Shown here piece by piece: positions 1-50,738 of a stretch of 50,738 nucleotides of DNA. How positions within the stretch are numbered: position 1 is the first letter of the stretch; the number at the start of each line of letters is the position of its first letter. The notes below the pieces were generated by a model. That model saw nothing but the letters and a program-made list of their open reading frames with translations, did no database searches and had not been told where the DNA came from. The stretch lies in NCBI GenBank assembly GCA_002773575.1, contig PFAT01000021.1, positions 1 through 50,738 of the forward strand, written 5' to 3'. The position numbers and the translations under genes are program-made. The stretch comes from Candidatus Falkowbacteria bacterium CG10_big_fil_rev_8_21_14_0_10_44_15 (GTDB lineage Bacteria; Patescibacteriota; Patescibacteriia; Patescibacteriales; XYC2-FULL-47-12).

Positions 1-435
1 CGTGCCGTCCCAGCGCAAATCAGCGGAATCGCCTAAGCTCTCGTTGCCGCGTAAAACGCCTAAAGTGTCAACCCGCAGGTAAGTGGCGGTAGACGAACCG
101 ATGACAAAAGCGTTGTCGCCGGTGTTAGTGTCAATGGAGAGCGTTGCCCAGGGAGTGCTTGAACCAACGCCTACTCTGTTAGTAGAAATATCAACAAATA
201 GATCGTCAGTATCAATCGTTAAATCATCGGAAAGGGTCGTCGCTCCGGTAACAGCCAGTGTGCTGGTAAGCGTCACCACTCCGGTAGCATCAATCGTAGT
301 AGCATTAATCGTACCGGTAGAAATATTATTATTGATAGTGGTGGACGCCAAGACTATGCCTGCGGTAGCAAGGGTGGTTACAAGGGTCGCTGTAATCACC
401 TGTAATATAATTCGCGATTTAATGAATCTTTTCAT
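1..435 (-). CDS. Secreted or membrane-anchored hypothetical protein, N-terminal 145 aa only (3' end beyond left window edge)
   Basis: Absent from the ORF track because no stop lies in the window. The reverse complement of 1-435 is open from the ATG (433-435 on +). It reads MKRFIKSRIILQVITATLVTTLATAGIVLASTTINNNISTGT...NRVGVGSSTPWATLSIDTNTGDNAFVIGSS. A basic N-terminus plus hydrophobic helix gives a signal/anchor. The VGxGxxxPxxxL motif is typical of tail-fibre-like surface proteins. Preferred over the antisense + ORF 83-475. Confidence 0.55.
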   Translation of the reverse strand, partial: MKRFIKSRIILQVITATLVTTLATAGIVLASTTINNNISTGTINATTIDATGVVTLTSTLAVTGATTLSDDLTIDTDDLFVDISTNRVGVGSSTPWATLSIDTNTGDNAFVIGSSTATYLRVDTLGVLRGNESLGDSADLRWDGT

Positions 436-863
436 AAGACTTAATTTTATTATGATACTTAAAATTAATAATTAGGCCTAAAAAATTATTAATTTTTCGT
501 ACGATAAAAATTAATTGTAATTAATTTATTTTGCAGCCCCTTAAATTTAAGAAGCCGAGTTCGACCTTTAATTTTTTTATTTAAGACCTTTTTAAATTAA
601 ATAAACAAAAAAACCAGTTATTCCAAAATAAAAATAACTAGTTTTTATCAACAAAATCAACAAAATAAAACGCCGTTCTTCCCGTGTCCGCTTTGGTACG
701 GCCAAATTGTTTAGCCGTGATTTTATTAACTGTATTAAGCATGGGGATATTCTTAATGTGCTTTTTAGTATACAATATTTTAACAAAAAAAGCTATCTTG
801 TGGATAACTTTTACCCCGTGAAATATCCCGCTGTACTGCGGGATTAAAAAATCTTTGATTTTT

Positions 864-1172
864 TTATTTCACGGGGTGAATGCTCTTGTGTTTTAATGCT
901 TTAATGCCAACGAACTCTTCTTTCCATTCTTTCACGAATTTACCTATGCCATCCCGCCCCAATTTATTTTTTAAACGCGGACTCTGATGCGCCCACCCGA
1001 GCAAAGAACCCATCTCCAAACTATAGCGGTTACCTTCTATCAGATAGATGATTTCTTTAGTTTTAATGGCTCGTCGGATAGTTTTTTGCTCCACGCCTAA
1101 TAATTTAGCCGCTTGCGTTACCGACAACCATAATTTATTAGAAATAGGCAGGTCTTTTTCTTTTATTTTCAT
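864..1172 (-). CDS. Small helix-turn-helix DNA-binding protein (excisionase/MerR-superfamily-like HTH)
   Basis: 102-aa ORF. LSVTQAAKLLGVEQKTIRRAIKTKEI is a canonical HTH near the N-terminus. Divergently oriented to the sigma-factor gene across an operator-rich spacer. Confidence 0.7.
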   Translation of the reverse strand: MKIKEKDLPISNKLWLSVTQAAKLLGVEQKTIRRAIKTKEIIYLIEGNRYSLEMGSLLGWAHQSPRLKNKLGRDGIGKFVKEWKEEFVGIKALKHKSIHPVK

Positions 1173-1189
1173 TTTTATTTATTATTGAA

Positions 1190-1309
1190 AGTCTACAAAT
1201 TTGTGGACTTTAAATAAAAAGACATAAATTATTGATTGTCCAGATTTTATTAGACTTTAAAATAAATAATATTATCTTCTTTTGTCAATAGTCCAGATTT
1301 TTATGGACT
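1190..1309. promoter_or_regulatory. Three operator-like inverted repeats AGTC(C/T)A-N8/9-T(G/A)GACT
   Basis: The sites are 1190-1209 AGTCTACAAATTTGTGGACT, 1238-1255 GTCCAGATTTTATTAGAC and 1290-1309 AGTCCAGATTTTTATGGACT (perfect arms). Centres are about 47 and 53 bp apart. They lie in the divergent HTH/sigma intergenic region. A TTGACA on the minus strand (1288-1283) sits between sites 2 and 3. Confidence 0.5.
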
Positions 1310-1453
1310 TATCTTTAATTATTTTCTCATATTATTATTTTTTTTGCAAATTTTAAACACATATGGATCGCGGGCACGAAACTTACTTTAAGGATTAAAA
1401 GTAGAATTAAGCTATGCCGTAAACAGCGTATACATAATAGAAAACTCAATTAT

Positions 1454-1482
1454 TTGACTCCAATTTATTTTTATCTTATAAT
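1454..1482 (+). promoter_or_regulatory. Near-consensus sigma70-type promoter TTGACT-N17-TATAAT
   Basis: TTGACT at 1454-1459, an exact 17-nt spacer, and TATAAT at 1477-1482. It lies about 100 nt upstream of the ECF sigma gene. Confidence 0.5.
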
Positions 1483-1500
1483 CAAAGTAAAGATGCCTTT

Positions 1501-1522
1501 TAGCGAATATTCGCTATTTTTT
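1501..1522 (+). promoter_or_regulatory. 16-bp perfect palindrome TAGCGAATATTCGCTA followed by T6 (attenuator/terminator-like hairpin or operator)
   Basis: Read directly from the sequence. It sits about 12 nt downstream of the predicted start of the 1454-1482 promoter and upstream of the ECF-type promoter. Confidence 0.4.
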
Positions 1523-1554
1523 ATCTTAATTAAGCCATATAACCATATTATTGC

Positions 1555-1584
1555 TGTAACATTTTTATCTTTTTTACGTATAAT
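1555..1584 (+). promoter_or_regulatory. ECF-sigma-type (autoregulatory) promoter TGTAAC-N16-CGTATAAT
   Basis: TGTAAC at 1555-1560, a 16-nt spacer, and CGTA at 1577-1580. This matches the AAC-N16/17-CGT architecture known for Bacillus SigW/SigX/SigM-class ECF promoters. It directly abuts the sigma gene. Confidence 0.45.
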
Positions 1585-2136
1585 ATGTTAAAATCAGGCA
1601 GTTTACAGGAAAAAATTTTAGTGGGAAGGTTGAAATTAAAAGACAAAGAAGCTTTTTCCCATCTTTATGATTTTTATCTGGATAAAATATACCGCTTTAT
1701 CTATTTTAAAGTAACCAGCGTTTCCGAAGCGGAAGATTTAACCTCGCAAACTTTTTTAAAAATTTGGCAATTAGCTTTAGAGGGGAAAATAAAGGTAAAC
1801 GAATCATTCCAGTCGTTGTTGTATAAAGTGGCGCGTAATTTGGTGATTGATTATTATCGCAGTTCTAACCGAGAAAAAAATAAAATATCGCTAGAGGAAG
1901 CTGCTCACATTGCCGAGGCCGACGCCCATTTAGACCAAGCGGCGGACGTTAAAATCGAAATGGAAATAATCGGGCGCAGATTAAAAAAATTAAAAAGCGA
2001 ATACCAAGAAATTATTATCTTACACTTCATCAACGAGCTAACCATTAAAGAAATAGCCAACATTTTAGAAAAGAAACGAGGCAACATCAGAGTAACGCTG
2101 CATCGAGCGTTGAAAGCTTTAAGAGACGCGCAATAA
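1585..2136 (+). CDS. ECF-family RNA polymerase sigma-70 factor
   Basis: Region 2 reads KDKEAFSHLYDFYLDKIYRFIYFKV...AEDLTSQTF. Region 4 HTH reads ELTIKEIANILEKKRGNIRVTLHRALKALR. The true start may be GTG 1621, which is preceded by AGGA at 1607-1610, because both predicted promoters would initiate at or after the ATG at 1585. Confidence 0.9.
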   Translation: MLKSGSLQEKILVGRLKLKDKEAFSHLYDFYLDKIYRFIYFKVTSVSEAEDLTSQTFLKIWQLALEGKIKVNESFQSLLYKVARNLVIDYYRSSNREKNKISLEEAAHIAEADAHLDQAADVKIEMEIIGRRLKKLKSEYQEIIILHFINELTIKEIANILEKKRGNIRVTLHRALKALRDAQ

Positions 2137-2150
2137 TTTTCCGCGACAAA

Positions 2151-3299
2151 ATGGAAAAAGACATTATCACGCAGCTGCAAAGCTTGCGCACAATTAAGCC
2201 CAAAGAGAGCTGGCGGCTCGCCCAAAAAGAAATTTTGTTGCGTCAGATTTCCTCTGCCGCGCAGGAGACAGGAGCGGGGCGATATTTTTGGTTTTATCTA
2301 AAAGAGGTTATCCAGCATGAAGCGGCGCTTATTGGCCAGCCAATTGTTGGAGTTGCGGTGTTAATTTTGTTAATGGTCGGCGGAGGCGTATTCAGCATCA
2401 GCGCCGCTTCGGGAGCGACGCCGGGCAGTTTTCTTTATACCGTCAAATTAGTAAGCGAAAAAACGAGATTCGCCCTCACCGTCAATTCGGAAGATAAGGC
2501 AAGATTAAACGTTAAATTTGCCGAGCGCCGCGCCGAAGAAATAAAAGGTTTAGCGGATAAGGACGCGCATGTCATACTTAATGAAGTAGCCGATAACTTA
2601 AAAGAAGAAATTTCTTCCGCCCAGGAACAACTGAAACAGGTGGAAGTCAATAATCCCGGCACCGCCGTGGATTTAGCTAAGGACATTGAAAACAAAACGA
2701 CCGTTTTGCGGCAAAAGCTGCAGGAAACAAAAGAGGCGCTGGCTAAAAGCGGCAGTTCGGCTAACAGCAAAATCAATGAAGCGATTCGCAGCGTGGATGA
2801 AGCGGGTTTAAGCGCTTTAGGCACCATCGTTAAATCTGCCGGAAAAAATAATACCGTGAACAAAAAAGAGCTGAGCCAGAGAGTGGCGTCAAAATTAAAC
2901 ATCACTAAACAAAAAATTACCGAGGTTCAGGCGGACGTTAATAAAGTATTCAGCGCCGGCTTCAGCCGCAGCGAGAGCGGTTTGCAGATATACCAAGCTC
3001 CCAACAACGTTACTGACATGGAGACTAAGAAAAAAGCCGAAGCCAAAACTAAAGAAGCAAGCAAAATAATCACCGAGGCGGAACAGTTGCTGGATGACAA
3101 TAATTATCAAGAGGCGGTTAATAAGATAACGGCGAGCGAGCAGATATTAAATGAAGCCGCACAGGCGGTTGATCAAAAAATTATTGAACAGTCGGACGAA
3201 ACAGCCAGCAGCACCACCCCTCAAGTCAAAGGAATAATTGATCGGCTGGGCGATGGGGAAGAATCAGCCGAGAACGCGTCCACTACGATCGGCAACTAA
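2151..3299 (+). CDS. Single-pass membrane protein with coiled-coil ectodomain, putative anti-sigma factor
   Basis: Immediately downstream of the ECF sigma gene (14-nt gap). It has a short cytoplasmic N-terminus and one TM helix (IVGVAVLILLMVGGGVFSI). The long Lys/Glu/Ala-rich helical C-terminal region begins FLYTVKLVSEKTRFALT...FAERRAEEI. No zinc-binding HxxxCxxC motif is present. Confidence 0.55.
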   Translation: MEKDIITQLQSLRTIKPKESWRLAQKEILLRQISSAAQETGAGRYFWFYLKEVIQHEAALIGQPIVGVAVLILLMVGGGVFSISAASGATPGSFLYTVKLVSEKTRFALTVNSEDKARLNVKFAERRAEEIKGLADKDAHVILNEVADNLKEEISSAQEQLKQVEVNNPGTAVDLAKDIENKTTVLRQKLQETKEALAKSGSSANSKINEAIRSVDEAGLSALGTIVKSAGKNNTVNKKELSQRVASKLNITKQKITEVQADVNKVFSAGFSRSESGLQIYQAPNNVTDMETKKKAEAKTKEASKIITEAEQLLDDNNYQEAVNKITASEQILNEAAQAVDQKIIEQSDETASSTTPQVKGIIDRLGDGEESAENASTTIGN

Positions 3300-3454
3300 C
3301 AATAAGTATTTTATATTAGATATAATTAAGACATATAGCAAGACAAACCTTTTTCTATTTTGGTTGCGCCAAAAGCAAGCCACTAAAAGTAAAACATAAT
3401 AACTAGAAAAAGGACGTGTTCCTATATGGGGCAGGCTTTAGAAAAAAAGGTCGA

Positions 3455-3478
3455 CTATATTATAAATTTATAATATAG
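3455..3478. repeat. Perfect 24-bp AT palindrome CTATATTATAAATTTATAATATAG
   Basis: The self-complement was verified base by base. Its core ATAAATTTAT recurs at 3741-3750, just upstream of the surface-protein gene. Confidence 0.6.
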
Positions 3479-3552
3479 CTAGAGTCTTTATTAAGCGCCT
3501 TTGTAAATATTTGCGATTGGTCGCATTCTTGCTTAACTTATCAGTCAAGCAG

Positions 3553-3697
3553 TAAAAATCAACAAGCTTTCCCCCCACACTTACTCCGCAACTTTTTGGG
3601 AGCAGGGGGAAATAAATTTCCACTCTCTGCATTCTTACTGCCGCCCATGCGCGGTTGGGTGTAGGTGTGGGGGGGATGGGATTCCGGTTGATTTTTA
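3553..3697 (+). ncRNA. Candidate structured RNA: 5' leader stabiliser, attenuator or small ncRNA
   Basis: A GC-rich island in an AT-rich spacer. Helix 1 pairs 3553-3563 TAAAAATCAAC with 3687-3697 GTTGATTTTTA (11 bp). Helix 2 pairs 3571-3584 CCCCCCACACTTAC with 3661-3674 (14 bp, one G-U). Inner hairpins include GGAAA-TAAA-TTTCC at 3608-3621. A U-run follows (3692-3700). The element ends 85 nt before the ATG at 3783. Confidence 0.4.
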
Positions 3698-3782
3698 TTT
3701 AATCAAAGACGAAAAGTTAACGGGAAAAACGGCAAATTCATAAATTTATAAAAGCGCAACTTAAGAAAGGAATAATTTACGT

Positions 3783-6700
3783 ATGAGTAAATTACGAAAA
3801 GTTTTTACTGTCAGCGTCATGCTGATGACGATCCTGTCCATGAGCGTAGTCGTAGCGCCGCAAGCGCAAGCAACGGCGAGCGCCGGCGACCTCATTAAAA
3901 TGTCCGGATTGTCTTCAGTCTATTATTTGGCGGCTGACGGTAAACGTTATGTTTTCCCTAATGAGAATAGTTATTTTTCCTGGTACAGTGATTTTTCCAG
4001 CGTCGTAACCGTTTCCCAGTCCGAACTGGAAAGTTACCCGTTAGGCAAAAATATCACCATGCGGCCAGGCACTAAATTAGTTAAGATTACCACCGACCCC
4101 AAGGTGTACGCCGTGGAAACGAACGGCTCCTTAGTTTGGGTGCCGAGTGAAACGGTTGCCAACACCTTGTATGGCGCTAACTGGGCCAGGAGAATAGTTG
4201 ACGTTCCGGACGCTTTCTTCACTAATTACACGATTGCTACCGGTCAACAGGTGAGCGCAACCGCTTACCCCACGGGGAGTTTGGTAAAGTTCAGCGGCTC
4301 TACTGACGTCTATTATATCGCGAGCGACGGCAAAGCGCAGAAAGTGGAAAGCGCGGCTATGAGCGCCAACCGCTTTAAGACTGCCGATGTCATTACTGCT
4401 CCGGCTTCCGTTACGATGCCAGCCGCAGGCACTCCTATTGCCAGCGCGGTCGCTACTTTAATCGATACCTCTTCTGGCGCGGGCGGAACGGCGGCGGTAG
4501 CTACCGGTTCGGGCGTATCAGTGGCTTTGGCCTCTGACAATCCAGCCGCGGCTACGGTCGTTACCGACACGGCTGACGGCGCCCAATCAATGATTCCGGC
4601 GTTTCGGCTTAACTTTACCGCGGCGGCTGACGGCGATGTGGTCGTTAGAACAGTTAAAATCACCCGTGGCGGCATTTCGGCCGACACCGACGTGGTAAAT
4701 ATGTATTTGCTGGATGGTTCAACGGTCGTTGCCTCTAGCCCGTCAATTTCCACGAAAGTCTTTACCTTTACCAATTCAGCCGGTATATTTACCGTTACGC
4801 GCGGGACTACTAAAGCGATTGACGTTAAATTTGACCTGAAAGGTAACGCCACTGCCGGCATCACCATTAATTTCGCAGTTGCATCAGCTTCTGACATCAC
4901 CACGAGCGGCGCGGCCGTTTCCGGCTCATTCCCAATAACCGGTAACACCTTTACTTCCGCGAGCGTGACTGACTTAGGTAAATTAACACTTACCAACGTC
5001 TCTCCGACCGCGGCCGGTAGTGTTGACCCACAGGACAACTATGAAATTTGGCGCTTCACTGCGGCCGGCTCTTCACAGGACGTTGAATTGCGCAAGATGA
5101 TCTTTACGATTGTCGGCTCGGTCAACGTCGGCGACCTGAAAAACTTCGGTCTCTGGGACGGCGGCACGCAAATTGGCGGCACGGTAGCGGACATGTCTTC
5201 TAGTAAGACAATTACTCTAGACTTATCGTCAGCTCCGTACACGATTGTCAAAGGCGTGACCAAAACTTTGAGCTTAAAAGCTAATATCGTATCCGGCACC
5301 ACCCGAACTTTCCGCGCTTCCATTCAGAACGGCAGCGATTTAAGCATTTATGACAAAGGTTACGGCGTATTATTGCGTCATAACGGCGCGGACAGCTTCA
5401 CGGTACTGCAGCCGGTTGACTCCAATTCGGCGGCAGTAAGCTACACCATTAATTCCGGCTCCCTAACTATGTCTATCGCCCAGGATTCTCCGACTGGAAA
5501 TATCGCTTCTTCCACGACTAACACCACCTTATTAAAAGTGAGCATAAAGGCGTCTGGCGAAGATGTTAAGATTACCAGTTTAACCGTTAACTGCGATAGT
5601 TCGGTAGACACAAAGACCATTAAGAACCTCAAAGTTCTTTGGGATGGTTCACAGGTAGGTTCAGCCATCGCTACCTCGGGAGCTTGCGACGGAGCGGTCA
5701 ACAACGATTATACTTTGGGCAGCACGGTTATCGCTCGCGCCGGCCAGACTCATGTTTTGACGGTGGCGGCGGACATCACCGGCACGACAACTTCCGGAGA
5801 AACTTTAGTGGCTAATCTGGAAGTTGGTTCCAGCAATGCCCAAGGGCTGACCTCATTAACGACATTAAGCACTACCGCCATTACCGGCCGCACCTTAACG
5901 ATTGCCGCCGGCACTTTGACCGTTGTTAAGAATGTCAGTTTCGGCGACGGCAACTCATCTACTCCTACCGGTGTCGCCTACGGCGCCAATACTAAAGTCG
6001 CTTCCTTTACCATTATTGGGGGAGCGGGCGAACCGGCCGAAGTAACCCAAATTTCTTTAGCCGATGTTACCGCTGGCACCAAGTATGTCAGCAAGTACTT
6101 CCAGAACGTTAAATTAATGCACGGCACGACGCAGTTGGGTAATACGCTCGGCAGTCCGTCCAGCGGCGCGGACACAGCGCAGACGCATACCTTTAATATC
6201 TCGCCAGCCGTTACGATTAACTCGGGCGAGCAGTATGTGGTTGATGTGTACGCTGACGTTAAGAGTACTACCTTAACGACCGCGGCCGCGATTATTAAGG
6301 TTTCTTCCGTGACGGCGAGCGGCAAAAATACCGGCACCGCGGCCAGTTATTCCACGGCCGTAACCTTGCAGAGCCAGTACATCGCAACCGCGGGCGGCAT
6401 GACAATCGCGATTGACAGCGATACGCCGTTAGCTACCAACCTCTTAATGGGCGCGACTGACCAGACATTAGGGAAATTCAAGTTTACCGCGAGCTCCAGC
6501 GAATCCATAACCATCACCGAACTGGTTATTAGCGTAAATATTGAAAAAGATTCCGGCGCCACTGGTACGGTGAATAACATCCGCCTGTTTGACGTAAACA
6601 ACGTTCAAATCGGCAGCGCGGTTGCCGGTTTTGATGGCACCTACGCTACTACTACATACGCGCACGCTATCTTTAAGAGTCTGAGTCTGGTTATCCCCAA

Positions 6701-7544
6701 AGGCACAACTAAAGTCATTATCGTCAAGGCGGATCTTAATCCGTATGAGGGCAGCGGTTTGACCACCACTGGACAGGCCATTCAGTTAGCGATTGTGCCG
6801 ACTGACTATGACGCGACCACGAGCGGCAGTCAGTTGCCGATTACCGGCACCGGTTCCCAGTCCGGCCAGTCTATGACGGCTACGACTCTGACCTTTACTT
6901 CTAACGCCGGGTCTATTCCGTATTCTGACCAGACAAGCGCCACTTCCACGCAACTAGCGGCTAATGTTAATGTAGTACGCGCCAATGAAATGGTGCTGTA
7001 TCGCGCTAAATTAATGTTGGCTTGGAACGCGAACACCCCGTCCGGTTTAACTGGCAATAATAGTTCTAAACAGACTATTGCAGTGGTGAATGTTGCTAAT
7101 ACCGCCAACAGCGGCACCTATCCGGCTACTGTTAAAGCGATGAACATTAGCGTGTCAACCACTATTTCTAACGCCGCGGCCACAAATCGCAACTTGACTG
7201 TGTACAAAGATTCAGCTAGTGGCACTGTGTTGGGCACTACTACCTATGTTTCAACAACAATGGCGGTAGCGGGCGACAGCTATACGAACACGAACTTCCT
7301 GGATGGCGATATAACGGATGTAGAAATTTCAGACGGCTCCACCAAGACATTCTTCTTTACCTTAGATACGACGGATGCGGCTACGCAAAAGACATTGTCG
7401 GTTACCATCCCGGCTTATCATTCCGGCAAGTACGGCGCAACAGCTACGAACGGTTCGTATGGTTTAATTTGGTCTGACGGATCAACTACTAATATCATTG
7501 CTATAGATAACATTGATATTGGGTATAAGACATTGACCTACTAA
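3783..7544 (+). CDS. Large secreted cell-surface repeat protein (S-layer-like, probable glycoprotein)
   Basis: 1253 aa. The signal peptide is MSKLRKVFTVSVMLMTILSMSVVVAPQAQA/TAS. There are two N-terminal VYY(L/I)AxDGK...FPN modules. At least 6 degenerate ~100-150-aa beta-rich modules follow, each with a DxP...(F/L)K(F/L)TA...DV...I...L(F/W)DG..Q(I/V)G pattern. The composition is very rich in Thr/Ser/Ala/Gly/Val. An SD (GAAAGGA) lies upstream and a strong terminator downstream. Confidence 0.85.
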   Translation: MSKLRKVFTVSVMLMTILSMSVVVAPQAQATASAGDLIKMSGLSSVYYLAADGKRYVFPNENSYFSWYSDFSSVVTVSQSELESYPLGKNITMRPGTKLVKITTDPKVYAVETNGSLVWVPSETVANTLYGANWARRIVDVPDAFFTNYTIATGQQVSATAYPTGSLVKFSGSTDVYYIASDGKAQKVESAAMSANRFKTADVITAPASVTMPAAGTPIASAVATLIDTSSGAGGTAAVATGSGVSVALASDNPAAATVVTDTADGAQSMIPAFRLNFTAAADGDVVVRTVKITRGGISADTDVVNMYLLDGSTVVASSPSISTKVFTFTNSAGIFTVTRGTTKAIDVKFDLKGNATAGITINFAVASASDITTSGAAVSGSFPITGNTFTSASVTDLGKLTLTNVSPTAAGSVDPQDNYEIWRFTAAGSSQDVELRKMIFTIVGSVNVGDLKNFGLWDGGTQIGGTVADMSSSKTITLDLSSAPYTIVKGVTKTLSLKANIVSGTTRTFRASIQNGSDLSIYDKGYGVLLRHNGADSFTVLQPVDSNSAAVSYTINSGSLTMSIAQDSPTGNIASSTTNTTLLKVSIKASGEDVKITSLTVNCDSSVDTKTIKNLKVLWDGSQVGSAIATSGACDGAVNNDYTLGSTVIARAGQTHVLTVAADITGTTTSGETLVANLEVGSSNAQGLTSLTTLSTTAITGRTLTIAAGTLTVVKNVSFGDGNSSTPTGVAYGANTKVASFTIIGGAGEPAEVTQISLADVTAGTKYVSKYFQNVKLMHGTTQLGNTLGSPSSGADTAQTHTFNISPAVTINSGEQYVVDVYADVKSTTLTTAAAIIKVSSVTASGKNTGTAASYSTAVTLQSQYIATAGGMTIAIDSDTPLATNLLMGATDQTLGKFKFTASSSESITITELVISVNIEKDSGATGTVNNIRLFDVNNVQIGSAVAGFDGTYATTTYAHAIFKSLSLVIPKGTTKVIIVKADLNPYEGSGLTTTGQAIQLAIVPTDYDATTSGSQLPITGTGSQSGQSMTATTLTFTSNAGSIPYSDQTSATSTQLAANVNVVRANEMVLYRAKLMLAWNANTPSGLTGNNSSKQTIAVVNVANTANSGTYPATVKAMNISVSTTISNAAATNRNLTVYKDSASGTVLGTTTYVSTTMAVAGDSYTNTNFLDGDITDVEISDGSTKTFFFTLDTTDAATQKTLSVTIPAYHSGKYGATATNGSYGLIWSDGSTTNIIAIDNIDIGYKTLTY

Positions 7545-7610
7545 GGCCAAAAGTTCTGAAAGGTGTTTTCACAGGATTTTGTTTGTGGAGAACCAGTCAG
7601 AGAAGAGCAA

Positions 7611-7650
7611 CCAGTCTCCCGAAGTACTTCGGGAGACTGGATTGTTTTTT
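7611..7650 (+). terminator. Rho-independent terminator
   Basis: CCAGTCTCCCGAAG-TA-CTTCGGGAGACTGG (13-14-bp stem) is followed by ATTGTTTTTT. It lies 67 nt after the surface-protein stop. Confidence 0.85.
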
Positions 7651-7683
7651 GGGCATATTTTTAGTAGAATGACAATACGGCTG

Positions 7684-7723
7684 ACATTAAAACACCAGAA
7701 CACCAGAACATTAAAACAATAGA
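7684..7723. repeat. Intergenic octamer array ACATTAAA ACACCAGA ACACCAGA ACATTAAA ACAATAGA
   Basis: Five 8-nt units in an A-B-B-A-like order. The array ends 1 nt before a TATAAT (7725-7730) and starts just after CTGACA (7681-7686). It shares GACATTAAAACA with the intragenic array at 18903. Confidence 0.8.
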
Positions 7724-7750
7724 GTATAATGTTTTTGTTTTCATGCTTTA

Positions 7751-9985
7751 ATGAAATTTATGCTATTACCAAAAATCATTAAAATCGGTTTATACGCCAT
7801 ATTATTGTTGCCTTTAATAGTTACGCCGTTTACGATGTTTCCCTGGCAGTTCGGCAAAGTTATTTTTTTCCAAATTATTATTGAAATTTTAGCGTTCGTT
7901 TGGCTGGTGTTCTGGTTGCAGACGCCGGGCAGAGTTGAGTTAAGGAAATTAAACCGGTTAGACTGGGCGGTAATAATTTTTTTGGCTATTTTAGTGGTAA
8001 CGGCCGTAACGGGCGTTAATTTTAATAACAGTTTTTTCGGCAACCAGTCGCGGGCGCAAGGAGTAATGCTCTGGCTGCACTTTGGCGTTTTTTATTGGTT
8101 ACTTAAAAGTGCTTGGCGCGAAAAAAATGATTGGCAGCGTTATCTAAAAGCAACGGTAATTATTGCCGTGCTGGTCGGCGTGACGGCGATTTTGCAAAAT
8201 TATTTGCCGGCAACATGGCGGGGAGATTTAGGCCCGCGCCTGTCCGGCATCGTCGGCAATCCAGCTTTTTTAGCCGCTTATATCATACTGCCGGCGTTTA
8301 TTGCTTTGAGTTTAGTTTTTAAATCAAGCCGCGCACTTGAGACTTGGTTTTGGCTCGGCATCGCTCTTTTAGAAGCCGTGATATTATGGGGTACAGGCAT
8401 TAGAGGAGTAATTTTAGGCGCAGGCATAGGGGCTATTAGCGTATTGGCGATGGCTATATTTATATTAAATAAAAAACAACGATTAACGGCGGTTATTATT
8501 TTAGCGGCATTGCTCTTTACGGGCGCAACGACAATAATGCTCGCCCGCCTGCCTAAAGCGCAGGAGAAAGTCCCGTTTTTAACCGGGATAGCCAATATTC
8601 AAAATATTACTCAAGCCAGTACGGCGCAGACGCGTTTAATGGCTTGGCAGATAGCTGGGCAAGGATTTAAGAATTATCCGTTGTTCGGCATAGGAATGGG
8701 CAACTACGAAGTTATTTTTAACCAATACTATAATCCCGAACTTCTGCGCTACGGATTTAAAGAAACGATTTGGGATAAGCCGCACAATTGGCTGCTGGAA
8801 CTCGCGGTGAGCGCGGGGATATTCGGCGTATTAGCGTATTTAGCGGTATACGCGGCAGCGGTACAGGCGCTGGTGCGCAAAGCGCGGCAAGAAATAACTT
8901 CTAAAGATAAATGGGCGCAAATTATTTTAGCCGGCGGGCTACTCGCGTACTTTATCCAAAATTTATTTTTATTTGAAACATTTAACGCGCTTCTGATATT
9001 TTTTATTATTTTAGCTTTTATTTCCGGCAGGATATTTTCAGAAACATCAACTGATAAAATTTTGTCTAAAAAATCTAAATTCGCTTCGCTGATTTTAACC
9101 GGCGTTGGCGCGCTAATTTTATTTTTACTTTATCAATACAATTATCTGCCTTTGCGCGCTTCTTACTATTTAGCTTTGTCCGAAAACGCCGGCCGCTACC
9201 AAAATTCTCCCGCCGCTTGGGCAACCAATGCGCAGCTTTCTTTGCGAACCCCTTCTTATTTAAAATTAGAAAGCGCGGTGTTGGCCGCCTCCACTCTGGA
9301 TACCATGAGCAAGAAAAACATTATTAAAGACGGCCAAGACATTAAGGAAGCGGCGTTGATGTTGACGTCAATACTTGCGGACGGAGCAAAAAAATATCCG
9401 CAAAATTATATTTATCCGGTTTGGGCCGGGCAGGCGTATTTAGTTTTAGGAGAGTATGTGGACGCGGCTTACTTTGAACAGGGGCGGGAGTTTTTGGAGC
9501 AGGCAAGGCAAATTGCTCCCCGCAAACAGGAAGTGTACTTTTTATTAGGGCAGGCATATCTGTATCAACAAAACGCTGCGGCAGCAAAGGATATTTTGCA
9601 GGCAGCGGTGGCAATCAGCCCTGATTTAGGGCAACCGCATTGGTTTTTAGGTTTAGCGTATGAAGCGGCCGGCGAGCGGCTGAAAGCTCTGCCGGAATTA
9701 AAACAAGGTCTGCGGCTTGAGCCGGATTTACAAACCGAGCAAAATATCTTATATTTAATAGACATTTTGGCTGAAGCCAAAGATTATGCCACTATCCTTG
9801 ATTACTACAAATTATTGAGCCAGCGGCAACCAAATGAAGGATATTGGCACGCGAAACTGGCGGCGACTTACCTTGCCCAAGGAGATAAAGCAATGGCGTT
9901 AACAGAAATTATTACCGCCGCTGAGTTAGATATGCGTTTGCAGGCGGAGGCGCAAAAATTCATCCGAGACAATAATTTAAAATAA
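7751..9985 (+). CDS. O-antigen ligase (Wzy_C)-like polytopic membrane protein with C-terminal TPR domain
   Basis: 744 aa with more than 10 TM helices. Wzy_C hallmarks are TRLMAWQIAGQGFKNYPLFGIGMGNY and WDKPHNWLLELAVSAGIFG. The C-terminal ~250 aa are TPR-like (WAGQAYLVLGEY..., HWFLGLAYEAAGE...). Confidence 0.8.
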   Translation: MKFMLLPKIIKIGLYAILLLPLIVTPFTMFPWQFGKVIFFQIIIEILAFVWLVFWLQTPGRVELRKLNRLDWAVIIFLAILVVTAVTGVNFNNSFFGNQSRAQGVMLWLHFGVFYWLLKSAWREKNDWQRYLKATVIIAVLVGVTAILQNYLPATWRGDLGPRLSGIVGNPAFLAAYIILPAFIALSLVFKSSRALETWFWLGIALLEAVILWGTGIRGVILGAGIGAISVLAMAIFILNKKQRLTAVIILAALLFTGATTIMLARLPKAQEKVPFLTGIANIQNITQASTAQTRLMAWQIAGQGFKNYPLFGIGMGNYEVIFNQYYNPELLRYGFKETIWDKPHNWLLELAVSAGIFGVLAYLAVYAAAVQALVRKARQEITSKDKWAQIILAGGLLAYFIQNLFLFETFNALLIFFIILAFISGRIFSETSTDKILSKKSKFASLILTGVGALILFLLYQYNYLPLRASYYLALSENAGRYQNSPAAWATNAQLSLRTPSYLKLESAVLAASTLDTMSKKNIIKDGQDIKEAALMLTSILADGAKKYPQNYIYPVWAGQAYLVLGEYVDAAYFEQGREFLEQARQIAPRKQEVYFLLGQAYLYQQNAAAAKDILQAAVAISPDLGQPHWFLGLAYEAAGERLKALPELKQGLRLEPDLQTEQNILYLIDILAEAKDYATILDYYKLLSQRQPNEGYWHAKLAATYLAQGDKAMALTEIITAAELDMRLQAEAQKFIRDNNLK

Positions 9986-9997
9986 CCCCACAAATCT

Positions 9998-10684
9998 ATG
10001 TTTAATTCCAAAGCAAAAATAATTATCTTAACAGCCCTTATTTGTCTGTTAGTCGCACTAGGCGGCGGAGCAATTTATTATTATTCCTCTGAAGGTTATC
10101 AAGTAAAAAAGAGGTTAGCGGGCGATGAACAGTTGTTAGCCGTGTATGATAGAATAAAAGGACAAGAGAAAAAGAACAAGCAAGAAGGAAAAATTACCTT
10201 GGAACGGGTGATAATCATTGGCAACAGTTGGAAGGGCTTGGGCGATCAAACCCAAGACAAATTTTTTTACCAAAAGTCGTTAGCAGTGTATCAAGAAGGC
10301 ATTAAACTGTTTGGCGAAAAAAATGTATTAGTTTACTGGAATGCCGGTAAAGTAGCCGAGTATTTGGAAGATTACAATTTAGCCGAAAGCTATTACCGGC
10401 AGTCTATCGCCATTTCTCCTTCTTATGAAGACCCGTATCGCAATTTAGCCGACCTTTATCGCTTTAAAATGAACAAGGACCCTAAGGACATCATCGCGGT
10501 TTATGACGAAGGCATGGAAGCGACCGCCGGCAACGCCAGCTTATTTTTGGATAAATGCTCATACCTGCGCTTGAGCGCCAATTATGCAGAAGCTTTGGCC
10601 TGCTATAAGATTTTAAGCAAGAATTATCCCGATAACAGCGGTTATAAAGAAGTCATCCAAGAATTAGAGAGTAAGATAAAATAA
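9998..10684 (+). CDS. Membrane-anchored TPR-repeat protein
   Basis: 228 aa. The N-terminal TM helix is IIILTALICLLVALGGGAIYYY. TPR-like repeats follow (YWNAGKVAEYLEDYNLAESYYRQSIAISPSYEDPYRNLADLY). Confidence 0.75.
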   Translation: MFNSKAKIIILTALICLLVALGGGAIYYYSSEGYQVKKRLAGDEQLLAVYDRIKGQEKKNKQEGKITLERVIIIGNSWKGLGDQTQDKFFYQKSLAVYQEGIKLFGEKNVLVYWNAGKVAEYLEDYNLAESYYRQSIAISPSYEDPYRNLADLYRFKMNKDPKDIIAVYDEGMEATAGNASLFLDKCSYLRLSANYAEALACYKILSKNYPDNSGYKEVIQELESKIK

Positions 10685-10701
10685 AAAAGTTTTTTTTAAA
10701 T

Positions 10702-12999
10702 ATGCCTAAATATTTAGAATCAACCAAACTCATCGCGGCCGCTAAATGGCTGCTTTATTTAACTGCCTTTACCCCTCTAATAATTTCCGGCGCTTTTCTT
10801 TTCCCCTACATCAGCGCGCGCACCGTATTTTTCCGTCTGCTGATTGAAGCAGCGTTATTGGTTTTAATATTATTAATATGGTTATATCGTTTGCGGCTGC
10901 CGGAAAAAGGCGGCGGCAATTATATTTTCGTCGTCTTTATCGCTTTCGTAGCTACCAACATCATCTCTTCTTTCTTTAGCTTCTCGCCGCTAATAGCCTG
11001 GTTTTCAGACATTGAACGGATGTGGGGGATATTTACGCTCCTGCACTTATTTATGTTTTATTGGCTGTTGCGCACTTTTTTTACCGGTAAAGAATGGAAA
11101 ATATTTTTTTCTATTTCTTTAGCAGTAAGTTTATACGTAGCTTTCTACGGCATTATTCAACATTATCCCGACGTTTTTGGAATTAAATTATACCAAGCCG
11201 GCATCGGCCGCATTATCAGCACTTTGGGCAATCCGGCTTATGTGGCGATTTATTTAATTTTTAATGTTTTTTTCGCCATTTTTCTCTGGAGCCGCAGCCA
11301 TAAACTTTGGTTAAGATGGTATTATGCGGCAGTAATCGCGATAGATTTATTCGCCTTTAATTTGGCGGGTATCCGCGGCACGACTTTAGCCGTTTTAGCG
11401 GCCGCGGTCGTTGCCGGATTAGTTTACATAATTTTGGGGCATAAAAAAAGCTATAAAATAAGCATCGCCTCTCTTTTAATCATTGCTCCATTAATTTTTA
11501 CCTACGCTTTCCTGCATCCGGAAGGAAAGTTAGCGCAGAGCAATCCGGTACTGCAAAGAATAGCGACTATTTCCTTATCAGGCGACACTACCGAAACGCG
11601 CCTGATTGGCTGGCGGGCCTCTCTTAAAGGTTTTTTGGAACACCCGATTTTTGGGGTAGGAATGGATAATTACTACGTGGTGTTCAATAAATATTTTAAT
11701 TCAAACTATTATCTTTATGCCGCCTCGGAACCGTACTTTGACCGCTCGCACAACGCTTTTTTGGATGTATTGGTAATGAACGGCGCCGTCGGCTTCATTG
11801 TTTTTCTAGGGTTCCCCATAAGCATCGTCTATTATCTGTTGCGCGGTTATCGCGAGGGTAAAATTAATTTGGACGAATTGCTGATTTTTTTAGCTTTGAC
11901 CATCACCTATTTTGTCCACCTCTTTTTTGTCTTTGACGATTTGAACTCATATTTATTTTTTGTGGTTTTACTCGCTTTCGTTGAATACCGCTACCAGCGA
12001 GAGCCGCTGGTAACCTTTGGCGAGCAACGCGCGCCGCGCTCTTTAGTTAATTTGAGCGGCGGCGCCGCGGCAATTATCATTATCATTATAATGTATAGTT
12101 TAAACATAAAAGTGTTGCAGGCGTCCAATGCAGTCATTGACGCTTTTTCCTATCGCGATGATATTATGGCCACGACCGCTACTTTTCAGAAGGCGATTGA
12201 TTATCACATTATCCCTTCTCGCAATATCGTTACTTCTTATGTCAGTTACCTGACAGAAGTAGCGGGTAATTTGCCGGCGGTAGCGAGCGACGCGCAGAAA
12301 AAGGCGGCGTTAACGGAAGGAATAAAAAATATTATTATTGCTTTAGATAAAGAAATAAAGAAAGACCGCTTTAACGCTTTGCTTTACGATCGCCTCTCCA
12401 TTATCAATAATATCGCCTATTTGCTCACTAATGATAGGGCGTATTTACAAAATTCCTTTGATGCCGTTCGCGAAGCGATTGCCTTAAGTCCGGAACATCT
12501 GCATTATTATTACACGCTGGTTGACACTTATATTATCGCCGGCCGGATGGCAGAGGCGATCCAAACCGCTGGGGACGCGCTCAAGATAAACAGCGAGTAT
12601 GCGACCGGATATTTTTATTTAGCTAAGGCCTATACTGCCGCCGGGCAGTTTGACCAGGCGTTAATCGTCGTTAAACAACTAAAACCGCGCGGATATTTTG
12701 CCACCAACAACGTACTGTTTTCTTATCTGGCTAATAAATTTGAAGAAAATAAAGAAGAGCTGAAAGCAATTGAGGTTATGGCAGAAGCAATAAAAGTTAA
12801 CCCAAACGATGCTCAATCACTGGTGCGGCTAATAAAACTTTATCTAAAAACAGGGCAAAATGATAAGGCAATTGCCGCGGCGCAAAAATTACCGGCGGCG
12901 AACGCAAGCTTTGCCAAAGACGCCGACTATATTATCGGCAAGATTCAAGCCGGACAGGCGCCGGAATTATTGCAGGAAATTGAAAGTAGAGTAAAGTAG
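10702..12999 (+). CDS. O-antigen ligase (Wzy_C)-like polytopic membrane protein with C-terminal TPR domain (paralogue of 7751-9985)
   Basis: 765 aa. Motifs are TRLIGWRASLKGFLEHPIFGVGMDNYY and FDRSHNAFLDVLVMNGAVG. C-terminal TPR repeats are present (YFYLAKAYTAAGQFDQAL...). Confidence 0.8.
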   Translation: MPKYLESTKLIAAAKWLLYLTAFTPLIISGAFLFPYISARTVFFRLLIEAALLVLILLIWLYRLRLPEKGGGNYIFVVFIAFVATNIISSFFSFSPLIAWFSDIERMWGIFTLLHLFMFYWLLRTFFTGKEWKIFFSISLAVSLYVAFYGIIQHYPDVFGIKLYQAGIGRIISTLGNPAYVAIYLIFNVFFAIFLWSRSHKLWLRWYYAAVIAIDLFAFNLAGIRGTTLAVLAAAVVAGLVYIILGHKKSYKISIASLLIIAPLIFTYAFLHPEGKLAQSNPVLQRIATISLSGDTTETRLIGWRASLKGFLEHPIFGVGMDNYYVVFNKYFNSNYYLYAASEPYFDRSHNAFLDVLVMNGAVGFIVFLGFPISIVYYLLRGYREGKINLDELLIFLALTITYFVHLFFVFDDLNSYLFFVVLLAFVEYRYQREPLVTFGEQRAPRSLVNLSGGAAAIIIIIIMYSLNIKVLQASNAVIDAFSYRDDIMATTATFQKAIDYHIIPSRNIVTSYVSYLTEVAGNLPAVASDAQKKAALTEGIKNIIIALDKEIKKDRFNALLYDRLSIINNIAYLLTNDRAYLQNSFDAVREAIALSPEHLHYYYTLVDTYIIAGRMAEAIQTAGDALKINSEYATGYFYLAKAYTAAGQFDQALIVVKQLKPRGYFATNNVLFSYLANKFEENKEELKAIEVMAEAIKVNPNDAQSLVRLIKLYLKTGQNDKAIAAAQKLPAANASFAKDADYIIGKIQAGQAPELLQEIESRVK

Positions 13000-13025
13000 A
13001 GTAAATAAATAAAAGTTAAAAAAAT

Positions 13026-13052
13026 AAAAGCCGCTCTGGGGCGACTTTTTTT
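13026..13052. terminator. Possible bidirectional terminator between convergent genes
   Basis: AAAAGCCGCTCTGGGGCGACTTTTTTT. The imperfect stem is flanked by an A-run and a T-run. The structure is weak. Confidence 0.35.
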
Positions 13053-13065
13053 GTTACTAATAAAT

Positions 13066-14232
13066 TTAACGGCTATACAAATTGGCTGTTTTTTTTATCA
13101 TAGTCTGTAAGCCGTATTTAGCGATTACTTGTTTATTAGCCTCAACTCCTATTTGTTTACTAACGGACGAACGGTTTAGGGCGTAACTTAATTTATCCGC
13201 TAAAGCGGCGGCGTTGCCGGACTTAACCAACAGCCCGGTTTGGCCATCGGTAATTATTTCCGGAATGGCGCCGACGGGTGTCGCCACAATCGGCAAACCC
13301 GCTTGCATCGCTTCCAAGATGGAATAGGGCAGGCCTTCTTTAACGGAAGAACAGACATAAATATCAAAAGCCGGCAGAAGTTGAGCGGCGTCGCCAATTG
13401 AACCCGTTAGAATTATTTTATTTTGTAATTCGCAATTGTTAATTCGTAATTGCAAATTGTTTTGTTCAGGGCCGGAGCCAATGATAATTAACTTAATATT
13501 GGATATTGGATATTGCCTGCCTGCCGGCGAGGCAGGGATATTGGATATTTTTATTGCTTCAATAAGATACTCGTAGCCCTTATTTTTGTATAGATTGCCG
13601 ATAGAGCCGATAAGTATCGTTTGGTCGTCAATTGGCGCGCCAGTTATTTTTGCCAGTCGCGCGCGCGCTTCCGGCCGTGATAAAAAGTCCATGGGCGCGA
13701 TGCCGTTGTAAATGACGCTTATTTTTTTTGCGGGCGCAATTTGACGCCGCACAGTATTTTGTTTTTCAAATTCAGAAAGGCAAATTATGTTAGTTTTTAA
13801 TTTTGCCGTCCATTTTTCCAATAGCAAGTAAAAGGTTTTTTTCCGCCAAGGCAGATTTTCATTAAACACCCAGCCGTGCACCGTATAGATTATTTTTGGC
13901 ACTTGACACCACCACGCGGCCAGCGAGCCGAGAATGCTGATTTTAGAGCTGTTTAAATGGACAATGTCCGGCTTTTCTGTCTGAATTAAATGTACAATTT
14001 GCCAAAAAGCTGACCAATCATGCCAAGGGGAAATAGCCCGTTTTAAGCGTGAGAGCGGTAGATAGCGAATGCCGGACTTATTGAGTTTTTTTGCCAATTC
14101 TCCCTCATAACCTTGCCCACCACTGGCGACTACAATAGTAAAATTTTCGCTAAGGTTAGTAGCTAAATCGTAGACATATCGTTGCGCTCCGCCAAAGTCT
14201 GATTGGGTGACAAGGTAAAGTATTTTTAACAT
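13066..14232 (-). CDS. GT4-family (GT-B) glycosyltransferase
   Basis: 388 aa. The N-terminus reads MLKILYLVTQSDFGGAQRYV. The C-domain has GNLYKNKGYEYL...IIIGSGPE...SSVKEGLPYSILEAMQAGLPIVATPVGAIPEII (EX7E region). It carries two repeat arrays. Confidence 0.85.
   Translation of the reverse strand: MLKILYLVTQSDFGGAQRYVYDLATNLSENFTIVVASGGQGYEGELAKKLNKSGIRYLPLSRLKRAISPWHDWSAFWQIVHLIQTEKPDIVHLNSSKISILGSLAAWWCQVPKIIYTVHGWVFNENLPWRKKTFYLLLEKWTAKLKTNIICLSEFEKQNTVRRQIAPAKKISVIYNGIAPMDFLSRPEARARLAKITGAPIDDQTILIGSIGNLYKNKGYEYLIEAIKISNIPASPAGRQYPISNIKLIIIGSGPEQNNLQLRINNCELQNKIILTGSIGDAAQLLPAFDIYVCSSVKEGLPYSILEAMQAGLPIVATPVGAIPEIITDGQTGLLVKSGNAAALADKLSYALNRSSVSKQIGVEANKQVIAKYGLQTMIKKTANLYSR
13418..13459 (-). 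repeat. In-frame heptamer array (coding sense CAATTTG CAATTAC GAATTAA CAATTGC GAATTAC AAAATAA)
   Basis: 6 x 7 nt = 42 nt. It encodes NLQLRINNCELQNK at the position of the usual ..L..ELGI.D.V.F.G helix/loop. Confidence 0.8.
13496..13551 (-). repeat. In-frame heptamer array interrupted by a 21-nt GC-rich palindrome
   Basis: On the plus strand the units read ATATTGG ATATTGG ATATTGC | CTGCCTG CCGGCGA GGCAGGG | ATATTGG ATATTTT. A hairpin CCTGCC-GGCGA-GGCAGG lies at 13520-13536. The array encodes KISNIPASPAGRQYPISNIK. Confidence 0.8.
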
Positions 14233-14350
14233 ATGATGATTGACTTTTTTGTCTATTTATTAAATAATACCTTATAGAATAGCTAAATTCAAGTATGCTA
14301 TTTAAACTAAGATATAATCTTAGTTTATTTTGATATTATTAAATTTTTTT

Positions 14351-15220
14351 ATGAAAAAATTAATCGGGTTTTGCGGCCAGGGCTGGATTGGCAAAAATTA
14401 CGCCGACAATTTTGGGGAGCGCGGCTATGAAGTAGTGCGTTACGCCAAGGAAGAGCCGTACGTTAAAAATAAAGAAGCTGTTAAAAATTGCGATATCGTT
14501 TTTATCGCCGTGCCGACGCCCACCACGCCGCAAGGATTTGACGACGGCATTTTGCGTTCGGTCGTGCCGTTGGTGGGAGAAGGCAAAATCGCCGTCATTA
14601 AATCAACAGTATTACCCGGCACGACCGAATCAATTCAGGCCGAGAACAAAAATATTTTCGTAATGCACTCGCCGGAATTCCTGACGGAGAGCAGCGCCGC
14701 TTATGACGCGGCTAACCCCAACCGCAACATCGTCGGGATTGCGGAAGACAGCGATGCGCACCGGGCCAAAGCGAAAGAGGTGATGGAGGTTTTACCGTAC
14801 GCGCCTTATCAATTAGTTTGCCGCGCGCGCGAGGCGGAACTGATTAAATATGGCGGCAATTGCTGGTTTTTTTTCAAAGTTATTTTTATCAACATGCTTT
14901 ACGACTTGGCGCAGAAGTCGGGCGTGCAATGGGAGACGGTGCAGGATGCGATGGCCGCTGACCCCAGAATCGGCCGCACTCATTTGAATCCCATCCATCA
15001 AGGCGGGCGCGGCGCCGGCGGGCATTGCTTTATCAAAGATTTCGCGGCTTTTACCGACATTTACCGGCGTCAGTCAGGCGATAATTTAGGCAGGCAAGCG
15101 CTGGAAAGTTTAGCGCAAAAAAATATAGATTTACTCATTAAGAGCAAAAAAGACATTGATTTGCTAAAGGGAGTGTATGGCGATAAAGTGATCGGTGATA
15201 AACTGGCCGGTAATCAATAA
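14351..15220 (+). CDS. Short UDP-glucose/GDP-mannose dehydrogenase-family protein lacking the C-terminal nucleotide-sugar-binding domain
   Basis: The start is taken at ATG 14351 (MKKLIGFCGQGWIG gives the GxGxxG motif); the track's TTG at 14330 is rejected. The catalytic-Cys motif is GGRGAGGHCFIKD. The protein ends about 64 aa after that Cys and is only ~289 aa long. Confidence 0.75.
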   Translation: MKKLIGFCGQGWIGKNYADNFGERGYEVVRYAKEEPYVKNKEAVKNCDIVFIAVPTPTTPQGFDDGILRSVVPLVGEGKIAVIKSTVLPGTTESIQAENKNIFVMHSPEFLTESSAAYDAANPNRNIVGIAEDSDAHRAKAKEVMEVLPYAPYQLVCRAREAELIKYGGNCWFFFKVIFINMLYDLAQKSGVQWETVQDAMAADPRIGRTHLNPIHQGGRGAGGHCFIKDFAAFTDIYRRQSGDNLGRQALESLAQKNIDLLIKSKKDIDLLKGVYGDKVIGDKLAGNQ

Positions 15221-15245
15221 CCAACTAACTTTTTATATCAAAAAT

Positions 15246-15305
15246 ATGAATAAATGCCTGGTTACGGGAGGGGCGGGGTTTACCCCCGCACCGGTAATTA
15301 TTTAA
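15246..15305 (+). pseudogene. 5' stub of an SDR epimerase gene (19 codons)
   Basis: ATG AAT AAA TGC CTG GTT ACG GGA GGG GCG GGG TTT ... TAA translates to [19 protein letters not shown]. It carries the TGGAGF Rossmann motif of the intact genes at 15351 and 16250. Confidence 0.4.
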
Positions 15306-15350
15306 AATAGTTTTTGGGATTACTTCATTTAATTTTTTTGATTAAATTTT

Positions 15351-16247
15351 ATGAATATATTAGTTACAGGTGGCGCGGGGTTTATCGGTTCTAACCTCGT
15401 TGACGCGCTGATTAAGCGCGGCGATGAAGTCGTTATTTTGGATAATTTATCTACCGGCAAACGGGAAAATATTAATCCGCAAGCGCAATTTATTGAAGTT
15501 GACTTGCGCGATTTAGAAAAAATAAAGCCGTATTTCAGCGGCGTGAATTATGTTTTCCACTGCGCGGCGCTGGCGCGGGTACAGCCCTCAATTGAGGACC
15601 CGGTTAAATATAACGACCATAATGTCAACAGCACCCTGAATGTGCTCGTCGCCGCGCGCGACGCGAAAGTAAAAAAAGTAGTTTATTCCGCCTCTTCTTC
15701 CGCTTACGGCAATCAAACGCAAATGCCGCTTAAAGAAGATATGCCGCCACAGCCAATGAGTCCCTATGGACTGCAAAAATATATCGGCGAAGAATATTGC
15801 CGTTTGTTTTTCATAGTTTATAAATTGCCAACCGTTTGTTTGCGTTACTTCAACGTGTACGGGCCGCGGATGGCGACCGTTGGCGCTTATGCCTGCGCGA
15901 TTTCAATTTTTGGCCAGCAGCGCAAACAAGGCCAGACGATGACGGTCGTCGGAGACGGCCAGCAGCGCCGGGACAACACGTTTGTCGGCGACGTAGTACG
16001 GGCCAATATTTTAGCCGCTGACAGTGGCCTTGGGGACGGGCGCTCGATTAATATCGGTCGAGGCAAGAATAACAGCGTCAATGAAATGGCCGCGATGATT
16101 GGCGGACCAACAACGAATTTGCCGCCGCGCCTTGAACCGCGGGAAACGCTCGCTGATAATTCGCTCGCGCGCGAATTGCTCGGCTGGGAGCCGAAAGTTA
16201 ATTTAGAAGAGTGGATTTTAGAATATAAAAAGGAGTTAGGAATTTAG
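15351..16247 (+). CDS. NAD-dependent nucleotide-sugar epimerase/dehydratase (extended SDR)
   Basis: [21 protein letters not shown] and the catalytic [11 protein letters not shown] (YxxxK). Confidence 0.85.
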
Positions 16248-16249
16248 CT

Positions 16250-17173
16250 ATGAAAATATTAATAACCGGCGGCGCGGGGTTTATCGGCTCTCATCTGTGC
16301 GAAAAGCTATTGGAGCAAGGGCACGCCGTCGTTTGTTTGGATAATTTTTTTACCGGCTCCAAAGATAATGTTAAGCATTTATTAGCTGATGAAAATTTTA
16401 AAGTGGCTGAACAAGACGTAGAGAGTCCGTATGATTTCGCCGTTGACCAAATTTATAATTTAGCTTGTCCGGCGGCGCCGATTTGGTATCAAAAAGATCC
16501 GGTAAAAACCGTGCGGACAAACGTGTTAGGCGCGATTAACGCTTTGGAATTAGCTAAGCGCATCGGCTGCCCGATGCTGCATACTTCCACCTCGGAGGTA
16601 TACGGCGACCCCGCAGTGCATCCGCAGCCGGAAAGTTACTGGGGCAACGTGAATCCCATTGGCGTGCGCGCCTGCTACGACGAAGGTAAACGTTGCGCCG
16701 AAACTTTATGTTTTGATTATTACCGCGAACATCAGGTCGGCATAAAAGTAGTCAGGATTTTTAACACTTACGGACCGCGGATGGCGATAGCCGACGGACG
16801 GGTAGTTTCTAATTTTATTATTCAAGCGCTGCGCGGCGAAGCCATTACTATTTACGGCCGGGGCGAACAAACGAGAAGCTTTTGTTATGTTGCTGATATG
16901 GTTGAGGGATTAATCAAAATGATGGCCAGCAGTTTTAGCGGGCCGGTTAATTTAGGCAACCCGGCTGAATTTAGCGTTCGGGAGCTGGCGGCTAAAATAT
17001 TAAAGTTAACGAACTCGCGCTCCCAAATTATCTGCCAGGATTTACCTGCCGATGACCCAAAGCAGAGGCAGCCCGATATTAATTTAGCTAAAGAAAAATT
17101 AAATTGGGATCCAGAAGTTAATTTGGATGATGGTTTAATAAAAACTATTGAATATTTCAGAGGTATTTTATGA
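16250..17173 (+). CDS. uxs: UDP-glucuronate decarboxylase (UDP-xylose synthase)-like SDR
   Basis: [84 protein letters not shown] and [10 protein letters not shown] form the characteristic UXS signature. Confidence 0.85.
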
Positions 17174-18303
17174 GAATTTTAATTTTGGCTACTGCTTATA
17201 TCCCTCATGTCGGCGGCGCGGAAGTGGCGGTTAAAGAAATAACTAAGCGGCTGGAACGCCAGTTTGAAATGATTACGGTGCGGCTGAAAAAAGCGGATGC
17301 GGCTGAAGAACAGGTAGGCAACATCAAAGTTTATCGTTTGGGTTTTGGCTTAGGCAGAATTGACAAATACTTTTTTCCTTTCCGGGCGGCTCGGCTCGCA
17401 AATAAATTGCACCGGCAAAATCATTACGATGTCGTTTGGTCAATTATGGCGAGCTGGTCCGGCTTTGCCGCTTTATTTTTTTGCAAAAACAGCAGCGTTA
17501 AATTTTTGCTGACTTTGCAGGAAGGGGATGATTTGCGCGTGCCAGTGAGGAAATCTCTGATGGTACATCATTGGTTTAAACAAATTTTTCAACGCGCTGA
17601 TTACATCCAATGCATTTCCAGCTATTTAGCCGATTGGGCGAAAAAAATGGGAGCGACCTGTCCGATAGAGGTAGTGCCGAATGGAGTGGACCTGGAAAAA
17701 TATCAAATATCAAATATCAAATATCAAACAAATCACAAATCACAAAATCAAAATTCAAAAATTATTCTCACTACCTCGCGTTTAGTGCAAAAAAATGGAA
17801 TAGTAGATTTAATAGAAGCTACTGCGTTACTCATTACCCATTACTCATCACCCGTTACTTTAGTAATCTGTGGCGATGGCGAGGAAAGAAAGAAGTTAGA
17901 AGTTAAAAGTAAGCAGTTAGGCATTGCCGATGAAGTAAAATTTATGGGTTTTGTAAAGCCGGAAGAATTGCCAAAATTTTACGCGATTGCCGATGTATTC
18001 TGCCGGCCGTCTCTTTCCGAAGGGTTAGGCAACTCTTTTTTGGAAGCGATGGCCGCGGGCGTGCCGGTAGTGGCAACGCCGGTCGGCGGCATCCCTGATT
18101 TTTTACGGGACGGCAAGACCGGCTGGTTTTGTAGAGTTAATGACCCGGCAAGCATTGCGGAAAAAATAAAATATATTTTGGATGAACAAAATAAAGCAGA
18201 AGCGCAGAAAGTAATAAATAACGCGAAGCAAATGGTTTTAGACAAATACGATTGGGATGGCATTGCCGGTCAAATGGAAAATATTTTTAAGGCACTTAAA
18301 TGA
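17170..18303 (+). CDS. GT4-family glycosyltransferase
   Basis: 377 aa with an ATGA overlap with the upstream gene. Motifs are [14 protein letters not shown] and [33 protein letters not shown]. It carries two repeat arrays. Confidence 0.85.
17701..17763 (+). repeat. In-frame heptamer array (TATCAAA)x4 CAAATCA CAAATCA CAAAATC AAAATTC AAAAATT
   Basis: 9 x 7 = 63 nt = 21 codons. It encodes [21 protein letters not shown] in the GT-B interdomain linker between VPNGVD and the SRL..KG motif. Confidence 0.85.
17827..17861 (+). repeat. In-frame heptamer array TTACTCA TTACCCA TTACTCA TCACCCG TTACTTT
   Basis: Encodes [12 protein letters not shown] just before the beta-strand VICGDGEE. It is related to the TTACCCG array at 20641. 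Confidence 0.7.
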
Positions 18304-19946
18304 ATACGGCTATCAAAATTTATCAATTTTTAAAGAAATGTTTTAAACGTTTCGCGCCCCGCCGCGTAAGTTTGCTGGTAGAACAATACAAAATTGGCAT
18401 CAAATATGTTATTTCCGGCGGCACCGCCGCCGTGGTTGATTTAGGTTTATTGTTTTTGTTAACGGAAATTGCGGGCATATGGTATTTACTGTCGGCAGTG
18501 ATGGCTTTTATTTGTTCTCTGGTTATCGCTTTTTTACTGCACAAATTCTGGACTTTTCGCGAGAGCTCCCTGCACCGAATAAAAAAACAGTTTATTTTTT
18601 TCACTTCAATTGCGTTGCTTAATTTAGGATTAAATACCTTACTCCTCTATGTTGCCGTTGATGTTTTAAACATCTGGTATATGGCAGCCCAATTTGTGAT
18701 TATGGGCGCGCTCGCCTTTATGAATTTTGTCATCAACAAAACAGTTACCTTTCGGCGCGAAAACAAGGACGGCAACAATATTTTAATCGCGACCGGCATC
18801 TATCCGCCCGACATCGGCGGACCGGCGACATACACTAAAATATTGAGCGAGGAACTGCCTAAACTGGGGTGGGAAGTTAAAGTTGTCACTTATAGCGATG
18901 GAGACATTAAAACATTAAAACATAAAAACATAAAAACAAACGATGCGGCAGTTTTTCAAATCAGCAGAAAACAGCATATTTTTTTACGTTATTTTCAATA
19001 TTTTTGGCAAGTTTTGAAATTATTAAATTGGGCGAATATTGTTTACGCCCAAGGCCCGGTGAGCGAGGGATTGCCAACATATTGGGCGTGCAAATTGCGC
19101 GGACGAAAATATGTTTTAAAAATAGTTGGCGACTATGCTTGGGAGCAAATGCAAGTATCAAGAAAACAAGAAAACCAGAAAACAGAAAAGCAAGGATTTA
19201 TTTCATTAGATGAATTTCAAAATAAAAAATTTGATGCGCGGACGGAACGAAAGAGGCGAATTGAAAAATTGGTTGCCCGCAACGCAGATAAAGTTATTGT
19301 ACCGAGCCAGTATTTAAAAAAAATTGTTAAGGGATGGGGCGTGCCGGAAAATAAAATTAACGTTATTTACAATGCGGTTGAATTTAAATCAATCCCGCCC
19401 GTACTTAAGCCTGCAAATGAAAGATGGCTGGTATCTGTCGGCCGGCTCGTGCCTTGGAAAGGCATGGACGCGCTGATTGATATTATGCCGTCGCTAGTGC
19501 GGTCAGAACCAGCCTTAAAATTGATCATTATCGGCGAGGGGCCGGAACAAGAGCAATTAAAAATTAAAAGTGAAAAATTAAAAATTGAAGGACAAATCAG
19601 AATGCTGGGTCGGTTGGAACACGAGCAGACTTTAGCATATATTAAAGCGGCGGATGTGTTGGTGCTTAATACCGGCTATGAAGGGCTATCGCATCTGTTG
19701 CTGGAAGCGTTGCATCTGGGCGTTCCGGTTGTGACGACTAATGTCGGCGGCAATCCGGAAGTGATTCAAAATGGCATTAATGGGTTGTTGGTGGAATATA
19801 ATAATCAAACACAACTTAAAGAAGCGATTTTGCGTTTACTTAATTCGCAGGAATTAGCGCGCAAGTTTGTATTAGCCGGCAGACAAGATTTAACTAAATT
19901 TAGCCAAAAAAAAATGATTGCAGACGCCATAGCGGTAATAAATTAA
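18300..19946 (+). CDS. GtrA-like 4-TM domain fused to a GT4 glycosyltransferase
   Basis: The N-terminal ~150 aa read YVISGGTAAVVDLGLLFLLTEIAGIWYLLSAVMAFICSLVIAFLLHKFWTFR plus two more TM helices (GtrA family pattern). The remainder is GT-B: ILIATGIYPPDIGGPATY, GRLVPWKG, GYEGLSHLLLEALHLGVPVVTTNVGGNPEV. It carries three repeat arrays. Confidence 0.8.
   Translation: MNTAIKIYQFLKKCFKRFAPRRVSLLVEQYKIGIKYVISGGTAAVVDLGLLFLLTEIAGIWYLLSAVMAFICSLVIAFLLHKFWTFRESSLHRIKKQFIFFTSIALLNLGLNTLLLYVAVDVLNIWYMAAQFVIMGALAFMNFVINKTVTFRRENKDGNNILIATGIYPPDIGGPATYTKILSEELPKLGWEVKVVTYSDGDIKTLKHKNIKTNDAAVFQISRKQHIFLRYFQYFWQVLKLLNWANIVYAQGPVSEGLPTYWACKLRGRKYVLKIVGDYAWEQMQVSRKQENQKTEKQGFISLDEFQNKKFDARTERKRRIEKLVARNADKVIVPSQYLKKIVKGWGVPENKINVIYNAVEFKSIPPVLKPANERWLVSVGRLVPWKGMDALIDIMPSLVRSEPALKLIIIGEGPEQEQLKIKSEKLKIEGQIRMLGRLEHEQTLAYIKAADVLVLNTGYEGLSHLLLEALHLGVPVVTTNVGGNPEVIQNGINGLLVEYNNQTQLKEAILRLLNSQELARKFVLAGRQDLTKFSQKKMIADAIAVIN
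18904..18943 (+). repeat. In-frame octamer array ACATTAAA ACATTAAA ACATAAAA ACATAAAA ACAAACGA
   Basis: Encodes (D)IKTLKHKNIKTND. Unit 3 is the one read in the phase where T5-A6-A7 would be a TAA codon, and it has T5->A. Confidence 0.8.
19159..19198 (+). repeat. In-frame octamer array CAAGAAAA CAAGAAAA CCAGAAAA CAGAAAAG CAAGGATT
   Basis: Encodes SRKQENQKTEKQG. It shares CCAGAA with the intergenic array at 7692-7707. Confidence 0.75.
19555..19596 (+). repeat. In-frame heptamer array AATTAAA AATTAAA AGTGAAA AATTAAA AATTGAA GGACAAA
   Basis: Encodes QLKIKSEKLKIEGQ at the ELGI..V.F.G position. Units 3 and 6, which are read in the TAA-generating phase, are the ones that deviate at T4. Confidence 0.8.
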
Positions 19947-19951
19947 TTTTG

Positions 19952-21034
19952 ATGAAAATTCTAAGCATCAGTTTGGATAAAAACATACTAGACAAAGATT
20001 CAGCCGCGGCCAAACGGATGGTTGAATATGGAAATTTGGTTGAACGATATACGATATTAGTTTTGGCGGATAGAGACCAAGAATTTGGTTTATCAGACAA
20101 AGTTAAAGTTATTGCCATCCGAAAAAGCAATAAATTTTTTAGCTTATTAAAATTAAAAAGGAGAGCCGCAGAGGTTTTAAATTCTGAAAACTATAACATC
20201 ATCACCGTACAAGATGCATACTTCATCGGTTTGATAGCGCTAAAATTAGCAAAAAAATTCCATCTCGGCTTAGAGGCGCAGGTGCACGGATTTGAAAAAT
20301 TCAGCGGCGCAAGAAAGTTGCTGGCCAAAAAAGTTTTGCGAAATGCAGATGCAGTGCGGGTCGTCAGCCAAAGATTAAAGCGTCAGCTAATTAGCGATTT
20401 TGGTGTAGCAGAAAGAAAAATAACGGTAGTGCCTATCTATTCAGAGCATAGAACATGTAACACGCAACACATAACATATACAAATGATAAATTTATTTTT
20501 TTGACGGTTGGGAGATTAGTGCCGGTGAAAAATGTTTCCTTGCAAATTAAGGCGATGCGACATATTGTAAAACAATTTCCACAGGCAGAACTATGGATTG
20601 TCGGCGATGGCGAGCAAAGGCAGGCATTAGAGGAATTGTGTTACCCGTTACCCGTTACCCGTTACGTGAAGTTTTTTGGCTGGCAGGAAAATGTGGAGAA
20701 ATTTTATCGGCAAGCCGATGTGTTTTTACTTACTTCCAACAGCGAAGGTTGGGGGTTAGCCGTGGTTGAGGCGGCGGCGCAGGGTTTGCCTATAATTATG
20801 ACTGGTGTCGGACTAGCTGGGGAGGTTATAAAAGACAAAGAAAGCGGAATCGTAATTCCGGTTGGCGACCAAAAAGAATTAGAAAAGGCAATGGCAGTAT
20901 TAACAGAAGATCAAGAATTAAGGGAGAAGCTGGGTAGGAACGCGGCAGAAGTAGTGAAAAAATTTCCGAGTAAAGAGGAGACATTAGCGCTGTATAAAAA
21001 ATCATGGCAGACGGCCGTAGATAATAAAATATGA
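19952..21034 (+). CDS. GT4-family glycosyltransferase
   Basis: The start is taken at ATG 19952 (MKILSISLDKN); the track start at 19949 is TTG. Motifs are GRLVPVKN and TSNSEGWGLAVVEAAAQGLPIIMTGVGLAGEVI. It carries two repeat arrays. Confidence 0.8.
   Translation: MKILSISLDKNILDKDSAAAKRMVEYGNLVERYTILVLADRDQEFGLSDKVKVIAIRKSNKFFSLLKLKRRAAEVLNSENYNIITVQDAYFIGLIALKLAKKFHLGLEAQVHGFEKFSGARKLLAKKVLRNADAVRVVSQRLKRQLISDFGVAERKITVVPIYSEHRTCNTQHITYTNDKFIFLTVGRLVPVKNVSLQIKAMRHIVKQFPQAELWIVGDGEQRQALEELCYPLPVTRYVKFFGWQENVEKFYRQADVFLLTSNSEGWGLAVVEAAAQGLPIIMTGVGLAGEVIKDKESGIVIPVGDQKELEKAMAVLTEDQELREKLGRNAAEVVKKFPSKEETLALYKKSWQTAVDNKI
20450..20491 (+). repeat. In-frame heptamer array AGAACAT GTAACAC GCAACAC ATAACAT ATACAAA TGATAAA
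   Basis: Encodes RTCNTQHITYTNDK in the interdomain linker before FIFLTVGRL. Unit 3 has C rather than T at the position that would otherwise create an in-frame TAA. Confidence 0.7.
20641..20668 (+). repeat. Perfect heptamer array (TTACCCG)x3 + TTACGTG
   Basis: Encodes (C)YPLPVTRYV at the ELGI..V.F.G position. The unit has no stop in any phase. Confidence 0.85.
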
Positions 21035-21639
21035 ATCCGTGGGATGCGTTTAGCAAAGAAAAATTGAAGAAAATTTTTACGGAAAAAAGGACCATCATTG
21101 ATATCGGCGGCGGTCTTCGTATTGACGGCGCGCGCAGCAACCGGTTTGACAAAAAGAACGAATGGCTTAACGAATACCTGCCCTGGGTTGAGTACAAAGT
21201 GCTGGACAAGGTCGCCGATTATCATCCAGACATCGTGGGAGATATACATAAATTGCCGCTCGAAGATAATAGCATTGACGCTATCCTTTGCATTGCCGTA
21301 TTAGAGCATGTGGAAGAGCCGCAAAAAGCTATAAAAGAGATGTACCGAGTGCTCAAGCCCGGGGGATATTGTTTTATTTATGTGCCCTTTCTATACTACT
21401 ATCACCCTCTGCCAGGGTATTACGGCGATTTTTACCGCTTTACACGGGACGGGGTACGGTATTTGACTAAAAATTTTAAAGCGACAGAAATACAGAATGT
21501 GCGCGGCGCTTTGGCAACGGTGGCAAATTTACTGCCTTTTTTTTCCAAAAAAACCGGCATATTAAACTGGCTGGATAAAGTTTTGGGGAAACAGGCGAGT
21601 AACCAAACAAGCGGCTATAACATTTTTTGCGTTAAATAA
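21031..21639 (+). CDS. Class I SAM-dependent methyltransferase
   Basis: IIDIGGG (motif I), D..PDIVGDIHKLPLEDNSIDAILCIAVLEHVEEP, MYRVLKPGGY. ATGA overlap with the upstream gene. Confidence 0.8.
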   Translation: MNPWDAFSKEKLKKIFTEKRTIIDIGGGLRIDGARSNRFDKKNEWLNEYLPWVEYKVLDKVADYHPDIVGDIHKLPLEDNSIDAILCIAVLEHVEEPQKAIKEMYRVLKPGGYCFIYVPFLYYYHPLPGYYGDFYRFTRDGVRYLTKNFKATEIQNVRGALATVANLLPFFSKKTGILNWLDKVLGKQASNQTSGYNIFCVK

Positions 21640-21663
21640 GTTTTAATTTATGATCATATCATT

Positions 21664-22635
21664 ATGCCGAAAGCTCTTATAACCGGCATCACCGGACAAG
21701 ACGGCTCGTATTTGGCGGAATTACTCCTGGCAAAAGGCTACGAAGTGCACGGTCTGGTGCGCCGCGTTGCAGTTGAAGACCCGGCGCAGAGGCTGGGGTG
21801 GATACGGCATATTTTAGATAAAATAACACTGCATTCAGGCTCATTGGAGAGTTACGCAAGCATTTTCAGCATCGTGGAAAGAGTCAAACCTGATGAGTGC
21901 TACCACTTAGCGGCGCAGAGCTTTGTGGCCGTATCGTTTGAGGACACTTTTTCAACGCTCAACACCAACATCAACGGCACGCTCTATGTGCTGGCGGCGC
22001 TGAAAGAACGCGCACCGCATTGCCGTTTCTATTTCGCCGGTTCCAGCGAAATGTTCGGCAAGGTGCGCGAGACGCCGCAGAACGAACAGACTCTGTTTCA
22101 TCCGCGCTCGCCCTATGGCATCTCAAAAGTGACCGGCTTTGACATCACGCGCAACTACCGCGAAGCCTATGGGATGTTTGCTTGCAACGGCATCTTATTT
22201 AACCACGAATCAGAGCGCCGCGGCATGGAGTTTGTAACGCGCAAGATTACGAGCGGCGTCGCGGGAATTAAAGCGGGTAAACAAAACAAACTCTCCTTAG
22301 GTAATTTGGACGCGCGTCGCGATTGGGGTTACGCGCCGGAATACGTAGAGGCAATGTGGTTGATGTTACAGCAGAAAGAGCCGGATGATTACGTTATCGC
22401 TACCGGCGAGGCGCATAGCGTGCGAGAGTTCGTGGAAGCGGCCTTCGCCACAGTTGATTTGGATTGGCGGCAATACGTTGTCATTGACGAGCGTTTAAAG
22501 CGGCCGGCAGAGGTTGACCTGCTGGTGGGGGATATTACCAAAGCAAAAAAAATACTGGGCTGGCAGCCGCGGATATCTTTTTTGGAGTTGGCAAAAATTA
22601 TGGTCGCGCATGATTTAAAGATGTTAACATCGTAG
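21664..22635 (+). CDS. gmd: GDP-mannose 4,6-dehydratase
   Basis: ALITGITGQDGSYLAELLLAKGYEVHGLVRR, GSSEMFG, SPYGISKV and ACNGILFNHESERRG form the diagnostic Gmd signature. Confidence 0.92.
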   Translation: MPKALITGITGQDGSYLAELLLAKGYEVHGLVRRVAVEDPAQRLGWIRHILDKITLHSGSLESYASIFSIVERVKPDECYHLAAQSFVAVSFEDTFSTLNTNINGTLYVLAALKERAPHCRFYFAGSSEMFGKVRETPQNEQTLFHPRSPYGISKVTGFDITRNYREAYGMFACNGILFNHESERRGMEFVTRKITSGVAGIKAGKQNKLSLGNLDARRDWGYAPEYVEAMWLMLQQKEPDDYVIATGEAHSVREFVEAAFATVDLDWRQYVVIDERLKRPAEVDLLVGDITKAKKILGWQPRISFLELAKIMVAHDLKMLTS

Positions 22636-22644
22636 CGCCTTAAT

Positions 22645-23700
22645 ATGAAATTATTGATTATTACCCAAAAAGTTGATAGCGATGACGACGTACTGGGATT
22701 TATGCATGCTTGGATTTCGGAGTTTGCCAAAGCATGCGAACGGGTGACGGTTATCTGTCTGCAGCAAGGGAAATATCATTTCCCGGAGAATGTTAAGGTT
22801 TTATCTTTAGGCAAAGAAACCGGCAAGTCACGGCTAAAGTACCTGTTTAATTTTTATCGATACATTTGGCAGGAGCGGAAAAATTACGAGGCGGCGTTCG
22901 TGCACATGAATGAAGTGTACGTTATGTTAGGGTGGCTTGGCTGGAAATTGGGGCGTAAAAAGATAAGTTTGTGGTACGCGCACGGGCATGTTTCTTTCAG
23001 CCTGAAAATAGCCGCCAAGTTGGCTGATGTTATTTTTACTTCAACCAAAAGCGGCTTTCGTCTGCCGAGCAAAAAAGTGCGGGTCATCGGGCAAGGAATA
23101 GACGCCAATAAATTTCAAATTAAAAATTACGAATTACGAATTAATGATAAATTTAAAATTGTTTCAGTGGGGAGAATTTCACCGTCCAAAGATTACGCCA
23201 CTTTAATTAACGCCACTGCCATTTTGACTAAAGAATATGCGGGGATAGAAGTCAATATTATTGGCGGTCCGGCTACTGCCGCTGACCAAAACTACTTAAA
23301 GGAGACGCGGCAATCGGTTAAAGATAAAAATTTAGGGCAGATAATAAAATTTATCGGCCCCGTAGCTAATAAAAATTTGGTTTCTTATCTGCAAGCAGCC
23401 GACCTGTTCGTTAACATGAGCCGTACCGGCAGTTTGGACAAAGCGATGCTGGAAGCGGCTGCGTGCGGCTTGCCCATACTGACCTGCAATGAGGCGATGC
23501 CGGAAGTATTAGGCCCTTATACAGATAAACTGATGTATGAGACAGGCAATAGCCGGCAGTTGACTGATAAGATAAAAAGTTGCATTATGTGGGGAGAGAA
23601 AGAAAGGCGACGCCTTGGCTATGAGCTGCGTAAGATAGTAGTGCAAAAGCACAGTTTGCCGGAATTTATAAAAAAAATATTATCCATTTTAAACAATTAA
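22645..23700 (+). CDS. GT4-like (GT-B) glycosyltransferase
   Basis: 351 aa. Motifs are GQGID, VGRISPSKD and SRTGSLDKAMLEAAACGLPILTCN. It carries one repeat array in the interdomain linker. Confidence 0.75.
   Translation: MKLLIITQKVDSDDDVLGFMHAWISEFAKACERVTVICLQQGKYHFPENVKVLSLGKETGKSRLKYLFNFYRYIWQERKNYEAAFVHMNEVYVMLGWLGWKLGRKKISLWYAHGHVSFSLKIAAKLADVIFTSTKSGFRLPSKKVRVIGQGIDANKFQIKNYELRINDKFKIVSVGRISPSKDYATLINATAILTKEYAGIEVNIIGGPATAADQNYLKETRQSVKDKNLGQIIKFIGPVANKNLVSYLQAADLFVNMSRTGSLDKAMLEAAACGLPILTCNEAMPEVLGPYTDKLMYETGNSRQLTDKIKSCIMWGEKERRRLGYELRKIVVQKHSLPEFIKKILSILNN
23111..23152 (+). repeat. In-frame heptamer array AATTTCA AATTAAA AATTACG AATTACG AATTAAT GATAAAT
   Basis: Encodes KFQIKNYELRINDK. 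Units 3 and 6, in the TAA-risk phase, read TAC and AAA instead. Confidence 0.8.
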
Positions 23701-24704
23701 TGTTTATGCAGAAAAAGAAAAATAAAGGCGCATTTGACAACGGGTCTTTAAAAATTTTAAATAAAAAATTTTTAGTTACCGGCGGCGCCGGATTTTTAGG
23801 CTCTCATATGTGCGATGCGTTGGTTAATCAAGGCGCCTCGGTAATATGCGTTGACGATTTATCCAACGGCAAATTAGCTAATGTTACTCATTTAAAAAAC
23901 AATCGCCAGTTTAAATTTTATAAAAAAAATGTTAATGATATTAAACAGCTTCAGCCGGTTTTTAAGCGAGAGCGGCCGGATTACGTGATGCACTACGCGG
24001 CGATGGTGGGCGTCAAGAGGACTGCCAATAATCCGCTCGCGGTCTTTGAGGATATAGAAGGGATTAAAAATATTGCCGGATGCTCAAAACAATATCAAGT
24101 TAAAAAAATACTGTTTACCTCATCTTCGGAGGTTTACGGCGAGCCGGTTAAATTGCCGATAGCGGAAGACGATACTTTTAACGGCCGGTGGCCTTATAGT
24201 TTGGTTAAGATATTAGGCGAACAGTATTTCCAGGCATATTACGAAACTTACGGCATACCGGTAACGATTGTTCGGTTTTTTAATGTCTACGGGCCGAGGC
24301 AGGATTTTGGCGATTCCGGCTTTGTCGTCTCCATATTTCTGCGCAACGGATTAGCTGGCAAACCCTTACTAATTTATGGCGATGGCGGGCAGACGAGAGA
24401 CTTTGTCTACGTCGATGACAACATCAGATTAACGCTCCAAGCATTCTTGAGCGATAAAGCGAACGGCCGGCCGATGAATATCGGCTCCGGGCACTCAATG
24501 CGGATAATTGATTTGGCTGACGCAGTAAAGAAAAAATTCCCCAAAGTTAAAATATTATTTCAACCCGCGAGAAACAAAGGAGAAATAAAATACCGCACGC
24601 CGGACGTTAGTTTTATGAAAAAAATGCTGAAAGACGAGCCGCAAGTTAGCTTAGCTGAAGGTTTAGATAAAACTTTAGCATCTTTACAAAGTAAACGACA
24701 GTAA
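23700..24704 (+). CDS. NAD-dependent nucleotide-sugar epimerase/dehydratase (UXS/RmlB-like extended SDR)
   Basis: [35 protein letters not shown] (YxxxK) and RFFNVYGPRQ. The Lys-rich N-terminal extension makes the start (23700 vs 23706) uncertain. Confidence 0.85.
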   Translation: MFMQKKKNKGAFDNGSLKILNKKFLVTGGAGFLGSHMCDALVNQGASVICVDDLSNGKLANVTHLKNNRQFKFYKKNVNDIKQLQPVFKRERPDYVMHYAAMVGVKRTANNPLAVFEDIEGIKNIAGCSKQYQVKKILFTSSSEVYGEPVKLPIAEDDTFNGRWPYSLVKILGEQYFQAYYETYGIPVTIVRFFNVYGPRQDFGDSGFVVSIFLRNGLAGKPLLIYGDGGQTRDFVYVDDNIRLTLQAFLSDKANGRPMNIGSGHSMRIIDLADAVKKKFPKVKILFQPARNKGEIKYRTPDVSFMKKMLKDEPQVSLAEGLDKTLASLQSKRQ

Positions 24705-24727
24705 GTTTTATTCATAACAATTACCAA

Positions 24728-25714
24728 ATGAACGAAATAAGCAATCCATATTTATCAATAGTCATCCCTCTTTTCAACGAAGAAGAAGTCGTGCCTAAAT
24801 TATTGCCGGAGTTGGGCGCGGTTTGCGGCTCCTTAGGGCAAAGCTACGAAATTATTTTGGTTGACGACGGTTCTAACGACCGGACGCCGTTATTATTAAA
24901 AGAGGCGGCCGCCAGCGACAGCCGCCTTAAAGTTTTAAAGTTTTCCAGAAACTTTGGCCATCAGGCGGCTTTTAACGCCGGGATTGATTTTGCCCAAGGA
25001 GAGGTGGTCGTCACCATGGATGGAGACTTGCAGCACCCGCCGTCCTTAATTCCTGAATTTATTAAACACGCCCAAGCCGGCTTCGACATCGTGATCGGCG
25101 AGCGGACGTCAAACCGGCAGAATTCTTGGTTGCGGGAAATAATCGGTAAGACAATCTATCGGGCGTTAAGCGCCATGTCCGGCCTGCAATTTAAAAATTC
25201 TTCCGACTTTGCTTTATATAACCGGCAGGTGGTCGCCGTTTTAAAGCAATTGCCGGAAAAAGAAAGATTTTTAAGAGGGATAGTGCAATGGGTCGGTTTT
25301 AAGAAATATTACATTCCTTACGCGGTGCAAGCCAGGCAAGCCGGTGAAGCAAAATATACTTTCAAAAGGTTAACCAGCTTAGTTTTGAGCGGGGTAACCT
25401 CTTTTTCTGCCGCCCCGTTGCGACTCGCTTTTTGGGCGGGGTTGTTGGTTTTAGCGGCCAGCATCTTTTTCGCCGCTTATGTAATTTGGGACCATTATAC
25501 TCGCCCCAACCCGCTCATTGCCGGCTGGGCAACGCTCGTAATTTTAGTTTTATTTTTAGGCAGCATTCAATTAATAGTTTTGGGCGTGATTGGGGAATAT
25601 CTTTATAAAATGTTTTATGAAGTTAAAGGCCGTCCGTTATATATAATAGCCGAGGCCGTCAACATCGACCGCGCGCGCGTCGGGCGAACCCCGTACGGAA
25701 TACACAACTTTTAA
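24728..25714 (+). CDS. GT2 polyprenyl-phosphate glycosyltransferase (ArnC/GtrB/Dpm1-like) with two C-terminal TM helices
   Basis: LSIVIPLFNEEE, YEIILVDDGSNDRT, MDGDLQHPP, and C-terminal TM helices (LAFWAGLLVLAASIFF.., ATLVILVLFLGSIQLIVLGVIGEY). Confidence 0.85.
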   Translation: MNEISNPYLSIVIPLFNEEEVVPKLLPELGAVCGSLGQSYEIILVDDGSNDRTPLLLKEAAASDSRLKVLKFSRNFGHQAAFNAGIDFAQGEVVVTMDGDLQHPPSLIPEFIKHAQAGFDIVIGERTSNRQNSWLREIIGKTIYRALSAMSGLQFKNSSDFALYNRQVVAVLKQLPEKERFLRGIVQWVGFKKYYIPYAVQARQAGEAKYTFKRLTSLVLSGVTSFSAAPLRLAFWAGLLVLAASIFFAAYVIWDHYTRPNPLIAGWATLVILVLFLGSIQLIVLGVIGEYLYKMFYEVKGRPLYIIAEAVNIDRARVGRTPYGIHNF

Positions 25715-25727
25715 AATAGCTAATGAT

Positions 25728-26498
25728 ATGTTAAAAATAATTGCCGATGATTTCGGTCTCGCTGGTTGCGTTAACGACGGCATTATTTATTTATTAACAA
25801 CGGGTAAAATTAACGGAGCGTCTTTAATGGCTAACGGCGTTGCTTTTGACGACGCAGTTTCCAAAATAAAATCCGGGGCAGCCAGCAATTTAAATATCGG
25901 AGCGCATTTAGTTTGGGTGGAAGAGAAATCCTTAAGCGGCGTAAAGTTGTCCGGAAATTATAAAATATTTTTTATTAAATACCTGTTAGGGTTAATTAAA
26001 TTGGCGGACATAGAACAAGAAGCAAGAACCCAGTTAGATAAAATCAGCCGCAGTGGCATTAAACCCCAATTTATCAATAGCCATCAACATTTACATTTAC
26101 TGCCAAGTATCACAAATATTGTCATTAAGCTCGCCCAAGAATATAACATCGCCCATATTCGAACCGTGAACGAACCGATTAATTTTGGGGGCGGTAAGTT
26201 ATTGAGAAAGTTACAACTATTGTTTCTGCGCTGGCTGTCAAGGTCGGCTAAAATTAAAATAAAAACAGCCGGCCTGCAAATTAACGATTTTTTTGTGGGC
26301 GTTGTTAACGCCGGCAATTTAGATAAAAGCTACTTAGAATATGCCAATCATATCGCTAACCAATATCCTAACGCAACGGTTGAACTGGGATGTCATCCGG
26401 GCTTTGAGGACGAGGCATTAAGAAAGAAATGTCAACATTGGGGCAATTATCATTGGCAGCAAGAGTTTGAGCTATTAAAAAATCACCACCATGGATAA
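25728..26498 (+). CDS. YdjC/ChbG/HpnK-family carbohydrate deacetylase
   Basis: MLKIIADDFGLAGCVNDGI....GKINGASLMANG and INSHQHLHLLP give the characteristic YdjC metal-binding pattern. Confidence 0.75.
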   Translation: MLKIIADDFGLAGCVNDGIIYLLTTGKINGASLMANGVAFDDAVSKIKSGAASNLNIGAHLVWVEEKSLSGVKLSGNYKIFFIKYLLGLIKLADIEQEARTQLDKISRSGIKPQFINSHQHLHLLPSITNIVIKLAQEYNIAHIRTVNEPINFGGGKLLRKLQLLFLRWLSRSAKIKIKTAGLQINDFFVGVVNAGNLDKSYLEYANHIANQYPNATVELGCHPGFEDEALRKKCQHWGNYHWQQEFELLKNHHHG

Positions 26499-27486
26499 AT
26501 TATCATCCAAAAATTATCTTGCCGATGGACAAACCGACAGCGCGACAGATGTTTCCATTATCTTGCCGATACATAATGAAGCTGAAAATATTAACTTATT
26601 ATACCAAGAGACTAAAGATGTTTTAAATGCGTTAGGGGAGAGCTATGAAATAATTTGCGTTGAAGACGGTTCTCAAGACAGCAGCCTTGAAATTTTAAAG
26701 AAATTATCATCGTTTGACACGTCGCTCAAAGTGATTGTTTTTAAGCATAATTTTGGCCAAACCGCGGCGTTATCTGCCGGAATCAGCGCCGCCCAGGGCG
26801 CGGTCATTATACCCATGGATGCCGATGGACAAAATGACCCGCGCGACATCCCTCATTTTTTAGAAAAAATTGCGGCGGGAGCGAGCGTAGTTTCCGGTTG
26901 GCGCAAGCATCGCCGGGATAAATTATTTTCCCGCGTCATTCCTTCTAAAATCGCTAACTGGTTAATCGGTTTTATTACTGGCGTTAAAATCCACGATTAC
27001 GGGTGTACTATGAAAGCGTATCGCCGGGAGATAATCCAAGGAGTTAGCTTATACGGCGAAATGCATCGTTTTATCGCGGCGTACGCGGCTTGGCACGGCG
27101 GCAGAGTAGAAGAAATTGTGGTTAACCACCGCCCGCGCGGCAGCGGGCAAACGCACTACGGGATATCGCGCACCTTTAAAGTGCTGTTAGATTTAGTCGT
27201 GATTATTTTTTTATCAAAGTATATCAATCGCCCGATGCATTTTTTTGGCGGTATCGGCTTCATATCTTTTTTTCTCGGTTTAGCCGCCGGCACGGCTTCA
27301 GTCGCGCTTAAACTCTTTCACATCCGCGATTTGGTAGCGACGCCTCTGCCGACATTTTCCGCGCTCTTGCTCATTGTCGGTATCCAGCTAATTGTGCTGG
27401 GCATTATTGCCGAAATGATTATGCGCGTGTACTATGAAGCGCAGGATAAAAAGCCATATCAAATTAAAGCTAAAATTAATTTTTAG
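26491..27486 (+). CDS. GT2 polyprenyl-phosphate glycosyltransferase (GtrB/Dpm1-like) with C-terminal TM helices
   Basis: VSIILPIHNEAENI, YEIICVEDGSQDSS, MDADGQNDPRDIP, and TM helices near the C-terminus. It overlaps the upstream gene by 8 nt. Confidence 0.85.
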   Translation: MDKLSSKNYLADGQTDSATDVSIILPIHNEAENINLLYQETKDVLNALGESYEIICVEDGSQDSSLEILKKLSSFDTSLKVIVFKHNFGQTAALSAGISAAQGAVIIPMDADGQNDPRDIPHFLEKIAAGASVVSGWRKHRRDKLFSRVIPSKIANWLIGFITGVKIHDYGCTMKAYRREIIQGVSLYGEMHRFIAAYAAWHGGRVEEIVVNHRPRGSGQTHYGISRTFKVLLDLVVIIFLSKYINRPMHFFGGIGFISFFLGLAAGTASVALKLFHIRDLVATPLPTFSALLLIVGIQLIVLGIIAEMIMRVYYEAQDKKPYQIKAKINF

Positions 27487-27490
27487 AATA

Positions 27491-29179
27491 ATGTTTGCTA
27501 TCCGTCAATACGTTGCTAAATACATAAATTATCATACGGCTTTGATTGCTATATTGGCAATTGCATTTTTGTTGCACATCCCCGGCCTATTTTATAGCTT
27601 CCCCCTTAAAAATACCGTTGGCGATGAAGTGACGACCATGGGAGCAATCTTTAAAATGATGGACGACCAAAGCTTGCGACCCGACTATCAATCGTTTTAT
27701 CATCTGCCGGTAACCGCCTACGCGCAGTTGCCGTTTTACGCCGCGCTGGTTTTGTTTTTGAAGTTTTCCGGTTTATTCGCTGATTTTACGGAATTAAAAA
27801 AATTTGTAATTTTGGATTACGGCTACTTTTTGCCGTTCGCGCGGCTTATCACCGCTTTATTCGCCACGGCGGCCGGTTACCTAATGTACAAATTAGCGAA
27901 CCGCATTTTTGTAAATAAAAAAGTAGCCGTGTTGGCAAGTTTTCTACTGTCGTTTAACTTGATGTTTTTTCAGGTAACGCATTTTGCCCGCGCCTGGGCT
28001 TTGCAGATTTTGTTGTTATTGACAGCCGTCTATGTTTATTATGTTTTTTTCACCAAAGACAAACCCCGAGCGAAGGACTATTTTTTGATCAGCTTAGTCA
28101 CCGCTCTGGCGCTGGGGGTACACTTAGCGAGCGCTTTAGTTTATTTAATTTTTTTAACATTGTATTTTAACAAGCACCACTGGCGAGATTTCGTAAGTTT
28201 GCGTCCCGGCTGGTGGAGCCGTTATCGCCATTTCGTCTACTTGCAACTTTATATTATAGGGTGGCTTGGGCTTTGGTATTATCTTAACCCCACCGGATTT
28301 CTTATTTATCTCCAGCAACCCGGCATTGAAAGCGTAAGCCGCGACTGGACCCTATGGAGCAACATCGCTTTTTACGGCAAAATATTCTTTAATTATGACG
28401 CCTGGTTAGCGGTAGCGGCCATACCGGCGTTAATTTTATTTTATAAAAGATACCCAGCGCTCTGCTTTGGTTTTGTTGCTTTCATTTTGGCGTGGGTGAT
28501 TTCTATTGCCTATTCAATCCATTCGGAGCCGCGCTTTATCATTGCTACGATTCCTTTCTTAATTTTGCCAGTGAGTTATTTCCTAGTTTGGCTGGCGGAT
28601 AGATTGGCAAAATCATGGCAACGTTTATTATGGTATTTAGTTATAATAGTGATAGTAATGTATCTGCCGCTCTTATGGACAAAAGACATCCTTAAGCCGA
28701 ACACCTTACTGCTGGCGCGGCGATGGATTTTGGACAATGTTCCCTCTGATGCGGTGATACTATCAGGCAACCCTTATCTTGATTTGCCGGAAAATCAAGC
28801 GGCGGCGCTCTATCTTAGAGCGTTGAGCCCTAAAAAAGACACGGTTGAGCGGCGGTTTATCATTGCCGCTGACCCGCTAGATTTGCCTAAACCGCGCTAT
28901 TTTGTTGTCACGGCGCAAGGGCTCGGCGGCATCGCCGATAGTTTTAAAGATATTTTGCCGGATCTTCAGTACGCGGTTATTTCTTTTTGGAATAATGAGG
29001 AGCGCGCAGTCGTTAGGCGCAACGCATCTGCGCTGAACATGAATTTACTGCAGGCATATTATCCGCTGTCGGCGCCGGCAGACGCAGCCGACATCGCCAA
29101 TAACATGCTTCATCCTTACGCTGACTTGCGGCAGGTTGAAAAAACCGGGCCGTTTGTGGAAATATATAAAGTTAATTAA
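27491..29179 (+). CDS. GT-C fold membrane glycosyltransferase (PMT_2/ArnT-like)
   Basis: The start is taken at ATG 27491 (MFAIRQYV). The track's 27434 start would overlap the GT2 gene by 53 nt. About 11 TM helices are present. The first loop carries an acidic motif (VGDEVTTMG). A soluble C-terminal domain follows. It lies directly downstream of a polyprenyl-P GT2. Confidence 0.7.
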   Translation: MFAIRQYVAKYINYHTALIAILAIAFLLHIPGLFYSFPLKNTVGDEVTTMGAIFKMMDDQSLRPDYQSFYHLPVTAYAQLPFYAALVLFLKFSGLFADFTELKKFVILDYGYFLPFARLITALFATAAGYLMYKLANRIFVNKKVAVLASFLLSFNLMFFQVTHFARAWALQILLLLTAVYVYYVFFTKDKPRAKDYFLISLVTALALGVHLASALVYLIFLTLYFNKHHWRDFVSLRPGWWSRYRHFVYLQLYIIGWLGLWYYLNPTGFLIYLQQPGIESVSRDWTLWSNIAFYGKIFFNYDAWLAVAAIPALILFYKRYPALCFGFVAFILAWVISIAYSIHSEPRFIIATIPFLILPVSYFLVWLADRLAKSWQRLLWYLVIIVIVMYLPLLWTKDILKPNTLLLARRWILDNVPSDAVILSGNPYLDLPENQAAALYLRALSPKKDTVERRFIIAADPLDLPKPRYFVVTAQGLGGIADSFKDILPDLQYAVISFWNNEERAVVRRNASALNMNLLQAYYPLSAPADAADIANNMLHPYADLRQVEKTGPFVEIYKVN

Positions 29180-29188
29180 GAGATTAAT

Positions 29189-31075
29189 ATGTGCGGCATC
29201 GCCGGTTATTTTGGCAGCGGCAGCCAAGAAATTTTAGCAAAGATGACAAACGCACTTCGCCATCGCGGACCCGATGACGAAGGTTTTTATTTAGACGGCC
29301 AAGTCGGGTTAGGGCACCGGCGGCTTTCTATTATTGACTTATCTCCCGCCGGGCATCAGCCCATGAGTAACGACGGCCAAGACATCTGGCTGGTTTTTAA
29401 CGGCGAGATTTATAATTTTAGGGAATTGCGACAGGAACTTATTAGTCAGGGCTATAAATTTAAAAGTAATTCCGACACCGAAGTCATTATTAATTTATAC
29501 GCAGCCATTGGCGTTGAGGCATTCAAAAAATTAAACGGCATGTTCGCGGCCGCTTTATACGACGCGCGCCAAGATAAGCTGATTTTAGCGCGCGACCGCT
29601 TAGGCAAAAAGCCGCTGTATTGGGGAATTTTTGGCGCTACTTTAATTTTTGGCTCGGAGTTAAAGGCATTACTGCAACATCCTGATTGCCGGCGGGAGAT
29701 TAACTTAGAATCATTAAATAAATACTTGCTTTATGAATATGTGCCGACGCCGCGTTCAATTTTCAAAGGCATTCATAAATTAGAGCCGGGGCATTATTTA
29801 TCTTATGACGGCCGAAAAGTTGTTAAAACAAAATTTTGGGAAATAACCTTTAAATTACCAATTACCAATTACCAATTACGAATTCAGGAGGTGATGAATG
29901 AGCTGGGGAATAAAATTAATGCGGCGGTAAAGGCGCGGTTAGTGAGCGACGTGCCCTTGGGGATTTTTTTAAGCGGCGGCATTGACAGTTCAACGATTGC
30001 TTACTACGCGCAGCAAAACAGCGTTAAGCCAATAAAAACTTTTTCCATCGGCTTTAAAGAAGACAGCTTTGACGAATCAAAATACGCCCGCTTAGCCGCC
30101 AAACATTTAGGCGCCGAGCATTATGAAAAAATATTAAGCGCTAAAGATTCTTTGGATTTAATCCCGCGCATCGCTGATTTATTGGATGAGCCTCTCGGAG
30201 ACGCTTCAATACTGCCGACCTATTTATTGTCTGAATTTACCAAAGAAAAAGTAACGGTCGCTTTGGGCGGGGACGGCGGCGACGAATTATTTTGCGGCTA
30301 TGATACTTTTCCGGCGGAAAAATTCGCGGCAATTTACGAAAAAATTCCGTTAATTATTAGAAGACAAATAATTGAAAGAGTAGCTCTTAACTTGCCTGTT
30401 TCTTTTAAAAATATCAGTTTTGATTTTAAACTAAAAAAATTTATCGCCGGTGGCGGAGAAAAAAACATCCGGCGGCGCCACGCAAGTTGGCTTGGCTCTT
30501 TTAGCCGCGAGCGGCGCGCGCAGCTTTTTACCCCCGAAGTCTGGCGTGAACTGCAAGCAGTTAACGAATACGAAGAGCTGGATGCTTATGAAGCAAACGT
30601 CAGGGAGCAGCCCGACTGGAATAAGTTGATTTATGCTTATTTGAGAACATATCTAATGGATGATATACTGGTAAAAGTTGACCGCGCGAGCATGGGCAAC
30701 GCGCTGGAGGTGCGGGCGCCTTTTTTGGATTTTTCCGTCGTTGATTTCGTTAACAGCCTCCCGTTTGAGTTTAAAATGAAAGGTTTAATTACTAAGTTTA
30801 TTTTGAAAGAACTGATGAAAGATAAACTGCCGATAGCAATTGTCAATCGCCAGAAGAAAGGTTTTGGCATTCCGCTGGCGCAATGGCTGACGGCAGATTT
30901 GCGGCCGCTGCTGGATGAATTATTATCGGAAGGTTATCTACGGCGACAAGGTTTGTTTAATTCCGTTTTTGTTTCTAAATTAGTCAAAGACCATATTGAG
31001 CGCCGGGCGGATAATAGAAAGCCGCTTTGGACTCTGCTTTGTTTTCAGTTGTGGCAGAAAAGGTGGTTAAAATAA
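29189..31075 (+). CDS. asnB: Asparagine synthase (glutamine-hydrolysing) family amidotransferase
   Basis: MCGIAGYFG (Ntn Cys2), HRGPDD, SGGIDSS (PP-loop), 628 aa. In glycan clusters this family usually amidates uronic acids (WbpS-like role; inference). Confidence 0.9.
   Translation: MCGIAGYFGSGSQEILAKMTNALRHRGPDDEGFYLDGQVGLGHRRLSIIDLSPAGHQPMSNDGQDIWLVFNGEIYNFRELRQELISQGYKFKSNSDTEVIINLYAAIGVEAFKKLNGMFAAALYDARQDKLILARDRLGKKPLYWGIFGATLIFGSELKALLQHPDCRREINLESLNKYLLYEYVPTPRSIFKGIHKLEPGHYLSYDGRKVVKTKFWEITFKLPITNYQLRIQEVMNELGNKINAAVKARLVSDVPLGIFLSGGIDSSTIAYYAQQNSVKPIKTFSIGFKEDSFDESKYARLAAKHLGAEHYEKILSAKDSLDLIPRIADLLDEPLGDASILPTYLLSEFTKEKVTVALGGDGGDELFCGYDTFPAEKFAAIYEKIPLIIRRQIIERVALNLPVSFKNISFDFKLKKFIAGGGEKNIRRRHASWLGSFSRERRAQLFTPEVWRELQAVNEYEELDAYEANVREQPDWNKLIYAYLRTYLMDDILVKVDRASMGNALEVRAPFLDFSVVDFVNSLPFEFKMKGLITKFILKELMKDKLPIAIVNRQKKGFGIPLAQWLTADLRPLLDELLSEGYLRRQGLFNSVFVSKLVKDHIERRADNRKPLWTLLCFQLWQKRWLK
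29853..29887 (+). repeat. In-frame heptamer array (AATTACC)x3 AATTACG AATTCAG
   Basis: Encodes LPITNYQLRIQ in the linker between the glutaminase and synthetase domains. It belongs to the same AATTACG family as the arrays at 23111 and 13418. Confidence 0.85.
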
Positions 31076-31082
31076 AAATTAT

Positions 31083-31661
31083 ATGGATAATAATTTAACT
31101 AAATTAAACTTAGGCTGCGGCGAAGAAAAAAAAGCCGGCTATGTTAATTTAGATTGGCAGTCGCTGACAGAGCCGGATGTTAGACATGATTTAAACGAAT
31201 TTCCTTACCCGTTTGCGGATAATACTTTTGATTTGATCGAGGCCTCGCATATTGTAGAGCATTTAGACAAGCCATTCGCCGTAATGAAAGAATTGCATCG
31301 TATTTTAAAACCGGACGGCAAATTGTTAATTAAAGTGCCGCATTTCAGCCGCGGCTTTACGCACGCCGAGCACGCGCACGGTTTTGACGTTACTTTTCCG
31401 CTTTATTTTAATCGGCAATTCACTCGTTCCGGTTTTTACGGCGTGGAGTTTAAATTGGAGAAAATGCGTTTGCACTGGCTCGCCTTTTTTCACCTCTTGC
31501 CGTATTTGGGCTACGGGAAAATCAGCATTTTTATTCTGCGGATGATTAATGCAATAATTTCTTTTCTAGCTAACTTGAATCAAGGATTTTGCAGCCGGAT
31601 TTGGTGCTACTGGGTGGGAGGCTTTGACGAAATAGAATTTAATTTTATTTGCGTTAAGTAA
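31083..31661 (+). CDS. Class I SAM-dependent methyltransferase
   Basis: LNLGCGEEK, FDLIEASHIVEHLDKP, ELHRILKPDGKLLIKVP. Confidence 0.8.
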   Translation: MDNNLTKLNLGCGEEKKAGYVNLDWQSLTEPDVRHDLNEFPYPFADNTFDLIEASHIVEHLDKPFAVMKELHRILKPDGKLLIKVPHFSRGFTHAEHAHGFDVTFPLYFNRQFTRSGFYGVEFKLEKMRLHWLAFFHLLPYLGYGKISIFILRMINAIISFLANLNQGFCSRIWCYWVGGFDEIEFNFICVK

Positions 31662-31664
31662 TTT

Positions 31665-32498
31665 ATGAGCGTAAAATCCGACCAACCAACCGCCGCCGCT
31701 TTTGCCCAATCATGGAATAATTTGCCTAGCGGCTCAATTTATACTAAAGAGCAATTTGAGGATTGGCTTCAGCCATTGACAGCCAAAGAAATTCGCGGGC
31801 GAACAGTTTTAGAATTAGGCTGCGGCAACGGCAGCTTGCTTGCACATATGGCTAATTGGCAGCCGTCACTGTTGGTCGGCGTTGATTTGGGCGATTCAGT
31901 GGCGGCGGCCAAAAAAAATCTGGCGGCTTTGCCGTTCAAGCATTGGCAAATCATCAAAGCCGATTTGGTTGAATGGCAAAGCGATGGCTTTGACGTGGCA
32001 TACTGTATCGGCGTTCTGCATCATTTGCAAGAGCCGCGGGCGGGATTTGCCGCCGTTACTCGTAATGTTAAGCCGGGCGGCCAATTCCATATTTGGGTTT
32101 ACGCGCGCGAAGGCAACGGCGTGATTATATGTTTAGTTGACCCGTTGCGCAAAATAGTGTCCCGTTGCCTGCCTTGGTGGATGATAAAATACGGGATAGC
32201 CACGCCACTGGCGGCGCCATTTTTTTTATACGCTAAGCTATTATTTTATCTGCCGCGCTTAACTTGGCTGCGCAGTTTGCCGCTTTATCAATATTGCCTT
32301 TGGATAGCCAAGCGCGAATTTGCTTTTTTTCGCCATGTGGCCTTTGACCAACTAATAACGCCGCAGACAACTTATTTAAGCCGCAAAACTATTGAGAGTT
32401 GGCTTAAAAATAACCGGCGCGTAGATCAAGACAGCGTTTACATTATTAGCCGTAACGGCAATTCCTGGAAATTCGGGGGACGGGTTAAAAATAATTAG
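31665..32498 (+). CDS. Class I SAM-dependent methyltransferase
   Basis: VLELGCGNGS, FDVAYCIGVLHHLQEP, VKPGGQFHIWVY. Confidence 0.75.
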   Translation: MSVKSDQPTAAAFAQSWNNLPSGSIYTKEQFEDWLQPLTAKEIRGRTVLELGCGNGSLLAHMANWQPSLLVGVDLGDSVAAAKKNLAALPFKHWQIIKADLVEWQSDGFDVAYCIGVLHHLQEPRAGFAAVTRNVKPGGQFHIWVYAREGNGVIICLVDPLRKIVSRCLPWWMIKYGIATPLAAPFFLYAKLLFYLPRLTWLRSLPLYQYCLWIAKREFAFFRHVAFDQLITPQTTYLSRKTIESWLKNNRRVDQDSVYIISRNGNSWKFGGRVKNN

Positions 32499-32500
32499 CT

Positions 32501-33232
32501 ATGGATGAAGTTTTGCATAAAACCTATCAGGAAGTAGAAGAAAGACATTGGTGGTTTGTCGGCCGGCGATTGCTTATTTGGCAGCTGCTGAAAAAACATT
32601 ATTACTCTGAAAAATCCGCGGCCATACTTGACGTCGGCTGCAACAGCGGCTTTTTGGTGGCGCAGTTGCAGACGGCGGGATATGACGCCGCCGGCTGCGA
32701 CATATCGGCGGAAGCCGTCAGTTACGGGCAAAACCAGGGCAGAAGGGGGCTATCGGTGTGCGCCTTGCCCCAGTTACATTATCCAAATGGACAATTTGAC
32801 GCCGTGCTGTGCCTTGATACTTTGGAGCATATCCGGGACGATAAACTGGCTATCAGGGAAATAGGCAGAGTTTTAAAACCGGGCGGAATTGCCATCGTTA
32901 CGGTCCCCGCTTTTATGTTTTTATGGGGTCTGCAGGACGAAATTTCCCATCACTTTCGCCGGTATACAAAAAAGGAATTATTAGTTAAAATACAAGCAGC
33001 CGGCTTTAGCATAGAGCGCGTGGGTTACTTTAATTTTTTTCTTTTCCCGCTAATTTATTTAGTACGGCAGGCCGCTAAAATAATGCCGCTGCGCCGCCGC
33101 TCCGATTTTGACATTAACAATAAGTTAGTAAATTATGTCCTCAAAAATATATTTTTATCGGAAATATGGCTATTAAAAATCATATCTTATCCGTTCGGCG
33201 TTTCTTTGCTGGTAGTAGCAAAGAAAATTTAA
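32501..33232 (+). CDS. Class I SAM-dependent methyltransferase
   Basis: ILDVGCNSGF, FDAVLCLDTLEHIRDD, VLKPGGIAIVTVPAF...HHFRRYT. Confidence 0.8.
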   Translation: MDEVLHKTYQEVEERHWWFVGRRLLIWQLLKKHYYSEKSAAILDVGCNSGFLVAQLQTAGYDAAGCDISAEAVSYGQNQGRRGLSVCALPQLHYPNGQFDAVLCLDTLEHIRDDKLAIREIGRVLKPGGIAIVTVPAFMFLWGLQDEISHHFRRYTKKELLVKIQAAGFSIERVGYFNFFLFPLIYLVRQAAKIMPLRRRSDFDINNKLVNYVLKNIFLSEIWLLKIISYPFGVSLLVVAKKI

Positions 33233-34926
33233 AATATATCGCGGCTGTCGGTTTGCTGTTTTTGATTTTTATCTCCCTGCGTTTGCCGCTGCTTGATTTT
33301 ATTTATCATCAGGACGAACACAAATGGGCGCGCATAGTTAACCCGGTTTTTAGTTTGCAGGGAGAAAGCGTGCATCCGCCCCTAACGGAGATCACCTTCT
33401 ATTACTTTGGCGAATTGTTTGGTTACGATCATCTGCGCTGGCTTATATTGTTGTTCGCCGCCGCCTGCTTTTGGCTGATCTTTGCAATCGCGCGCGAACA
33501 CTATGGTCCCAAGGCAGCTTTATGCTCGCTATTGTTATTTGCCATAGTTCCTTACAGCGTAATTGCCTCCATCCAGGTTGATATTGACGGCGCCATTTTG
33601 CCGCTTTGGATTTTATTGACTTTTTGGAGTTTTGCTAAAATTGATTGGCCAAATTTTAATCAAAGCGTTGCTAACCGCCGCTGGCTGATAATTTTTAGTA
33701 TAGCCATTTTGGGCGGGCTGTTATCAAAAATAAGCTTTGTGCTGATAGCGCCGGGATTATTTTTTTATTATTTACATCGCTATCAGGCAGCTATTAACCG
33801 CCGTTTGTTCGCGCGGGTGTTTTATGTCAGTTTGGCCGTACTGGCCGCATTAGCCCTGATTTTATTGCTCCTGCATTGGCTGTACCCGCCGCTTTCACCG
33901 GTCAGATTTTTGGAGTATACCAGAAATTTTTCCTGGTTTAATTTTTCCAGCCGCAATTATTCCCAAGTTTTATTTTTAGTCGCCAAAGCCGCGTTGCTTT
34001 TGTCTCCTTTTTTGTTATTATTGTCAAACTTAAAAAATTTTGGGCGGCGGCACGAATTTTGGGCATGGTATATTATATCCGGATTGCTTTTTTATTTGGT
34101 GCTGTTTGATTTCAGCAACCGCACCATTGACCGCTACCTGATGTTTTTGATTTTACCGTTAGTGTTTATCGGTGGAGATGCGTTAGCGCGCTGGCTTAAT
34201 GAGGCAAAGAATTCGGCTGGGCGTTCTTTCGTAACAAACAGTTTAATAGCCAGCGGCATAGTTTTATTACCGCTCGGGGCGTGGCTGGCTTTATCTTATA
34301 ATAAGATTCTGCCGCTCGTGCCCAAAATCGCTTACCTGGAACAGATAAAAAATTTAGATTTTAGTTTTCTGTTGCCGTTCTCCAGCGGTTCCGGCCCGCT
34401 TGGTTTTTACATGTCCGCTAAATTTATTATCGTATTTTGGACTTTGTCTTTGTCGGCTATTTTAATTTTTTATAAATTTTCTCACGGCAAATTTAAAAAT
34501 ATAATGCTGACAACTTTTATGTCGCTTGCTTTAATTTATTGTTTATTTTTTAACTTTGAATTAGCTTACGGCTGGCTATATGGTTCCCCGGATAAAGCAG
34601 CCGTCAGCATTTTACAGGCAACCATAGCTAATAAAGAAATTGACAAAGTAATAACTTACAATGATACCGGCGTCTATGAATTAGCTAGCGCCGGCAAACA
34701 CGGAGGACGTTTTTATACTCAGCCGCTATTTGAGGATTCCAGCCGTAGACGGATGCGCGAATATCAAGGATATTTTACAGTAGTTGATTTTCCGGAAATT
34801 AATAAGCAATCGGTGTTTTGGCGGTATTTACAAAGTTGCGGCACTGTCGCGCAAGCAGAGGACAAAAGAGTCAACGGCTATATTTTTGATTGCCGGGGCG
34901 GAGACATTAATTTATTAAAAGAGTAG
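33166..34926 (+). CDS. GT-C fold membrane glycosyltransferase (PMT_2/ArnT-like)
   Basis: 586 aa and polytopic. The first loop reads YHQDEHKWARIV...SVHPPL (DE and HPPL motifs as in PMT/ArnT-type enzymes). The only ATG before the first TM helix gives a 67-nt overlap with the upstream methyltransferase. Confidence 0.65.
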   Translation: MAIKNHILSVRRFFAGSSKENLKYIAAVGLLFLIFISLRLPLLDFIYHQDEHKWARIVNPVFSLQGESVHPPLTEITFYYFGELFGYDHLRWLILLFAAACFWLIFAIAREHYGPKAALCSLLLFAIVPYSVIASIQVDIDGAILPLWILLTFWSFAKIDWPNFNQSVANRRWLIIFSIAILGGLLSKISFVLIAPGLFFYYLHRYQAAINRRLFARVFYVSLAVLAALALILLLLHWLYPPLSPVRFLEYTRNFSWFNFSSRNYSQVLFLVAKAALLLSPFLLLLSNLKNFGRRHEFWAWYIISGLLFYLVLFDFSNRTIDRYLMFLILPLVFIGGDALARWLNEAKNSAGRSFVTNSLIASGIVLLPLGAWLALSYNKILPLVPKIAYLEQIKNLDFSFLLPFSSGSGPLGFYMSAKFIIVFWTLSLSAILIFYKFSHGKFKNIMLTTFMSLALIYCLFFNFELAYGWLYGSPDKAAVSILQATIANKEIDKVITYNDTGVYELASAGKHGGRFYTQPLFEDSSRRRMREYQGYFTVVDFPEINKQSVFWRYLQSCGTVAQAEDKRVNGYIFDCRGGDINLLKE

Positions 34927-34934
34927 GTTGCTGT

Positions 34935-36026
34935 ATGAAAATTTGTTTTTTGACGCATAATGTGGATATAAAAAATGGCACTGGCAGACTTACTTTCGAA
35001 TTTATTGCGCAGTTAAAAAAGGCTCTGCCTCAGGCGGGAGTTTTAATTTTAACTACGGTAGGCAGCAGTTACGAGGGTGAGCGGGTTATCTTATATCCAA
35101 ACAAAATAAAATTACTGGTGTCTTTGCCAAAATTGAGAAAAATTTTTGAGCGCTACGATATTATTCATGCCTTTGACGGGTGGCCCTATGGCGTGATTTC
35201 CGCCTTAGCGCACTTGGGCTTAAAAAATAAATTAGTAATCACCGCCATCGGCAGCGGCTCTTTACAGCCGCTTTATCGGTGGCCAACAGGAATACTGAAA
35301 TGGGCGTACCGGCAGGCCAATGCGTTGGTAGCCATTAGTTCCTATACGGCTCGAGAAATAAAAAAGAAAGCGCCCATTGTAAATATAAAAGTTATTCCAC
35401 TTGGCATTAACTGCGAGTATTTTTTCGTTCAAGGAAATGACGAAAAACATTTAGAAGACATTAAAACTTTCCAGCCGTATCTGCTCTCGGTAGGCAGGTT
35501 AAAACCAAGGAAGGGTTACCATGTCAGTTTGCGAGTATTTGCGGCCCTGACCGCTCAACATCCCACTTTGCGTTATGTTATTATCGGCAGCGGTCGGGGA
35601 GGCTACTATAGTGAGTTGCAAAAAATTATTGCCGAATTAGGCATTGCTAATAAAGTATTATTTAAAGAAAATGTCAGCGATGAAGAGCTCGCTTTTTGGT
35701 ACCGGCAGGCAGAATTGTTTATGTTGCTGCCGCAGAATATCAACTACGATGTAGAAGGTTTCGGGCTGGTTTTTTTGGAAGCGGCTGCTTTTGGCTTGCC
35801 GGTAATCGGCGCTGCCGACAGCGGGGCCGAGGACGCGGTGTGGGACGGACAAAACGGATTTTTAGTAAAGCCCACTAATATTGCCGCCGCCGCCGCTAGA
35901 GTACAGGAGATACTAAATAATCAGGAGTTACGGCAAAAATTAAGCGTTAACTCAATGTTGTTTGCCAAAAAAATGTCCTGGGGGCATACTATTGATAGTT
36001 ATCTAAAATTATATCAATCTCTATGA
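34935..36026 (+). CDS. GT4-family glycosyltransferase
   Basis: GRLKPRKGYH, VIIGSGRGGY, DVEGFGLVFLEAAAFGLPVIGAADSGAEDAV. No repeat array. Confidence 0.85.
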   Translation: MKICFLTHNVDIKNGTGRLTFEFIAQLKKALPQAGVLILTTVGSSYEGERVILYPNKIKLLVSLPKLRKIFERYDIIHAFDGWPYGVISALAHLGLKNKLVITAIGSGSLQPLYRWPTGILKWAYRQANALVAISSYTAREIKKKAPIVNIKVIPLGINCEYFFVQGNDEKHLEDIKTFQPYLLSVGRLKPRKGYHVSLRVFAALTAQHPTLRYVIIGSGRGGYYSELQKIIAELGIANKVLFKENVSDEELAFWYRQAELFMLLPQNINYDVEGFGLVFLEAAAFGLPVIGAADSGAEDAVWDGQNGFLVKPTNIAAAAARVQEILNNQELRQKLSVNSMLFAKKMSWGHTIDSYLKLYQSL

Positions 36027-36649
36027 GTTATTATTCCGATACGCAGTACAAAGCCAAAGAAGATATTTGGTTTGAGCAGTTTTATTTTGAAAGATTTTTT
36101 AAGGGCAACCCAGGCCCAATTTTGGATGTAGGCTGCGCTACGGGAAATTTTATCGCAGTCAGGCCCGACATTATTGAAGGGATTGAAGTTGATGAAGATT
36201 CTTTGCACATCTGCCGTGAGCGCGGTTTTAAGGCAAAAAAAATAAATGTAGAAAATGAACTGGAAGCGTTGTCTGATAATTTCTATCAAGGCGTATATGT
36301 GAAACAGGTCGTTGAACATTTACATAACCCTTTGTATTTTTTTAAGCATCTTTACCGGATGCTGAAGCCGGGCGGTAAAGCAGTAATTTTAACTCCCAAT
36401 TGCCCTTACGCCTTAAACAGATTTTTTTGGGACGATTATACGCACGAGCGGCCATTTACCCAAGAAAGCTTAAAGCGCATCGCGCTGGACGCCGGTTGGC
36501 AAAAAATAAAAATTTATGCCGATTTTCGCTGTTTTCCCGGATTAGGAAAACTAATCAGATTGTTTGACCTATCGCCGAAGTTTATTAGCGCAGCGCAGAA
36601 TCTTTTTTTTATCAGGGGGTTGAGTTTAATTATGGAATTAGAGAAATAA
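36023..36649 (+). CDS. Class I SAM-dependent methyltransferase
   Basis: ILDVGCATGN, VYVKQVVEHLHNP, MLKPGGKAVILTPN. Overlaps the upstream stop. Confidence 0.75.
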   Translation: MSYYSDTQYKAKEDIWFEQFYFERFFKGNPGPILDVGCATGNFIAVRPDIIEGIEVDEDSLHICRERGFKAKKINVENELEALSDNFYQGVYVKQVVEHLHNPLYFFKHLYRMLKPGGKAVILTPNCPYALNRFFWDDYTHERPFTQESLKRIALDAGWQKIKIYADFRCFPGLGKLIRLFDLSPKFISAAQNLFFIRGLSLIMELEK

Positions 36650-36653
36650 ATAG

Positions 36654-37796
36654 ATGACCACAGCTAATTTATCGCGCCGGAAATTAATATATCTCGCAGA
36701 CATGCGCCTGCCGACTGATTGGGCGCACGGTATCCAAATAATGAAAATGTGCGAGTCGTTCGCTTTGGCCGGCATAGCCGTGGAATTAGTTGTGCCGCGG
36801 CGTTTTAACAAAATCAAACAAGATCCTTTTTCATATTATAACATCCGGCATCGCTTCAAAATTACCAAATTGCCCTGTATTGATTTGATGCCGCTGTCAA
36901 ATAGCGCCTTTATTTTTTTATTGCAAAAATTTAGCTTTTTAATTAGCGCGCGAGTTTACCTTAGCTTTAAAAAATTTTATATTTTGTACACTCGCGAACA
37001 TTGGGCCGGCTTATTTTTCCCAAAGGTTGCTTTGGAAATCCATGTTTTGCCTGTTAAAATAAAAACCATAGATATTGCCATCTGGCGCCGAGCAAGGGCA
37101 TTGATAGTTTTAACGAATTTTATTAAACAAAAGATAGTAGCGGCGCGAATTGCGGCAGACAAAATTTTAATTGCGCCGGATGGAGTAGACGCGGCTGACT
37201 TTAATTTGCCGCTATCGCCGGCACAAGCAAGACAAGCATTAGATTTGCCGGCGGACAAAAAGTTAGTTATTTATAGTGGTAGCTTGAGCTTATACTCCTG
37301 GAAAGGAGTTGACATACTACTAAAGGCGGCTCACTATTTGCCTGACAATGTTCTAGTCGTTTTAGTAGGGGGAAGTGAAGCGGAAATTCAGAGCATAAAA
37401 AGCAAAATAACTACCGACAATGTTTTATTAGTCGGCCGCCAACCATACGCTAAAATACCATATTATCTAAAGGCAGCGGATGTTTTGGCGTTGCCGAATA
37501 AATCCGGAGATGTAATGTCGGAACAATACACCTCGCCTTTAAAAATGTTTGAATATATGGCGAGCGGCCGGCCGATTGTGGCTAGTGATCTGCCATCACT
37601 GCGGGAAGTTTTGAATGAAGATAATGCCCTGCTCGTTCCGCCCGGTGATCCGTTGGCCTTGGCGCGCGGTATCATGCAGACGGTGAATGATAGGGAAACA
37701 GCCGAACATCGGGCCGCGCGGGCTTGCCAAGATGTTGAGCGGTATAGTTGGCAGAAGCGGGCTCAAAATATATTAAATTTGATACAAAGTAAATGA
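36654..37796 (+). CDS. GT4-family glycosyltransferase
   Basis: PDGVD, SGSLSLYSWKG, SEQYTSPLKMFEYMASGRPIVASDLPSLREVL. Confidence 0.8.
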   Translation: MTTANLSRRKLIYLADMRLPTDWAHGIQIMKMCESFALAGIAVELVVPRRFNKIKQDPFSYYNIRHRFKITKLPCIDLMPLSNSAFIFLLQKFSFLISARVYLSFKKFYILYTREHWAGLFFPKVALEIHVLPVKIKTIDIAIWRRARALIVLTNFIKQKIVAARIAADKILIAPDGVDAADFNLPLSPAQARQALDLPADKKLVIYSGSLSLYSWKGVDILLKAAHYLPDNVLVVLVGGSEAEIQSIKSKITTDNVLLVGRQPYAKIPYYLKAADVLALPNKSGDVMSEQYTSPLKMFEYMASGRPIVASDLPSLREVLNEDNALLVPPGDPLALARGIMQTVNDRETAEHRAARACQDVERYSWQKRAQNILNLIQSK

Positions 37797-38509
37797 AAAA
37801 TTTAATTATTATCCCAACATATAACGAGAGGAAAAATATCGCGCCGCTCATTAGGGAAATTTTTGCAATTACTCCGGATATGTATGTCATGGTAGTAGAC
37901 GATAACTCGCCTGACAAGACCTACGAGCTGGTACAGGAGCTTATGATCAGTTGGACGAGATTGTCACTATTGTTAAGGGAGAAAAAAGAGGGCTTGCGCA
38001 AGGCGTATGTGCACGCTTTTGAAAAGGCGCTGAACGATGTTGAGGTGGGAAATATAATTATGATGGACGCTGATTTTTCCCATGATCCAAAGTATATACC
38101 TAAATTTTTAGAGGTGTTAAATAATTTTGATGCAGTTGTGGGCTCTAGATACGCGCCGGCGGGCGGCACTGAAGGCTGGGCGTTATGGCGGCGCTTATTA
38201 AGCAGATATGGAAATAAATATGCGCGAAGCGTTATCGGCCTGCCGGTGCATGATTGCACGGGAGGTTTTAATGCTATGAGGACATCTATTTTAAGAAATA
38301 TAAATTTAGACGATCTTGATATGTCAGGGTACGCATTTTTAATTGAGTTAAAATATCTTTTGTGGAAATCAGGAGCGCGTCTGACAGAAATTCCCATCAT
38401 TTTTAAGAACCGTCGGGAAGAGAAATCAAAAATGTCCAGCCACATTATAAGGGAAGGCCTGCTAGCTCCTTGGTATATAAGAAAAAAGAAGTATAATTTT
38501 CATGATTGA
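37793..38509 (+). CDS. GT2 polyprenyl-phosphate mannose/hexose synthase (Dpm1/Ppm1-like, soluble type)
   Basis: IIIPTYNERKNIAPLI, VVDDNSPDKT, MDADFSHDPKYIP, GGFNAMR. Confidence 0.85.
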   Translation: MKNLIIIPTYNERKNIAPLIREIFAITPDMYVMVVDDNSPDKTYELVQELMISWTRLSLLLREKKEGLRKAYVHAFEKALNDVEVGNIIMMDADFSHDPKYIPKFLEVLNNFDAVVGSRYAPAGGTEGWALWRRLLSRYGNKYARSVIGLPVHDCTGGFNAMRTSILRNINLDDLDMSGYAFLIELKYLLWKSGARLTEIPIIFKNRREEKSKMSSHIIREGLLAPWYIRKKKYNFHD

Positions 38510-40307
38510 TATGCAGTTACAGATTTTTTTAAAAAAATACCGCTACTTTATTGCTCTATTAGCAGTTGTGGTAATTATTATTGCCACGGCTTTAATCTTG
38601 ATATTTGCGACCGTTGAGTCTGGTTGGGAGGGCGTGCCGCTGCAGTTTACCGGCGACAGTTATTTTTATTATGCCCGTCTGAAAGAAATATTTGATGGCC
38701 ACCCGTTTATCGGCAACCCGTTTTATATTGAGCATAACAATGAACTGGCGCCGGCTTTTTTTGTGGCCGATTGGCTGGCGGCAGCGCCCTTATTTTTAGG
38801 ACTATCCATTAGCGGGACGGTTATATTTAATTTATTTTTTTGGTCGCTTTTGTTTGTGGCGCTTTTTTATTTGATATTGCGTCTTAGCGGCGTGTCGGAG
38901 AAGTTGTCTTTTATAGGCGCTTTATTGGGCTATGCCGCCTCTTTTTCCATGTTGGCCAGAGCCGTTTCTCTGCAAACTGTTTTTCCGGCGTTTTTGGGCT
39001 TTTTGTTGGCAATGATTATATGGCAAAAATATCCCACCAATAAAAAAGCGACATTTTGTGTGGCCTTAACCATGACGGCATCAGTTTATGTCTACACATA
39101 TTTATCGCAGATAATAGTTGTGTTTATTCCGCTTCTGCTTTTGTACTTGTATGTTAAGCGCCGCCGCATTGAGGCGTTTTATTTGTTTTTGGCTTGTGTC
39201 TTGGCGTTTATATTATCCCTGCCTTTTATTATTTATACTTGGCGTCAAATTAATTCCCCTTATTTTTGGGAAACAATGGAGCGAGTCGGTTTGGTCTATA
39301 CGCACTTGCCGGCGTTTAATTTTGTTACAGCCGGTTTTTGGGCGGTGGCTATGATAGTTTTATTACTTTTATCTTGGCGTTGGTTGCCCGTGTTGCGTCA
39401 TGACGGAGCATACGTCAAATTTTTAAACCTGTTTTCCTTAAGCGGTTTGGCTATGGTTATCACTTCGGGCAGTAACATTATTACCGGTAAAGAGTCGGAA
39501 AATTCCCAGCACATTGAACGGTTTATGATAGTGTGGTTGGTTATGACTTTGATTATTTTTCTATCTCACACATTAAAATACAGACAATCGTTTTGGCAGA
39601 TGCATCCAATACGGCGAGTGGTTTTGACAGTACTGTTTTTAATAGCCGGTGTTGGTGTTGTGGTATATGCGCGGGAGGGGTTTAGTATAGTTTCTATGGT
39701 GCGTGATAACAGACAGAGTGTTGTTGAGCGACAGTCGTATGCGGCACCCTTGCGTTGGCTTGAAGATAATAGTATTGAACCAGCTGTCATATGGACTATT
39801 GGCGCTGATGATGTAAATAATTATGTTACTATAATGACGAAACACTATGTATTTTTCGTGCCTTCCGCGCTCACATACTTATTATCAGATGCGGAACATG
39901 CCGAGAGATATCTTGCTTATCATTTTTTTGATAATTTAGAGCAAGCAGATATTGAAAGAGATTTTTGGTCGTATGCGGGCGTAGCCCATGCTGTTCACCA
40001 ACATAAAGTATACAACCGCCGAGTGCGCGTATGCCGGTTGCTATTACTTGATAAAATGGGTTATAATTGTGGAGAGTTGACTGATTCCATTGCATTTCAA
40101 GGCAGAGATTTCTTTCAAAATTTGTATAACCAGTATGTGAAAGAAATTAAGCCCAACATAGTCCAAAAGTTGCAAAAATACCAAGTGTCATATATATTGG
40201 TTGACGGTTTATATTATCCTAACATGGCAGATAATTTTGCCATGGCTGGCATAAACAGCACCTTGGCGTACCGGGATAATAGATTCAGTATTTATATCAT
40301 TAAATAG
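38502..40307 (+). CDS. Uncharacterised polytopic membrane protein with C-terminal soluble domain (candidate GT-C-type transferase)
   Basis: 601 aa with ~12 hydrophobic helices. The conserved first loop reads GDSYFYYARLKEIFDGHPFIGNPFY. It is a paralogue of 42757-44595 and follows a Dpm1-like GT2 with an overlapping start. Confidence 0.7.
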   Translation: MIDMQLQIFLKKYRYFIALLAVVVIIIATALILIFATVESGWEGVPLQFTGDSYFYYARLKEIFDGHPFIGNPFYIEHNNELAPAFFVADWLAAAPLFLGLSISGTVIFNLFFWSLLFVALFYLILRLSGVSEKLSFIGALLGYAASFSMLARAVSLQTVFPAFLGFLLAMIIWQKYPTNKKATFCVALTMTASVYVYTYLSQIIVVFIPLLLLYLYVKRRRIEAFYLFLACVLAFILSLPFIIYTWRQINSPYFWETMERVGLVYTHLPAFNFVTAGFWAVAMIVLLLLSWRWLPVLRHDGAYVKFLNLFSLSGLAMVITSGSNIITGKESENSQHIERFMIVWLVMTLIIFLSHTLKYRQSFWQMHPIRRVVLTVLFLIAGVGVVVYAREGFSIVSMVRDNRQSVVERQSYAAPLRWLEDNSIEPAVIWTIGADDVNNYVTIMTKHYVFFVPSALTYLLSDAEHAERYLAYHFFDNLEQADIERDFWSYAGVAHAVHQHKVYNRRVRVCRLLLLDKMGYNCGELTDSIAFQGRDFFQNLYNQYVKEIKPNIVQKLQKYQVSYILVDGLYYPNMADNFAMAGINSTLAYRDNRFSIYIIK

Positions 40308-40319
40308 AAATTGTTAATT

Positions 40320-41039
40320 ATGACCACCATAAACTCCATTTCCATTTTTTTCCCCTGCTATAATGATAAAGGCACTGTTGAGAAGCTTTTAAATGATTCT
40401 GTTGCCACAATTAATAAGTTAGGAGTAGAGGATTACGAAATTATTTTTATTGATGATGGTTCAACTGACGGCGCGCGAGAATTACTGGCGTCACTACAGG
40501 GGAGAACGCCTAACTTCAAAGTGATTTTGCACGAAAAAAATTTCGGCTATGGCAGAGTGCTTAGAAGCGGTTTTGCGGCCGCCAGCAAGGAATGGATATT
40601 TTATTCTGATGGTGATGCCCAATATGACGTTAAAGAATTGCCCCTGCTTATTAGTGCATTGGAAGAAGGCGTAGATTTCGTGAGCGGTTATAAAATGAAA
40701 AGAAACGATTCTTTGAGCAGAATTATTCTTGGTAAAGTATATCAATGGGGAATTAAAATTATTTTTATGCTCAAAATCAGAGATGTTGACTGCAACTTTC
40801 GTTTAATTAGGAAATATAAAATGGACCAAATAACTCTTAGAAGTGATAGCGGCAGTGTTTGTTTAGAATTAGTTAAAAAATTGCAGAATGCCAAGGCAAT
40901 TATGCGGCAAGTACCAGTACATCACTATTCCCGCATTTACGGCCATTCACAGTTTTTCAATATCAAAAGAATAAATACTATGGTTATTACCTTGTTTAAA
41001 TTGTGGTGGCCTTTGGTAATTTTGAAAAAGACAAAGTAA
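40320..41039 (+). CDS. GT2 glycosyltransferase (polyprenyl-phosphate type)
   Basis: The start is taken at ATG 40320 (MTTINSISIFFPCYND); the track start at 40311 is TTG. Motifs are YEIIFIDDGSTDGA and YSDGDAQYD. Confidence 0.8.
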   Translation: MTTINSISIFFPCYNDKGTVEKLLNDSVATINKLGVEDYEIIFIDDGSTDGARELLASLQGRTPNFKVILHEKNFGYGRVLRSGFAAASKEWIFYSDGDAQYDVKELPLLISALEEGVDFVSGYKMKRNDSLSRIILGKVYQWGIKIIFMLKIRDVDCNFRLIRKYKMDQITLRSDSGSVCLELVKKLQNAKAIMRQVPVHHYSRIYGHSQFFNIKRINTMVITLFKLWWPLVILKKTK

Positions 41040-41049
41040 AATTAATTTT

Positions 41050-41634
41050 ATGATAAATAAATTTATTAATTTTTTGGCGCAACGGCCGGTTGTTTTGAAT
41101 TTTTTAAGAGCTGTATTAGAAAATAATCATCGCGGCGAAAAAGAAGTGATTAAGCGTGAGTTGCCCGCTAGATTGTCGCAACGAGTGTTTGATTTGGGTT
41201 GTGGTACTGGCACTTATTCGCCCTTGTTTGGACCGGAGTATGTCGGAATTGATATTTCCAAAATTTATATAGATTATGCTAAGCGGCATTATGCCAAAAA
41301 TTTTTATGTAATGGATGGTAAAAAAATAAATTTTCCCAGCCAGTCTTTTGATATTATTTGGGTCAATGGCGTCTTTCATCATCTTGATGATACTTCTGCT
41401 TTGGCGATTCTTAGTGAAATGAAGCGTTTATTAAAAGTTGGCGGTAGGGCAGTGGTAATGGAAGATGTGCCTTCCAAAACAATTTTTTCTAAAATTCTAG
41501 CCCCTTTGGATTTGGGCGACAATATCCGTCCGCCTATGGATTATCGTCGCCTGTGGGAAAAATATTTCGTTGTCCAAAAAGAATATCCAGTGCGTACCGG
41601 CATCTGCGACTTTCAAGTTTTTGTTTTAACTTGA
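41050..41634 (+). CDS. Class I SAM-dependent methyltransferase
   Basis: VFDLGCGTG, FDIIWVNGVFHHLDD, LLKVGGRAVVME. Confidence 0.8.
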   Translation: MINKFINFLAQRPVVLNFLRAVLENNHRGEKEVIKRELPARLSQRVFDLGCGTGTYSPLFGPEYVGIDISKIYIDYAKRHYAKNFYVMDGKKINFPSQSFDIIWVNGVFHHLDDTSALAILSEMKRLLKVGGRAVVMEDVPSKTIFSKILAPLDLGDNIRPPMDYRRLWEKYFVVQKEYPVRTGICDFQVFVLT

Positions 41635-41651
41635 TTCATTGCTTAAAAGTT

Positions 41652-42740
41652 ATGATTTATGTTACGCGGCCGACCATGCCCGATATCAATGAGTTTATTG
41701 GTTATACTAAGAAGATTTGGCAGAATAGATGGCTGACTAATCACGGGGAATTTGTTAATTTATTGGAAAAAAAACTAAAACACTACCTGGCGGTAGCTGA
41801 TTTGCTGTGCGTGACTAACGGCACTATCGCTTTGCAAATCGCCTTAAAGTTGTATGACTTTAAACCTGGTTCGGAAATTATCACTACCCCTTTCAGTTTT
41901 ATTGCCACTACCAACGCCATTTTGAACGAAAAGTTGCGGCCGGTTTTTGCTGATATTGATGGGGGAACTTTTAATCTGGATCCTCGCCAGGTGGAAAAAA
42001 AAATTGCTCCGAACACCAAGGCCATTTTAGCCACTCATGTCTACGGCAATCCCAGCGATGTAGTTGGTTTGCAGAGGATAGCCAATAAATACCACTTAAA
42101 AGTAATTTATGATGCGGCGCATGCTTTTGGCGTGCAGTATAAGTCGCAATCAATTCTCAACTTCGGTGATGTTTCTACTTTAAGTTTCCATGCTACTAAA
42201 GTTTTTAATACCATTGAAGGGGGCGCGCTCGTTGTCAGAAACGCCGCCTTGTCTAAAAAAATTAAGTTATTAAGAGATTTTGGCATTGTTTCAGAAGAAA
42301 AAAACATTTTAGCCGGCTTAAACGGCAAGATGAATGAGTTTCAAGCTATTATGGGTTTGTGCAATTTAGACAGTATTGACCAAATAATTAAAGAACGAAA
42401 AAGTATTTACGAACATTATGTAGAGGGGTTAGCCAATAGTAAAGTAAAATTCCAAAGCATTACCGCCAGTCGTTATAATTATAGCTATATGCCCGTTTGT
42501 TTCGTAAACAAACACAAACGGGATAAAGTATGCAATGCTTTGCTTCGGCATGGTATCATGGCCAGAAAATATTTTTATCCTTTAATAACCGATTTTAATT
42601 ATGTCAAGTATTTTGTCAGAAGGAATGAATTAAAGAACGCTGTTCTAGCGGCGGATACTGTATTATGCCTGCCGCTTTATCCAGATTTAAATTTAGGAAC
42701 AGTAGATAGAATTATAAGGATTGTAAAAAATAATATTTAA
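41652..42740 (+). CDS. DegT/DnrJ/EryC1/StrS-family PLP-dependent sugar aminotransferase
   Basis: The start is taken at ATG 41652 (MIYVTRPTMPD). The track's 41553 start overlaps the methyltransferase. Motifs are VTNGTIALQIAL, DAAHAFG and the catalytic-Lys motif SFHATKVFNTIEGG. Confidence 0.85.
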   Translation: MIYVTRPTMPDINEFIGYTKKIWQNRWLTNHGEFVNLLEKKLKHYLAVADLLCVTNGTIALQIALKLYDFKPGSEIITTPFSFIATTNAILNEKLRPVFADIDGGTFNLDPRQVEKKIAPNTKAILATHVYGNPSDVVGLQRIANKYHLKVIYDAAHAFGVQYKSQSILNFGDVSTLSFHATKVFNTIEGGALVVRNAALSKKIKLLRDFGIVSEEKNILAGLNGKMNEFQAIMGLCNLDSIDQIIKERKSIYEHYVEGLANSKVKFQSITASRYNYSYMPVCFVNKHKRDKVCNALLRHGIMARKYFYPLITDFNYVKYFVRRNELKNAVLAADTVLCLPLYPDLNLGTVDRIIRIVKNNI

Positions 42741-42756
42741 TAATGATAATTTTTAT

Positions 42757-44595
42757 ATGAAAAAAATACAGACATTTTTTAATTATTTTAAAGTCGCTGT
42801 AAATAACCATAAATTAGCCTTAGCCGGCGCATTGATTGTAGGAATAATTTATATTGCTCCCCACATTTTTTTTATTTTGTCTTTAGGAGATGATTATCAA
42901 GGTATTCCTGTAATGAATACAGCCAATGAAGATTTTTATATAGCCAGAATGCAGGAGATTATAGACGGGCATCCATTTCTTGGCTCCCCGGTTTTTTATG
43001 AAGGTAAAGATCAATGGCCGTTGACGCCTCCAGTTGGAGAAATGTTTTATGTTTTGCCGAGTCTGATATTTAATATACCCTTAATAGGAATAGTAATTGC
43101 CAGCAGGTTTGTTTTTTCATTTATTATATTTATATTAGTTTATTTTTTGATTAATAAGCTAACTTTCAATAGTAGGTTAATATCAAATAAAATAAATGCC
43201 ATTGCCGGCGCTTTGTTGGTAACGCTGGGATATGATTTAGTGGATTATCACACTCTCTGGCTATTTTTAACCGGAAAAATTAATAGCGGATATTTTTTAA
43301 TTTGGTCGCGGCCGGTTAATCCAGTAATTGGAGCAGTGTTGTTATTTGCCTTTTTATTGTCTCTTTGGTCTATTATTCAACAAAAAAAATACAAAAAAAC
43401 ATTAATAGCAGTTGCGGGCGCGCTCTTAGCGTTAATGATCGGAAATTATTTCTTTAGTTGGGGAATAGCTTTATCTGTTTTAGGGACGTTATTCATTATT
43501 TATGTGATAGAAAAAAAATATACTATCAGCAAAAGTTTACTGGCCATTGTAGCTATAGCTATTACCCTAACATCTCCTCACTGGTATTTTTCCTGGCAGT
43601 TAAGTACAAATCCTTGGTATGACGATGCGGTAATGCGCAATGGCTTATTTTATACTCATTACCCATTATTAAATAAATTACTACTGGCAACTCTAATGTT
43701 TTATGCTGTTACGCTAATTGTTTTATATTGGCACAGAAAAACTTGGCCTTTATGGAAAGAGCGGGTAATTAATACAGCTCATAATACAAAACTGCAAGAC
43801 TGGCATTTATTCTGTGTAGCTTTACTCTTAGGCGGCTTTTGGGCTCTAAACCAGCAGGTGGTTACTGGCGTGACAATTTGGCCGTTCCATTTTGTCCAAT
43901 ATACCATTCCTATAGTCATGATAACGGTTTGTGTATTATTCTACAACCTGATCAAAGCGAGATGGAAGAGCGTCTGGGTGTTGATGGTAATAATAGTAAT
44001 TTGCTCGTCTTTAACTTTTGGTATTTTTACCCAAGTAAAAGGATATAAAGGCACATTTGACTATTATGCCAGTTTGCAATCCTACGGGGGAGTTTTTGCC
44101 TGGCTGAACAATCAAAAAAAAGACTGTGTTGTTTTAACATTAGATGAATCCAATGGGGCATATGATCTTAATGGCTTAATTCCTGCTTTTACCCACTGTA
44201 ATATATACTCTGCAAATTGGGTAGCACGACCTGATAGAGCTTATGATAGTTATTTGACATTATTGCGTTTTAAGGGAGTTACGGAGGGGGATATTGGTGA
44301 ATATTTGCAGCAACACAGGCGTGAAGCATTAGCGTATCTTTTTTCCAATTGGAAAAGTTTATTTGGTATACAGCAATTTCCTGATGTTTCCGACCCGAAG
44401 TTAGAAGAAAAAATAAAAACAATACCTCATGATTATCAACAATTCATGAGGCAGGATTTCAGTGAAGCATTAAATAAATATCGTTTAGATTATATTGTGT
44501 CACTTGAGCCGCTTAAGGAGCAAGTTATAAAGCAGCTATCCGGAACGAATTTGATAAATGAAATCAATGGCGTATTTATATATTCTTTCCGTTAG
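42757..44595 (+). CDS. Uncharacterised polytopic membrane protein, paralogue of 38502-40307
   Basis: 612 aa. The first loop NEDFYIARMQEIIDGHPFLGSPVFY aligns with GDSYFYYARLKEIFDGHPFIGNPFY. The TM layout and C-terminal soluble domain are similar. Confidence 0.7.
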   Translation: MKKIQTFFNYFKVAVNNHKLALAGALIVGIIYIAPHIFFILSLGDDYQGIPVMNTANEDFYIARMQEIIDGHPFLGSPVFYEGKDQWPLTPPVGEMFYVLPSLIFNIPLIGIVIASRFVFSFIIFILVYFLINKLTFNSRLISNKINAIAGALLVTLGYDLVDYHTLWLFLTGKINSGYFLIWSRPVNPVIGAVLLFAFLLSLWSIIQQKKYKKTLIAVAGALLALMIGNYFFSWGIALSVLGTLFIIYVIEKKYTISKSLLAIVAIAITLTSPHWYFSWQLSTNPWYDDAVMRNGLFYTHYPLLNKLLLATLMFYAVTLIVLYWHRKTWPLWKERVINTAHNTKLQDWHLFCVALLLGGFWALNQQVVTGVTIWPFHFVQYTIPIVMITVCVLFYNLIKARWKSVWVLMVIIVICSSLTFGIFTQVKGYKGTFDYYASLQSYGGVFAWLNNQKKDCVVLTLDESNGAYDLNGLIPAFTHCNIYSANWVARPDRAYDSYLTLLRFKGVTEGDIGEYLQQHRREALAYLFSNWKSLFGIQQFPDVSDPKLEEKIKTIPHDYQQFMRQDFSEALNKYRLDYIVSLEPLKEQVIKQLSGTNLINEINGVFIYSFR

Positions 44596-44624
44596 ATGAA
44601 GTAAAAATAATTAAAACACGAACA

Positions 44625-45227
44625 ATGATTAAGAAAATGGAGAGACAACATTTAGAAGAGTGCGCTATGCTGCATTATAGTTCTATTGAGAATTCTTTTT
44701 TATGCGACATCGGCATTTTTTTTATTAAAAAAATATATGAGGGTTTAATAGAATCAGAAGATTGTGCCGGATATATCTATTTGGATAACTCAGAAATCGT
44801 TGGGTTTATAACCGGCAGTAAGGATATGGGCAAGTTTATTAACCATATTATTCTCAAGAATTTTTTAGTTTTTACCGTTTATGTTGGTTTCAAAATTTTT
44901 ATCAAGCCGTATTTAATGAAAAATGTTTTTGAAGCTCTGTTTTCTTCTAAAAAAAGAGGTATTGATAACACAACAGCAGAATTAGTATCAATAGCAGTTA
45001 AGAGCAATCAAAGGGGGAATGGTATAGGTAAAAAATTATTCAATGAGTTGGTTGTATTTTTTAAAGAAAATAATATATCAAAGTTTAAAGTTATGGTGGG
45101 CAAAGATAATATCGGCGCTAATAAATTCTACGAATCTTTAGGGTTTAATTTTAACTTCACTGCTAATTTATACGGCCAAGACATGAATATTTATACATAT
45201 ATATGTACAGCGAAAAAAGAAGAGTAG
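44625..45227 (+). CDS. GNAT-family N-acetyltransferase
   Basis: The acetyl-CoA motif A is VSIAVKSNQRGNGIGKKLF. YESLGFNF lies near the C-terminus. Confidence 0.7.
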   Translation: MIKKMERQHLEECAMLHYSSIENSFLCDIGIFFIKKIYEGLIESEDCAGYIYLDNSEIVGFITGSKDMGKFINHIILKNFLVFTVYVGFKIFIKPYLMKNVFEALFSSKKRGIDNTTAELVSIAVKSNQRGNGIGKKLFNELVVFFKENNISKFKVMVGKDNIGANKFYESLGFNFNFTANLYGQDMNIYTYICTAKKEE

Positions 45228-45337
45228 TTTTACTTAAACAGAGAGATAGGTATTGATTTTTTTAATCGTATAGATCGCAAATATGCTTGCGTGGCAAAGA
45301 ATTAATACTAGGATTTTAAAAAATTTCATATTCTGTT

Positions 45338-45433
45338 ATGAATAATCAAAAAATACCCTGGTATGTTCCAAAAATGGGTAAAGACGTACAGTTACATACC
45401 GATATTAACGGGGTGTATATTTATCAATTTTAA
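45338..45433 (+). pseudogene. 5' stub of a DegT-type aminotransferase gene (31 codons)
   Basis: MNNQKIPWYVPKMGKDVQLH... parallels the N-terminus MAKKIIPWYQPQTGSLE of the intact gene that starts 24 nt downstream. Confidence 0.4.
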
Positions 45434-45456
45434 TAATGCAATAACATTTTTTTTAT

Positions 45457-46551
45457 ATGGCAAAAAAAATAATTCCTTGGTATCAGCCGCAGACTGGCAG
45501 CTTGGAACGTAAATTAATCAGCCAAGTTTTAAAAAGCGACTATTTAAATGAAGGGGAATATACAACTCGTTTTGAAAAAGAGACAGCTAAATTAATTGAC
45601 GCCAAGCATGTTATTGCTGTTACCAGCGGAACCATAGCAATATTTTTGTCGTTGAAAGCATTAGGTATTGGCGCCGGCGACGAAGTCATTGTGCCTGATC
45701 TAACATTTATTGCCACTGCCAATGCTGTGGATCTTTGCGGCGCCAAGCCTGTTTTGGTAGATATCAACCCTAATAATTTAACTATTAGCGTTAATGCCAT
45801 TAAAAAAGCTATTACCAAAAAAACCAAAGCAATTATTCCGGTGCATGTTTCCGGACGTGGAGCTGACATGGAAGAGATAATGAAATTGGCCCGTCATTAT
45901 AAGCTAAAGATAGTTGAAGACGTGGCTGAAGCTTTTATGTCTAAGTATAAAGGCAAATATTTGGGGACGTTTGGAGATGCCGGTTGTTTCTCGCTTTCGC
46001 CTTTCAAAGTCATTATGACCGGCCAAGGCGGTTTAATAGCTACAAATAATGATAAGTTGGCTTTATATTTACGACAGCTTAAAGATCAGGGGCGACCAAG
46101 ACAAGGAACTGGCGGAGATGATATTCATCCTGTTAGAGGATATAATTTTAAATTTACCAATCTGCAAGCAGCGATCGGACTAGGTCAGCTTGCTCAACTA
46201 GAGTCTCGTTTAGAAAAAATTAGAAAAACTTATAAGCAATACTCAAATAAACTGATTTCTAAGAACTTTTCTTTATTTGAATTTAATATAGACTCAGGAG
46301 AAGTTCCGTTGTGGGTTGATGGTTGGACTAAAAATAGGAATAAATTATCAGACTATTTGCATGCCAAAAACATTGGTTGCCGTAATTTTTGGTTGCCGTT
46401 GCACCGTCAAAAGCCATATCGTTTAGCTGATAAAAATTTTTCATATAGCATAAAAATGTCGTCTCAGTCTTTATGGCTGCCGTCGGCCTTTACCTCTTCT
46501 AGTAAAGATATAGATTTGGTTTGTCGAGAAATTAATAGTTTTTTTAAGTAA
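45457..46551 (+). CDS. DegT/DnrJ/EryC1/StrS-family PLP-dependent sugar aminotransferase
   Basis: IPWYQP, VTSGTIAIFLSL, EDVAEAF and the catalytic-Lys motif SLSPFKVIMTGQGG. Confidence 0.85.
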   Translation: MAKKIIPWYQPQTGSLERKLISQVLKSDYLNEGEYTTRFEKETAKLIDAKHVIAVTSGTIAIFLSLKALGIGAGDEVIVPDLTFIATANAVDLCGAKPVLVDINPNNLTISVNAIKKAITKKTKAIIPVHVSGRGADMEEIMKLARHYKLKIVEDVAEAFMSKYKGKYLGTFGDAGCFSLSPFKVIMTGQGGLIATNNDKLALYLRQLKDQGRPRQGTGGDDIHPVRGYNFKFTNLQAAIGLGQLAQLESRLEKIRKTYKQYSNKLISKNFSLFEFNIDSGEVPLWVDGWTKNRNKLSDYLHAKNIGCRNFWLPLHRQKPYRLADKNFSYSIKMSSQSLWLPSAFTSSSKDIDLVCREINSFFK

Positions 46552-46582
46552 ATTATAATTTAATAATTTAACTTAAAGTTAT

Positions 46583-46620
46583 AAAAAAATAACCCTATTT
46601 TTATAGGGCTATTTTTTATT
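46583..46620. terminator. Bidirectional rho-independent terminator between convergent genes
   Basis: AAAAAATAA-CCCTAT-TTTT-ATAGGG-CTATTTTTTATT. A 6-bp stem is flanked by an A-run and a T-run. Confidence 0.6.
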
Positions 46621-46629
46621 TTAGTGGTA

Positions 46630-47877
46630 TTATTTTTTGATAATTTTTGGTTGTGGCAGGGGTATAATAAATTTACCATGGTAACCAAGTTCTCTTATTT
46701 TTTTCATCAATTCGTCGCCAATGTGCCAGGAAAGTATCAGAGCGTATTCCGGCTGGTCCTCCAATAGTTTTTTTTCATCAACCACCGGAATATGCGTCCC
46801 CGGAGTGAACAGTCCGATTTTCGGCGAGCCGGCTTTTTCGCAGGCATAGTCTATCAGTTGGTTGTCTATATGAACAAAACCCAGCAAAGTATTAGAGCGC
46901 GCCGGACTGCCAATGGCGACAACGCGCGCGTTTTCTTTTTTGCAGCTAATCAATAAAGCCATGAGGCTATTTTTAGCATCAATCATTTTGTCCGTGAATT
47001 GTTTTAGTTTCTCACTGTCGTAAAGACCGCTTGCTTCTTCAGCCGCTATAAGTTCGCGGACGCGTTTAGTGGCGGTGTGTTGGCCTTTTTTGGCGTAAAC
47101 GCGTATGGAGCCGCCGGCGGCGTCAATTCTTTCAGCATCAACTATACTAAATCCGGTTAAAGAAAATAATTTTTGCAAAGGTTTCAAGGAATAAAAACGC
47201 AGATGCTCATGATAGATAGTATCAAGCTCAAGATGCTCCATCATATCAAGCAAATACTGCGATTCACTCACAAATATACCGTCTTCATCCAACAAAATTT
47301 CAATACCTTGCATTATTTTTGCCGGATCAGGTATGTGCGCAAAAGCGTTTGTCAGGGTGATAAATTTTGCCGGCCCGTATTTTTTTAGCGTTTCTTTGGC
47401 GATGTTAGCGTTAAAGTACGCTTGGATGGTTTCAATGCCGCTGGCGTTGGCGTCTTGCGCCGCGTTGGTCGGCTCAATTCCCAAAACGCGCAGACTTTTT
47501 GCTTTGAAAGTTTTTAGAAGAGAGCCATCGTTTGAGCCAATGTCTATAATTAAATCATTAGGCTTCAGATTATAATTTTTTTCCAAAGCGTCTGCCAATA
47601 ACTGAAAGTTTCTGATAAGCATATTGGTAAGTCCGGTGCGATAGGGGTAATTGACCGGAAAAACCAGTTTTGGGTCTATAATATAGTCCAGCTGAAGCAA
47701 ACCACAGTTTTGACAGCGGCAGAAATTGAGCGGATAAGTAGTTTCCGGCTCGTTTAGCTGTTTATCAGTTAAATAATTTTGCACTATGGGCTGGTGGCCG
47801 TAGGCAAGCATAGTTTCTAAATTGTTGCTAGAACAGATTTGGCATTGTTGTATAAAGCCATGTTTGTTATTAGACAT
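46630..47877 (-). CDS. NDP-hexose C-methyltransferase-like enzyme (Zn-ribbon + class I MTase + C-methyltransferase C-terminal domain)
   Basis: 415 aa. The N-terminal CQICSS...CRCQNCGLLQL is a 4-Cys ribbon. IIDIGSNDGSLL is motif I. The overall layout resembles TylC3-type sugar C-methyltransferases. Confidence 0.75.
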   Translation of the reverse strand: MSNNKHGFIQQCQICSSNNLETMLAYGHQPIVQNYLTDKQLNEPETTYPLNFCRCQNCGLLQLDYIIDPKLVFPVNYPYRTGLTNMLIRNFQLLADALEKNYNLKPNDLIIDIGSNDGSLLKTFKAKSLRVLGIEPTNAAQDANASGIETIQAYFNANIAKETLKKYGPAKFITLTNAFAHIPDPAKIMQGIEILLDEDGIFVSESQYLLDMMEHLELDTIYHEHLRFYSLKPLQKLFSLTGFSIVDAERIDAAGGSIRVYAKKGQHTATKRVRELIAAEEASGLYDSEKLKQFTDKMIDAKNSLMALLISCKKENARVVAIGSPARSNTLLGFVHIDNQLIDYACEKAGSPKIGLFTPGTHIPVVDEKKLLEDQPEYALILSWHIGDELMKKIRELGYHGKFIIPLPQPKIIKK

Positions 47878-47968
47878 TGTTTTGATAATAATATAGTATA
47901 ATTAAGACATTACTAAGCTAAATACACTTTATTATTTTAATCGTTTATTGTCAATTTATCCGTAAAAT

Positions 47969-49162
47969 ATGAAAATTATTTTTATAACTTCAAAGTTAAA
48001 TTTTTTAACTGCCGGCGGTTCCATATTGGAGTTTGATTTAATGTATCGCACTTTGCTTAAATGGGGATATGACATAAAAGTAGTGACTGTTTTCTCGTAT
48101 GCCAATAAAATGCCCGAGCCGTTGCCTTACAAGGTAGTTGAAGAAAATATAATGTCGCGGCGGCTGTTGGGAATTCAAAAAGGGATTTTTAAAATCTTAA
48201 AAAAGCATGAAAACGATGCGGATGTTTTTCATATTGACGGACATCTTGCTTTATATGGCGCCGGGTTATATCGCTGGTTGGGCGGCAGGGTGCCGGTGGC
48301 GGCATTTTTTAATCGCGAACTTATTTGCTGGCCTGAAAATGTCTCTAAGCTGTTGGAACAAAAACAAGACAACCTATTCGTTACGTTAAAGAAGAAAGCG
48401 CGCTGGTGGACGGAACATTCAGTTGGAATGCCTTTGGCCAGCCAGATTGATTTCATGTCGTTTACCAATCCGGTTTTACAACGAAGGTATGAAGCTTTCG
48501 GCCTACGCACCGACGGAAAAGTGGTTATCGTTGGCGACCCGTTTGACTACCGTACGCTTATGCGCGAAAATGGCATCACTGAGGACAGCTACCGGCGCCG
48601 CAATAAAAGAGCGGGGGTATTGAAGATATTCTATTCCGGACGCATGGCACCGGGCAAAGGCTTTGATTTACTGGTGACGGCATTTTCCCTGATAAAAAAT
48701 AAGGAGAAATTTGAACTTATCCTGGGTGGCGATGGTCCGGAGCGTGCTTTATTGCAAGGAAAAGTTAAAGAACTGGGGATAGCGGAATATGTAAGCTTTC
48801 CGGGATGGGTGGAAAAACAGCAGGTGTTCGATTTTTATAAGCAGGCGGATATTTTTGTACAGGCCCGTTGGCGTACGGAAATGACCTCCATTACTCTATT
48901 AGAAGCCATGAGCTTTGGCATTCCAAGCATTCTGCCCGGCGGTGGCGGGCTTGAATGGGATGCACAGGGCGCTGCGCTGTATTTTAAAGATGAGGATTGC
49001 GCTGATTTAGCGCGCAAAATTGAACAGCTTGGCAGTGATTATGATTTAAGAAATGAGCTGTCGCGGCAGTGTTATGTCCGTTTAGGCGAGGATGAGATGA
49101 ATTATGAAAAAAAGATTAGGGAGTTGGCTACGGGGTTGGAGTACATAATTGGTAAAAGATAA
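47969..49162 (+). CDS. GT4-family glycosyltransferase
   Basis: SGRMAPGKGFDLL, ILGGDGPE, WRTEMTSITLLEAMSFGIPSILPGGGG. Confidence 0.8.
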   Translation: MKIIFITSKLNFLTAGGSILEFDLMYRTLLKWGYDIKVVTVFSYANKMPEPLPYKVVEENIMSRRLLGIQKGIFKILKKHENDADVFHIDGHLALYGAGLYRWLGGRVPVAAFFNRELICWPENVSKLLEQKQDNLFVTLKKKARWWTEHSVGMPLASQIDFMSFTNPVLQRRYEAFGLRTDGKVVIVGDPFDYRTLMRENGITEDSYRRRNKRAGVLKIFYSGRMAPGKGFDLLVTAFSLIKNKEKFELILGGDGPERALLQGKVKELGIAEYVSFPGWVEKQQVFDFYKQADIFVQARWRTEMTSITLLEAMSFGIPSILPGGGGLEWDAQGAALYFKDEDCADLARKIEQLGSDYDLRNELSRQCYVRLGEDEMNYEKKIRELATGLEYIIGKR

Positions 49163-49169
49163 TTTGTAC

Positions 49170-49895
49170 TTACTGCCGGTAATTTTTTTCAATAGTTTCT
49201 TTAACCCACTGCGGCACTGCGGCGGCGTTATTCAAGTCGCAGTCGTTTTCTTTTAGCAAATCAAAAATTTCTTCTTGTATTGCGTTGGTTACTTTCAATA
49301 CCGCATCCCAGTAAGTTTTTCCCGCGCCAAGTTTGTCAGCTATTTTTGCATTTAACTCCGCATTTTGTCCTAATGCCGGCCACCGCTTTTTAGCTTGTGC
49401 TAAACGTTCTTGAAAGGGTTTAATATCACTTTCTTCAGTAATTGTGTCAACATAAAATATTAGTTTTTCAGACAAGGACGGTGTATATTCATCAAGCACG
49501 CAACGCGGCGAGAAACTCGGGTCAGTTGCCTGCAGCAAGGTAGGGTCAACTTGAGTTTTTTTAAGCAACTCATTTGCTTGAGTTTTTTCATTATCCGTAA
49601 AATCTCCAGATTTTTTGGGTAATCTTTTGTCCCAATCGTGTATAAGCGCAGTTTTTATTACTTTTGATGTTTCCTCTTCGGACAATTTTATACCGTTGGC
49701 TATTGCTTCAACTGCGGCCGCGGTTACCAAACAGTGCTCGGTTACGTTTATCCAATCTTTTGTCAACTTACCCCCTTTCAGCAACAGCCTCATTGCCGGA
49801 AGATATTTCAAAGTTAGCTTTGTAAAATATTCAGCCTTGGTTATAGCTTCAGAATTGTGATCCTCTGGTGGTATTTTGATGTTTATACTTTCCAT
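49170..49895 (-). CDS. HD-domain-like protein (putative phosphohydrolase)
   Basis: A His...His-Asp pattern is present (NVTEHCLVTAAAV ... ALIHDWDKR). There is no other recognisable motif. Confidence 0.45.
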   Translation of the reverse strand: MESINIKIPPEDHNSEAITKAEYFTKLTLKYLPAMRLLLKGGKLTKDWINVTEHCLVTAAAVEAIANGIKLSEEETSKVIKTALIHDWDKRLPKKSGDFTDNEKTQANELLKKTQVDPTLLQATDPSFSPRCVLDEYTPSLSEKLIFYVDTITEESDIKPFQERLAQAKKRWPALGQNAELNAKIADKLGAGKTYWDAVLKVTNAIQEEIFDLLKENDCDLNNAAAVPQWVKETIEKNYRQ

Positions 49896-49925
49896 AATTA
49901 TAAAATTTAATAAATTAGTTTCTCA

Positions 49926-50738
49926 TTAGTTTCTCAACGCCTTTTTATACCACTCAAAAGTTTTTTTTAAGCCATATGCCAACGAAGTTTCTGGCTCCCA
50001 GTCAACCAGCTTTTTTATTTTGGCAATATCCGCCAAACGGCGTTTGACACTGCCGGCCGGAGAGGGCTGGGCGTCCAGCTGTCGCGGCCGCCAGCCGGTG
50101 ACGGCAAACATTTTTTCCGCCAATTCCCGCATCGTGATTTCGTCGGTCGCGCCGATATGCACGGTTTCAATCGGCTGGTTGTCGGTAGCAGACGCTTCCA
50201 TCAGCAACCGTATAGCTTTAACCGCGTCAGTAATGTAACAGAATGTCCGGGTTTCTTCGGTGCCGGGCAGGGGGAACGGGTCTGTACGCTTGATTATTTT
50301 TTCACATAATCCCGGAATAACATGGCCAAAGCCGGCGCGCGGACCGTAAAAATTATGCGGCCTGACAATGACCGCCGGAAAGTCGTAGGCTTTAGCGTAG
50401 TGGATGACAAAGAGCTCCCCGATCAGTTTTGAGCCGGCGTACGACCAGCGCGGATTGTACGTATCGCTAATCACCAACGGAACAGCTTCCGGCGTAGGAA
50501 TGGGCAACTGCTGGAATGACTCCAGCGCGCCGGCGTACGCTTCGTTGGAGGAAGTGAAACAAAGCTTCGGCTTCTTGGGTAGGCTTTTTATCCACTCCAG
50601 CATCAAAATCAAAGAAAGCGTATTGATACGCAGAACCTCGGCTGGCATCTCATAAAAATTTTTCGTGCCGTTTACGGCCGCTAAGTGATAAACATGGTCA
50701 AAGTCGGTAGCCAGGCTGGCATAGAACGCAGGGTCCGT
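49926..50738 (-). CDS. NAD-dependent nucleotide-sugar epimerase/dehydratase, C-terminal 270 aa (5' end beyond right window edge)
   Basis: The frame stays open to the window edge (...TDPAFYASLATDFDHVYHLAAVNGTKNFYEMPAEV...). Motifs are SSNEAYAG, the catalytic WSYAGSKLIGE (YxxxK) and RPHNFYGPR. Confidence 0.8.
   Translation of the reverse strand, partial: TDPAFYASLATDFDHVYHLAAVNGTKNFYEMPAEVLRINTLSLILMLEWIKSLPKKPKLCFTSSNEAYAGALESFQQLPIPTPEAVPLVISDTYNPRWSYAGSKLIGELFVIHYAKAYDFPAVIVRPHNFYGPRAGFGHVIPGLCEKIIKRTDPFPLPGTEETRTFCYITDAVKAIRLLMEASATDNQPIETVHIGATDEITMRELAEKMFAVTGWRPRQLDAQPSPAGSVKRRLADIAKIKKLVDWEPETSLAYGLKKTFEWYKKALRN

Follow-up and report, generated by a model that had tools for sequence, protein, structure and literature searches.

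A probable S-layer gene followed by predicted glycan ligases in a genome assigned to the Patescibacteria

The locus described here is read as devoted to S-layer biogenesis, with two Wzy_C-TPR ligases predicted to glycosylate the exported S-layer protein en bloc, and we give this reading about an even chance. The S-layer protein itself is probably glycosylated, judging from the two genes of a glycan-ligase family that lie behind its gene, as in dozens of related genomes. The window, i.e., the whole stretch of 50,738 nucleotides that was analysed, is attributed to an uncultured groundwater bacterium of the Patescibacteria/CPR. In sequence searches, the best homologues of its proteins carry the names Candidatus Magasanikbacteria or Patescibacteria. 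The four open reading frames of the original prediction (1253, 744, 228, and 765 aa) were found where they had been placed, all on the plus strand, among the following features.

864-1172, minus strand: small HTH_17 DNA-binding protein (Pfam HTH_17, E 3.9e-07)
1585-2136, plus strand: ECF-type sigma factor, BldN-like (Sigma70_r2/r4_2; TIGR02952, E 2.9e-38)
2151-3299, plus strand: DUF5667 single-pass membrane protein (DUF5667, E 5.7e-18; TM helix at residues 65-83)
3433-3487, plus strand: conserved cis element within the long region preceding the S-layer gene (outer stem, AAGGTCGA, hairpin)
3783-7544, plus strand: probable S-layer protein, 1253 aa (six Ig-like modules, signal peptide, homology, six-Ig literature)
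7611-7640, plus strand: intrinsic terminator behind the S-layer gene (13-bp stem with 8 GC pairs, 4-nt loop, T-run)
7751-9985, plus strand: Wzy_C-TPR ligase A, 744 aa (Wzy_C 55.0 bits; WaaL/PglL-like core, 13 TM helices)
9998-10684, plus strand: membrane-anchored TPR protein, 228 aa (matches to TPR_2 and further TPR families; one TM helix, residues 8-26)
10702-12999, plus strand: Wzy_C-TPR ligase B, 765 aa (Wzy_C 59.4 bits)
13066-14232, minus strand: GT4 glycosyltransferase, convergent with the operon (Glycos_transf_1, E 2e-36), syntenic in many loci
14330-50648: glycan biosynthesis cluster (domain searches)

The probable S-layer protein

The sole N-terminal hydrophobic segment of the 1253-residue protein (residues 7-25), followed by AQA, is read as belonging to a signal peptide (residues 1-30). 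Next come an N-terminal module with two subrepeats (about 33-215), an S/T/A/G-rich linker (about 216-245), and six homologous Ig-like modules (about 241-1253) ending in a conserved C-terminal KTLTY. The composition is dominated by Thr (14.7 %), Ser (11.4 %), and Ala (11.3 %), with Ser and Thr together reaching 26 % and two Cys in all; the mature protein would be acidic (pI 5.07) with a mass of 125 kDa. Its former description as a repeat protein is correct at the level of profile and fold but not at that of sequence. Indeed, self-BLAST detects no repeats, whereas profile-profile comparison with HHalign relates the six modules, of about 155 aa each, with probabilities of 91-99 % for most pairs. 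The AF2 model is all-beta (pLDDT 83) and its structural matches are multi-Ig proteins. More than 1400 full-length homologues were found, at 38-65 % identity, and none of the matches listed bears a functional name. The N-terminal module matches no known family; in some homologues, PG_binding_1 stands in its place. As predicted, the gene has its own Shine-Dalgarno sequence (AAAGGA, about 10 nt ahead of the ATG) and is closed by a strong terminator.

A family of six-Ig-domain proteins has been predicted to form the S-layer of Patescibacteria (bioRxiv 10.1101/2024.05.28.596244, 2024). In this preprint, family members measure 1131-1274 aa, p6 lattices are predicted, homologues rank in the top five most expressed signal-peptide genes of cultured relatives, and the protein is compared to csg of Haloferax volcanii. 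By that description, the window protein resembles the family in its length, its six Ig-like modules, and its signal peptide, and likewise in a wide occurrence across Patescibacteria classes and in the peptidoglycan-binding N-terminal modules of some members. In the window protein itself, the N-terminal module differs from the latter, since it belongs to no known family. The accessible text makes no mention of the adjacent ligase operon. The signal peptide, the six Ig-like modules, and the fit to the family, as far as the preprint describes it, agree with the S-layer-like secreted protein first proposed, and the 1253-aa protein is probably an S-layer protein.

The ligase operon and the glycan cluster

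Ligase A, the small TPR gene, and ligase B are separated by gaps of 12 and 17 nt, which fit the three-gene operon proposed behind the S-layer gene. The search with profile HMMs upholds the domains announced for the two ligases: both exceed the curated Pfam cut-off for Wzy_C (31.7 bits) and both carry C-terminal TPRs. They are paralogous, as had been thought (full-length alignment at 25 % identity, E 3e-49), and B is an old paralogue of A. The profile of the ligase family matches WaaL (7tpg) with an E-value of 9e-14 and the OTase 9rmk with one of 9e-9. In ligase A, R101, N170, R295, D342, and H345 are among the invariant residues and R218 is near-invariant; R218, R295, and H345 align with R191/R265/H313 of CmWaaL and R224/R298/H349 of PglL, and the catalytic residues of ligase B are the same. 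The AF2 model of ligase A (pLDDT 93.6) has a target-normalised TM-score of 0.66 to WaaL. The comparison of structures and catalytic residues thus favours the kinship originally suspected, and both proteins are classified as putative ligases of the WaaL/PglL superfamily having kept the catalytic Arg/Arg/His. The C-terminal TPR domain is a superhelix of about 250 aa, and in both ligases it is placed outside the cytoplasm owing to an extra 13th helix and to the K-rich loop preceding it. The small TPR protein is membrane-anchored, as expected, with its N-terminus inside and its TPR domain outside.

The linkage between the S-layer gene and the Wzy_C-TPR genes, for which conservation in related genomes was the proposed check, is strongly conserved in both search directions. 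The order ECF sigma, DUF5667, S-layer gene, Wzy_C-TPR, small TPR protein, Wzy_C-TPR, GT4 is shared by 28-32 of the 36 related genome loci. A Wzy_C-TPR gene follows the S-layer gene on the same strand within 1.5 kb in 28 of the 36, and lies at most 10 kb away in 32; in four, no Wzy_C gene was found within 10 kb. Conversely, when the search starts from ligase A, 15 of the 18 metagenome loci that are informative have the S-layer gene as the immediate upstream neighbour. The first gene behind the S-layer gene is usually of the A type and the second, in most related loci, of the B type, and a homologue of the small TPR gene is found downstream of the S-layer gene in 23/36. The linkage is also kept in loci with PG_binding_1 or yet another module as anchor; what it tracks is therefore the Ig core rather than the anchor. 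The arrangement appears to be phylum-wide in Patescibacteria.

By analogy, the locus mirrors the S-layer glycosylation clusters of Firmicutes (WsaA/WsaB, WsfB), and the parallel is closer than first noted. In Geobacillus stearothermophilus (sgsE-wsaA-wsaB) and Paenibacillus alvei (spaA, wsfA, wsfB), as here, the S-layer gene is tied to a glycan cluster and the predicted transferase is a Wzy_C membrane protein, the likeness to WsaB and WsfB being one of description. C-terminal TPRs are present in WsfB, as in PglL, whereas for WsaB the TPRs are provided by WsaA, a small separate protein encoded next to it; both solutions occur here, and the small TPR protein may be regarded as analogous to Geobacillus WsaA. 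Methyltransferases and an Asn-synthase homologue within the cluster are further common points, the latter known from the P. alvei locus. On the other hand, the present locus belongs to another phylum and its S-layer protein, built of six Ig-like modules and lacking an SLH domain, to another family. The operon directly behind the S-layer gene encodes a pair of old paralogous ligases together with a free TPR protein, an ECF sigma/DUF5667 pair lies upstream, and a WsaP-type priming enzyme and a Wzm/Wzt exporter are absent within 50 kb.

The region of about 37 kb rich in sugar-nucleotide, glycosyltransferase, and methyltransferase genes lies where it had been described (13066-50648). It contains about ten GT4 and five GT2 glycosyltransferases, seven SAM methyltransferases, two DegT aminotransferases, GNAT, YdjC, a UDP-sugar dehydrogenase-like gene, NDP-sugar epimerases/dehydratases including a GDP-mannose 4,6-dehydratase, a GtrA-GT4 fusion (18300), and an AsnB-like amidotransferase (29189). 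Four GT-C-like polytopic membrane proteins are encoded at 27434, 33166, 38502, and 42757, of which one matches PMT_2 and one, weakly, Glyco_transf_22/TMEM260-like proteins. The GT2 at 24728 matches PgfS (E 9e-82) and ArnC (E 1.5e-53), and the one at 26491 likewise matches PgfS (E 2e-41) and ArnC (E 1.7e-52). These PgfS/ArnC-like GT2s and the GT-C/PMT_2-like enzymes form a second candidate glycosylation route, which the earlier description had missed.

Possible acceptors of the Wzy_C-TPR enzymes

In the mechanism that we favour, modelled on the role proposed for WsaB/WsfB in Firmicutes and on PglL of Neisseria, the neighbouring cluster would make glycans on undecaprenyl pyrophosphate. After flipping outward, these would be moved en bloc by the Wzy_C-TPR enzymes to Ser, Thr, or Tyr of the exported S-layer protein, which the TPR domains, fused and free-standing, may dock. 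Ligase A, almost always immediately behind the S-layer gene, would thus be the dedicated S-layer enzyme, and ligase B may handle a second glycan or a different acceptor. The likeliest acceptor sites would be the flexible S/T/A/G-rich segments around residues 216-245 and 1040-1062.

Comparison with PglL (Neisseria, PDB 9rmk; Acinetobacter PglL/ComP) gives arguments on both sides. The common Wzy_C core aligns over profile positions 127-453, nearly the whole membrane domain, the equivalents of the three catalytic residues are kept, an extra extracytoplasmic domain lies at the C-terminus, and the gene adjoins its likely target. PglL homologues usually adjoin their target gene, which argues for a protein acceptor. 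However, of the seven "PglL-specific" residues only G316, G318, and E404 are kept; Q178 is conservatively replaced by Asn, and N180, H400, and P406 are not kept. The Pfam PglL_A signature is absent from the table of the first family member and from the 25 most-matched families, which, like the residue count, weakens the case for a protein acceptor. In addition, the C-terminal domain is here a long TPR superhelix and the likely target is the S-layer protein, not a pilin. The case is also weakened by the lack, in the 50-kb window, of a priming phosphoglycosyltransferase, a Wzx flippase, and a Wzm/Wzt ABC exporter, and by the four S-layer loci devoid of a nearby Wzy_C gene. More distant B-like Wzy_C-TPR genes, which occur in glycan clusters (NeuB/Wzx, heptose-type) with no S-layer gene nearby, have the same effect. 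TPR domains also scaffold polysaccharide export.

To our knowledge, Patescibacteria have neither LPS nor an outer membrane, and the lipid A-core acceptor of WaaL is not expected in them. A protein acceptor had been deduced from the missing outer membrane; this deduction does not hold, because TacL, the lipoteichoic acid ligase of Streptococcus pneumoniae, is a Wzy_C ligase using a glycolipid acceptor in a monoderm. The Wzy_C-TPR enzymes might likewise ligate a polymer linked to undecaprenyl pyrophosphate to a membrane glycolipid or wall-linked acceptor, a possibility that we hold to be rather unlikely while giving it real weight. The product would resemble lipoteichoic acid or a secondary cell wall polymer, the N-terminal module of the S-layer protein, unclassified as it is, could bind it non-covalently, and the gene linkage would reflect the need to co-produce lattice and anchor. 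S-layers of Firmicutes and Caulobacter do need a dedicated anchoring glycan. In the same direction, B-like paralogues occur inside ordinary polysaccharide clusters, and the ligase core scores higher on WaaL (Cupriavidus metallidurans), its top profile and core fold match, than on the protein OTase. Yet the linkage is kept in lineages with a peptidoglycan-binding anchor, where no special polymer would be needed, and the window holds no LCP ligase or teichoic-acid-type genes. Moreover, an extra helix and an outward TPR domain, both present in WsfB and PglL, are missing from TacL (397 aa) and WaaL (about 400 aa, 12 TM helices). The TacL paper reports no link of TacL to an S-layer gene.

Glycosylation of the S-layer protein could also be direct, with PgfS/ArnC-like GT2s making undecaprenyl-phosphate sugars, a GtrA-type flippase, and O-linked transfer of single sugars outside by GT-C/PMT_2-like enzymes. 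The Wzy_C-TPR proteins would then serve in polymer ligation, glycan polymerisation, or otherwise, and their proposed role is weakened to that extent. The two GT2s, the four GT-C-like proteins, and the GtrA-GT4 fusion would provide the components, GtrA and PMT_2 lie near the S-layer gene in a Liptonbacteria locus, and streptococci use the Pgf system to glycosylate Thr-rich adhesins. We nevertheless find this three-component scheme improbable: GT2/GtrA/GT-C triads usually decorate existing glycans, the genes are 11-35 kb away from the S-layer gene, outside the 10-kb flanks that were compared, and the tight, conserved S-layer/Wzy_C-TPR adjacency is left without explanation. Finally, the idea that the Wzy_C-TPR proteins are polymerases extending a capsule- or sheath-like polysaccharide draws on the polymerases included in Pfam Wzy_C, on tandem copies (2-4) in some genomes, and on a "thick sheath" observed on a Parcubacteria cell, but is most improbable given the invariant D-x-x-H-N histidine and two arginines typical of ligases/OTases, WaaL as the top structural match of the membrane core, and the absence of Wzx and a chain-length regulator near these genes.

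Regulators and leader of the S-layer gene

Of 39 related loci, 35 have a homologue of the ECF sigma factor ahead of the S-layer gene, and the DUF5667 gene is syntenic in most loci; its position suggests that the DUF5667 protein is the anti-sigma partner. In the cis element, an outer stem (3433-3441 with 3479-3487) surrounds AAGGTCGA (3447-3454) and a hairpin (3455-3478). In 38 of 46 loci, the 650 nt ahead of the S-layer gene contain a single copy of the motif AAGGTCGR, whose density there is 1.28 per kb against 0.024 per kb elsewhere. The hairpin starts 1 nt past AAGGTCG and its sequence varies among loci; hairpin and outer stem, each of at least 5 bp, are present together in 64 % of loci as compared with 17 % of random controls. 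The element, which has no match in Rfam, is a candidate structured 5′-UTR RNA. Together, the ECF sigma/DUF5667 pair and this leader would probably control S-layer gene expression. The HTH_17 gene has a counterpart in one related locus (L079, 7155-7436, minus strand), likewise upstream of the sigma factor.

A six-module surface protein, probably of the S-layer type

The original prediction described four ORFs in this region, and all four are found in the window at the positions listed here, together with the terminator that follows the first of them:

3783-7544 (+), S-layer gene, 1253-aa product
7611-7640, intrinsic terminator after the S-layer gene, 13-bp stem with 8 GC pairs, T-run
7751-9985 (+), ligase A, Wzy_C-TPR protein, 744 aa
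9998-10684 (+), free membrane-anchored TPR protein, 228 aa
10702-12999 (+), ligase B, Wzy_C-TPR paralogue of ligase A, 765 aa

As had been proposed, the S-layer gene has its own Shine-Dalgarno sequence (AAAGGA, ahead of the ATG) and its own terminator. Its product starts with a single hydrophobic segment and then AQA, an arrangement that suggests a signal peptide. Ser and Thr represent 26 % of the residues and there are 2 Cys; the mature protein has a pI of 5.07 and a mass of 125 kDa. Sequence searches in Pfam, NCBIfam and the PDB gave no match. The designation "repeat protein" has to be nuanced: self-BLAST detected no repeats, but profile-profile comparison of alignment segments delineates six homologous modules of about 155 aa each (HHalign probability 91-99 % for most pairs). 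By the same approach, two related subrepeats are recognised in the N-terminal module. The family is length-conserved and comprises more than 1400 hits, 38-65 % identical over their full length; the KTLTY motif at the C-terminus is conserved in its alignment. AF2 modelled residues 236-1253 as an all-beta structure (pLDDT 83), which matches strings of Ig-like domains; with Foldseek, only generic multi-Ig matches with low TM-scores were obtained for this core and no solved S-layer protein stood out.

According to a 2024 preprint, a six-Ig-like protein of 1131-1274 aa, numerous across Patescibacterial classes, is the S-layer protein of Patescibacteria; p6 "hexagonal spiral pyramid" lattices are predicted, and in cultured relatives the homologues rank in the top five of signal-peptide genes by expression (bioRxiv 10.1101/2024.05.28.596244). 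These highly expressed homologues are described as containing peptidoglycan-binding and Ig-like domains (Kuroda et al. 2024). The 1253-aa protein has the features of this published family, namely a signal peptide, six Ig-like assembly domains and a length of ~1130-1270 aa. By its architecture, length and taxon it matches the family closely and would be a homologue of published members such as A0A1G2EN61 and GMX59286.1. A cluster look-up of its homologues returned "hypothetical protein" records only, with no connection to the UniProt accessions of the preprint. The proposal of an "S-layer-like" protein is well supported by the six modules, the length and the taxon, the lattice being a prediction for the family, whose S-layer role is already in the literature. 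This protein is probably the most abundant one of the cell; our search for RNA-seq runs found none holding the gene.

No significant Pfam or PDB match was found for the N-terminal module, profile search included. However, in some homologues a PG_binding_1 domain takes its place, and this swap suggests that the N-terminal module is probably a wall anchor. Exchange of the module between lineages, around a constant six-Ig core, is seen at the related loci P0180/L078 (2068-5529), L045 (9443-) and L081 (6343-9762): the type found in the window is the unclassified two-subrepeat one, PG_binding_1 or other modules being found elsewhere.

The Wzy_C-TPR ligases and their linkage to the S-layer gene

Downstream of the terminator, three genes separated by 12 and 17 nt form the predicted operon, with two paralogous Wzy_C-TPR proteins (25 % identity, E 3e-49) surrounding the 228-aa protein, which consists of one TM helix plus TPRs. 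Both ligases carry TPRs at the C-terminus and match Pfam PF04932 (Wzy_C) with 55.0 bits (ligase A) and 59.4 bits (ligase B), above the curated cut-off of 31.7; the match is found in 46/46 aligned family members. In the PDB, the single sequence of ligase A retrieved TPR proteins only, and a membrane-domain profile of 39 sequences was needed to reach WaaL (7tpg, E 9e-14) and PglL, the latter through a 610-aa oligosaccharyltransferase (9rmk, E 9e-9) whose residue numbering agrees with that of Neisseria PglL. Members of this superfamily have an Arg/Arg/His set in and around a large outward loop (R215/R288/H338 in E. coli WaaL; R224/R298/H349 in PglL). In alignments of 39-46 sequences, the two paralogues among them, R295 and H345 never vary and R218 hardly does; these positions align to R191/R265/H313 of CmWaaL and to the three PglL residues, and the aligned residues of WaaL and PglL are known to be essential.

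The AF2 model of ligase A (pLDDT 93.6, pTM 0.91) matches 7tpg_B in Foldseek with a target-normalised TM-score of 0.66 over 458 columns, corresponding to the membrane core. In this model, a 12-helix core is followed by a K-rich loop, a 13th helix (aa 445-483) and the TPRs (aa 487-740). The loop and the additional helix place the TPR superhelix, of ~250 aa, outside the cell and on the same side as the catalytic loop. The TPR domain of the 228-aa protein likewise faces outward. Thus, the comparison with PglL and WaaL, by HMMs and by structure, agrees with the original prediction. Considering the Wzy_C match, the Arg/Arg/His set and the modelled fold of ligase A, ligases A and B belong to the WaaL/PglL superfamily, with glycan transfer as their predicted activity.

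Within this superfamily, the two proteins share with PglL an extra C-terminal extracytoplasmic domain and a gene located beside a plausible acceptor gene. Several features set them apart from PglL. PglL_A (PF15864) was seen neither in the table of the first member nor among the 25 most-matched families of the 46 aligned members, in which Wzy_C_2 (PF11846) gives a weak match in 13/46. Among PglL-specific residues, G316, G318 and E404 have retained counterparts (Asp in paralogue B), Asn stands in place of Q178, and N180, H400 and P406 are not kept. The unseen PglL_A and the partial set of specific residues suggest, at the sequence level, that the Wzy_C-TPR proteins form a separate branch of their own.

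Almost all homologues of the S-layer protein and of the ligases belong to Candidatus Magasanikbacteria and other Patescibacteria, the named ones being "O-antigen ligase family protein" or "hypothetical protein", and the DNA of the window is present in groundwater metagenomes. A scan with the surface-protein alignment, using one genome per species, gave 52 loci from Magasanik-, Falkow-, Kerfeld-, Azam-, Paceibacter- and other Patescibacteria. Thirty-six of them have at least 2.5 kb of downstream sequence; here, a Wzy_C-TPR gene lies on the same strand within 1.5 kb downstream of the S-layer gene in 28 loci, and within 10 kb in 32; a small TPR gene is found downstream in 23. The number of ligase gene copies varies from 1 to 4. 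In the reverse direction, with ligase A as query in metagenomes, 15 of the 18 informative loci have the S-layer gene immediately upstream; it is 6 kb off in one locus and absent in two. The linkage is retained when the anchor is PG_binding_1 (L078; L081, from Liptonbacteria) or some other module (L079). The synteny on which the original prediction depended is therefore clearly conserved, the adjacency of ligase A to a plausible acceptor gene being found in both search directions, and the ligase A-type enzyme looks dedicated to the S-layer gene.

Distant B-like Wzy_C-TPR genes occur away from any S-layer gene, in clusters of the NeuB/Wzx and heptose types. Two such genes (L080 10001-12178 and L082 10001-12226) keep the DxxHN motif and have no S-layer gene within 10 kb. 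One of these clusters contains NeuB and a Wzx-type Polysacc_synt flippase; the other, with SIS, a CTP_transf_like/PfkB protein, a phosphatase and a GT2, resembles heptose-type sugar synthesis. At locus L018, a 711-aa gene following the S-layer gene was considered as a Wzy_C protein and ruled out by HMM. Several public MAG records with this locus, clearly of Patescibacteria type, are titled "uncultured Gammaproteobacteria bacterium" (L007-L009, L011, L014, L015, L018, L020, L024, L026, L028, L029, L041), and that of L038 is titled Thermoplasmata archaeon; these titles look like mislabelling or binning errors.

Glycan genes and possible acceptors

From 13066 to the end of the window, all genes are sugar-nucleotide, glycosyltransferase and methyltransferase genes, as had been announced, and the cluster includes an AsnB-like amidotransferase. 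The closest described systems are the slg clusters of Firmicutes, where a Wzy_C transferase, a TPR module and glycan genes likewise accompany the S-layer gene. A review reports that TPRs are found at the C-terminus of WsfB and PglL, that WsaB has no TPR but is adjoined by WsaA, a 168-aa TPR protein, and that the P. alvei locus has an Asn-synthase homologue; the fused TPR, the free TPR protein and the AsnB-like amidotransferase match these features in the window. This likeness, together with the fact that PglL homologues are usually encoded beside their targets, leads us to rank first an en-bloc O-glycosylation of the S-layer protein by the Wzy_C-TPR ligases, to which we would give an even chance. 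Acceptor sites would most likely lie in two flexible, S/T-rich segments, aa ~216-245 and aa ~1040-1062, the second of which has a pLDDT below 50 in the AF2 model.

Three observations weigh against the en-bloc model. Firstly, slg clusters encode a priming phosphoglycosyltransferase (WsaP/WbaP or WecA type) and a Wzm/Wzt or Wzx exporter, whereas the scanned ORFs of at least 120 aa in the window gave no Bac_transf, Glycos_transf_4, Polysacc_synt or ABC2_membrane match for a priming transferase, flippase or exporter; the priming transferase and exporter genes may be located elsewhere in the genome. Secondly, to our knowledge Patescibacteria have neither LPS nor an outer membrane, which the window itself cannot show, and the original prediction had deduced from the lack of an outer membrane that the acceptor would be a protein. 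This step is unsafe because TacL, a Wzy_C ligase, serves a glycolipid acceptor in a monoderm. By analogy with TacL, the ligases would make a lipid- or wall-linked polymer anchoring the S-layer. This main rival is rather unlikely in our opinion, and it loses weight since the linkage survives the exchange of the anchor module. Moreover, enzymes of the TacL/WaaL type are compact (~400 aa), have no outward protein-binding domain and belong to LPS or teichoic-acid loci, whereas the present ligases reach 744 and 765 aa with their TPRs and no teichoic-acid or lipid A genes were found at the locus. Thirdly, PgfS/ArnC-like GT2s, a GtrA fusion and four GT-C-like proteins are also encoded in the cluster. 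Such enzymes could glycosylate the S-layer protein directly, or decorate a polymer, and a second glycosylation route outside the membrane is possible.

The four large GT-C-like polytopic proteins (regions 24728-29179, 33166-34926, 37793-40307 and 40311-44595) differ in their matches: one hits PMT_2, another gives a weak Glyco_transf_22/TMEM260-like hit, and the remaining two are paralogous to each other and without a match in Pfam or NCBIfam. GT2s resembling PgfS/ArnC undecaprenyl-phosphate sugar synthases lie near most of their genes; the GtrA-GT4 fusion is at 18300-19946. The ORF at 14330-15220 (296 aa) resembles UDP-glucose/GDP-mannose dehydrogenases without the C-terminal domain; its syntenic counterpart in L079 has 464 aa and all three domains, and the short form is common to the window and to L053, a 92 %-identical relative. 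It would be either a conserved truncation or a different enzyme. Finally, the GC content is 0.52 in the S-layer gene (4001-6000), 0.43-0.45 in most of the cluster and 0.34-0.37 in its distal part (40001-48000), which may be a recently exchanged sugar-modification module.

Patescibacteria represent a large share of bacterial diversity. Most of them are host-attached and almost none is cultured, so that the surface is where their biology happens. The kind of system considered here is already known; it is set apart by its pair of old paralogues accompanied by a free TPR protein, and by a sigma factor of its own. Our literature searches linking CPR/Patescibacteria to O-antigen ligase-like or oligosaccharyltransferase genes found nothing relevant. 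If true, this would be, as far as these searches show, the first protein glycosylation system described in Patescibacteria, and a new TPR-fused branch of O-oligosaccharyltransferases that may serve glycoengineering. The conserved S-layer gene and two-ligase operon provide a concrete, testable model of how the surface is built and decorated. Such a model would have implications for the way these cells attach to hosts, are recognised by phages and vary their antigens; the far end of the cluster, low in GC and variable in appearance, hints at exchangeable sugar modules.

The upstream region and a candidate leader element

Within the 650 nt upstream of the S-layer gene, the word AAGGTCGR occurs once in 38/46 loci, a 54-fold enrichment as compared to the rest of the loci. 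The element that contains it is positioned as follows:

Window, 3433-3487 (+), leader element: AAGGTCG(A/G), then hairpin, outer stem
Related locus L001, ~8660-8720, leader element
Related locus L010, ~9811-9871, leader element
Related locus L037, ~1482-1542, leader element
About 35 further loci, leader element

The word is ~100-150 nt before the S-layer start codon in most loci and 335 nt before it in the window. A hairpin, the sequence of which varies among lineages, directly follows on the 3' side, and an outer stem usually surrounds the word and the hairpin. These stems were assessed by folding each sequence individually and by a scripted test for stems, in which random positions served as controls; MAFFT followed by RNAalifold predicted no pairs in the element because the lengths of the hairpin and of the junctions vary between lineages. 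Rfam gave no match for the window at gathering thresholds and nothing credible for 3300-3790 at permissive thresholds, and the window contains no tRNAs. The AAGGUCGA-plus-hairpin element looks like a structured leader (5'-UTR) of the S-layer mRNA, as a candidate drawn from sequence comparison, and would offer a way into the regulation of the S-layer protein. For AAGGTCGA, the role of an ECF promoter element was considered and dropped: judged by eye, the GAAC-like upstream words are only ~11 nt off and are not general.

It may be imagined, in a tentative extension which we consider possible but doubtful, that the A-type Wzy_C-TPR protein acts as an O-oligosaccharyltransferase dedicated to the S-layer and has accompanied the six-Ig S-layer gene across much of the Patescibacteria. 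A glycosylated S-layer would then be an old, near-universal trait of these ultra-small symbionts. One conserved surface-biogenesis module would unite the B-type paralogue and the free TPR protein with the ECF sigma/DUF5667 pair and a structured leader RNA not described before.

In 35/39 loci, a BldN-like ECF sigma factor and a membrane protein with DUF5667 (1585-3299 in the window) directly precede the S-layer gene. In two lineages of the PG_binding_1 type (L078 201-1091; L081 5026-5796), an HTH_DeoR regulator takes this place instead. Finally, the window (864-1172, -) and the distant locus L079 (7155-7436, -) each have a small HTH_17 gene on the opposite strand, upstream of the sigma factor.

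Follow-up and report, generated by a model that had tools for sequence, protein, structure and literature searches.

Heptameric repeats are over-represented in bacteria (PMC4692102), and heptanucleotide phase variation has been described for neuO, with 3-53 repeats and an OFF state in 65.6% of genomes (PMC13001214), as well as for the hmw and TonB-receptor genes of H. influenzae (PMC2651432). The statement in an earlier note on the present DNA that no described mechanism was known for its short tandem repeats was, in view of this literature, too strong. The DNA is a glycan cluster from a groundwater Candidatus Falkowbacteria bacterium (CPR/Patescibacteria), and the window that was analysed spans 50,738 nt. 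In the CPR, simple-sequence-repeat loci of this kind have apparently not been described so far.

Eleven arrays had been reported in the window, and the sequence together with TRF confirms each of them. Nine are recovered by TRF or by our own scan (match +1, mismatch -2, score at least 13). The array at 13418-13459 is detected as period 14/21 instead, and that at 20450-20491 is too degenerate for a stand-alone score, while orthologues have clean arrays at this exact site. One further array, AGAAGTT at 17891-17920, had escaped mention. With our own scorer the window contains six period-7, two period-8 and three period-14 arrays, and at most one array for each of the remaining periods between 4 and 15, where 200 codon shuffles of the window give a mean of 0.00-0.03 arrays per period; the enrichment over these shuffles is confined to period-7 and period-8 arrays. 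Every array lies between 13.4 and 29.9 kb, in five of the eight GT4 genes and in one AsnB-type amidotransferase gene, and Pfam bears out this assignment of the hosts. The three GT4-type genes starting at 34935, 36654 and 47969 have none.

The first host gene (13066-14232, reverse strand, as are its two arrays) encodes a GT4 glycosyltransferase of 388 aa (Pfam Glycos_transf_1 2.2e-36, Glyco_transf_4 8e-26). A degenerate 7-nt array at 13418-13459, of the AATTACG/AATTAAC/AATTGCG type on the coding strand (TRF period 14/21, score 47-58), encodes the peptide NNLQLRINNCELQNK (aa 258-272) in the helix before V.F.G and is kept in the orthologous loci L006 and L008. The loop before the xIxGxG strand is encoded by a CCAATAT array (13496-13551; ATATTGG on the forward strand; 2.9 perfect copies by TRF), which is broken up by a GC-rich 21-nt hairpin, CCTGCCTGCCGGCGAGGCAGG, at 13516-13536; at this site L008 has ATAGCGC units and is 30 nt shorter than the window.

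The other hosts and their arrays are on the forward strand. A GtrA-GT4 fusion gene (18300-19946, 548 aa; Pfam GtrA_DPMS_TM and GT4 domains) has three arrays: an 8-nt array ACATTAAA/ACATAAAA x4.4 in the N-terminal GT4 domain (18904-18943; TRF 96% matches), a degenerate 8-nt array CAAGAAAA x4.5 (19159-19198; TRF) and a 7-nt array AATTAAA x4.6 that deviates where TAA would be in frame (19555-19596; TRF). The first site is occupied by AAATATC x4.4 in L008 and by AAACCCA-type 7-mers in L007, in each case with 21 nt more than in the window; at the second, both loci have non-repeat sequence, with a GC hairpin, GAGACGTGGCACTGCCACGTCTC, in L007. The adjacent GT4 gene (19949-21034, 361 aa; Pfam) has two arrays. 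One, in the interdomain linker (20450-20491, aa 168-181), consists of degenerate 7-nt units, xTAACAy, and is weak alone and recognized by orthologue alignment; the other, in the segment before V.F.G, is a perfect GTTACCC x3.7 array (20640-20668; TRF 100%). The former can be aligned gap-free with AACGCAT/AACGCGC x4.4 in L008 and TTTAAGA x5 in L007, the latter, equally gap-free, to GTTGCGC/GTTACGC in L008 and GAAGATT-like units in L007. In a fourth GT4 gene (22645-23700, 351 aa; Pfam), the single array, AATTAAA/AATTACG, again encodes the interdomain linker (23110-23152, aa 156-170; TRF period 14, own score 15). The AsnB-type glutamine amidotransferase gene (29189-31075, 628 aa) has one array, AATTACC x4.6 (29853-29887, aa 222-233; TRF 96%), between its GATase_7 (aa 43-163) and Asn_synthase (aa 241-623) Pfam domains; this site has AATTATC/AATTAAA units in L008 and non-repeat sequence of equal length in L007.

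The remaining host, the GT4 gene at 17170-18303 (377 aa; Pfam), has three arrays, and its AF2 model (pLDDT 91.4) has a GT-B fold with TM scores of 0.83-0.85 to BshA, MshA and sucrose-phosphate synthase. The first array (17698-17763) has TATCAAA x4.4 perfect (TRF 100% matches) with a degenerate tail of CAAATCA/CAAAATC and codes for the disordered linker between the domains (aa 178-198), where the model falls below pLDDT 50 at aa 186-193; its site has ATTTTAG in L006 and GTATCAA in L007. The second, TTACTCA/TTACCCA (17827-17861, aa 220-231; TRF period 7/14), corresponds to the end of helix 211-223 and the loop before strand 229-233, and the unit of the L006 lineage at this site is TTACCAG. The third, AGAAGTT (17891-17920, aa 241-251; TRF, 4.3 copies), encodes the surface helix 240-249, and the same unit occurs at the matching site in L037, L038, L040 and L046. 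Modelling of the GT-B fold, which the earlier note had suggested as a check, gives a confident model in which the arrays map to a loop, a surface helix and a linker that is predicted to be disordered.

A survey of 80 related metagenomic GT4 loci with their surroundings, 835 kb in all, shows a GT4-specific pattern of three sites that extends across the Patescibacteria, which goes beyond what had been noticed in the window. Period 7 accounts for 135 arrays and period 8 for 13, against none of period 3, two of period 6 and five of period 9. GT4-like genes (248 genes, 300.6 kb, 36% of the DNA) contain 113 of the 135 period-7 arrays, while 498 other genes (490 kb, 59% of the DNA) contain only four, two of which turn out to lie in an upstream region and in a GT4 fragment. 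The 76 array-bearing GT4 genes come from paralogue groups that are only 23-33% identical. On the GT4 profile the arrays gather at three fixed sites: the interdomain linker, which is disordered (positions 180-199, 36 arrays), the loop that precedes the xIxGDG strand (230-239, 20 arrays) and the helix leading up to V.F.G (250-259, 31 arrays). In the AF2 model these sites correspond to the linker around aa 186-193, to the end of helix 211-223 with a loop, and to helix 240-249. The period-7 arrays have a median size of 31 nt or 4.4 units, 41 of the 135 are perfect, and more than 40 different units are used. Intergenic or unassigned DNA (44 kb) holds the other 18 period-7 arrays together with seven of period 8, and since these periods also prevail there, the 7-nt bias looks mutational.

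From this it could be imagined that the arrays are a neutral by-product: 7-nt-biased slippage would act everywhere, arrays would persist only in nearly unconstrained sequence, namely intergenic DNA and three GT4 loops, and frameshift alleles would be ordinary deleterious mutations, with no switch maintained by selection. The density in intergenic and unassigned DNA is indeed as high as in GT4 genes overall (18 in 44 kb and 113 in 300 kb), the arrays are short, mostly stable and nearly always in frame, and they match the least confident or most variable parts of the fold. However, 490 kb of other genes, multidomain and surface proteins included, have only about two genuine arrays, the three GT4 sites reach an estimated 3 arrays per kb (87 in about 27 kb), some eight times the intergenic density, and a tolerant coding loop should favour the in-frame periods 3, 6 and 9, none of which is seen in GT4 genes. 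We regard this explanation as possible, though not as the likeliest one.

In orthologues whose nucleotide identity is about 91%, 80% and 70%, the same sites have different units, mostly without gaps, and in some cases one substitution is repeated in every unit (xTAACAy versus xTAACGy, and TTACCCG versus TTRCGCG in L008). The arrays had been proposed to be length-neutral, and this is true of most sites, which align without gaps in up to four orthologues, but not of all: lengths differ by 21 nt at 18904, by 30 nt at 13496 and by 72 nt between L037 and L040. As the site, and mostly the length, is kept while unit and peptide change, the arrays reflect a DNA-level process filtered by the reading frame, as the earlier note had argued, and not selection on the peptide. 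Selection for heptad-like or low-complexity linker peptides is indeed hardly credible. Homologues do have 7-residue periodic linker peptides, such as QISNIKYQ and RVSSIKYQVSSIRK, but the DNA period is 7 and not 21, so that successive copies of a unit are translated in each of the three phases; orthologues have wholly different peptides at one site with the periodicity retained, and the linker is predicted to be disordered.

The filter is visible in the stop codons. In the window, the arrays stand in the orientation without stop triplets, runs of 3-4 perfect copies are restricted to units that are stop-free in all phases, and TAA-containing units deviate where TAA would be read; these earlier observations are correct, yet largely forced, because the ORF must be open. 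The 80 related loci are more informative. In 40 of their arrays the consensus unit contains a stop triplet, and perfect repeats would place 44 stops in frame, none of which is present; of the 74 departures from perfect periodicity, at least 44 affect these codons, which account for 10.7% of positions.

The extreme confinement of the arrays to a single gene family and to three sites in it, the length-neutral replacement and an identical imperfect 36-nt array in three L032 paralogues might also suggest a dedicated writer, that is, an enzyme or retroelement adding or copying 7-nt repeats into GT4 genes in a templated, telomerase-like or DGR-like manner. This seems very improbable: with more than 40 different units no single template fits, neither a reverse transcriptase nor a recombinase domain was found in the window ORFs that were scanned, nor was there a template-repeat/variable-repeat pair, and arrays occur in intergenic DNA too.

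Arrays shared over 25-35 nt at domain or module boundaries could instead lend identity to GT4 paralogues that are 25-30% identical and to diverged orthologues, and so serve as recombination joints; exchange of segments such as the first beta-alpha-beta unit in the C-terminal domain, or of entire domains, would give rise to new glycosyltransferase combinations. The window and L006 diverge most (52-67% identity versus a median of 95%) in a patch that spans array sites 1 to 3, the homology of L008 stops exactly at 17701 and returns at 18004, and 37 nt of the window (17696-17732) are identical to a different gene and site of L008. Homology also stops within arrays in L111/L112 and in L114, where it is lost inside the array orthologous to 23110-23152. 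A unit is common to GT4 genes in 8 of 111 pairs within a locus and in 82 of 6519 pairs between unrelated loci, although these counts include duplicated loci and one triple. Against this, mosaic patches are frequent cluster-wide and mostly not bounded by arrays, chimeric metagenome assembly also yields junctions at shared repeats, and a reciprocal chimera was not found, so that a role as joints appears rather unlikely.

Unit numbers do vary in wild populations. The window and L001 are 99.88% identical over 20.6 kb, with SNPs at 29848 and 29896 on either side of the 29853-29887 array, and their sole indel is a 14-nt deletion of two TATCAAA units from the 17698-17763 array, which splits the GT4 gene of L001 into 240 and 119 aa. 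L110 and L006 are 99.54% identical over 3.7 kb, and their sole indel is 7 nt: L110 is without one TTACCAG unit at the 17827-17861 site, and its protein is truncated by a stop at aa 229. Both natural whole-unit alleles truncate one and the same GT4 orthologue (17170-18303), and length polymorphism, the absence of which would have spoken against the earlier proposal, is therefore present. Both were assembled from short reads with MEGAHIT; an artefact seems unlikely, because, by our reasoning, a k=21 cycle in the 31-nt tract would drop 7 nt and not 14, and the 27-nt tract has no cycle. Most arrays are unchanged between genomes that are 95-99.9% identical. Sibling contigs have no indels at 10 of the 11 window arrays, none was seen in the arrays of L007/L032, L103/L107, L064/L065, L094/L095 and L104/L105, and against L006 (median identity 95%) 8 of the 11 are conserved at 92-100%. 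The 80 loci, with their 248 GT4-like genes, yielded no GT4 gene split at an array; the 80 target orthologues in this set were chosen as full-length matches, and it is to that extent biased towards intact genes.

The explanation that we consider probable is that hepta- and, in a minority, octanucleotide microsatellites in permissive GT4 segments act as low-frequency switches. Strand slippage or unequal exchange, intrinsically favouring 7-nt units, would create the arrays and maintain their periodicity. Selection at the protein level would then act as a filter: only the stop-free orientation would survive, single-base deviations would persist where a perfect unit would give an in-frame stop, and total array length would be held near that of the replaced loop. 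As a unit of 7 or 8 nt shifts the reading frame, each array is a local indel hot spot, and loss of one or two units, as it occurs in the wild, truncates the enzyme ahead of, or within, the donor-binding C-terminal domain. Also in favour of this explanation, 5 of about 31 true contig ends, by our own count, lie inside arrays, which form about 2% of the region; L016 and L017 terminate within 17698-17763, L016 starts within 13496-13551 and L003 within 19555-19596, and L005 ends within 23110-23152. Since unit loss in the wild truncates the enzyme, the arrays are proposed to be built-in low-frequency OFF switches of surface-glycan genes; they may possibly be ON/OFF switches, if reversion from OFF to ON occurs, and switching could be adaptive. 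This explanation leaves the preference for 7 nt, and the array-free state of other surface and linker-rich proteins, unaccounted for.

The arrays do not behave like the contingency loci of Haemophilus and Neisseria, to which they had been likened: the arrays are short, they are stable in genomes of 95-99.9% identity, and the surveyed loci show no split GT4 gene. As they are short, in frame and mostly stable, frequent adaptive phase variation is not demonstrated. Whereas neuO has 3-53 repeats and is often OFF, the GT4 arrays have a median of 4.4 units and are mostly in frame, and classical phase-variable tracts in general are longer. Next to these systems, the GT4 arrays may be rare on/off switches for surface sugars.

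Short tandem arrays with a unit of 7 nt, or in some cases 8 nt, lie in the window where an earlier note had placed them, as can be seen in the sequence itself and with Tandem Repeats Finder. The program returned ATATTGG (2.9 copies) at 13496, a perfect AAATATC (4.4) at 17698, TTACCCA (4.6) at 17827, AGAAGTT (4.3) at 17891, AATTAAA (4.6) at 19555, a perfect GTTACCC (3.7) at 20640 and AATTACC (4.6) at 29853, together with the 8-nt units ACATAAAA (4.4) at 18904 and CAAGAAAA (4.5) at 19159, and with arrays of period 14 or 21 at 13418 and 23110. A match/mismatch scorer counts six arrays of period 7, two of period 8 and three of period 14, and zero or one for each remaining period from 4 to 15. When codons are permuted within the ORFs (200 shuffles), the mean is 0.00 to 0.03 arrays per period. 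The real counts are far above these means; the excess thus belongs to 7 and 8 nt in particular, and it is no by-product of codon usage or A+T richness. The hosts are five GT4 glycosyltransferase ORFs and one ORF for an AsnB-type amidotransferase, in which the array falls between the GATase and synthetase domains (Pfam); the unit is not divisible by three. Three further GT4-type genes of the window have no arrays, nor do its GT2, epimerase, methyltransferase, aminotransferase and Wzy/TPR genes.

Other parts of the window differ in composition or carry other repeats. From 40000 to 48000 the G+C content is 34-37%, versus about 43-45% in the array-bearing part, and the genes there (a GT2, a methyltransferase, two DegT-type aminotransferases, a GNAT and a C-methyltransferase) are without arrays; this may be a sugar-modification module that was acquired separately. 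Intergenic repeats of AAAGT/AAAGTAGAGT, with a period of 5, 10 or 15, occupy 12983-13030, where two convergent genes have their ends (12999 and 13066). Also intergenic are 2.5 to 3.8 copies of AACACCAG at 7689-7718, upstream of the gene at 7751 and directly after a hairpin with a 13-bp stem (7611-7640).

The phenomenon extends well beyond this contig. In an alignment of 44 homologues of the GT4 encoded at 17170-18303, peptides with a seven-residue periodicity are found at the interdomain linker in many Patescibacteria. A metagenome scan with this alignment as query yielded 80 loci (835 kb) containing 248 GT4-like genes. These hold 135 arrays of period 7, 13 of period 8, 19 of period 14 and 7 of period 21, with at most five for any remaining period (none for 3, two for 6, five for 9) and about zero in shuffled controls. 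As many as 113 of the 135 period-7 arrays (84%) lie inside the GT4-like genes (300.6 kb), 18 in 44 kb of intergenic or unassigned DNA and four in the 498 other genes (490 kb). Re-examination placed one of these four upstream of the true start of an epimerase gene and one in an N-terminal GT4 fragment; the two remaining hosts encode a DNA ligase and a Wzy-type protein. Array-free in the 80 loci are all 16 GT2, 52 of 53 epimerase, all 19 UGDH, all 12 methyltransferase and all seven AsnB genes. The 76 GT4-like genes that carry arrays (45 with one, 25 with two, six with three) span paralogue groups, and such groups are only 23-33% identical within the window. The in-frame periods 3, 6, 9 and 12 are absent from the GT4 genes of the 80 loci; the few arrays of other genes are mostly of period 6, 9 or 12, and those in intergenic or unassigned DNA are likewise chiefly of period 7 (18) and 8 (7). 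The units are diverse, with more than 40 canonical forms among the 135 arrays, the commonest of which, AAATCTC, accounts for nine. The median array has 31 nt and 4.4 units, the longest 52 nt, and 41 of the 135 are perfect. A small sample of about 40 kb from three non-CPR genomes with GT4 homologues (L009, L010, L012) has no arrays. Arrays of a TCGGATG unit (proteins P0142 and P0143; locus L047, 15133-15165) contain ATG in one phase, and gene callers place ORF starts within them (MSDVGCRMSDVGFR...). An array could also, in principle, provide an internal start codon for a C-terminal fragment.

Within the protein, the arrays occupy defined places. The host class, retaining GT4 enzymes with a GT-B fold, fits the domain content of two Rossmann-like domains, Glyco_transf_4 and Glycos_transf_1 (Pfam). 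On the family profile, 36 arrays map to positions 180-199, 20 to 230-239 and 31 to 250-259, and 23 fall in unaligned parts. The AlphaFold model of the 17170-18303 protein is confident (mean pLDDT 91.4, pTM 0.88) and is that of a typical GT-B GT4, with TM-scores of 0.83-0.85 to BshA, MshA and sucrose-phosphate synthase. In this model, the first array (aa 178-198) includes the sole disordered stretch (aa 186-193, pLDDT below 50) and joins the N- and C-terminal domains, the second (aa 220-231) covers the end of helix 211-223 and the loop preceding strand 229-233, and the third (aa 241-251) forms a surface helix (240-249). These are hereafter called sites 1 to 3. The median array is about as long as each of these three segments.

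A genome-collection scan with the protein of the GtrA-GT4 fusion gene (18300-19946) gave three syntenic relatives: L006, from Candidatus Falkowbacteria bacterium RIFCSPLOWO2_02_FULL_45_15 (about 91% nucleotide identity), L008 (CAYHIM010000008.1), from a MAG labelled 'uncultured Gammaproteobacteria' (about 80% over 17 kb), and L007, from a Falkowbacteria CG10 genome (about 70%). The label of L008 is probably a binning or taxonomy error, given this identity and the synteny of the contig with the Falkowbacteria cluster. Sibling contigs that are near-identical to the window come from groundwater metagenomes, and the source-named homologues of the 17170-18303 protein are nearly all annotated as Patescibacteria, Falkowbacteria or related CPR groups. 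A cyanobacterial origin, of the kind marked by heptamer repeats and HIP1 sites, was dismissed: the window has no HIP1 site (the count of GCGATCGC is 0), and the relatives are Falkowbacteria and other Patescibacteria.

At the array sites, the related genomes are periodic too and usually of equal length, with a different unit. At 17701 the window has TATCAAA, L006 ATTTTAG and L007 GTATCAA; at 17827 the units are TTACTCA/TTACCCA, TTACCAG and AATATTA, respectively. At 18904 the 8-nt unit ACATTAAA is shared by the window and L006, while L008 has 4.4 copies of AAATATC and L007 an AAACCCA-type unit. Without any gap in the alignment, xTAACAy at 20450 (window and L006) corresponds to AACGCAT/AACGCGC in L008 and TTTAAGA in L007, and GTTACCC at 20641 (window and L006) to GTTGCGC/GTTACGC in L008 and a GAAGATT-like unit in L007. 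At the AsnB site (29853), AATTACC of the window corresponds to AATTATC/AATTAAA in L008 and to a non-repeat of equal length in L007. Certain differences between orthologues are repeated throughout an array; at 20450, for instance, all units differ by A versus G at the same position. Homogenisation within the array explains this, and independent point mutation does not.

The earlier note had proposed that the arrays overwrite coding sequence without changing its length. This is largely true: the window array at 17701-17763 covers a stretch that still encodes the usual GT4 motif in L006 and L007 (KQELGVSADDKVIL and RKDLGIGKNNKVIV) and leaves the length unchanged. Length does differ by 21 nt at 18904, by 30 nt at 13496 and by 72 nt between L037 and L040. 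The encoded peptides are wholly different between orthologues, the 7-nt periodicity is kept, and any one unit is translated in each of the three phases; a peptide motif as the target of selection is thereby ruled out. The interpretation offered in that note, a DNA-level process filtered by the reading frame, is borne out by orthologues that vary the peptide yet keep the period.

Small GC-rich palindromes, in frame, are found exactly at array sites in the window (13516-13536), L006 (522-542), L007 (5977-5999) and L037 (about 2066-2140). In the window, CCTGCCTGCCGGCGAGGCAGG, with the translation PASPAGRQ, breaks up the ATATTGG array; GAGACGTGGCACTGCCACGTCTC stands in L007 at the site equivalent to 19159; and in L037 and L038 a 72-nt insert with CCGCCTCGGCGG and GTGGCGGG pieces adjoins an ACAAATT array. 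Related inserted peptides in homologues are PASPSEAGR, SAQGRSALGGGA and RRDPVHYKYNKVAGQ. The palindromes may represent very small insertion elements of one family, which use the same permissive loops. The 21-nt hairpin of the window may resemble the very small dispersed repeats of cyanobacteria. L007 also contains five copies of a perfect 20-nt palindrome, ATTCCCGC(GAAA/TTTC)GCGGGAAT, mostly intergenic and paired (2553-2572, 2589-2608, 6761-6780, 12771-12790 and 12807-12826); it resembles a dispersed repeat of the REP or terminator kind in the CG10 Falkowbacteria genome.

The filter exerted by stop codons was also described beforehand for the window: an orientation with stop-free units, perfect runs only of units that are stop-free in all phases, and stop-containing units that deviate where a stop would be read. 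All three statements hold there. The second is forced, since a perfect array of at least three 7-nt units in an open frame must lack stops in all phases. In the 80 loci, 40 arrays have a stop triplet in the consensus unit, and each of the 44 stops that would fall in frame has been removed. Of the 74 departures from perfect periodicity in these arrays, at least 44 lie in would-be stop codons, which make up 10.7% of positions, so that the stop-containing arrays are about as perfect as the reading frame permits. Units are stop-free on the sense strand in 77 of 117 arrays and on the antisense strand in 30 of 117, the figure for random 7-mers of the same composition being 57%.

Unit number differs between close relatives in two clean cases. 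Contig L001 (ENA ERZ27293400) is 99.88% identical to window 11017-31639, and its sole indel is a 14-nt gap, the length of exactly two TATCAAA units; in place of a GT4 of 377 aa, gene calling gives ORFs of 240 and 119 aa. The four-unit TATCAAA allele recurs in three other contigs, and two more end inside the array. Truncated alleles were also found among members of 90%-identity protein clusters, and one of them, L110 (ENA ERZ27254842), was confirmed in the DNA. It matches L006 at 99.54% identity across 3.7 kb and differs by a sole indel of 7 nt, in which the array at site 2 lacks one TTACCAG unit; the protein ends as ...VTSYQLL-stop at aa 229 and is followed by a separate 116-aa C-terminal ORF, instead of 378 aa. 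The two events affect orthologues of one gene (17170-18303), in different arrays and different lineages, and in both the change of unit number shifts the frame and truncates the product. Three more disruptions, less clean and from the same search of cluster members, lie exactly at site 1: in L113 an unrelated sequence of about 60 nt that contains a stop stands in place of the array, in L111 and L112 (two separate assemblies) homology stops inside it, and in L114 homology stops inside the array of the orthologue of the GT4 gene at 22645, after which inverted heptamers follow. The tails of L114, L111 and L113 match none of the DNA collected here except via arrays, and these disruptions may reflect either rearrangement or chimeric assembly. 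Contig ends are enriched inside arrays: five of about 31 genuine ends fall there, while the arrays cover about 2% of the region (own count from coordinates). The ends of sibling contigs cluster at about 17103, 25949, 30045-30115 and 32218-32425.

Most arrays are stable. Ten of the 11 window arrays are identical in all sibling contigs, and between the window and L006 (median identity 95%) eight are 92-100% conserved. No array indel separates L007/L032, L064/L065, L094/L095, L103/L107 or L104/L105 (97.8-99.99% identity), and an all-versus-all megablast of the loci, insensitive because its HSPs tend to break at arrays, revealed no 7-nt indels beyond those described. Apparent frameshifts in the GtrA-GT4 gene of L006 and in a GT4 gene of L007 were discarded, as both are stretches of N in the records. 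At 14330-15220 the window has a short UDP-glucose dehydrogenase gene, whose 296 aa comprise no more than the N-terminal and central domains. In L007, at 364-1614 (and identically in L032, at about 1257-2555), 4.6 perfect copies of ATTTTAG, with a stop in every phase, close a 287-aa ORF that is followed by one of 117 aa; here the UDP-glucose dehydrogenase gene may be split by an array. Protein P0130 (301 aa, read-level source), of the P0002 cluster, has two similar IA(D/E)K(V/I)K motifs between which 77 residues are missing; short repeats may have caused a deletion here, or the reads may have been assembled into a chimera.

The suggestion that the arrays are contingency loci is sustained in part: whole-unit frameshift alleles occur in the wild, but switching is rare and its reversibility unproven. 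ON and OFF states are not both common. None of the 248 GT4-like genes of the 80 loci is split at an array, where target orthologues had been pre-selected as full-length matches, and truncated alleles are few among 64 members of 90%-identity protein clusters. Nor are the tracts long or near-perfect. In view of the mostly invariant arrays, the lack of split genes and the contrast with neuO, these are indel hot spots, not hypermutable tracts of the classical kind.

A second possibility is that slippage produces the arrays and the loops merely tolerate them. The 7-nt bias is probably a property of the mutational process, since it is also present in intergenic DNA, and a polymerase-footprint explanation has been proposed for the heptamer excess of bacteria (cited in PMC4692102). 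The restriction to GT4 genes is harder to account for by tolerance alone. The other genes, with 1.6 times the sequence length of the GT4 genes, hold about two genuine arrays, and the three GT4 sites have an estimated 3 arrays per kb versus 0.4 per kb in intergenic DNA. Furthermore, in-frame periods would be easier for a tolerant loop, yet they are absent from GT4. This favours a GT4-specific advantage or mechanism, for which switchability, loop diversification and recombination between arrays are candidates.

For recombination between arrays there are hints, none of them decisive. The stretch from site 1 to site 3 is the most diverged patch between the window and L006, homology between the window and L008 breaks at 17701, and the same unit occurs in different GT4 genes of one genome in 8 of 111 pairs, versus 82 of 6519 pairs from unrelated genomes. 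Window 15330-23447 is a mosaic relative to L006, with a median identity of 95% and many 60-nt windows at 63-83% (for example 18630, 19650, 20790 and 21750-21990), as is typical of frequent recombination in a glycan cluster. A 37-nt identity (AAAATATCAAATATCAAATATCAAATATCAAACAAAT), non-repeat tail included, links window 17696-17732, in the linker array of the 17170 GT4, with L008 at about 6066-6102, at the N-domain array site of the GtrA-GT4; it suggests array sequence copied between genes, or convergence.

CPR bacteria, or Patescibacteria, are abundant and mostly uncultured; their genomes are very small and encode few regulators, and an attached life on host cells is assumed for many. Surface glycans are likely to be their interface with hosts and phages. 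It is tempting to speculate, although we consider it rather doubtful, that throughout the Patescibacteria the self-renewing arrays in about one third of GT4 genes, at three fixed positions, are an evolved evolvability device: they would act as frameshift switches, and possibly as recombination joints, with which very small epibiotic cells that have few regulators alter their surface glycans under pressure from phages or the host. Such a contingency system would lie outside the host-adapted pathogens, and no described one is built in this way, from several short arrays placed in loops in the middle of the gene, with units that are replaced while the sites persist. If one third of GT4 genes carry mutational switches, this would be a first hint of SSR-based bet-hedging in CPR and in environmental non-pathogens generally. 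Even if merely tolerated, the arrays are a clean natural experiment on the preference of slippage for 7-nt units, and they mark the truly unconstrained segments of the GT-B fold. In practice, arrays in this locus coincide with metagenome assembly breaks and yield split gene calls, and they may seed chimeric joins.

Full-text searches on Patescibacteria or CPR combined with phase variation, SSRs or heptanucleotides found no description of such arrays. The nearest known systems share some of their features. The neuO gene for the capsule O-acetyltransferase of E. coli K1 (PMC13001214) also has a 7-nt unit (AAGACTC) inside the ORF of a surface-glycan-modifying enzyme, which is full length in one repeat phase only, and it changes through strand slippage, a logic common to the GT4 arrays. 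However, neuO has one long tract of 3-53 repeats at the 5' end, is OFF in 65.6% of genomes and shows measurable mixed populations within a strain, whereas the GT4 genes have two or three short arrays in mid-gene loops, nearly all alleles ON, and many units whose sequence turns over at a fixed site. The contingency loci of Haemophilus and Neisseria (LPS, adhesin and glycosylation genes; tetra- to octanucleotides) are likewise non-triplet SSRs in surface-structure genes, with frameshift alleles that fit a change in tract length. Heptanucleotide phase variation is known from hmw and TonB-receptor genes of H. influenzae, and hmw1A has a mid-ORF (AATTTTG)14 (PMC2651432). Those tracts are long, perfect and strain-variable, are tied to no single fold or fixed structural position, and belong to host-adapted pathogens instead of groundwater CPR bacteria.

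Heptameric repeats are in excess in other bacteria, as with GGGAATC in Xanthomonas and the repeats of the cyanobacteria Calothrix and Nostoc (PMC4692102) and TAACTGA in Beggiatoaceae (PMC4679880). Such families share the strong 7-nt excess, with other long periods normal, and the variation in length and sequence among close relatives, but they are mainly intergenic and have one or a few units per genome, in contrast to 113 of 135 arrays inside GT4 ORFs and more than 40 units here. The tandem repeats of Borgs (PMC9879509) are also fast-evolving, lineage-specific and written into ORFs, where they yield disordered regions; their intragenic units are perfect and all divisible by three, while those described here, of 7 or 8 nt, are never in frame. 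As for a diversity-generating retroelement, no RT domain is present among the window ORFs scanned, and array variation is tandem and by whole units, unlike a template-repeat/variable-repeat pair with adenine-specific changes. Compared with neuO, the H. influenzae loci and the bacterial heptamer families, the GT4 arrays are set apart by several short arrays per gene, one enzyme fold, three fixed positions, dozens of units and an uncultured environmental radiation as host.

Follow-up and report, generated by a model that had tools for sequence, protein, structure and literature searches.

A 21-nt palindrome within a heptamer array of a glycosyltransferase gene: a probable copy of a very small insertion element

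In the gene for a family 4 glycosyltransferase (GT4-1) of the groundwater genome of Candidatus Falkowbacteria bacterium CG10_big_fil_rev_8_21_14_0_10_44_15, a tandem array of heptamers is divided by a GC-rich block of 21 nt, here called X. This block is probably one copy of a palindromic insertion element, very small and non-autonomous, that entered a pre-existing heptamer array, and X appears to be among the smallest mobile DNA elements on record. The gene lies in a contig of 50,738 nt, which is the window referred to below, i.e., the whole stretch of DNA that was analyzed. If X is mobile, very small mobile repeats extend beyond cyanobacteria to CPR/Patescibacteria, Bacteroidota, and other phyla, and the occurrence of one 21-mer common to many phyla raises the question of which agent could move or write 21 nt and leave no target duplication. 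A literature search found no paper giving the 21-mer, the 20-mer or 17-mer cores, or the encoded peptides, and broader searches yielded reviews of REPs, MITEs, and SSRs only.

The 21-nt Insert and Its Host Gene

On the plus strand of the window, positions 13496-13551 read ATATTGG ATATTGG ATATTGCCTGCCTGCCGGCGAGGCAGGG ATATTGG ATATTTT, which bears out the initial annotation of a GC-rich 21-nt palindrome splitting an ATATTGG array inside a GT4 gene. X occupies 13516..13536 on the minus strand, its letters being CCTGCCTCGCCGGCAGGCAGG on the coding strand and CCTGCCTGCCGGCGAGGCAGG on the plus strand; owing to a 1-nt ambiguity at the boundary, 13515-13535 is equally possible. The length of 21 nt first assigned to the block stands, and its placement at 13517-13537 does not, since the indel begins one base to the left; the unit originally read as ATATTGC is ATATTG followed by the insert's first C. 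On the low-coordinate side of X, the array (13496..13515, minus strand) consists of two ATATTGG units plus ATATTG, the coding-sense units being ATATCCA. On the high-coordinate side (13537..13551, minus strand), it resumes with G, the seventh base of the split unit, and continues with ATATTGG and ATATTTT. X divides this array of 4.7 units into stretches of 1.7 and 2.9 units.

The geometry of X is 7 + 7 + 7, with a stem of 7 bp (CCTGCCT/AGGCAGG) and a loop of 7 nt. A hairpin had been annotated here as CCTGCC-GGCGA-GGCAGG; the hairpin is present, and the 7-bp stem with a 7-nt loop describes it better. X can also be written as a perfect 20-nt palindrome, (CCTG)2CCGG(CAGG)2, with one extra base. 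This 20-nt palindrome, CCTGCCTGCCGGCAGGCAGG, is the core of the X family, and X is the core plus one C. The 21 nt equal seven codons and three heptamer units, and no stop codon occurs in any frame. As DNA, the hairpin folds with -5.9/-6.8 kcal/mol, and folds as good are obtained in 18 and 8 of 200 shuffles; by itself, the hairpin energy is only modestly unusual. The 17-mer core of X is present as a single copy in the 50.7-kb window, where 0.04 copies are expected.

GT4-1 (13066..14232, minus strand) encodes a protein of 388 aa that matches PF13439 (Glyco_transf_4, N-terminal; 8e-26) and PF00534 (Glycos_transf_1, C-terminal; 2.2e-36), as well as related Pfam families. X encodes the peptide PASPAGR, residues 233-239, in the context KISNI-PASPAGR-QYPISNIK, and the translation agrees with the ISNI-PASPAGRQ-YPISNIK reported previously for the coding strand. 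An AlphaFold2 model of GT4-1 (mean pLDDT 87.6) has a two-Rossmann-domain fold, with X in the C-terminal Rossmann domain, in the loop that joins helix 218-229 to strand 246-251. Values of pLDDT below 50 are confined to residues 233-241, at the insert. As modeled, the X peptide is part of a predicted disordered surface loop, and the X-bearing loop is hypervariable across 30 GT4-1 orthologues. GT4-1 had no match in any RNA run searched, and no Rfam family or tRNA was found anywhere in the 50,738-nt window.

Filled and Empty Sites

X is found in L001-L005, L007, L128, and L129, and the allele that carries it recurs in five independent assemblies (ENA and JGI samples), an NCBI MAG, and Logan contigs from several runs. 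The empty site that the initial annotation proposed to look for in GT4 orthologues exists in L006 and L008, two GT4-1 orthologues with 87% nucleotide identity in which exactly the 21 nt of X are missing as a single clean gap. Their allele is an uninterrupted (ATATCCA)x4.7, i.e., (ATATCCA)x4 followed by ATATT, and the flanks of filled and empty alleles are otherwise identical over ~120 nt. The gene is intact in the alleles that lack X. The number of heptamer units is equal with and without X, and a target duplication is absent. Judged from these alleles, the 21-nt block in GT4-1 is a real insertion. The direct repeats that had been described as flanking the element belong to a pre-existing heptamer array with the same unit count in both alleles. 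A 7-nt target duplication was rejected as their source because unit numbers are equal at filled and empty sites, and because most copies of X have no flanking repeat.

A second filled/empty pair (L018 vs L133) has the same geometry as the GT4-1 site, again with an unchanged unit number, and a third (L134 vs L135) involves a different 21-nt derivative. In all three pairs the difference is exactly 21 nt, with an ambiguity of at most 1 nt. In addition, a polynucleotide phosphorylase (PNPase) with X carries an exact 7-residue insertion relative to PDB 4am3, and this insertion is absent from all solved PNPases. At GT4-1, polarity is assigned by parsimony, the loops of distant orthologues being unrelated in sequence and unusable as an outgroup. 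In one allele, P0003, the insert is combined with an L006-type C-terminus, and GT4-1 alleles are therefore mosaic.

All 21 nt of X are unchanged in strains whose gene identity is as low as 93%, and strains at 96-97% identity are all filled. No presence/absence polymorphism of X was seen within the metagenome runs examined, and Logan contigs show no indel at the X site. A metagenome scan for all length variants of array and insert returned two contigs only, both with the filled allele; metagenome contigs break at heptamer arrays, so copy number is unreadable from them. One further locus is unlike a pure insertion: in a pseudo-tRNA-Met (L052), 19 nt have seemingly been replaced by a 20-mer.

Dispersal Across Genomes and Genes

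The initial annotation also proposed a search for similar palindromes, and these turn out to be present in many genomes, both within genes and between them. The exact 21-mer of X has at least 119 copies in a 596-Gb collection of species-representative genomes, against ~0.3 expected by chance. Its hosts include many CPR lineages, Bacteroidota (cultured isolates among them), Ignavibacteria, Elusimicrobia, Omnitrophota, Planctomycetota, and Acidobacteriota. The flanks of different copies are AT-rich and unrelated, sharing at most 1-2 nt of homology, and the same sharp boundaries of X recur in over 100 copies. Among the matches listed, exact copies occur in eight cultured Bacteroidota isolates and in long-read assemblies; some lie in records titled complete chromosomes, and none is labeled as a cyanobacterium. 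The Flavobacteriia with X include Dokdonia, Zunongwangia, Aequorivita, Maribacter, Gelidibacter, Flavivirga, and Arenibacter, and copies in such cultivable bacteria make mobility testable. Among the isolates with X are Dokdonia sinensis SH27, Zunongwangia pacifica, Aequorivita capsosiphonis DSM 23843, Gelidibacter salicanalis, Flavivirga sp. 57AJ16, and Maribacter sp. 2307UL18-2; X is also present in CP011215.1 (Campbellbacteria) and OY970292.1 (Levybacteria). Groundwater and soil metagenomes hold dozens of X-bearing contigs each, with a depth of 1200-3000x at X vs 5-20x for the gene. Around 30 further members of the X family were found within 857 kb of retrieved sequence, and length variants of the family span 20-22 nt. 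The general form of the family can be written CCTGCCT-N5-9-AGGCAGG.

Of 124 copies of X, 69 lie within ORFs of at least 150 aa. Their reading frames are PASPAGR in 22 cases, LPAGEAG in 23, and the other four frames together in 24, and the orientation of X relative to the genes is unbiased (36 vs 33). The host genes are unrelated, encoding PNPase, RecO, a SpoU methylase, WecG, a DUF6090 protein, and GT4 enzymes. As for a possible restriction of 20-mers to noncoding DNA and of 21-mers to genes, the 20-mers are in long open frames in 6 of 12 cases, a proportion that comes from small numbers. For annotation, X accounts for unusual peptides (PASPAGR, LPAGEAG, LPAGRQ, and the like) that turn up in the envelope and housekeeping proteins of uncultured bacteria; they are to be read as element-derived, not as protein motifs.

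No transposase, RAYT-like gene, reverse transcriptase, or other partner gene was identified in 8-kb stretches around copies. Isolated halves of X are essentially absent from the 857 kb, and no longer element bounded by such halves was found there. Two inverted copies of X in L113 were considered as element ends and rejected, as they are part of an inverted duplication of 360 nt that surrounds ordinary genes and has no transposase. No exact copy occurs in the plasmids of PLSDB or in GenBank phages, and viral contigs gave only three exact matches, each of them in GC-rich DNA and likely unrelated; therefore, no vector is evident. That a non-autonomous element has one identical 21-mer in different phyla is difficult to account for, and requires either that horizontal transfer be frequent or that the copies have a template in common.

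Target Preference and Nesting

Among the matches listed, the flanks of 20 of 118 copies are in a 7-nt register, compared with 0.46 expected, and seven copies have period-14 flanks, compared with 0.04 expected; other periods are found at close to zero copies. The junction is C^C in 39 of 119 listed copies (6.4 expected), and a pyrimidine follows at +1 in 106 of the 119. The preferred bases are C or A at -1 and C or T at +1, and a conserved tetranucleotide is absent. In the orientation of X, the flanks are C-rich and G-poor (77 vs 25 loci).

Structure is a further feature of the targets. When empty sites are reconstituted, they fold better than control windows, with a minimum free energy of -8 or lower in 26% vs 11%. 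Copies of X also occur within hairpin loops and larger palindromic repeats, and extension of the X hairpin into its flanks shows no excess over chance. Members of the family are also found nested or side by side: L042 has a 20-mer in the loop of a 21-mer, and L021 and L052 contain tandem copies.

Comparison With Known Elements

By description, the closest known kind appears to be the 21-27-nt small dispersed repeats (SDRs) of heterocystous cyanobacteria, a class that the initial annotation does not name. These are reportedly very small mobile repeated elements of 21-27 nt from one coherent cyanobacterial subgroup. They are said to lie often within tandem heptameric repeats or other small repeats and to be self-nested. 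Their insertion was reportedly shown from orthologous loci, and they are described as protein-free and of unknown mechanism. X resembles them in length class, hairpin potential, heptamer-array sites, self-nesting, orthologous presence/absence, and the lack of a protein. X differs in that the identical sequence occurs in CPR/Patescibacteria, Bacteroidota, and other phyla, and in that it is frequent in frame inside protein-coding genes.

The initial annotation likened X to Rickettsia palindromic elements (RPEs), REPs, or MITEs. The likeness holds in that X is palindromic, dispersed, and in frame in a tolerant loop, but X is none of these, because it is of the wrong size, has no target-site duplication and no GTAG/CGTC tag, and is not extragenic. 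RPEs are Rickettsia-specific elements of ~100-150 bp. Like X, they are palindromic and in frame within protein genes, being tolerated at the protein surface, whereas X has 21 nt and is spread across CPR, Bacteroidota, and other phyla. MITEs are ~50-500 bp, compared with 21 nt for X, and have terminal inverted repeats flanked by a target-site duplication as well as a related autonomous IS with matching ends. For X, no target-site duplication is present in the three filled/empty pairs, and no X halves enclosing longer DNA were found in the 857 kb. The GC clusters of yeast mitochondria and the 'byp' elements of Magnusiomyces are organellar, have 27-55 nt, and in the case of byps are skipped by the ribosome. 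They share with X a short GC-rich palindromic insertion in AT-rich DNA, coding sequence included. In contrast to byps, X is a multiple of three, free of stops, and presumably translated.

REPs and REPINs are GC-rich imperfect palindromes of 20-40 nt that are dispersed in genomes and are thought to be mobilized in trans by RAYTs through single-stranded hairpins, without a target duplication (PMC3116915; PMC3733652). They are extragenic, high-copy, and lineage-specific, and have a GTAG or CGTC tag and a RAYT gene (PMC3116915; PMC3733652). X is similar as a short GC-rich dispersed palindrome without a target duplication. However, it is mostly intragenic, occurs across phyla, and lacks a conserved flanking tetranucleotide, and no RAYT was seen in the 8-kb stretches around its copies.

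Proposed Mechanism and Alternative Explanations

Under the preferred reading, X entered a pre-existing (ATATCCA)n array in the surface loop of GT4-1 at a C^C step, adding exactly 21 nt, and the same sequence has inserted likewise in many other genomes. The targets would be transiently single-stranded or structured DNA, such as slipped heptamer arrays, hairpin loops, and the loop of X itself. Insertion would be strand-specific and carried out by machinery not yet named. Copies in genes would be survivors of selection, owing to a length of 21 nt and freedom from stops in all frames, and selection would favor the PASPAGR and LPAGEAG frames, with their small flexible residues in disordered loops. 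In a wider reading that is possible but doubtful, the CCTGCCTGCCGGCAGGCAGG family would be pan-bacterial ultra-small mobile DNA, written into looped-out single strands via dedicated machinery or a shared nucleic-acid template. If this were true, heptamer arrays and palindromes would be two products of one process, by which CPR bacteria and Bacteroidota would continually have their protein loops and their genes for surface polysaccharides remodeled.

The absence of a target duplication and a junction ambiguity of only 1 nt would also be expected if X were copied from another X locus while DNA is replicated or repaired, through template switching or the annealing of short ssDNA at microhomologies. 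Such templated copying would prefer DNA that slips or folds, i.e., tandem arrays and palindromes, in line with the association of X with slippage-prone arrays and hairpins. It would account for the C^C junction, where the terminal C of X itself provides microhomology, for the 19 nt replaced by a 20-mer at the pseudo-tRNA site, and for the lack of a partner gene. Nevertheless, it is unlikely, as homology of 1-2 nt or less is very little for annealing, more than 100 copies have sharp and identical boundaries, and the arrival of the first copy in a new phylum is left unexplained. That X is kept for a function of its own is distinctly improbable. It could interrupt the array and so lock a phase-variable glycosyltransferase ON, form a DNA or RNA structure that pauses polymerase or recruits a recombinase, or encode a useful peptide. 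The stable inheritance of an unchanged X down to 93% gene identity is consistent with a function, as are the slippage of the uninterrupted neighboring array and the 7-bp arms with a 7-nt spacer, which is the geometry of a recombinase core site. Yet the unbiased gene orientation argues against a strand-specific RNA role, the host genes are unrelated, model confidence is very low where the peptide lies, and alleles without X are intact genes.

Insertion of a small element into GT4-1 also has to be set against loss. It is very unlikely that X is ancestral and that the L006/L008 lineage lost it precisely, through hairpin-mediated slippage for example, which would make the empty site secondary. Deletions are known to be frequent at hairpins flanked by direct repeats, the alleles are mosaic (P0003), and the outgroups are uninformative. 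However, a deletion guided by a 1-nt repeat that restores a perfect heptamer register is improbable, and in two other filled/empty pairs, as in the comparison with every solved PNPase, the same 21-mer is added sequence. Finally, tandem repeats and palindromes are hard to sequence and assemble, but an origin of X in sequencing, assembly, or contamination is scarcely credible. The same allele is recovered in five independent assemblies, the NCBI MAG, and Logan contigs of several runs, and the presence or absence of X in an allele follows lineage consistently. Copies exist in isolate genomes and in records titled complete chromosomes, and long ORFs stay open across the insert, which counts against an artifact.

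Heptamer Arrays and Surface-Glycan Variation

The window has six exact heptamer arrays of at least 2.5 units, vs none in shuffles. The heptamer unit, which is not a multiple of three, occurs in the ORFs of GT4-1, GT4-2, and others. GT4-2 (17170..18303, plus strand) is a family 4 glycosyltransferase of 377 aa with arrays at 17698, 17827, and 17891 in linkers or loops; the first of these is an uninterrupted AAATATC x4.4 array (17698..17728, plus strand) that is polymorphic in copy number. The earlier observation that ISNI is also encoded by the opposite-strand gene at 17701, from a heptamer that differs by one base, is correct. A GTTACCC x3.7 array (20640..20665, plus strand) lies in a further GT4 gene (19949-21034), and the other in-ORF heptamer arrays of the window are at 19555-19586, 23125-23143, and 29853-29884.

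L001 is 99.99% identical to the window over 21 kb with a single indel, the loss of 14 nt (two units) from the GT4-2 array. This reduces the array from four to two units and results in a stop at codon 241. In this respect, the window resembles simple-sequence contingency loci and the STRR heptamers of cyanobacteria: its heptamer arrays are inside surface-polysaccharide genes, and near-identical strains differ by a two-unit slip that frameshifts GT4-2. It differs in that its arrays are short (3-5 units) and in that X is an interruption rather than a repeat. Interrupted repeat tracts are known to be more stable. By interrupting a slippage-prone array, X is likely to reduce frameshifting of GT4-1, and copy-number change in the X-interrupted array was not observed among the relatives and metagenome contigs examined. 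Together, X and the heptamer slip in GT4-2 point to simple-sequence-driven variation of surface glycans in CPR bacteria, possibly phase variation, which X insertions may modulate.

A second, degenerate heptamer array is present in GT4-1 (13427..13455, minus strand; TRF rows 13418-13461), with AATTACG-type units that encode LQLRINNCELQ. In metagenomes, contig depth spikes to 200-490x at this array, and its motif is therefore itself dispersed.

Insertion of the Palindrome in GT4-1

The 21-nt GC-rich insert at 13516-13536, designated X, lies within GT4-1 (13066-14232, minus strand), which encodes a 388-aa family 4 glycosyltransferase with PF13439 and PF00534; the top named relative of its product, at 91% identity, is annotated as hypothetical in Candidatus Falkowbacteria RIFCSPLOWO2_12_FULL_45_10, which places the window in a Falkowbacteria (CPR/Patescibacteria) genome. 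The plus strand at 13496-13551 reads ATATTGG ATATTGG ATATTG-CCTGCCTGCCGGCGAGGCAGG-G ATATTGG ATATTTT, and the coding strand, AAA ATATCCA ATATC[CCTGCCTCGCCGGCAGGCAGG]CA ATATCCA ATATCCA ATATT AAG, yields the peptide KISNI-PASPAGR-QYPISNIK. X is a perfect 20-nt palindrome, (CCTG)2-CCGG-(CAGG)2, with one additional C, and folds as a hairpin in which a 7-bp stem (CCTGCCT/AGGCAGG) closes a 7-nt loop. Its folding energy as single-stranded DNA (-5.9 to -6.8 kcal/mol) only modestly beats that of GC-matched shuffles, and the site without X has no fold (-0.4 kcal/mol). The core occurs once in the whole window, across which neither Rfam families nor tRNAs were found.

Alleles without X exist. While PASPAGR is present in the protein alleles P0002 and P0003, P0004 and P0005 read KISNI-QYPISNIK and are shorter by exactly seven residues (alignment of 30 orthologue sequences). 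At the DNA level, the orthologous loci L006 and L008 are without exactly the 21 nt of X, with a boundary ambiguous by one base, and their array is unbroken, (ATATCCA)x4 + ATATT. Roughly 120 nt around the site is otherwise the same in filled and empty alleles, although the whole genes are only 87.5% identical. The heptamer unit count is equal with and without X, and therefore no target site was duplicated; what the initial annotation took for direct repeats flanking an insertion is merely the heptamer array. Its broader proposal of a mobile palindromic element tolerated in frame was right in kind, given these empty-site orthologues and the dispersed copies described below. X is a 21-nt addition without target duplication, one member of a dispersed palindrome family whose copies are 20-22 nt long.

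An artefact is an unlikely source of X. The runs containing the window are groundwater and soil metagenomes. The X-bearing allele was recovered in five independently assembled contigs the same or almost the same as the window, in an NCBI MAG and in two more JGI contigs, and X also occurs in contigs of other runs from strains 96-97% identical; X is not an assembly artefact and is inherited stably in the window's lineage. Since the loop sequence of distant GT4-1 orthologues is unrelated, polarity rests on two other arguments. An X ancestral in GT4-1 and later lost precisely is unlikely, as a deletion restoring a perfect heptamer register would be improbable, and the sequences of parallel filled and empty sites and of a polynucleotide phosphorylase (PNPase) gene point the same way, toward insertion. 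The GT4-1 alleles are also mosaic: over their first two thirds P0003-P0005 have the sequence shared with P0001/P0002, but they clearly diverge in the C-terminal third. In P0003 this divergent C-terminus occurs together with PASPAGR, which suggests recombination between lineages.

The 30-sequence alignment served to build an AlphaFold2 model of GT4-1, which has high overall confidence (mean pLDDT 87.6); its sole segment with pLDDT below 50 is residues 233-241. PASPAGR (233-239) falls in the C-terminal Rossmann domain, after helix 218-229 and before strand 246-251, in a loop whose length and sequence differ in all 30 aligned orthologues. In this one host protein modelled, X lies in a loop predicted to be disordered.

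Further filled and empty pairs come from an endonuclease-Q-like gene of Roizmanbacteria. Locus L018, AATTTC[X]CAATTTCCAATTTCC, compared with L133, AATTTCCAATTTCCAATTTCC, repeats the geometry of the window with an unchanged unit number. L134 carries a 21-nt derivative (the 20-mer with an additional A) within an 8-nt array, which L135 has uninterrupted, and L136 a decayed family copy within an ATATCAA array. This one variable loop therefore gained family members on at least three independent occasions, always inside a 7- or 8-nt array.

Distribution of the Palindrome Family

An exact-match scan of 596 Gb, with one genome per species, returned at least 119 stretches with the 21-mer, both intragenic and non-coding, where about 0.3 would be expected for a random 21-mer. 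Among the matches listed, and judged by record title, CPR hosts are Yanofsky-, Roizman-, Curtiss-, Magasanik-, Campbell-, Levy-, Gottesman-, Morani-, Andersen- and Falkowbacteria, Saccharibacteria, WWE3, Paceibacterota and Peribacteria. Bacteroidota are listed as well, with cultured isolates among them (Arenibacter, Zunongwangia, Aequorivita, Maribacter, Flavivirga, Gelidibacter, Dokdonia and a Cyclobacteriaceae strain), as are Ignavibacteria, Elusimicrobia, Omnitrophota, Planctomycetota, Acidobacteriota and MAGs labelled Gammaproteobacteria. The flanks are AT-rich and bear no relation from locus to locus. In the metagenomes holding the window, contig depth reaches 1200-3000x at X vs 5-20x in the surrounding gene, and dozens of other contigs per sample match X and a short flank only. 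The 857 kb fetched around the matches held about 30 more family members, of which 12 are the perfect 20-mer and the others variants of 21-22 nt that have their additional base elsewhere; the resulting density of about 1 per 30 kb is rough, as the loci had been picked for carrying a copy. X is almost absent from viral contigs (3 matches, every one in GC-rich DNA), and exact copies were absent from the plasmid and phage collections searched.

Family members also occur within or beside one another: a 20-mer sits inside the loop of a 21-mer in L042, copies are in tandem in L021, and L052 has an X-heptamer-X arrangement. In a 620-codon open frame of L021 (Chitinophagaceae MAG, 1245-1307), two 21-nt variants (CCTGCCTTGCCGGTAGGCAGG) come in tandem after X, and therefore X can build 21-nt tandem arrays encoding PA(S/L)P(A/V)GR repeats. 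A 798-aa LigA-like (DNA-ligase-like) ORF of L052 (Moraniibacteriota MAG) spans 1331-1351, where X is read in frame LPRRQAG, and holds two more family variants (LPDRQA, LPTGQAG) with a TTTCTTG heptamer between them, and a heptamer-derived FPISNFQFP stretch. The same locus has a degenerate copy (5966-6030) of the adjoining tRNA-Met gene (6058-6130); in this copy the 20-nt perfect palindrome CCTGCCTGCCGGCAGGCAGG stands in place of 19 nt from the D arm to the anticodon loop, one apparent case of replacement. In six Flavobacteriaceae loci (L044, L061, L117, L127, L024 and L055), X lies within copies of another dispersed palindrome (ACGCTTTCGCGAAAGCGT) at differing offsets from its centre, one small repeat nested in another.

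Residence in Genes

Open frames of at least 150 aa contain 69 of the 124 copies, and clearly non-coding DNA contains 34. None of the six reading frames of X is interrupted by a stop codon, and in-gene copies are biased toward benign reading frames: PASPAGR is used 22 times, LPAGEAG 23 times and the remaining four frames 24 times combined. X shows no bias in its orientation to the gene (36 vs 33). The host genes checked, PNPase, RecO, SpoU methylase, WecG/TagA, DUF6090 and another GT4, are mutually unrelated, and retention of X for a sequence-specific function is unlikely. The second GT4 host carries X in the same loop as GT4-1, and alignment of PNPase with PDB 4am3 leaves a clean 7-residue gap facing PASPAGR. 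In three Flavobacteriia DUF6090-type ORFs (L015 5338, L059 2812, L069 6327), X occupies an identical codon position (..K[PASPAGR]Y..AIGEI..) within diverged flanking DNA, which reflects either an insertion hot spot or an old copy that has kept its 21 nt.

Target Preference and Mechanism

Copies of X favor heptamer arrays, hairpin loops and C^C steps, with a strand asymmetry. Allowing at most 1 mismatch, 20 of 118 distinct copies have matching 7-nt stretches before and after X (0.46 expected), and a period-14 match is found in 7 (0.04 expected); flank periods 6, 8-13, 15 and 16 show no excess over shuffled controls, with 0-2 copies each. Because register matches exceed expectation at 7 and 14 only, X is specifically tied to heptamer arrays. 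When the empty site is reconstituted, 39 of 119 copies give a C^C junction (6.4 expected), and a pyrimidine directly follows X in 106 of 119. Read in X's orientation, 77 loci vs 25 have 14-nt flanks rich in C and poor in G, which indicates strand specificity. X is often within or beside the loop of a larger hairpin. Folding is stronger at empty sites than in control windows from the same loci, with an MFE of -8 kcal/mol or lower in 26% vs 11% (Mann-Whitney p = 0.015).

We infer that looped-out or otherwise single-stranded DNA would receive the element through some insertion activity, and that selection would then retain in genes only 21-nt copies landing in tolerant loops. The main rival is templated copying, by template switching or annealing of short fragments, with no dedicated enzyme; this could yield the same pattern as enzyme-driven insertion, and the data fit either. 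The mechanism is accessible to experiment through cultivable flavobacteria.

Membership in the Rickettsia palindromic element, REP or MITE families, to which the initial annotation likened X, does not hold. X shares with Rickettsia palindromic elements a tolerated in-frame insert, but not their defining size and host range; it has neither the extragenic location nor the GTAG/CGTC tag of REP/REPIN sequences, and neither the target duplication nor the size of MITEs. The closest described kind would be the small dispersed repeats of Nostoc and relatives. These are reportedly 21-27 nt long, often within tandem heptameric repeats and self-nested, and are said to have been proposed as the smallest mobile elements; X is alike in size class, heptameric context and self-nesting. 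Relative to these repeats, what appears new is the host range (CPR, Bacteroidota and other phyla), a single 21-mer that is the same across phyla, and frequent in-frame residence in conserved genes. The X sequence itself was not found in a literature search.

Heptamer Arrays and Other Features of the Window

Among repeat periods, 7 is enriched far above all others, in the window as in other X-bearing genomes. Counting exact tandem arrays of at least 2.5 units, the window has 6 period-7 arrays vs 0 in shuffles, each inside an ORF, where it falls in a linker or loop of a GT4 gene or of an asparagine synthase, and the 857 kb of X-bearing loci has 42 vs 5 of period 8 and 2 of period 9. In-ORF arrays at such positions (13418-13461, 17827-17859, 17891-17920, 19555-19586, 20640-20665, 23110-23143 and 29853-29884) use the units AATTACG, TTACCCA, AGAAGTT, AATTAAA, GTTACCC and AATTACC, and encode peptides such as LPITNYQLRI, CYPLPVTRY and IKNYELRIN. 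Two 8-nt arrays (ACATAAAA and CAAGAAAA, about 4.4 units each) lie at 18904-18938 and 19159-19194 in a GtrA-GT4 fusion gene (18300-19946, plus strand).

The (AAATATC)n array at 17698-17728, in the neighboring GT4 gene (17170-18303, plus strand), has 4 units in the window and 2 in contig L001. Slippage of the heptamer arrays is thereby seen: the two sequences are 99.99% identical over 21 kb and have a single indel between them, where L001 lacks two AAATATC units (17715-17728), which frameshifts the gene to a stop at codon 241. Because of this frameshift, the gene looks like a phase-variable surface-glycan gene of a CPR bacterium. The (AAATATC)n motif is found on dozens of other contigs of the same metagenomes. 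At GT4-1, slippage would be expected to drop, since X splits its 4.7-unit array.

Elsewhere in the window, a perfect 30-nt palindrome (CCAGTCTCCCGAAGTACTTCGGGAGACTGG, 7611-7640) followed by a T-run separates ORFs 3783-7544 and 7751-9985 and probably acts as an intrinsic terminator. The former (plus strand, 1253 aa) has no Pfam match on record, and its stretch is 51-53% GC vs about 42% in the remaining window.

What the first reader, a model, noticed from the sequence alone, without database searches (positions are those of the whole stretch)
38502..44595. Two paralogous ~600-aa polytopic membrane proteins next to Dpm1-type GT2 genes: possibly an undescribed GT-C-like transferase family
ORFs 38502-40307 and 42757-44595 share their architecture. 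Each has an N-terminal TM helix, then a first extracytoplasmic loop with the conserved block (D/E)(S/D)(Y/F)(F/Y)(Y/I)AR(L/M)(K/Q)EI(F/I)DGHPF(I/L)G(N/S)P. About 11 more TM helices and a ~200-aa soluble C-terminal domain follow. I do not recognise a named family for them.

Each is associated with a polyprenyl-phosphate-type GT2:
- 37793-38509 overlaps the start of the first.
- 40320-41039 heads the sub-operon that contains the second.

This mirrors the established donor-synthase/GT-C pairs Ppm1-Pmt, ArnC-ArnT, GtrB-GtrV and CsbB-YfhO, and also the 26491/27491 pair in this window. An acidic residue pair in the first outside loop is the hallmark of GT-C catalysis.
Basis: inference. Interest (0 to 1): 0.65.

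Follow-up and report, generated by a model that had tools for sequence, protein, structure and literature searches.

The report
New GT-C glycosyltransferase family, Patescibacteria
Two related 600-residue membrane proteins in this candidate-phyla-radiation genome belong to an unannotated family with the fold of lipid-sugar-dependent (GT-C) glycosyltransferases. They most likely decorate the cell surface using sugars supplied by the small lipid-phosphate sugar synthases encoded beside them.

Summary
ORF A (38502-40307) and ORF B (42757-44595) are full-length paralogues (BLASTP E 2e-20, 22% identity). Neither reaches threshold for any Pfam or NCBIfam model.

- Fold: AlphaFold2 models are confident (pLDDT 93 and 84). 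For A the first 31 Foldseek PDB matches are all GT-C enzymes (AftA, STT3/PglB/AglB, ArnT, DPY19, Pmt, ALG, Emb, AftD). Transporters reach probability 0.2 or less.
- Remote homology: a profile-profile comparison links the family to the GT39/PMT_2 protein of the same window (probability 86-91%, controls 0.3-2.3%). It aligns D52 of A with that family's invariant loop-1 "DE".
- Family size: about 2,000 representatives at 50% identity. Every named one is Patescibacteria.
- Fusions: members occur fused to a Dpm1-type GT2, to the GtrA flippase domain, or to a SAM methyltransferase.
- Neighbours: 27 of 38 family genes have a Dpm1/ArnC-type GT2 within 3 kb.
- Synthases: GT2a matches Dol-P-Man synthase (2e-31) and GT2b matches ArnC (4.5e-23).

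Corrections:
- The loop-1 "acid pair" is one acid that shifts by a residue between subfamilies.
- There are 11 TM helices in all, not about 12.
- No separate sub-operon is shown.

Donor sugar and acceptor remain unknown. This is a new sequence family of a known kind.

The parts
38502..40307 (+). ORF A (601 aa; alternative start 38511 gives 598 aa). Subfamily-A member of the new GT-C family. 11 TM helices with the N-terminus inside. Outer loop 1 spans residues 42-102 with helix 53-64. The extracytoplasmic alpha/beta C-terminal domain spans 404-601.
   Evidence: ORF. (AF2 pLDDT 93.3, pTM 0.91). (Foldseek: AftA 1e-5, STT3, PglB, ArnT TM 0.49/0.53). (hhalign to the PMT_2 family: 86-91% against 0.3-2.3% in controls). 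(topology).
42757..44595 (+). ORF B (612 aa). Subfamily-B paralogue with the same architecture. The loop-1 acid is E58/D59 in place of D52.
   Evidence: E 2e-20 against A. (AF2 pLDDT 83.5, pTM 0.88). (Foldseek: AftA 1e-5 with TM 0.51, PglB, DPY19, STT3, AglB, ArnT, AftD, ALG9). (241 homologues, all from Patescibacteria).
37793..38509 (+). GT2a. A 238-aa polyprenyl-phosphate hexose synthase of the Dpm1 type without TM helices. It is translationally coupled to ORF A.
   Evidence: Glycos_transf_2, 2.7e-29. (Pyrococcus Dol-P-Man synthase 5mlz, 2.3e-31, residues 1-223). (AglJ, Dol-P-hexose transferase and PpgS are the best NCBIfam models, all below cut-off). (no TM). (overlap). (orthologues at E 1e-55 to 1e-120 beside family genes in 17 of 24 species loci).
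40320..41039 (+). GT2b. A 239-aa ArnC-type polyprenyl-phosphate glycosyltransferase without TM helices. It starts 12 nt after ORF A and lies 1.7 kb upstream of ORF B.
   Evidence: Glycos_transf_2, 2.9e-26. (ArnC model, 1.5e-25, below cut-off). (ArnC structures 9bhc and 9hwj, 4.5e-23, residues 4-223)..
41050..41634 (+). SAM-dependent methyltransferase between GT2b and ORF B. It belongs to the methyltransferase class recurrently linked, and sometimes fused, to family genes.
   Evidence: Methyltransf_11, 9.5e-19. (methyltransferase within 3 kb of 27 of 38 family genes). (methyltransferase-family fusions P0199 and L020).
41553..42740 (+). DegT/DnrJ/EryC1-type sugar aminotransferase directly upstream of ORF B. 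The true start is probably downstream of 41634. It probably helps make the amino-sugar donor.
   Evidence: DegT_DnrJ_EryC1, 1.7e-91, from residue 46. (same order GT2-MTase-(FdtA)-DegT-B in Falkowbacteria and Taylorbacteria).
44625..45227 (+). GNAT acetyltransferase downstream of ORF B. Candidate N-acetylase of the amino sugar.
   Evidence: Acetyltransf_1, 2.9e-14. The role is inferred from position only.
45457..46551 (+). Second DegT-type aminotransferase at the end of the co-directional gene run.
   Evidence: DegT_DnrJ_EryC1, 7.5e-97.
36023..36649 (+). Methyltransf_23-type SAM methyltransferase two genes upstream of GT2a. Likely counterpart of the methyltransferase that lies between GT2a and the family gene in most other genomes.
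   Evidence: Methyltransf_23, 8.8e-16..
18300..19946 (+). GtrA domain fused to a GT4 glycosyltransferase. It is the only GtrA-type candidate flippase found in the window.
   Evidence: GtrA_DPMS_TM, 1.2e-22, residues 35-151, plus Glycos_transf_1. That it serves A or B is inference.

Best explanation
ORF A and ORF B are extracytoplasmic-acting glycosyltransferases of the GT-C fold (GT-C_A type, the class of ArnT, PMT, STT3 and AftA). They form a previously unannotated sequence family that, as far as named hits show, is confined to Patescibacteria (CPR).

Each is the last enzyme of a Gtr/Arn-like multi-component pathway:
1. Cytoplasmic enzymes tailor a nucleotide sugar. These are the DegT aminotransferases, the GNAT and the methyltransferases.
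2. A small membrane-peripheral GT2 loads the sugar onto undecaprenyl (polyprenyl) phosphate. GT2a is Dpm1-like and would serve A. GT2b is ArnC-like and would serve B.
3. A GtrA-type protein flips the lipid-linked sugar.
4. The GT-C transfers it to a cell-surface acceptor outside the membrane. The catalytic base would be an acid at the N-terminal cap of the first loop-1 helix (D52 in A, E58/D59 in B). The other invariant outward-facing residues would bind metal, phosphate and sugar: E62, D65, E77, D90, R153, R261, H268 and H337.

Shown: paralogy, fold, remote homology to GT39/PMT_2, topology indicators, gene fusions and conserved neighbourhood.
Inferred: the donor lipid, the donor sugars (probably a hexose for A and an N-acylated amino-deoxy sugar for B), the acceptor and the catalytic roles of individual residues.
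For: Fold:
- Confident AF2 models.
- For A, PDB matches 1-31 are all GT-C enzymes (AftA 8if8 E 1e-5; ArnT 5ezm TM 0.49/0.53; STT3, PglB, AglB, DPY19, Pmt, ALG6/12/3, AftB, Emb, AftD).
- For B, matches 1-14 are all GT-C.

Sequence-level link:
- hhalign of the family against the window's PMT_2/GT39 family gives probability 91%, E 1e-6, colinear over family residues 73-285.
- Reversed and block-shuffled controls give 0.3-2.3%.
- The extended alignment pairs D52-S53 with the invariant D21-E22 of the PMT_2 family, and E77 with E46.

System logic:
- N-terminal fusions to a Dpm1-like GT2 (P0041, P0203, P0206, P0233).
- N-terminal fusions to GtrA (P0177, P0180, P0226, P0253, P0261, L017).
- N-terminal fusions to a methyltransferase (P0199, L020).
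- A free GtrA gene directly upstream in L025.
- A Dpm1/ArnC-type GT2 within 3 kb of 27 of 38 family genes.
- Orthologues of GT2a in 17 of 24 species-representative loci.
- A third paralogue beside its own GT2 in Falkowbacteria.
- GT2a matches Dol-P-Man synthase at 2.3e-31, and GT2b matches ArnC at 4.5e-23.

Outward-facing active site:
- All highly conserved columns lie in outer loops, outer helix halves or the C-terminal domain.
- Charge follows the positive-inside rule.
- The C-terminal domain has conserved Cys pairs.
Against: - No biochemical data exist for any member.
- Fold similarity is moderate (TM 0.4-0.5, rmsd 7-14 A). No residue-level structural superposition could be made here, so the catalytic assignment rests on hhalign register and helix position.
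- The acid at the helix cap is not in one fixed column. About 11% of sequences lack D/E at columns 52-53.
- 11 of 38 family genes have no GT2 within 3 kb, for example L029, L015 and L010, the last at a contig edge.
- GT2 genes are common in such glycan islands, so adjacency alone is weak. The fusions carry most of the weight.
- No stand-alone GtrA gene lies next to A or B in this window.
Confidence: 0.82

Rival explanations
1. A and B are oligosaccharyltransferases in the STT3/PglB/AglB sense. They would move a preassembled glycan en bloc from undecaprenyl-diphosphate onto proteins such as pilins or S-layer proteins, rather than adding single sugars from a monophosphate donor.
For: STT3, PglB and AglB score as well as ArnT and AftA in Foldseek. 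The window encodes many GT4 enzymes able to build an oligosaccharide.
Against: There is no WWDxG-type motif in either protein. The profile search finds no similarity to any PDB OST sequence. The recurrent fusions and neighbours are Dpm1/ArnC-type synthases and GtrA, which make and flip monophosphate-linked single sugars. The detectable sequence homology is to the PMT_2/GT39-83 clan.
Confidence: 0.07
2. They are glycan polymerases or ligases, or otherwise non-GT-C membrane enzymes of the Wzy, WaaL or SEDS type, that use Und-PP-linked repeat units.
For: They are large polytopic proteins in a surface-glycan island. Neighbouring Wzy_C-type genes show that such chemistry occurs in this organism.
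Against: No Wzy_C or other polymerase model is hit. No ligase, polymerase or SEDS structure appears among the fold matches, whereas GT-C enzymes fill the list. Dedicated Wzy_C proteins already exist at 7751 and 10702.
Confidence: 0.03
3. They are transporters or flippases, or catalytically dead GT-C-like scaffolds, that only accompany the GT2 enzymes.
For: There is no family annotation. Polytopic proteins next to glycosyltransferases are sometimes exporters.
Against: MFS and other transporters reach only probability 0.2 or less, with TM about 0.1. Strong conservation of acidic, basic and His residues sits on the outer face and in loop 1 across about 275 sequences down to about 20% identity. 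This pattern fits an extracytoplasmic active site better than a translocation pathway. GtrA domains are fused to the family, which would be redundant if the family itself flipped the lipid.
Confidence: 0.05

Closest known systems
AftA (GT85), priming arabinofuranosyltransferase of Mycobacterium tuberculosis, PDB 8if8
   Same: It is the best structural match for both A and B (E 1e-5, TM 0.47-0.52). Both have an 11-TM GT-C core and a long first outer loop with crossed helices. The AftA paper reports an alpha/beta C-terminal domain covering the active site, a catalytic Asp at the start of the loop helix stabilised by an Arg on that helix, and AftA's similarity to ArnT, OST, Emb and AftD (PMC10265970). 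The family has an acid at position 52/53 followed by the near-invariant R59 on the same helix.
   Different: There is no detectable sequence similarity. AftA has two extra N-terminal TM helices. Its donor, decaprenyl-P-arabinofuranose, comes from a PRPP-dependent pathway that has no genes in this window. The neighbours here are Dpm1/ArnC-type GT2 enzymes.
ArnB-ArnC-ArnT pathway (GT83 ArnT, PDB 5ezm/5f15)
   Same: The ORF B cassette has the same parts list. It holds an ArnC-like GT2 (4.5e-23 to ArnC structures), a DegT-type aminotransferase (the family ArnB belongs to, by my own knowledge) and a GT-C whose model matches ArnT.
   Different: GT2b lacks the two C-terminal TM helices of ArnC. The GT-C is not a PMT_2/GT83 member by Pfam threshold. 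The organism is a CPR bacterium, presumably without lipid A, so the acceptor must differ. Extra methyltransferase and GNAT genes are present.
GT39/GT83 'PMT_2' proteins (PF13231), including the window's own ORF 33166-34926
   Same: This is the only described family with detectable profile-profile homology (probability 86-91%, E 1e-6 to 5e-6, colinear). The loop-1 DE motif aligns with D52-S53. Both families occur fused to GtrA in CPR (P0355).
   Different: HMM scores stay below the curated cut-off. Only 3 of 49 members give even weak hits, the best at 1e-3. The family HMM does not find the window's PMT_2 protein at E<=10. The motif sets differ: RPVSMQ against IDIDG in outer loop 2.
GtrA-GtrB-GtrV (Gtr*) O-antigen glucosylation, CsbB-GtcA-YfhO teichoic-acid glycosylation, and the GT136 three-component system
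   Same: The system logic is the same: a polyprenyl-phosphate sugar synthase, a small flippase and a GT-C acting outside the membrane (PMC11127046; PMC8035078 was listed but not read). Here the linkage is hard-wired in some genomes by GT2-GT-C and GtrA-GT-C fusions.
   Different: The family is not related in sequence to any annotated Gtr*, YfhO or other Pfam GT-C model. The synthases are short and lack TM helices. A SAM methyltransferase is an equally constant partner, which is not part of the classical three-component scheme.

Membership tests
GT-C fold superfamily (structural class) | Polytopic membrane domain (7-13 TM helices) with the conserved GT-C helix arrangement | tested here: met
   AF2 models have 11 TM helices. 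Foldseek finds only GT-C enzymes at probability 0.96 or above (TM 0.4-0.53) and transporters at 0.2 or less.
GT-C fold superfamily (structural class) | Long first extracytoplasmic loop with short helices that carries a conserved catalytic acidic residue | tested here: met
   Loop 1 (residues 42-102) has helix 53-64 and a short helix 76-78. D/E is present at column 52 or 53 in 244 of 275 sequences, and E62, D65 and E77 are near-invariant. D52 aligns with the DE motif of the PMT_2 family. The catalytic role itself was not tested.
GT-C fold superfamily (structural class) | Active site on the extracytoplasmic side of the membrane | tested here: met
   Fusions place cytoplasmic GT2 or GtrA domains one TM helix before the motif. 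Charge follows the positive-inside rule, and all conserved columns lie on the outer side. This is computational evidence only.
GT-C fold superfamily (structural class) | Uses a polyprenyl-phosphate or -diphosphate-linked sugar donor | not testable with these tools
   Supported only indirectly by Dpm1/ArnC-type GT2 and GtrA fusions and neighbours.
PMT_2 / GT39-GT83 (Pfam PF13231) | Score above the Pfam gathering threshold for PF13231 or PF02366 | tested here: not met
   A and B give no hit. Only 3 of 49 diverse members give sub-threshold hits. Profile-profile similarity alone is seen.
Oligosaccharyltransferase STT3/PglB/AglB (GT66) | WWDxG motif in the C-terminal domain and sequence similarity to STT3 | tested here: not met
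   No WW[DE] or W[WYF]DxG motif occurs in A or B. The profile search finds no PDB sequence match.
AftA / GT85 and other arabinofuranosyltransferases | Sequence membership, and a decaprenyl-P-Araf supply pathway (PRPP transferase, DprE1/E2) in the genome neighbourhood | tested here: not met
   There is no sequence hit to AftA, AftB, AftD or Emb. None of the ORFs scanned against Pfam (most of the ORFs of 100 aa or more) matches a PRPP-transferase or DprE family. A window cannot exclude such genes elsewhere in the genome.
Gtr-like three-component extracytoplasmic glycosylation system (system level) | Polyprenyl-phosphate sugar synthase (GT2 of the Dpm1/GtrB/ArnC type) genetically linked to the GT-C | tested here: met
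   GT2a overlaps A, and GT2b lies 12 nt after A and 1.7 kb before B. 27 of 38 family genes have such a GT2 within 3 kb. Four GT2-family fusion proteins exist.
Gtr-like three-component extracytoplasmic glycosylation system (system level) | Dedicated small flippase (GtrA, GtcA or similar) | tested here: inconclusive
   GtrA is fused to the family in at least 6 proteins and lies adjacent in L025. In this window the only GtrA domain is fused to a GT4 about 18.6 kb upstream of ORF A.

The most novel reading that the evidence does not exclude
The family is the core of a CPR-specific four-part module: synthase, SAM methyltransferase, flippase and GT-C. The methyltransferase is translationally coupled or fused to the cytoplasmic N-terminus of the GT-C. 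It would methylate the polyprenyl-phosphate-linked sugar at the inner membrane face before flipping. These cells would then decorate their surface glycans, S-layer or pili with O-methylated or otherwise tailored sugars outside the membrane. That route has not been described for classical Gtr, Arn or YfhO systems.
Probability: 0.2. Interest if true: 0.65.

Novelty: new variant of a known kind. Interest (0 to 1): 0.45.

Why it matters
Patescibacteria (CPR) are tiny, mostly uncultured episymbionts. How they build the surface that contacts their hosts is largely unknown.

This work assigns a fold and a probable mechanism to a large 'hypothetical protein' family (about 2,000 clusters at 50% identity) that no current annotation model names. 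It shows that the family is wired to lipid-sugar synthases, flippases and methyltransferases.

If one member were characterised it would probably found a new CAZy GT family. That would give a handle on CPR envelope glycosylation.

The general mechanism, a GT-C with a Dpm1-like synthase and GtrA, is well established elsewhere. The result therefore fills an annotation gap and does not overturn anything.

Tried and rejected
- Direct HMM annotation. Pfam and NCBIfam give nothing above threshold for A, B or 49 diverse relatives. The best were DUF2339 at 0.032, PMT_2 at 1e-3 and DUF6057 at 9e-6 in one member.
- Sequence-profile search of PDB chains. There were 0 hits at E<=10.
- hhalign of the family profile against single sequences of the window's other two GT-C-like proteins. 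No signal appeared (probability 4% and 1%). A signal appeared only when the PMT_2 protein was replaced by a 30-sequence alignment.
- Family HMM against all window ORFs. No further paralogue was found, and the GT-C-like ORFs at 27434 and 33166 are not members.
- Viral structure library. Nothing was informative (best E 6e-3, unnamed).
- Promoter and terminator scans. Counts equal the shuffled expectation, so they say nothing about operon structure.
- My first Kyte-Doolittle TM parse was too crude, giving overlapping segments. I replaced it with helices from the AF2 models.
- Literature searches for a description of this family in CPR found none.
- Transporter, polymerase/ligase and OST readings were considered and set aside (see rivals).
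- The AftA-like arabinofuranosyl reading was set aside because no PRPP-dependent donor pathway is encoded nearby.

Full report
**Observation.** The window carries a long run of co-directional genes on the + strand. ORF A (38502-40307, 601 aa) and ORF B (42757-44595, 612 aa) are real open reading frames. They align end to end (BLASTP E 2e-20, 22% identity), so the claimed paralogy is confirmed. Neither protein reaches threshold for any Pfam-A or NCBIfam model.

GT2a (37793-38509) ends with a TGA at 38507-38509. That stop lies inside the ATG-38502 reading of A and 1 nt before an alternative ATG at 38511. The database copy of the protein is 598 aa and so uses the second start. GT2b (ATG 40320) begins 12 nt after the stop of A.

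**Who has it.** A has 42 close relatives and B has 241. All are unnamed 'hypothetical proteins' without Pfam domains. Every one that carries an organism name is Patescibacteria (CPR): Falkow-, Portnoy-, Magasanik-, Niyogi-, Lloyd-, Komeili- and Taylorbacteria and Paceibacterota. The closest named genome is a Falkowbacteria MAG (66% identity for A, 60% for B) with a nearly syntenic locus. A profile of 29 sequences finds 1,992 cluster representatives at E<=1e-3, of which 581 are at E<=1e-30, among 1.84 billion representatives. This is a large family, not an orphan pair.

**Fold.** AlphaFold2 with family alignments gives confident models: A has pLDDT 93.3 and pTM 0.91, and B has pLDDT 83.5 and pTM 0.88.
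- For A, Foldseek against the PDB returns GT-C enzymes in ranks 1-31: AftA (E 1e-5), STT3 of yeast and human OST, PglB, AglB, ArnT (TM 0.49/0.53), DPY19, Pmt1/2/4, ALG6, ALG12, ALG3, AftB, EmbC and AftD. The first non-GT-C entry is an MFS transporter at probability 0.20 and TM 0.12.
- For B, ranks 1-14 are all GT-C, with AftA again first (E 1e-5, TM 0.51).
- The AftA paper describes an 11-TM GT-C core, a first long outer loop of two crossed helices, and an alpha/beta C-terminal domain that caps the site. The loop carries the catalytic Asp, stabilised by an Arg on the helix (PMC10265970).
- The models here have matching elements. There are 11 TM helices, a loop 1 with helix 53-64 and a short helix 76-78, and an alpha/beta domain from about residue 404 to the end.

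**Sequence-level link to a known GT-C family.** Single-sequence comparisons with the window's other GT-C-like proteins gave nothing. A 49-sequence family alignment against a 30-sequence alignment of the window's PMT_2/GT39 protein family gave more.
- hhalign reports probability 91%, E 1.1e-6, colinear over family residues 73-285.
- Reversing the PMT_2 alignment, or shuffling it in 25-column blocks ten times, drops this to 0.3-2.3% with E>=0.02. The signal is therefore not a composition artefact.
- In the extended alignment the invariant D21-E22 of the PMT_2 family (its loop-1 'DE') pairs with D52-S53 of A, and E46 pairs with E77.
- The family is thus a distant sister of GT39/GT83 but not a member. 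Only 3 of 49 members give even weak PF13231 hits, and the family HMM does not detect the window's PMT_2 protein.

**Conserved residues and topology.** A 275-sequence alignment covering both subfamilies was analysed.
- Near-invariant positions (A numbering) are Y56, R59, E62, D65, G66, G71, P73, E77, D/E90, P96, R153, Y198, P241, R261, T267, H268, G329 and H337.
A reads D52-S53-Y54 where B reads N57-E58-D59. Even so, 244 of 275 sequences have an acid at column 52 or 53, at the N-terminal cap of the loop-1 helix.
- Taking the TM helices from the model, K+R are 7 of 40 residues in predicted cytoplasmic loops against 6 of 110 in outer loops.
- All 28 columns conserved at 85% or more fall in outer loops, outer halves of helices or the C-terminal domain.
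- That domain holds subfamily-specific conserved Cys pairs: C511/C523 in all 136 sequences that have the segment, and columns 427/448 in B-type sequences.
- Together with the fusions below, this places loop 1 and the C-terminal domain outside the cell.

**System context.** GT2a's nearest solved relative is the Pyrococcus dolichol-phosphate mannose synthase (2.3e-31 over the catalytic domain). GT2b's is ArnC (4.5e-23). Both lack TM helices, unlike the 330-aa GT2 proteins at 24728 and 26491.

Nine of the ten proteins scanned from the representative set (chosen mainly for their N-terminal extensions) proved to be fusions. Five are GtrA fusions, three are Dpm1-like GT2 fusions and one is a Methyltransf_23 fusion. 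P0041 is a further GT2 fusion.

In 24 species-representative genomes:
- A short GT2 orthologous to GT2a (E 1e-55 to 1e-120) lies within 6 kb in 17.
- L017 is a GtrA fusion and L020 a methyltransferase fusion, and L025 has a free GtrA gene 9 nt upstream.

Over 38 family genes in 29 loci, 27 have a Dpm1/ArnC/GtrB-type GT2 within 3 kb. The Falkowbacteria relative has a third, divergent paralogue (HMM E 2e-47) beside its own GT2. Four B-family neighbourhoods repeat the order GT2-methyltransferase-(FdtA)-DegT-B or variants of it.

This is the layout of the Gtr/Arn/CsbB-YfhO-type multi-component systems reviewed in PMC11127046.

**Mechanism proposed.**
1. Cytoplasmic tailoring enzymes make the nucleotide sugar.
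2. GT2a or GT2b loads it onto polyprenyl phosphate.
3. A GtrA-type protein flips it. In this window the only GtrA domain is fused to a GT4 at 18300-19946.
4. A or B transfers the sugar to an extracytoplasmic acceptor.

For B, the ArnC-like synthase with DegT aminotransferases and a GNAT points to an N-acylated amino-deoxy sugar. FdtA in relatives suggests a 3-amino-3,6-dideoxyhexose. For A, the Dpm1-like synthase points to a hexose. The acceptor is unknown. Candidates are the polymer built by the island's GT4 enzymes and handled by the two Wzy_C-TPR proteins, or surface proteins. These last points are inference.

**Rivals.**
- An OST-type function is unlikely. There is no WWDxG motif, and the partners are monophosphate-sugar synthases.
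- Polymerase/ligase and transporter readings have no fold or HMM support.
- An arabinofuranosyl pathway lacks its donor genes in the window.

**Unexpected extra.** A SAM methyltransferase (Zn ribbon plus Methyltransf_23, about 285 aa) is as constant a partner as the GT2.
- It sits directly upstream of the family gene in eight subfamily-A loci and overlaps its start in most of these.
- It lies within 3 kb of 27 of 38 family genes.
- It is fused to the family in two cases.
- Classical three-component systems have no such part. It may methylate the lipid-linked sugar before flipping. This is untested.

**Novelty and verdict.** No paper describing this family was found, and no curated model names it. 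The fold, the chemistry implied and the system logic are all known. What is new is the sequence family, its apparent restriction to CPR and its methyltransferase linkage. I rate it a new variant of a known kind, of moderate interest.

Noticed in passing
L007:5123-5977, L009, L011, L012, L016, L022, L026, L028 (gene between GT2a and the family gene); window 36023-36649 and 41050-41634: A SAM methyltransferase of about 285 aa (Zn ribbon plus Methyltransf_23) sits immediately upstream of the family gene in many CPR genomes and overlaps its start in most of these. It is fused to the family's N-terminus in P0199 and L020. It is linked as often as the GT2 (27 of 38 genes within 3 kb). Its substrate is unknown.
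   Followed up: partly
window 24728-25714, 26491-27486, 27434-29179, 33166-34926, 37793-38509, 38502-40307, 40320-41039, 42757-44595: The island holds four GT-C-type membrane proteins. ORF 27434 gives weak Alg9/TMEM260 hits, ORF 33166 is PMT_2, and the others are A and B. It also holds four polyprenyl-phosphate-type GT2 enzymes, two with C-terminal TM helices and two without. This suggests four parallel extracytoplasmic glycosylation branches.
   Followed up: partly
window 18300-19946: A GtrA (flippase-type) domain is fused to the N-terminus of a GT4 glycosyltransferase. It is the only GtrA domain found in the window.
   Followed up: no
window 7751-9985 and 10702-12999: Two tandem proteins of about 750 aa combine a Wzy_C (O-antigen ligase/polymerase-like) membrane domain with C-terminal TPR repeats. 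A small TPR protein lies between them (9998-10684).
   Followed up: no
window 1585-7544: An ECF-type sigma factor (1585-2136) and a DUF5667 protein (2151-3299) precede a 1253-aa ORF (3783-7544). That ORF has no Pfam hit, and the 4-6 kb bin inside it has raised G+C (0.52 against about 0.44 nearby). It may be a regulated surface protein.
   Followed up: no
window 40000-46000: G+C falls to 0.34-0.37 across the cassette from GT2b to the second DegT gene, which contains ORF B. The rest of the island is at 0.41-0.45. ORF B also has a much closer database relative (80%) than ORF A (66%). The cassette may be a laterally exchanged or variable module.
   Followed up: no
L004:16762-18636 (- strand), also in L002 and L003: The Falkowbacteria relative carries a third, divergent family paralogue (HMM E 2e-47, 624 aa) next to its own 242-aa GT2 gene, which is followed by amine-oxidase and epimerase genes. 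This window has no counterpart.
   Followed up: partly
L006 and L011 (genome contigs records CAYHIM010000002.1, CAZPCV010000002.1): Their MAG titles say 'uncultured Gammaproteobacteria bacterium'. L006 nevertheless carries a near-syntenic Falkowbacteria-like locus (63% identity to A). The taxonomic labels look wrong.
   Followed up: no
P0355 (698 aa, relative of window ORF 33166-34926): A bona fide PMT_2/GT39 protein from CPR is also fused to a GtrA domain. GtrA-GT-C fusion therefore recurs in these genomes beyond the new family.
   Followed up: no
window 41553-41634: The longest reading of the DegT ORF (GTG 41553) overlaps the preceding methyltransferase by 82 nt. The Pfam match starts at residue 46, so the true start is probably downstream of 41634.
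   Followed up: no
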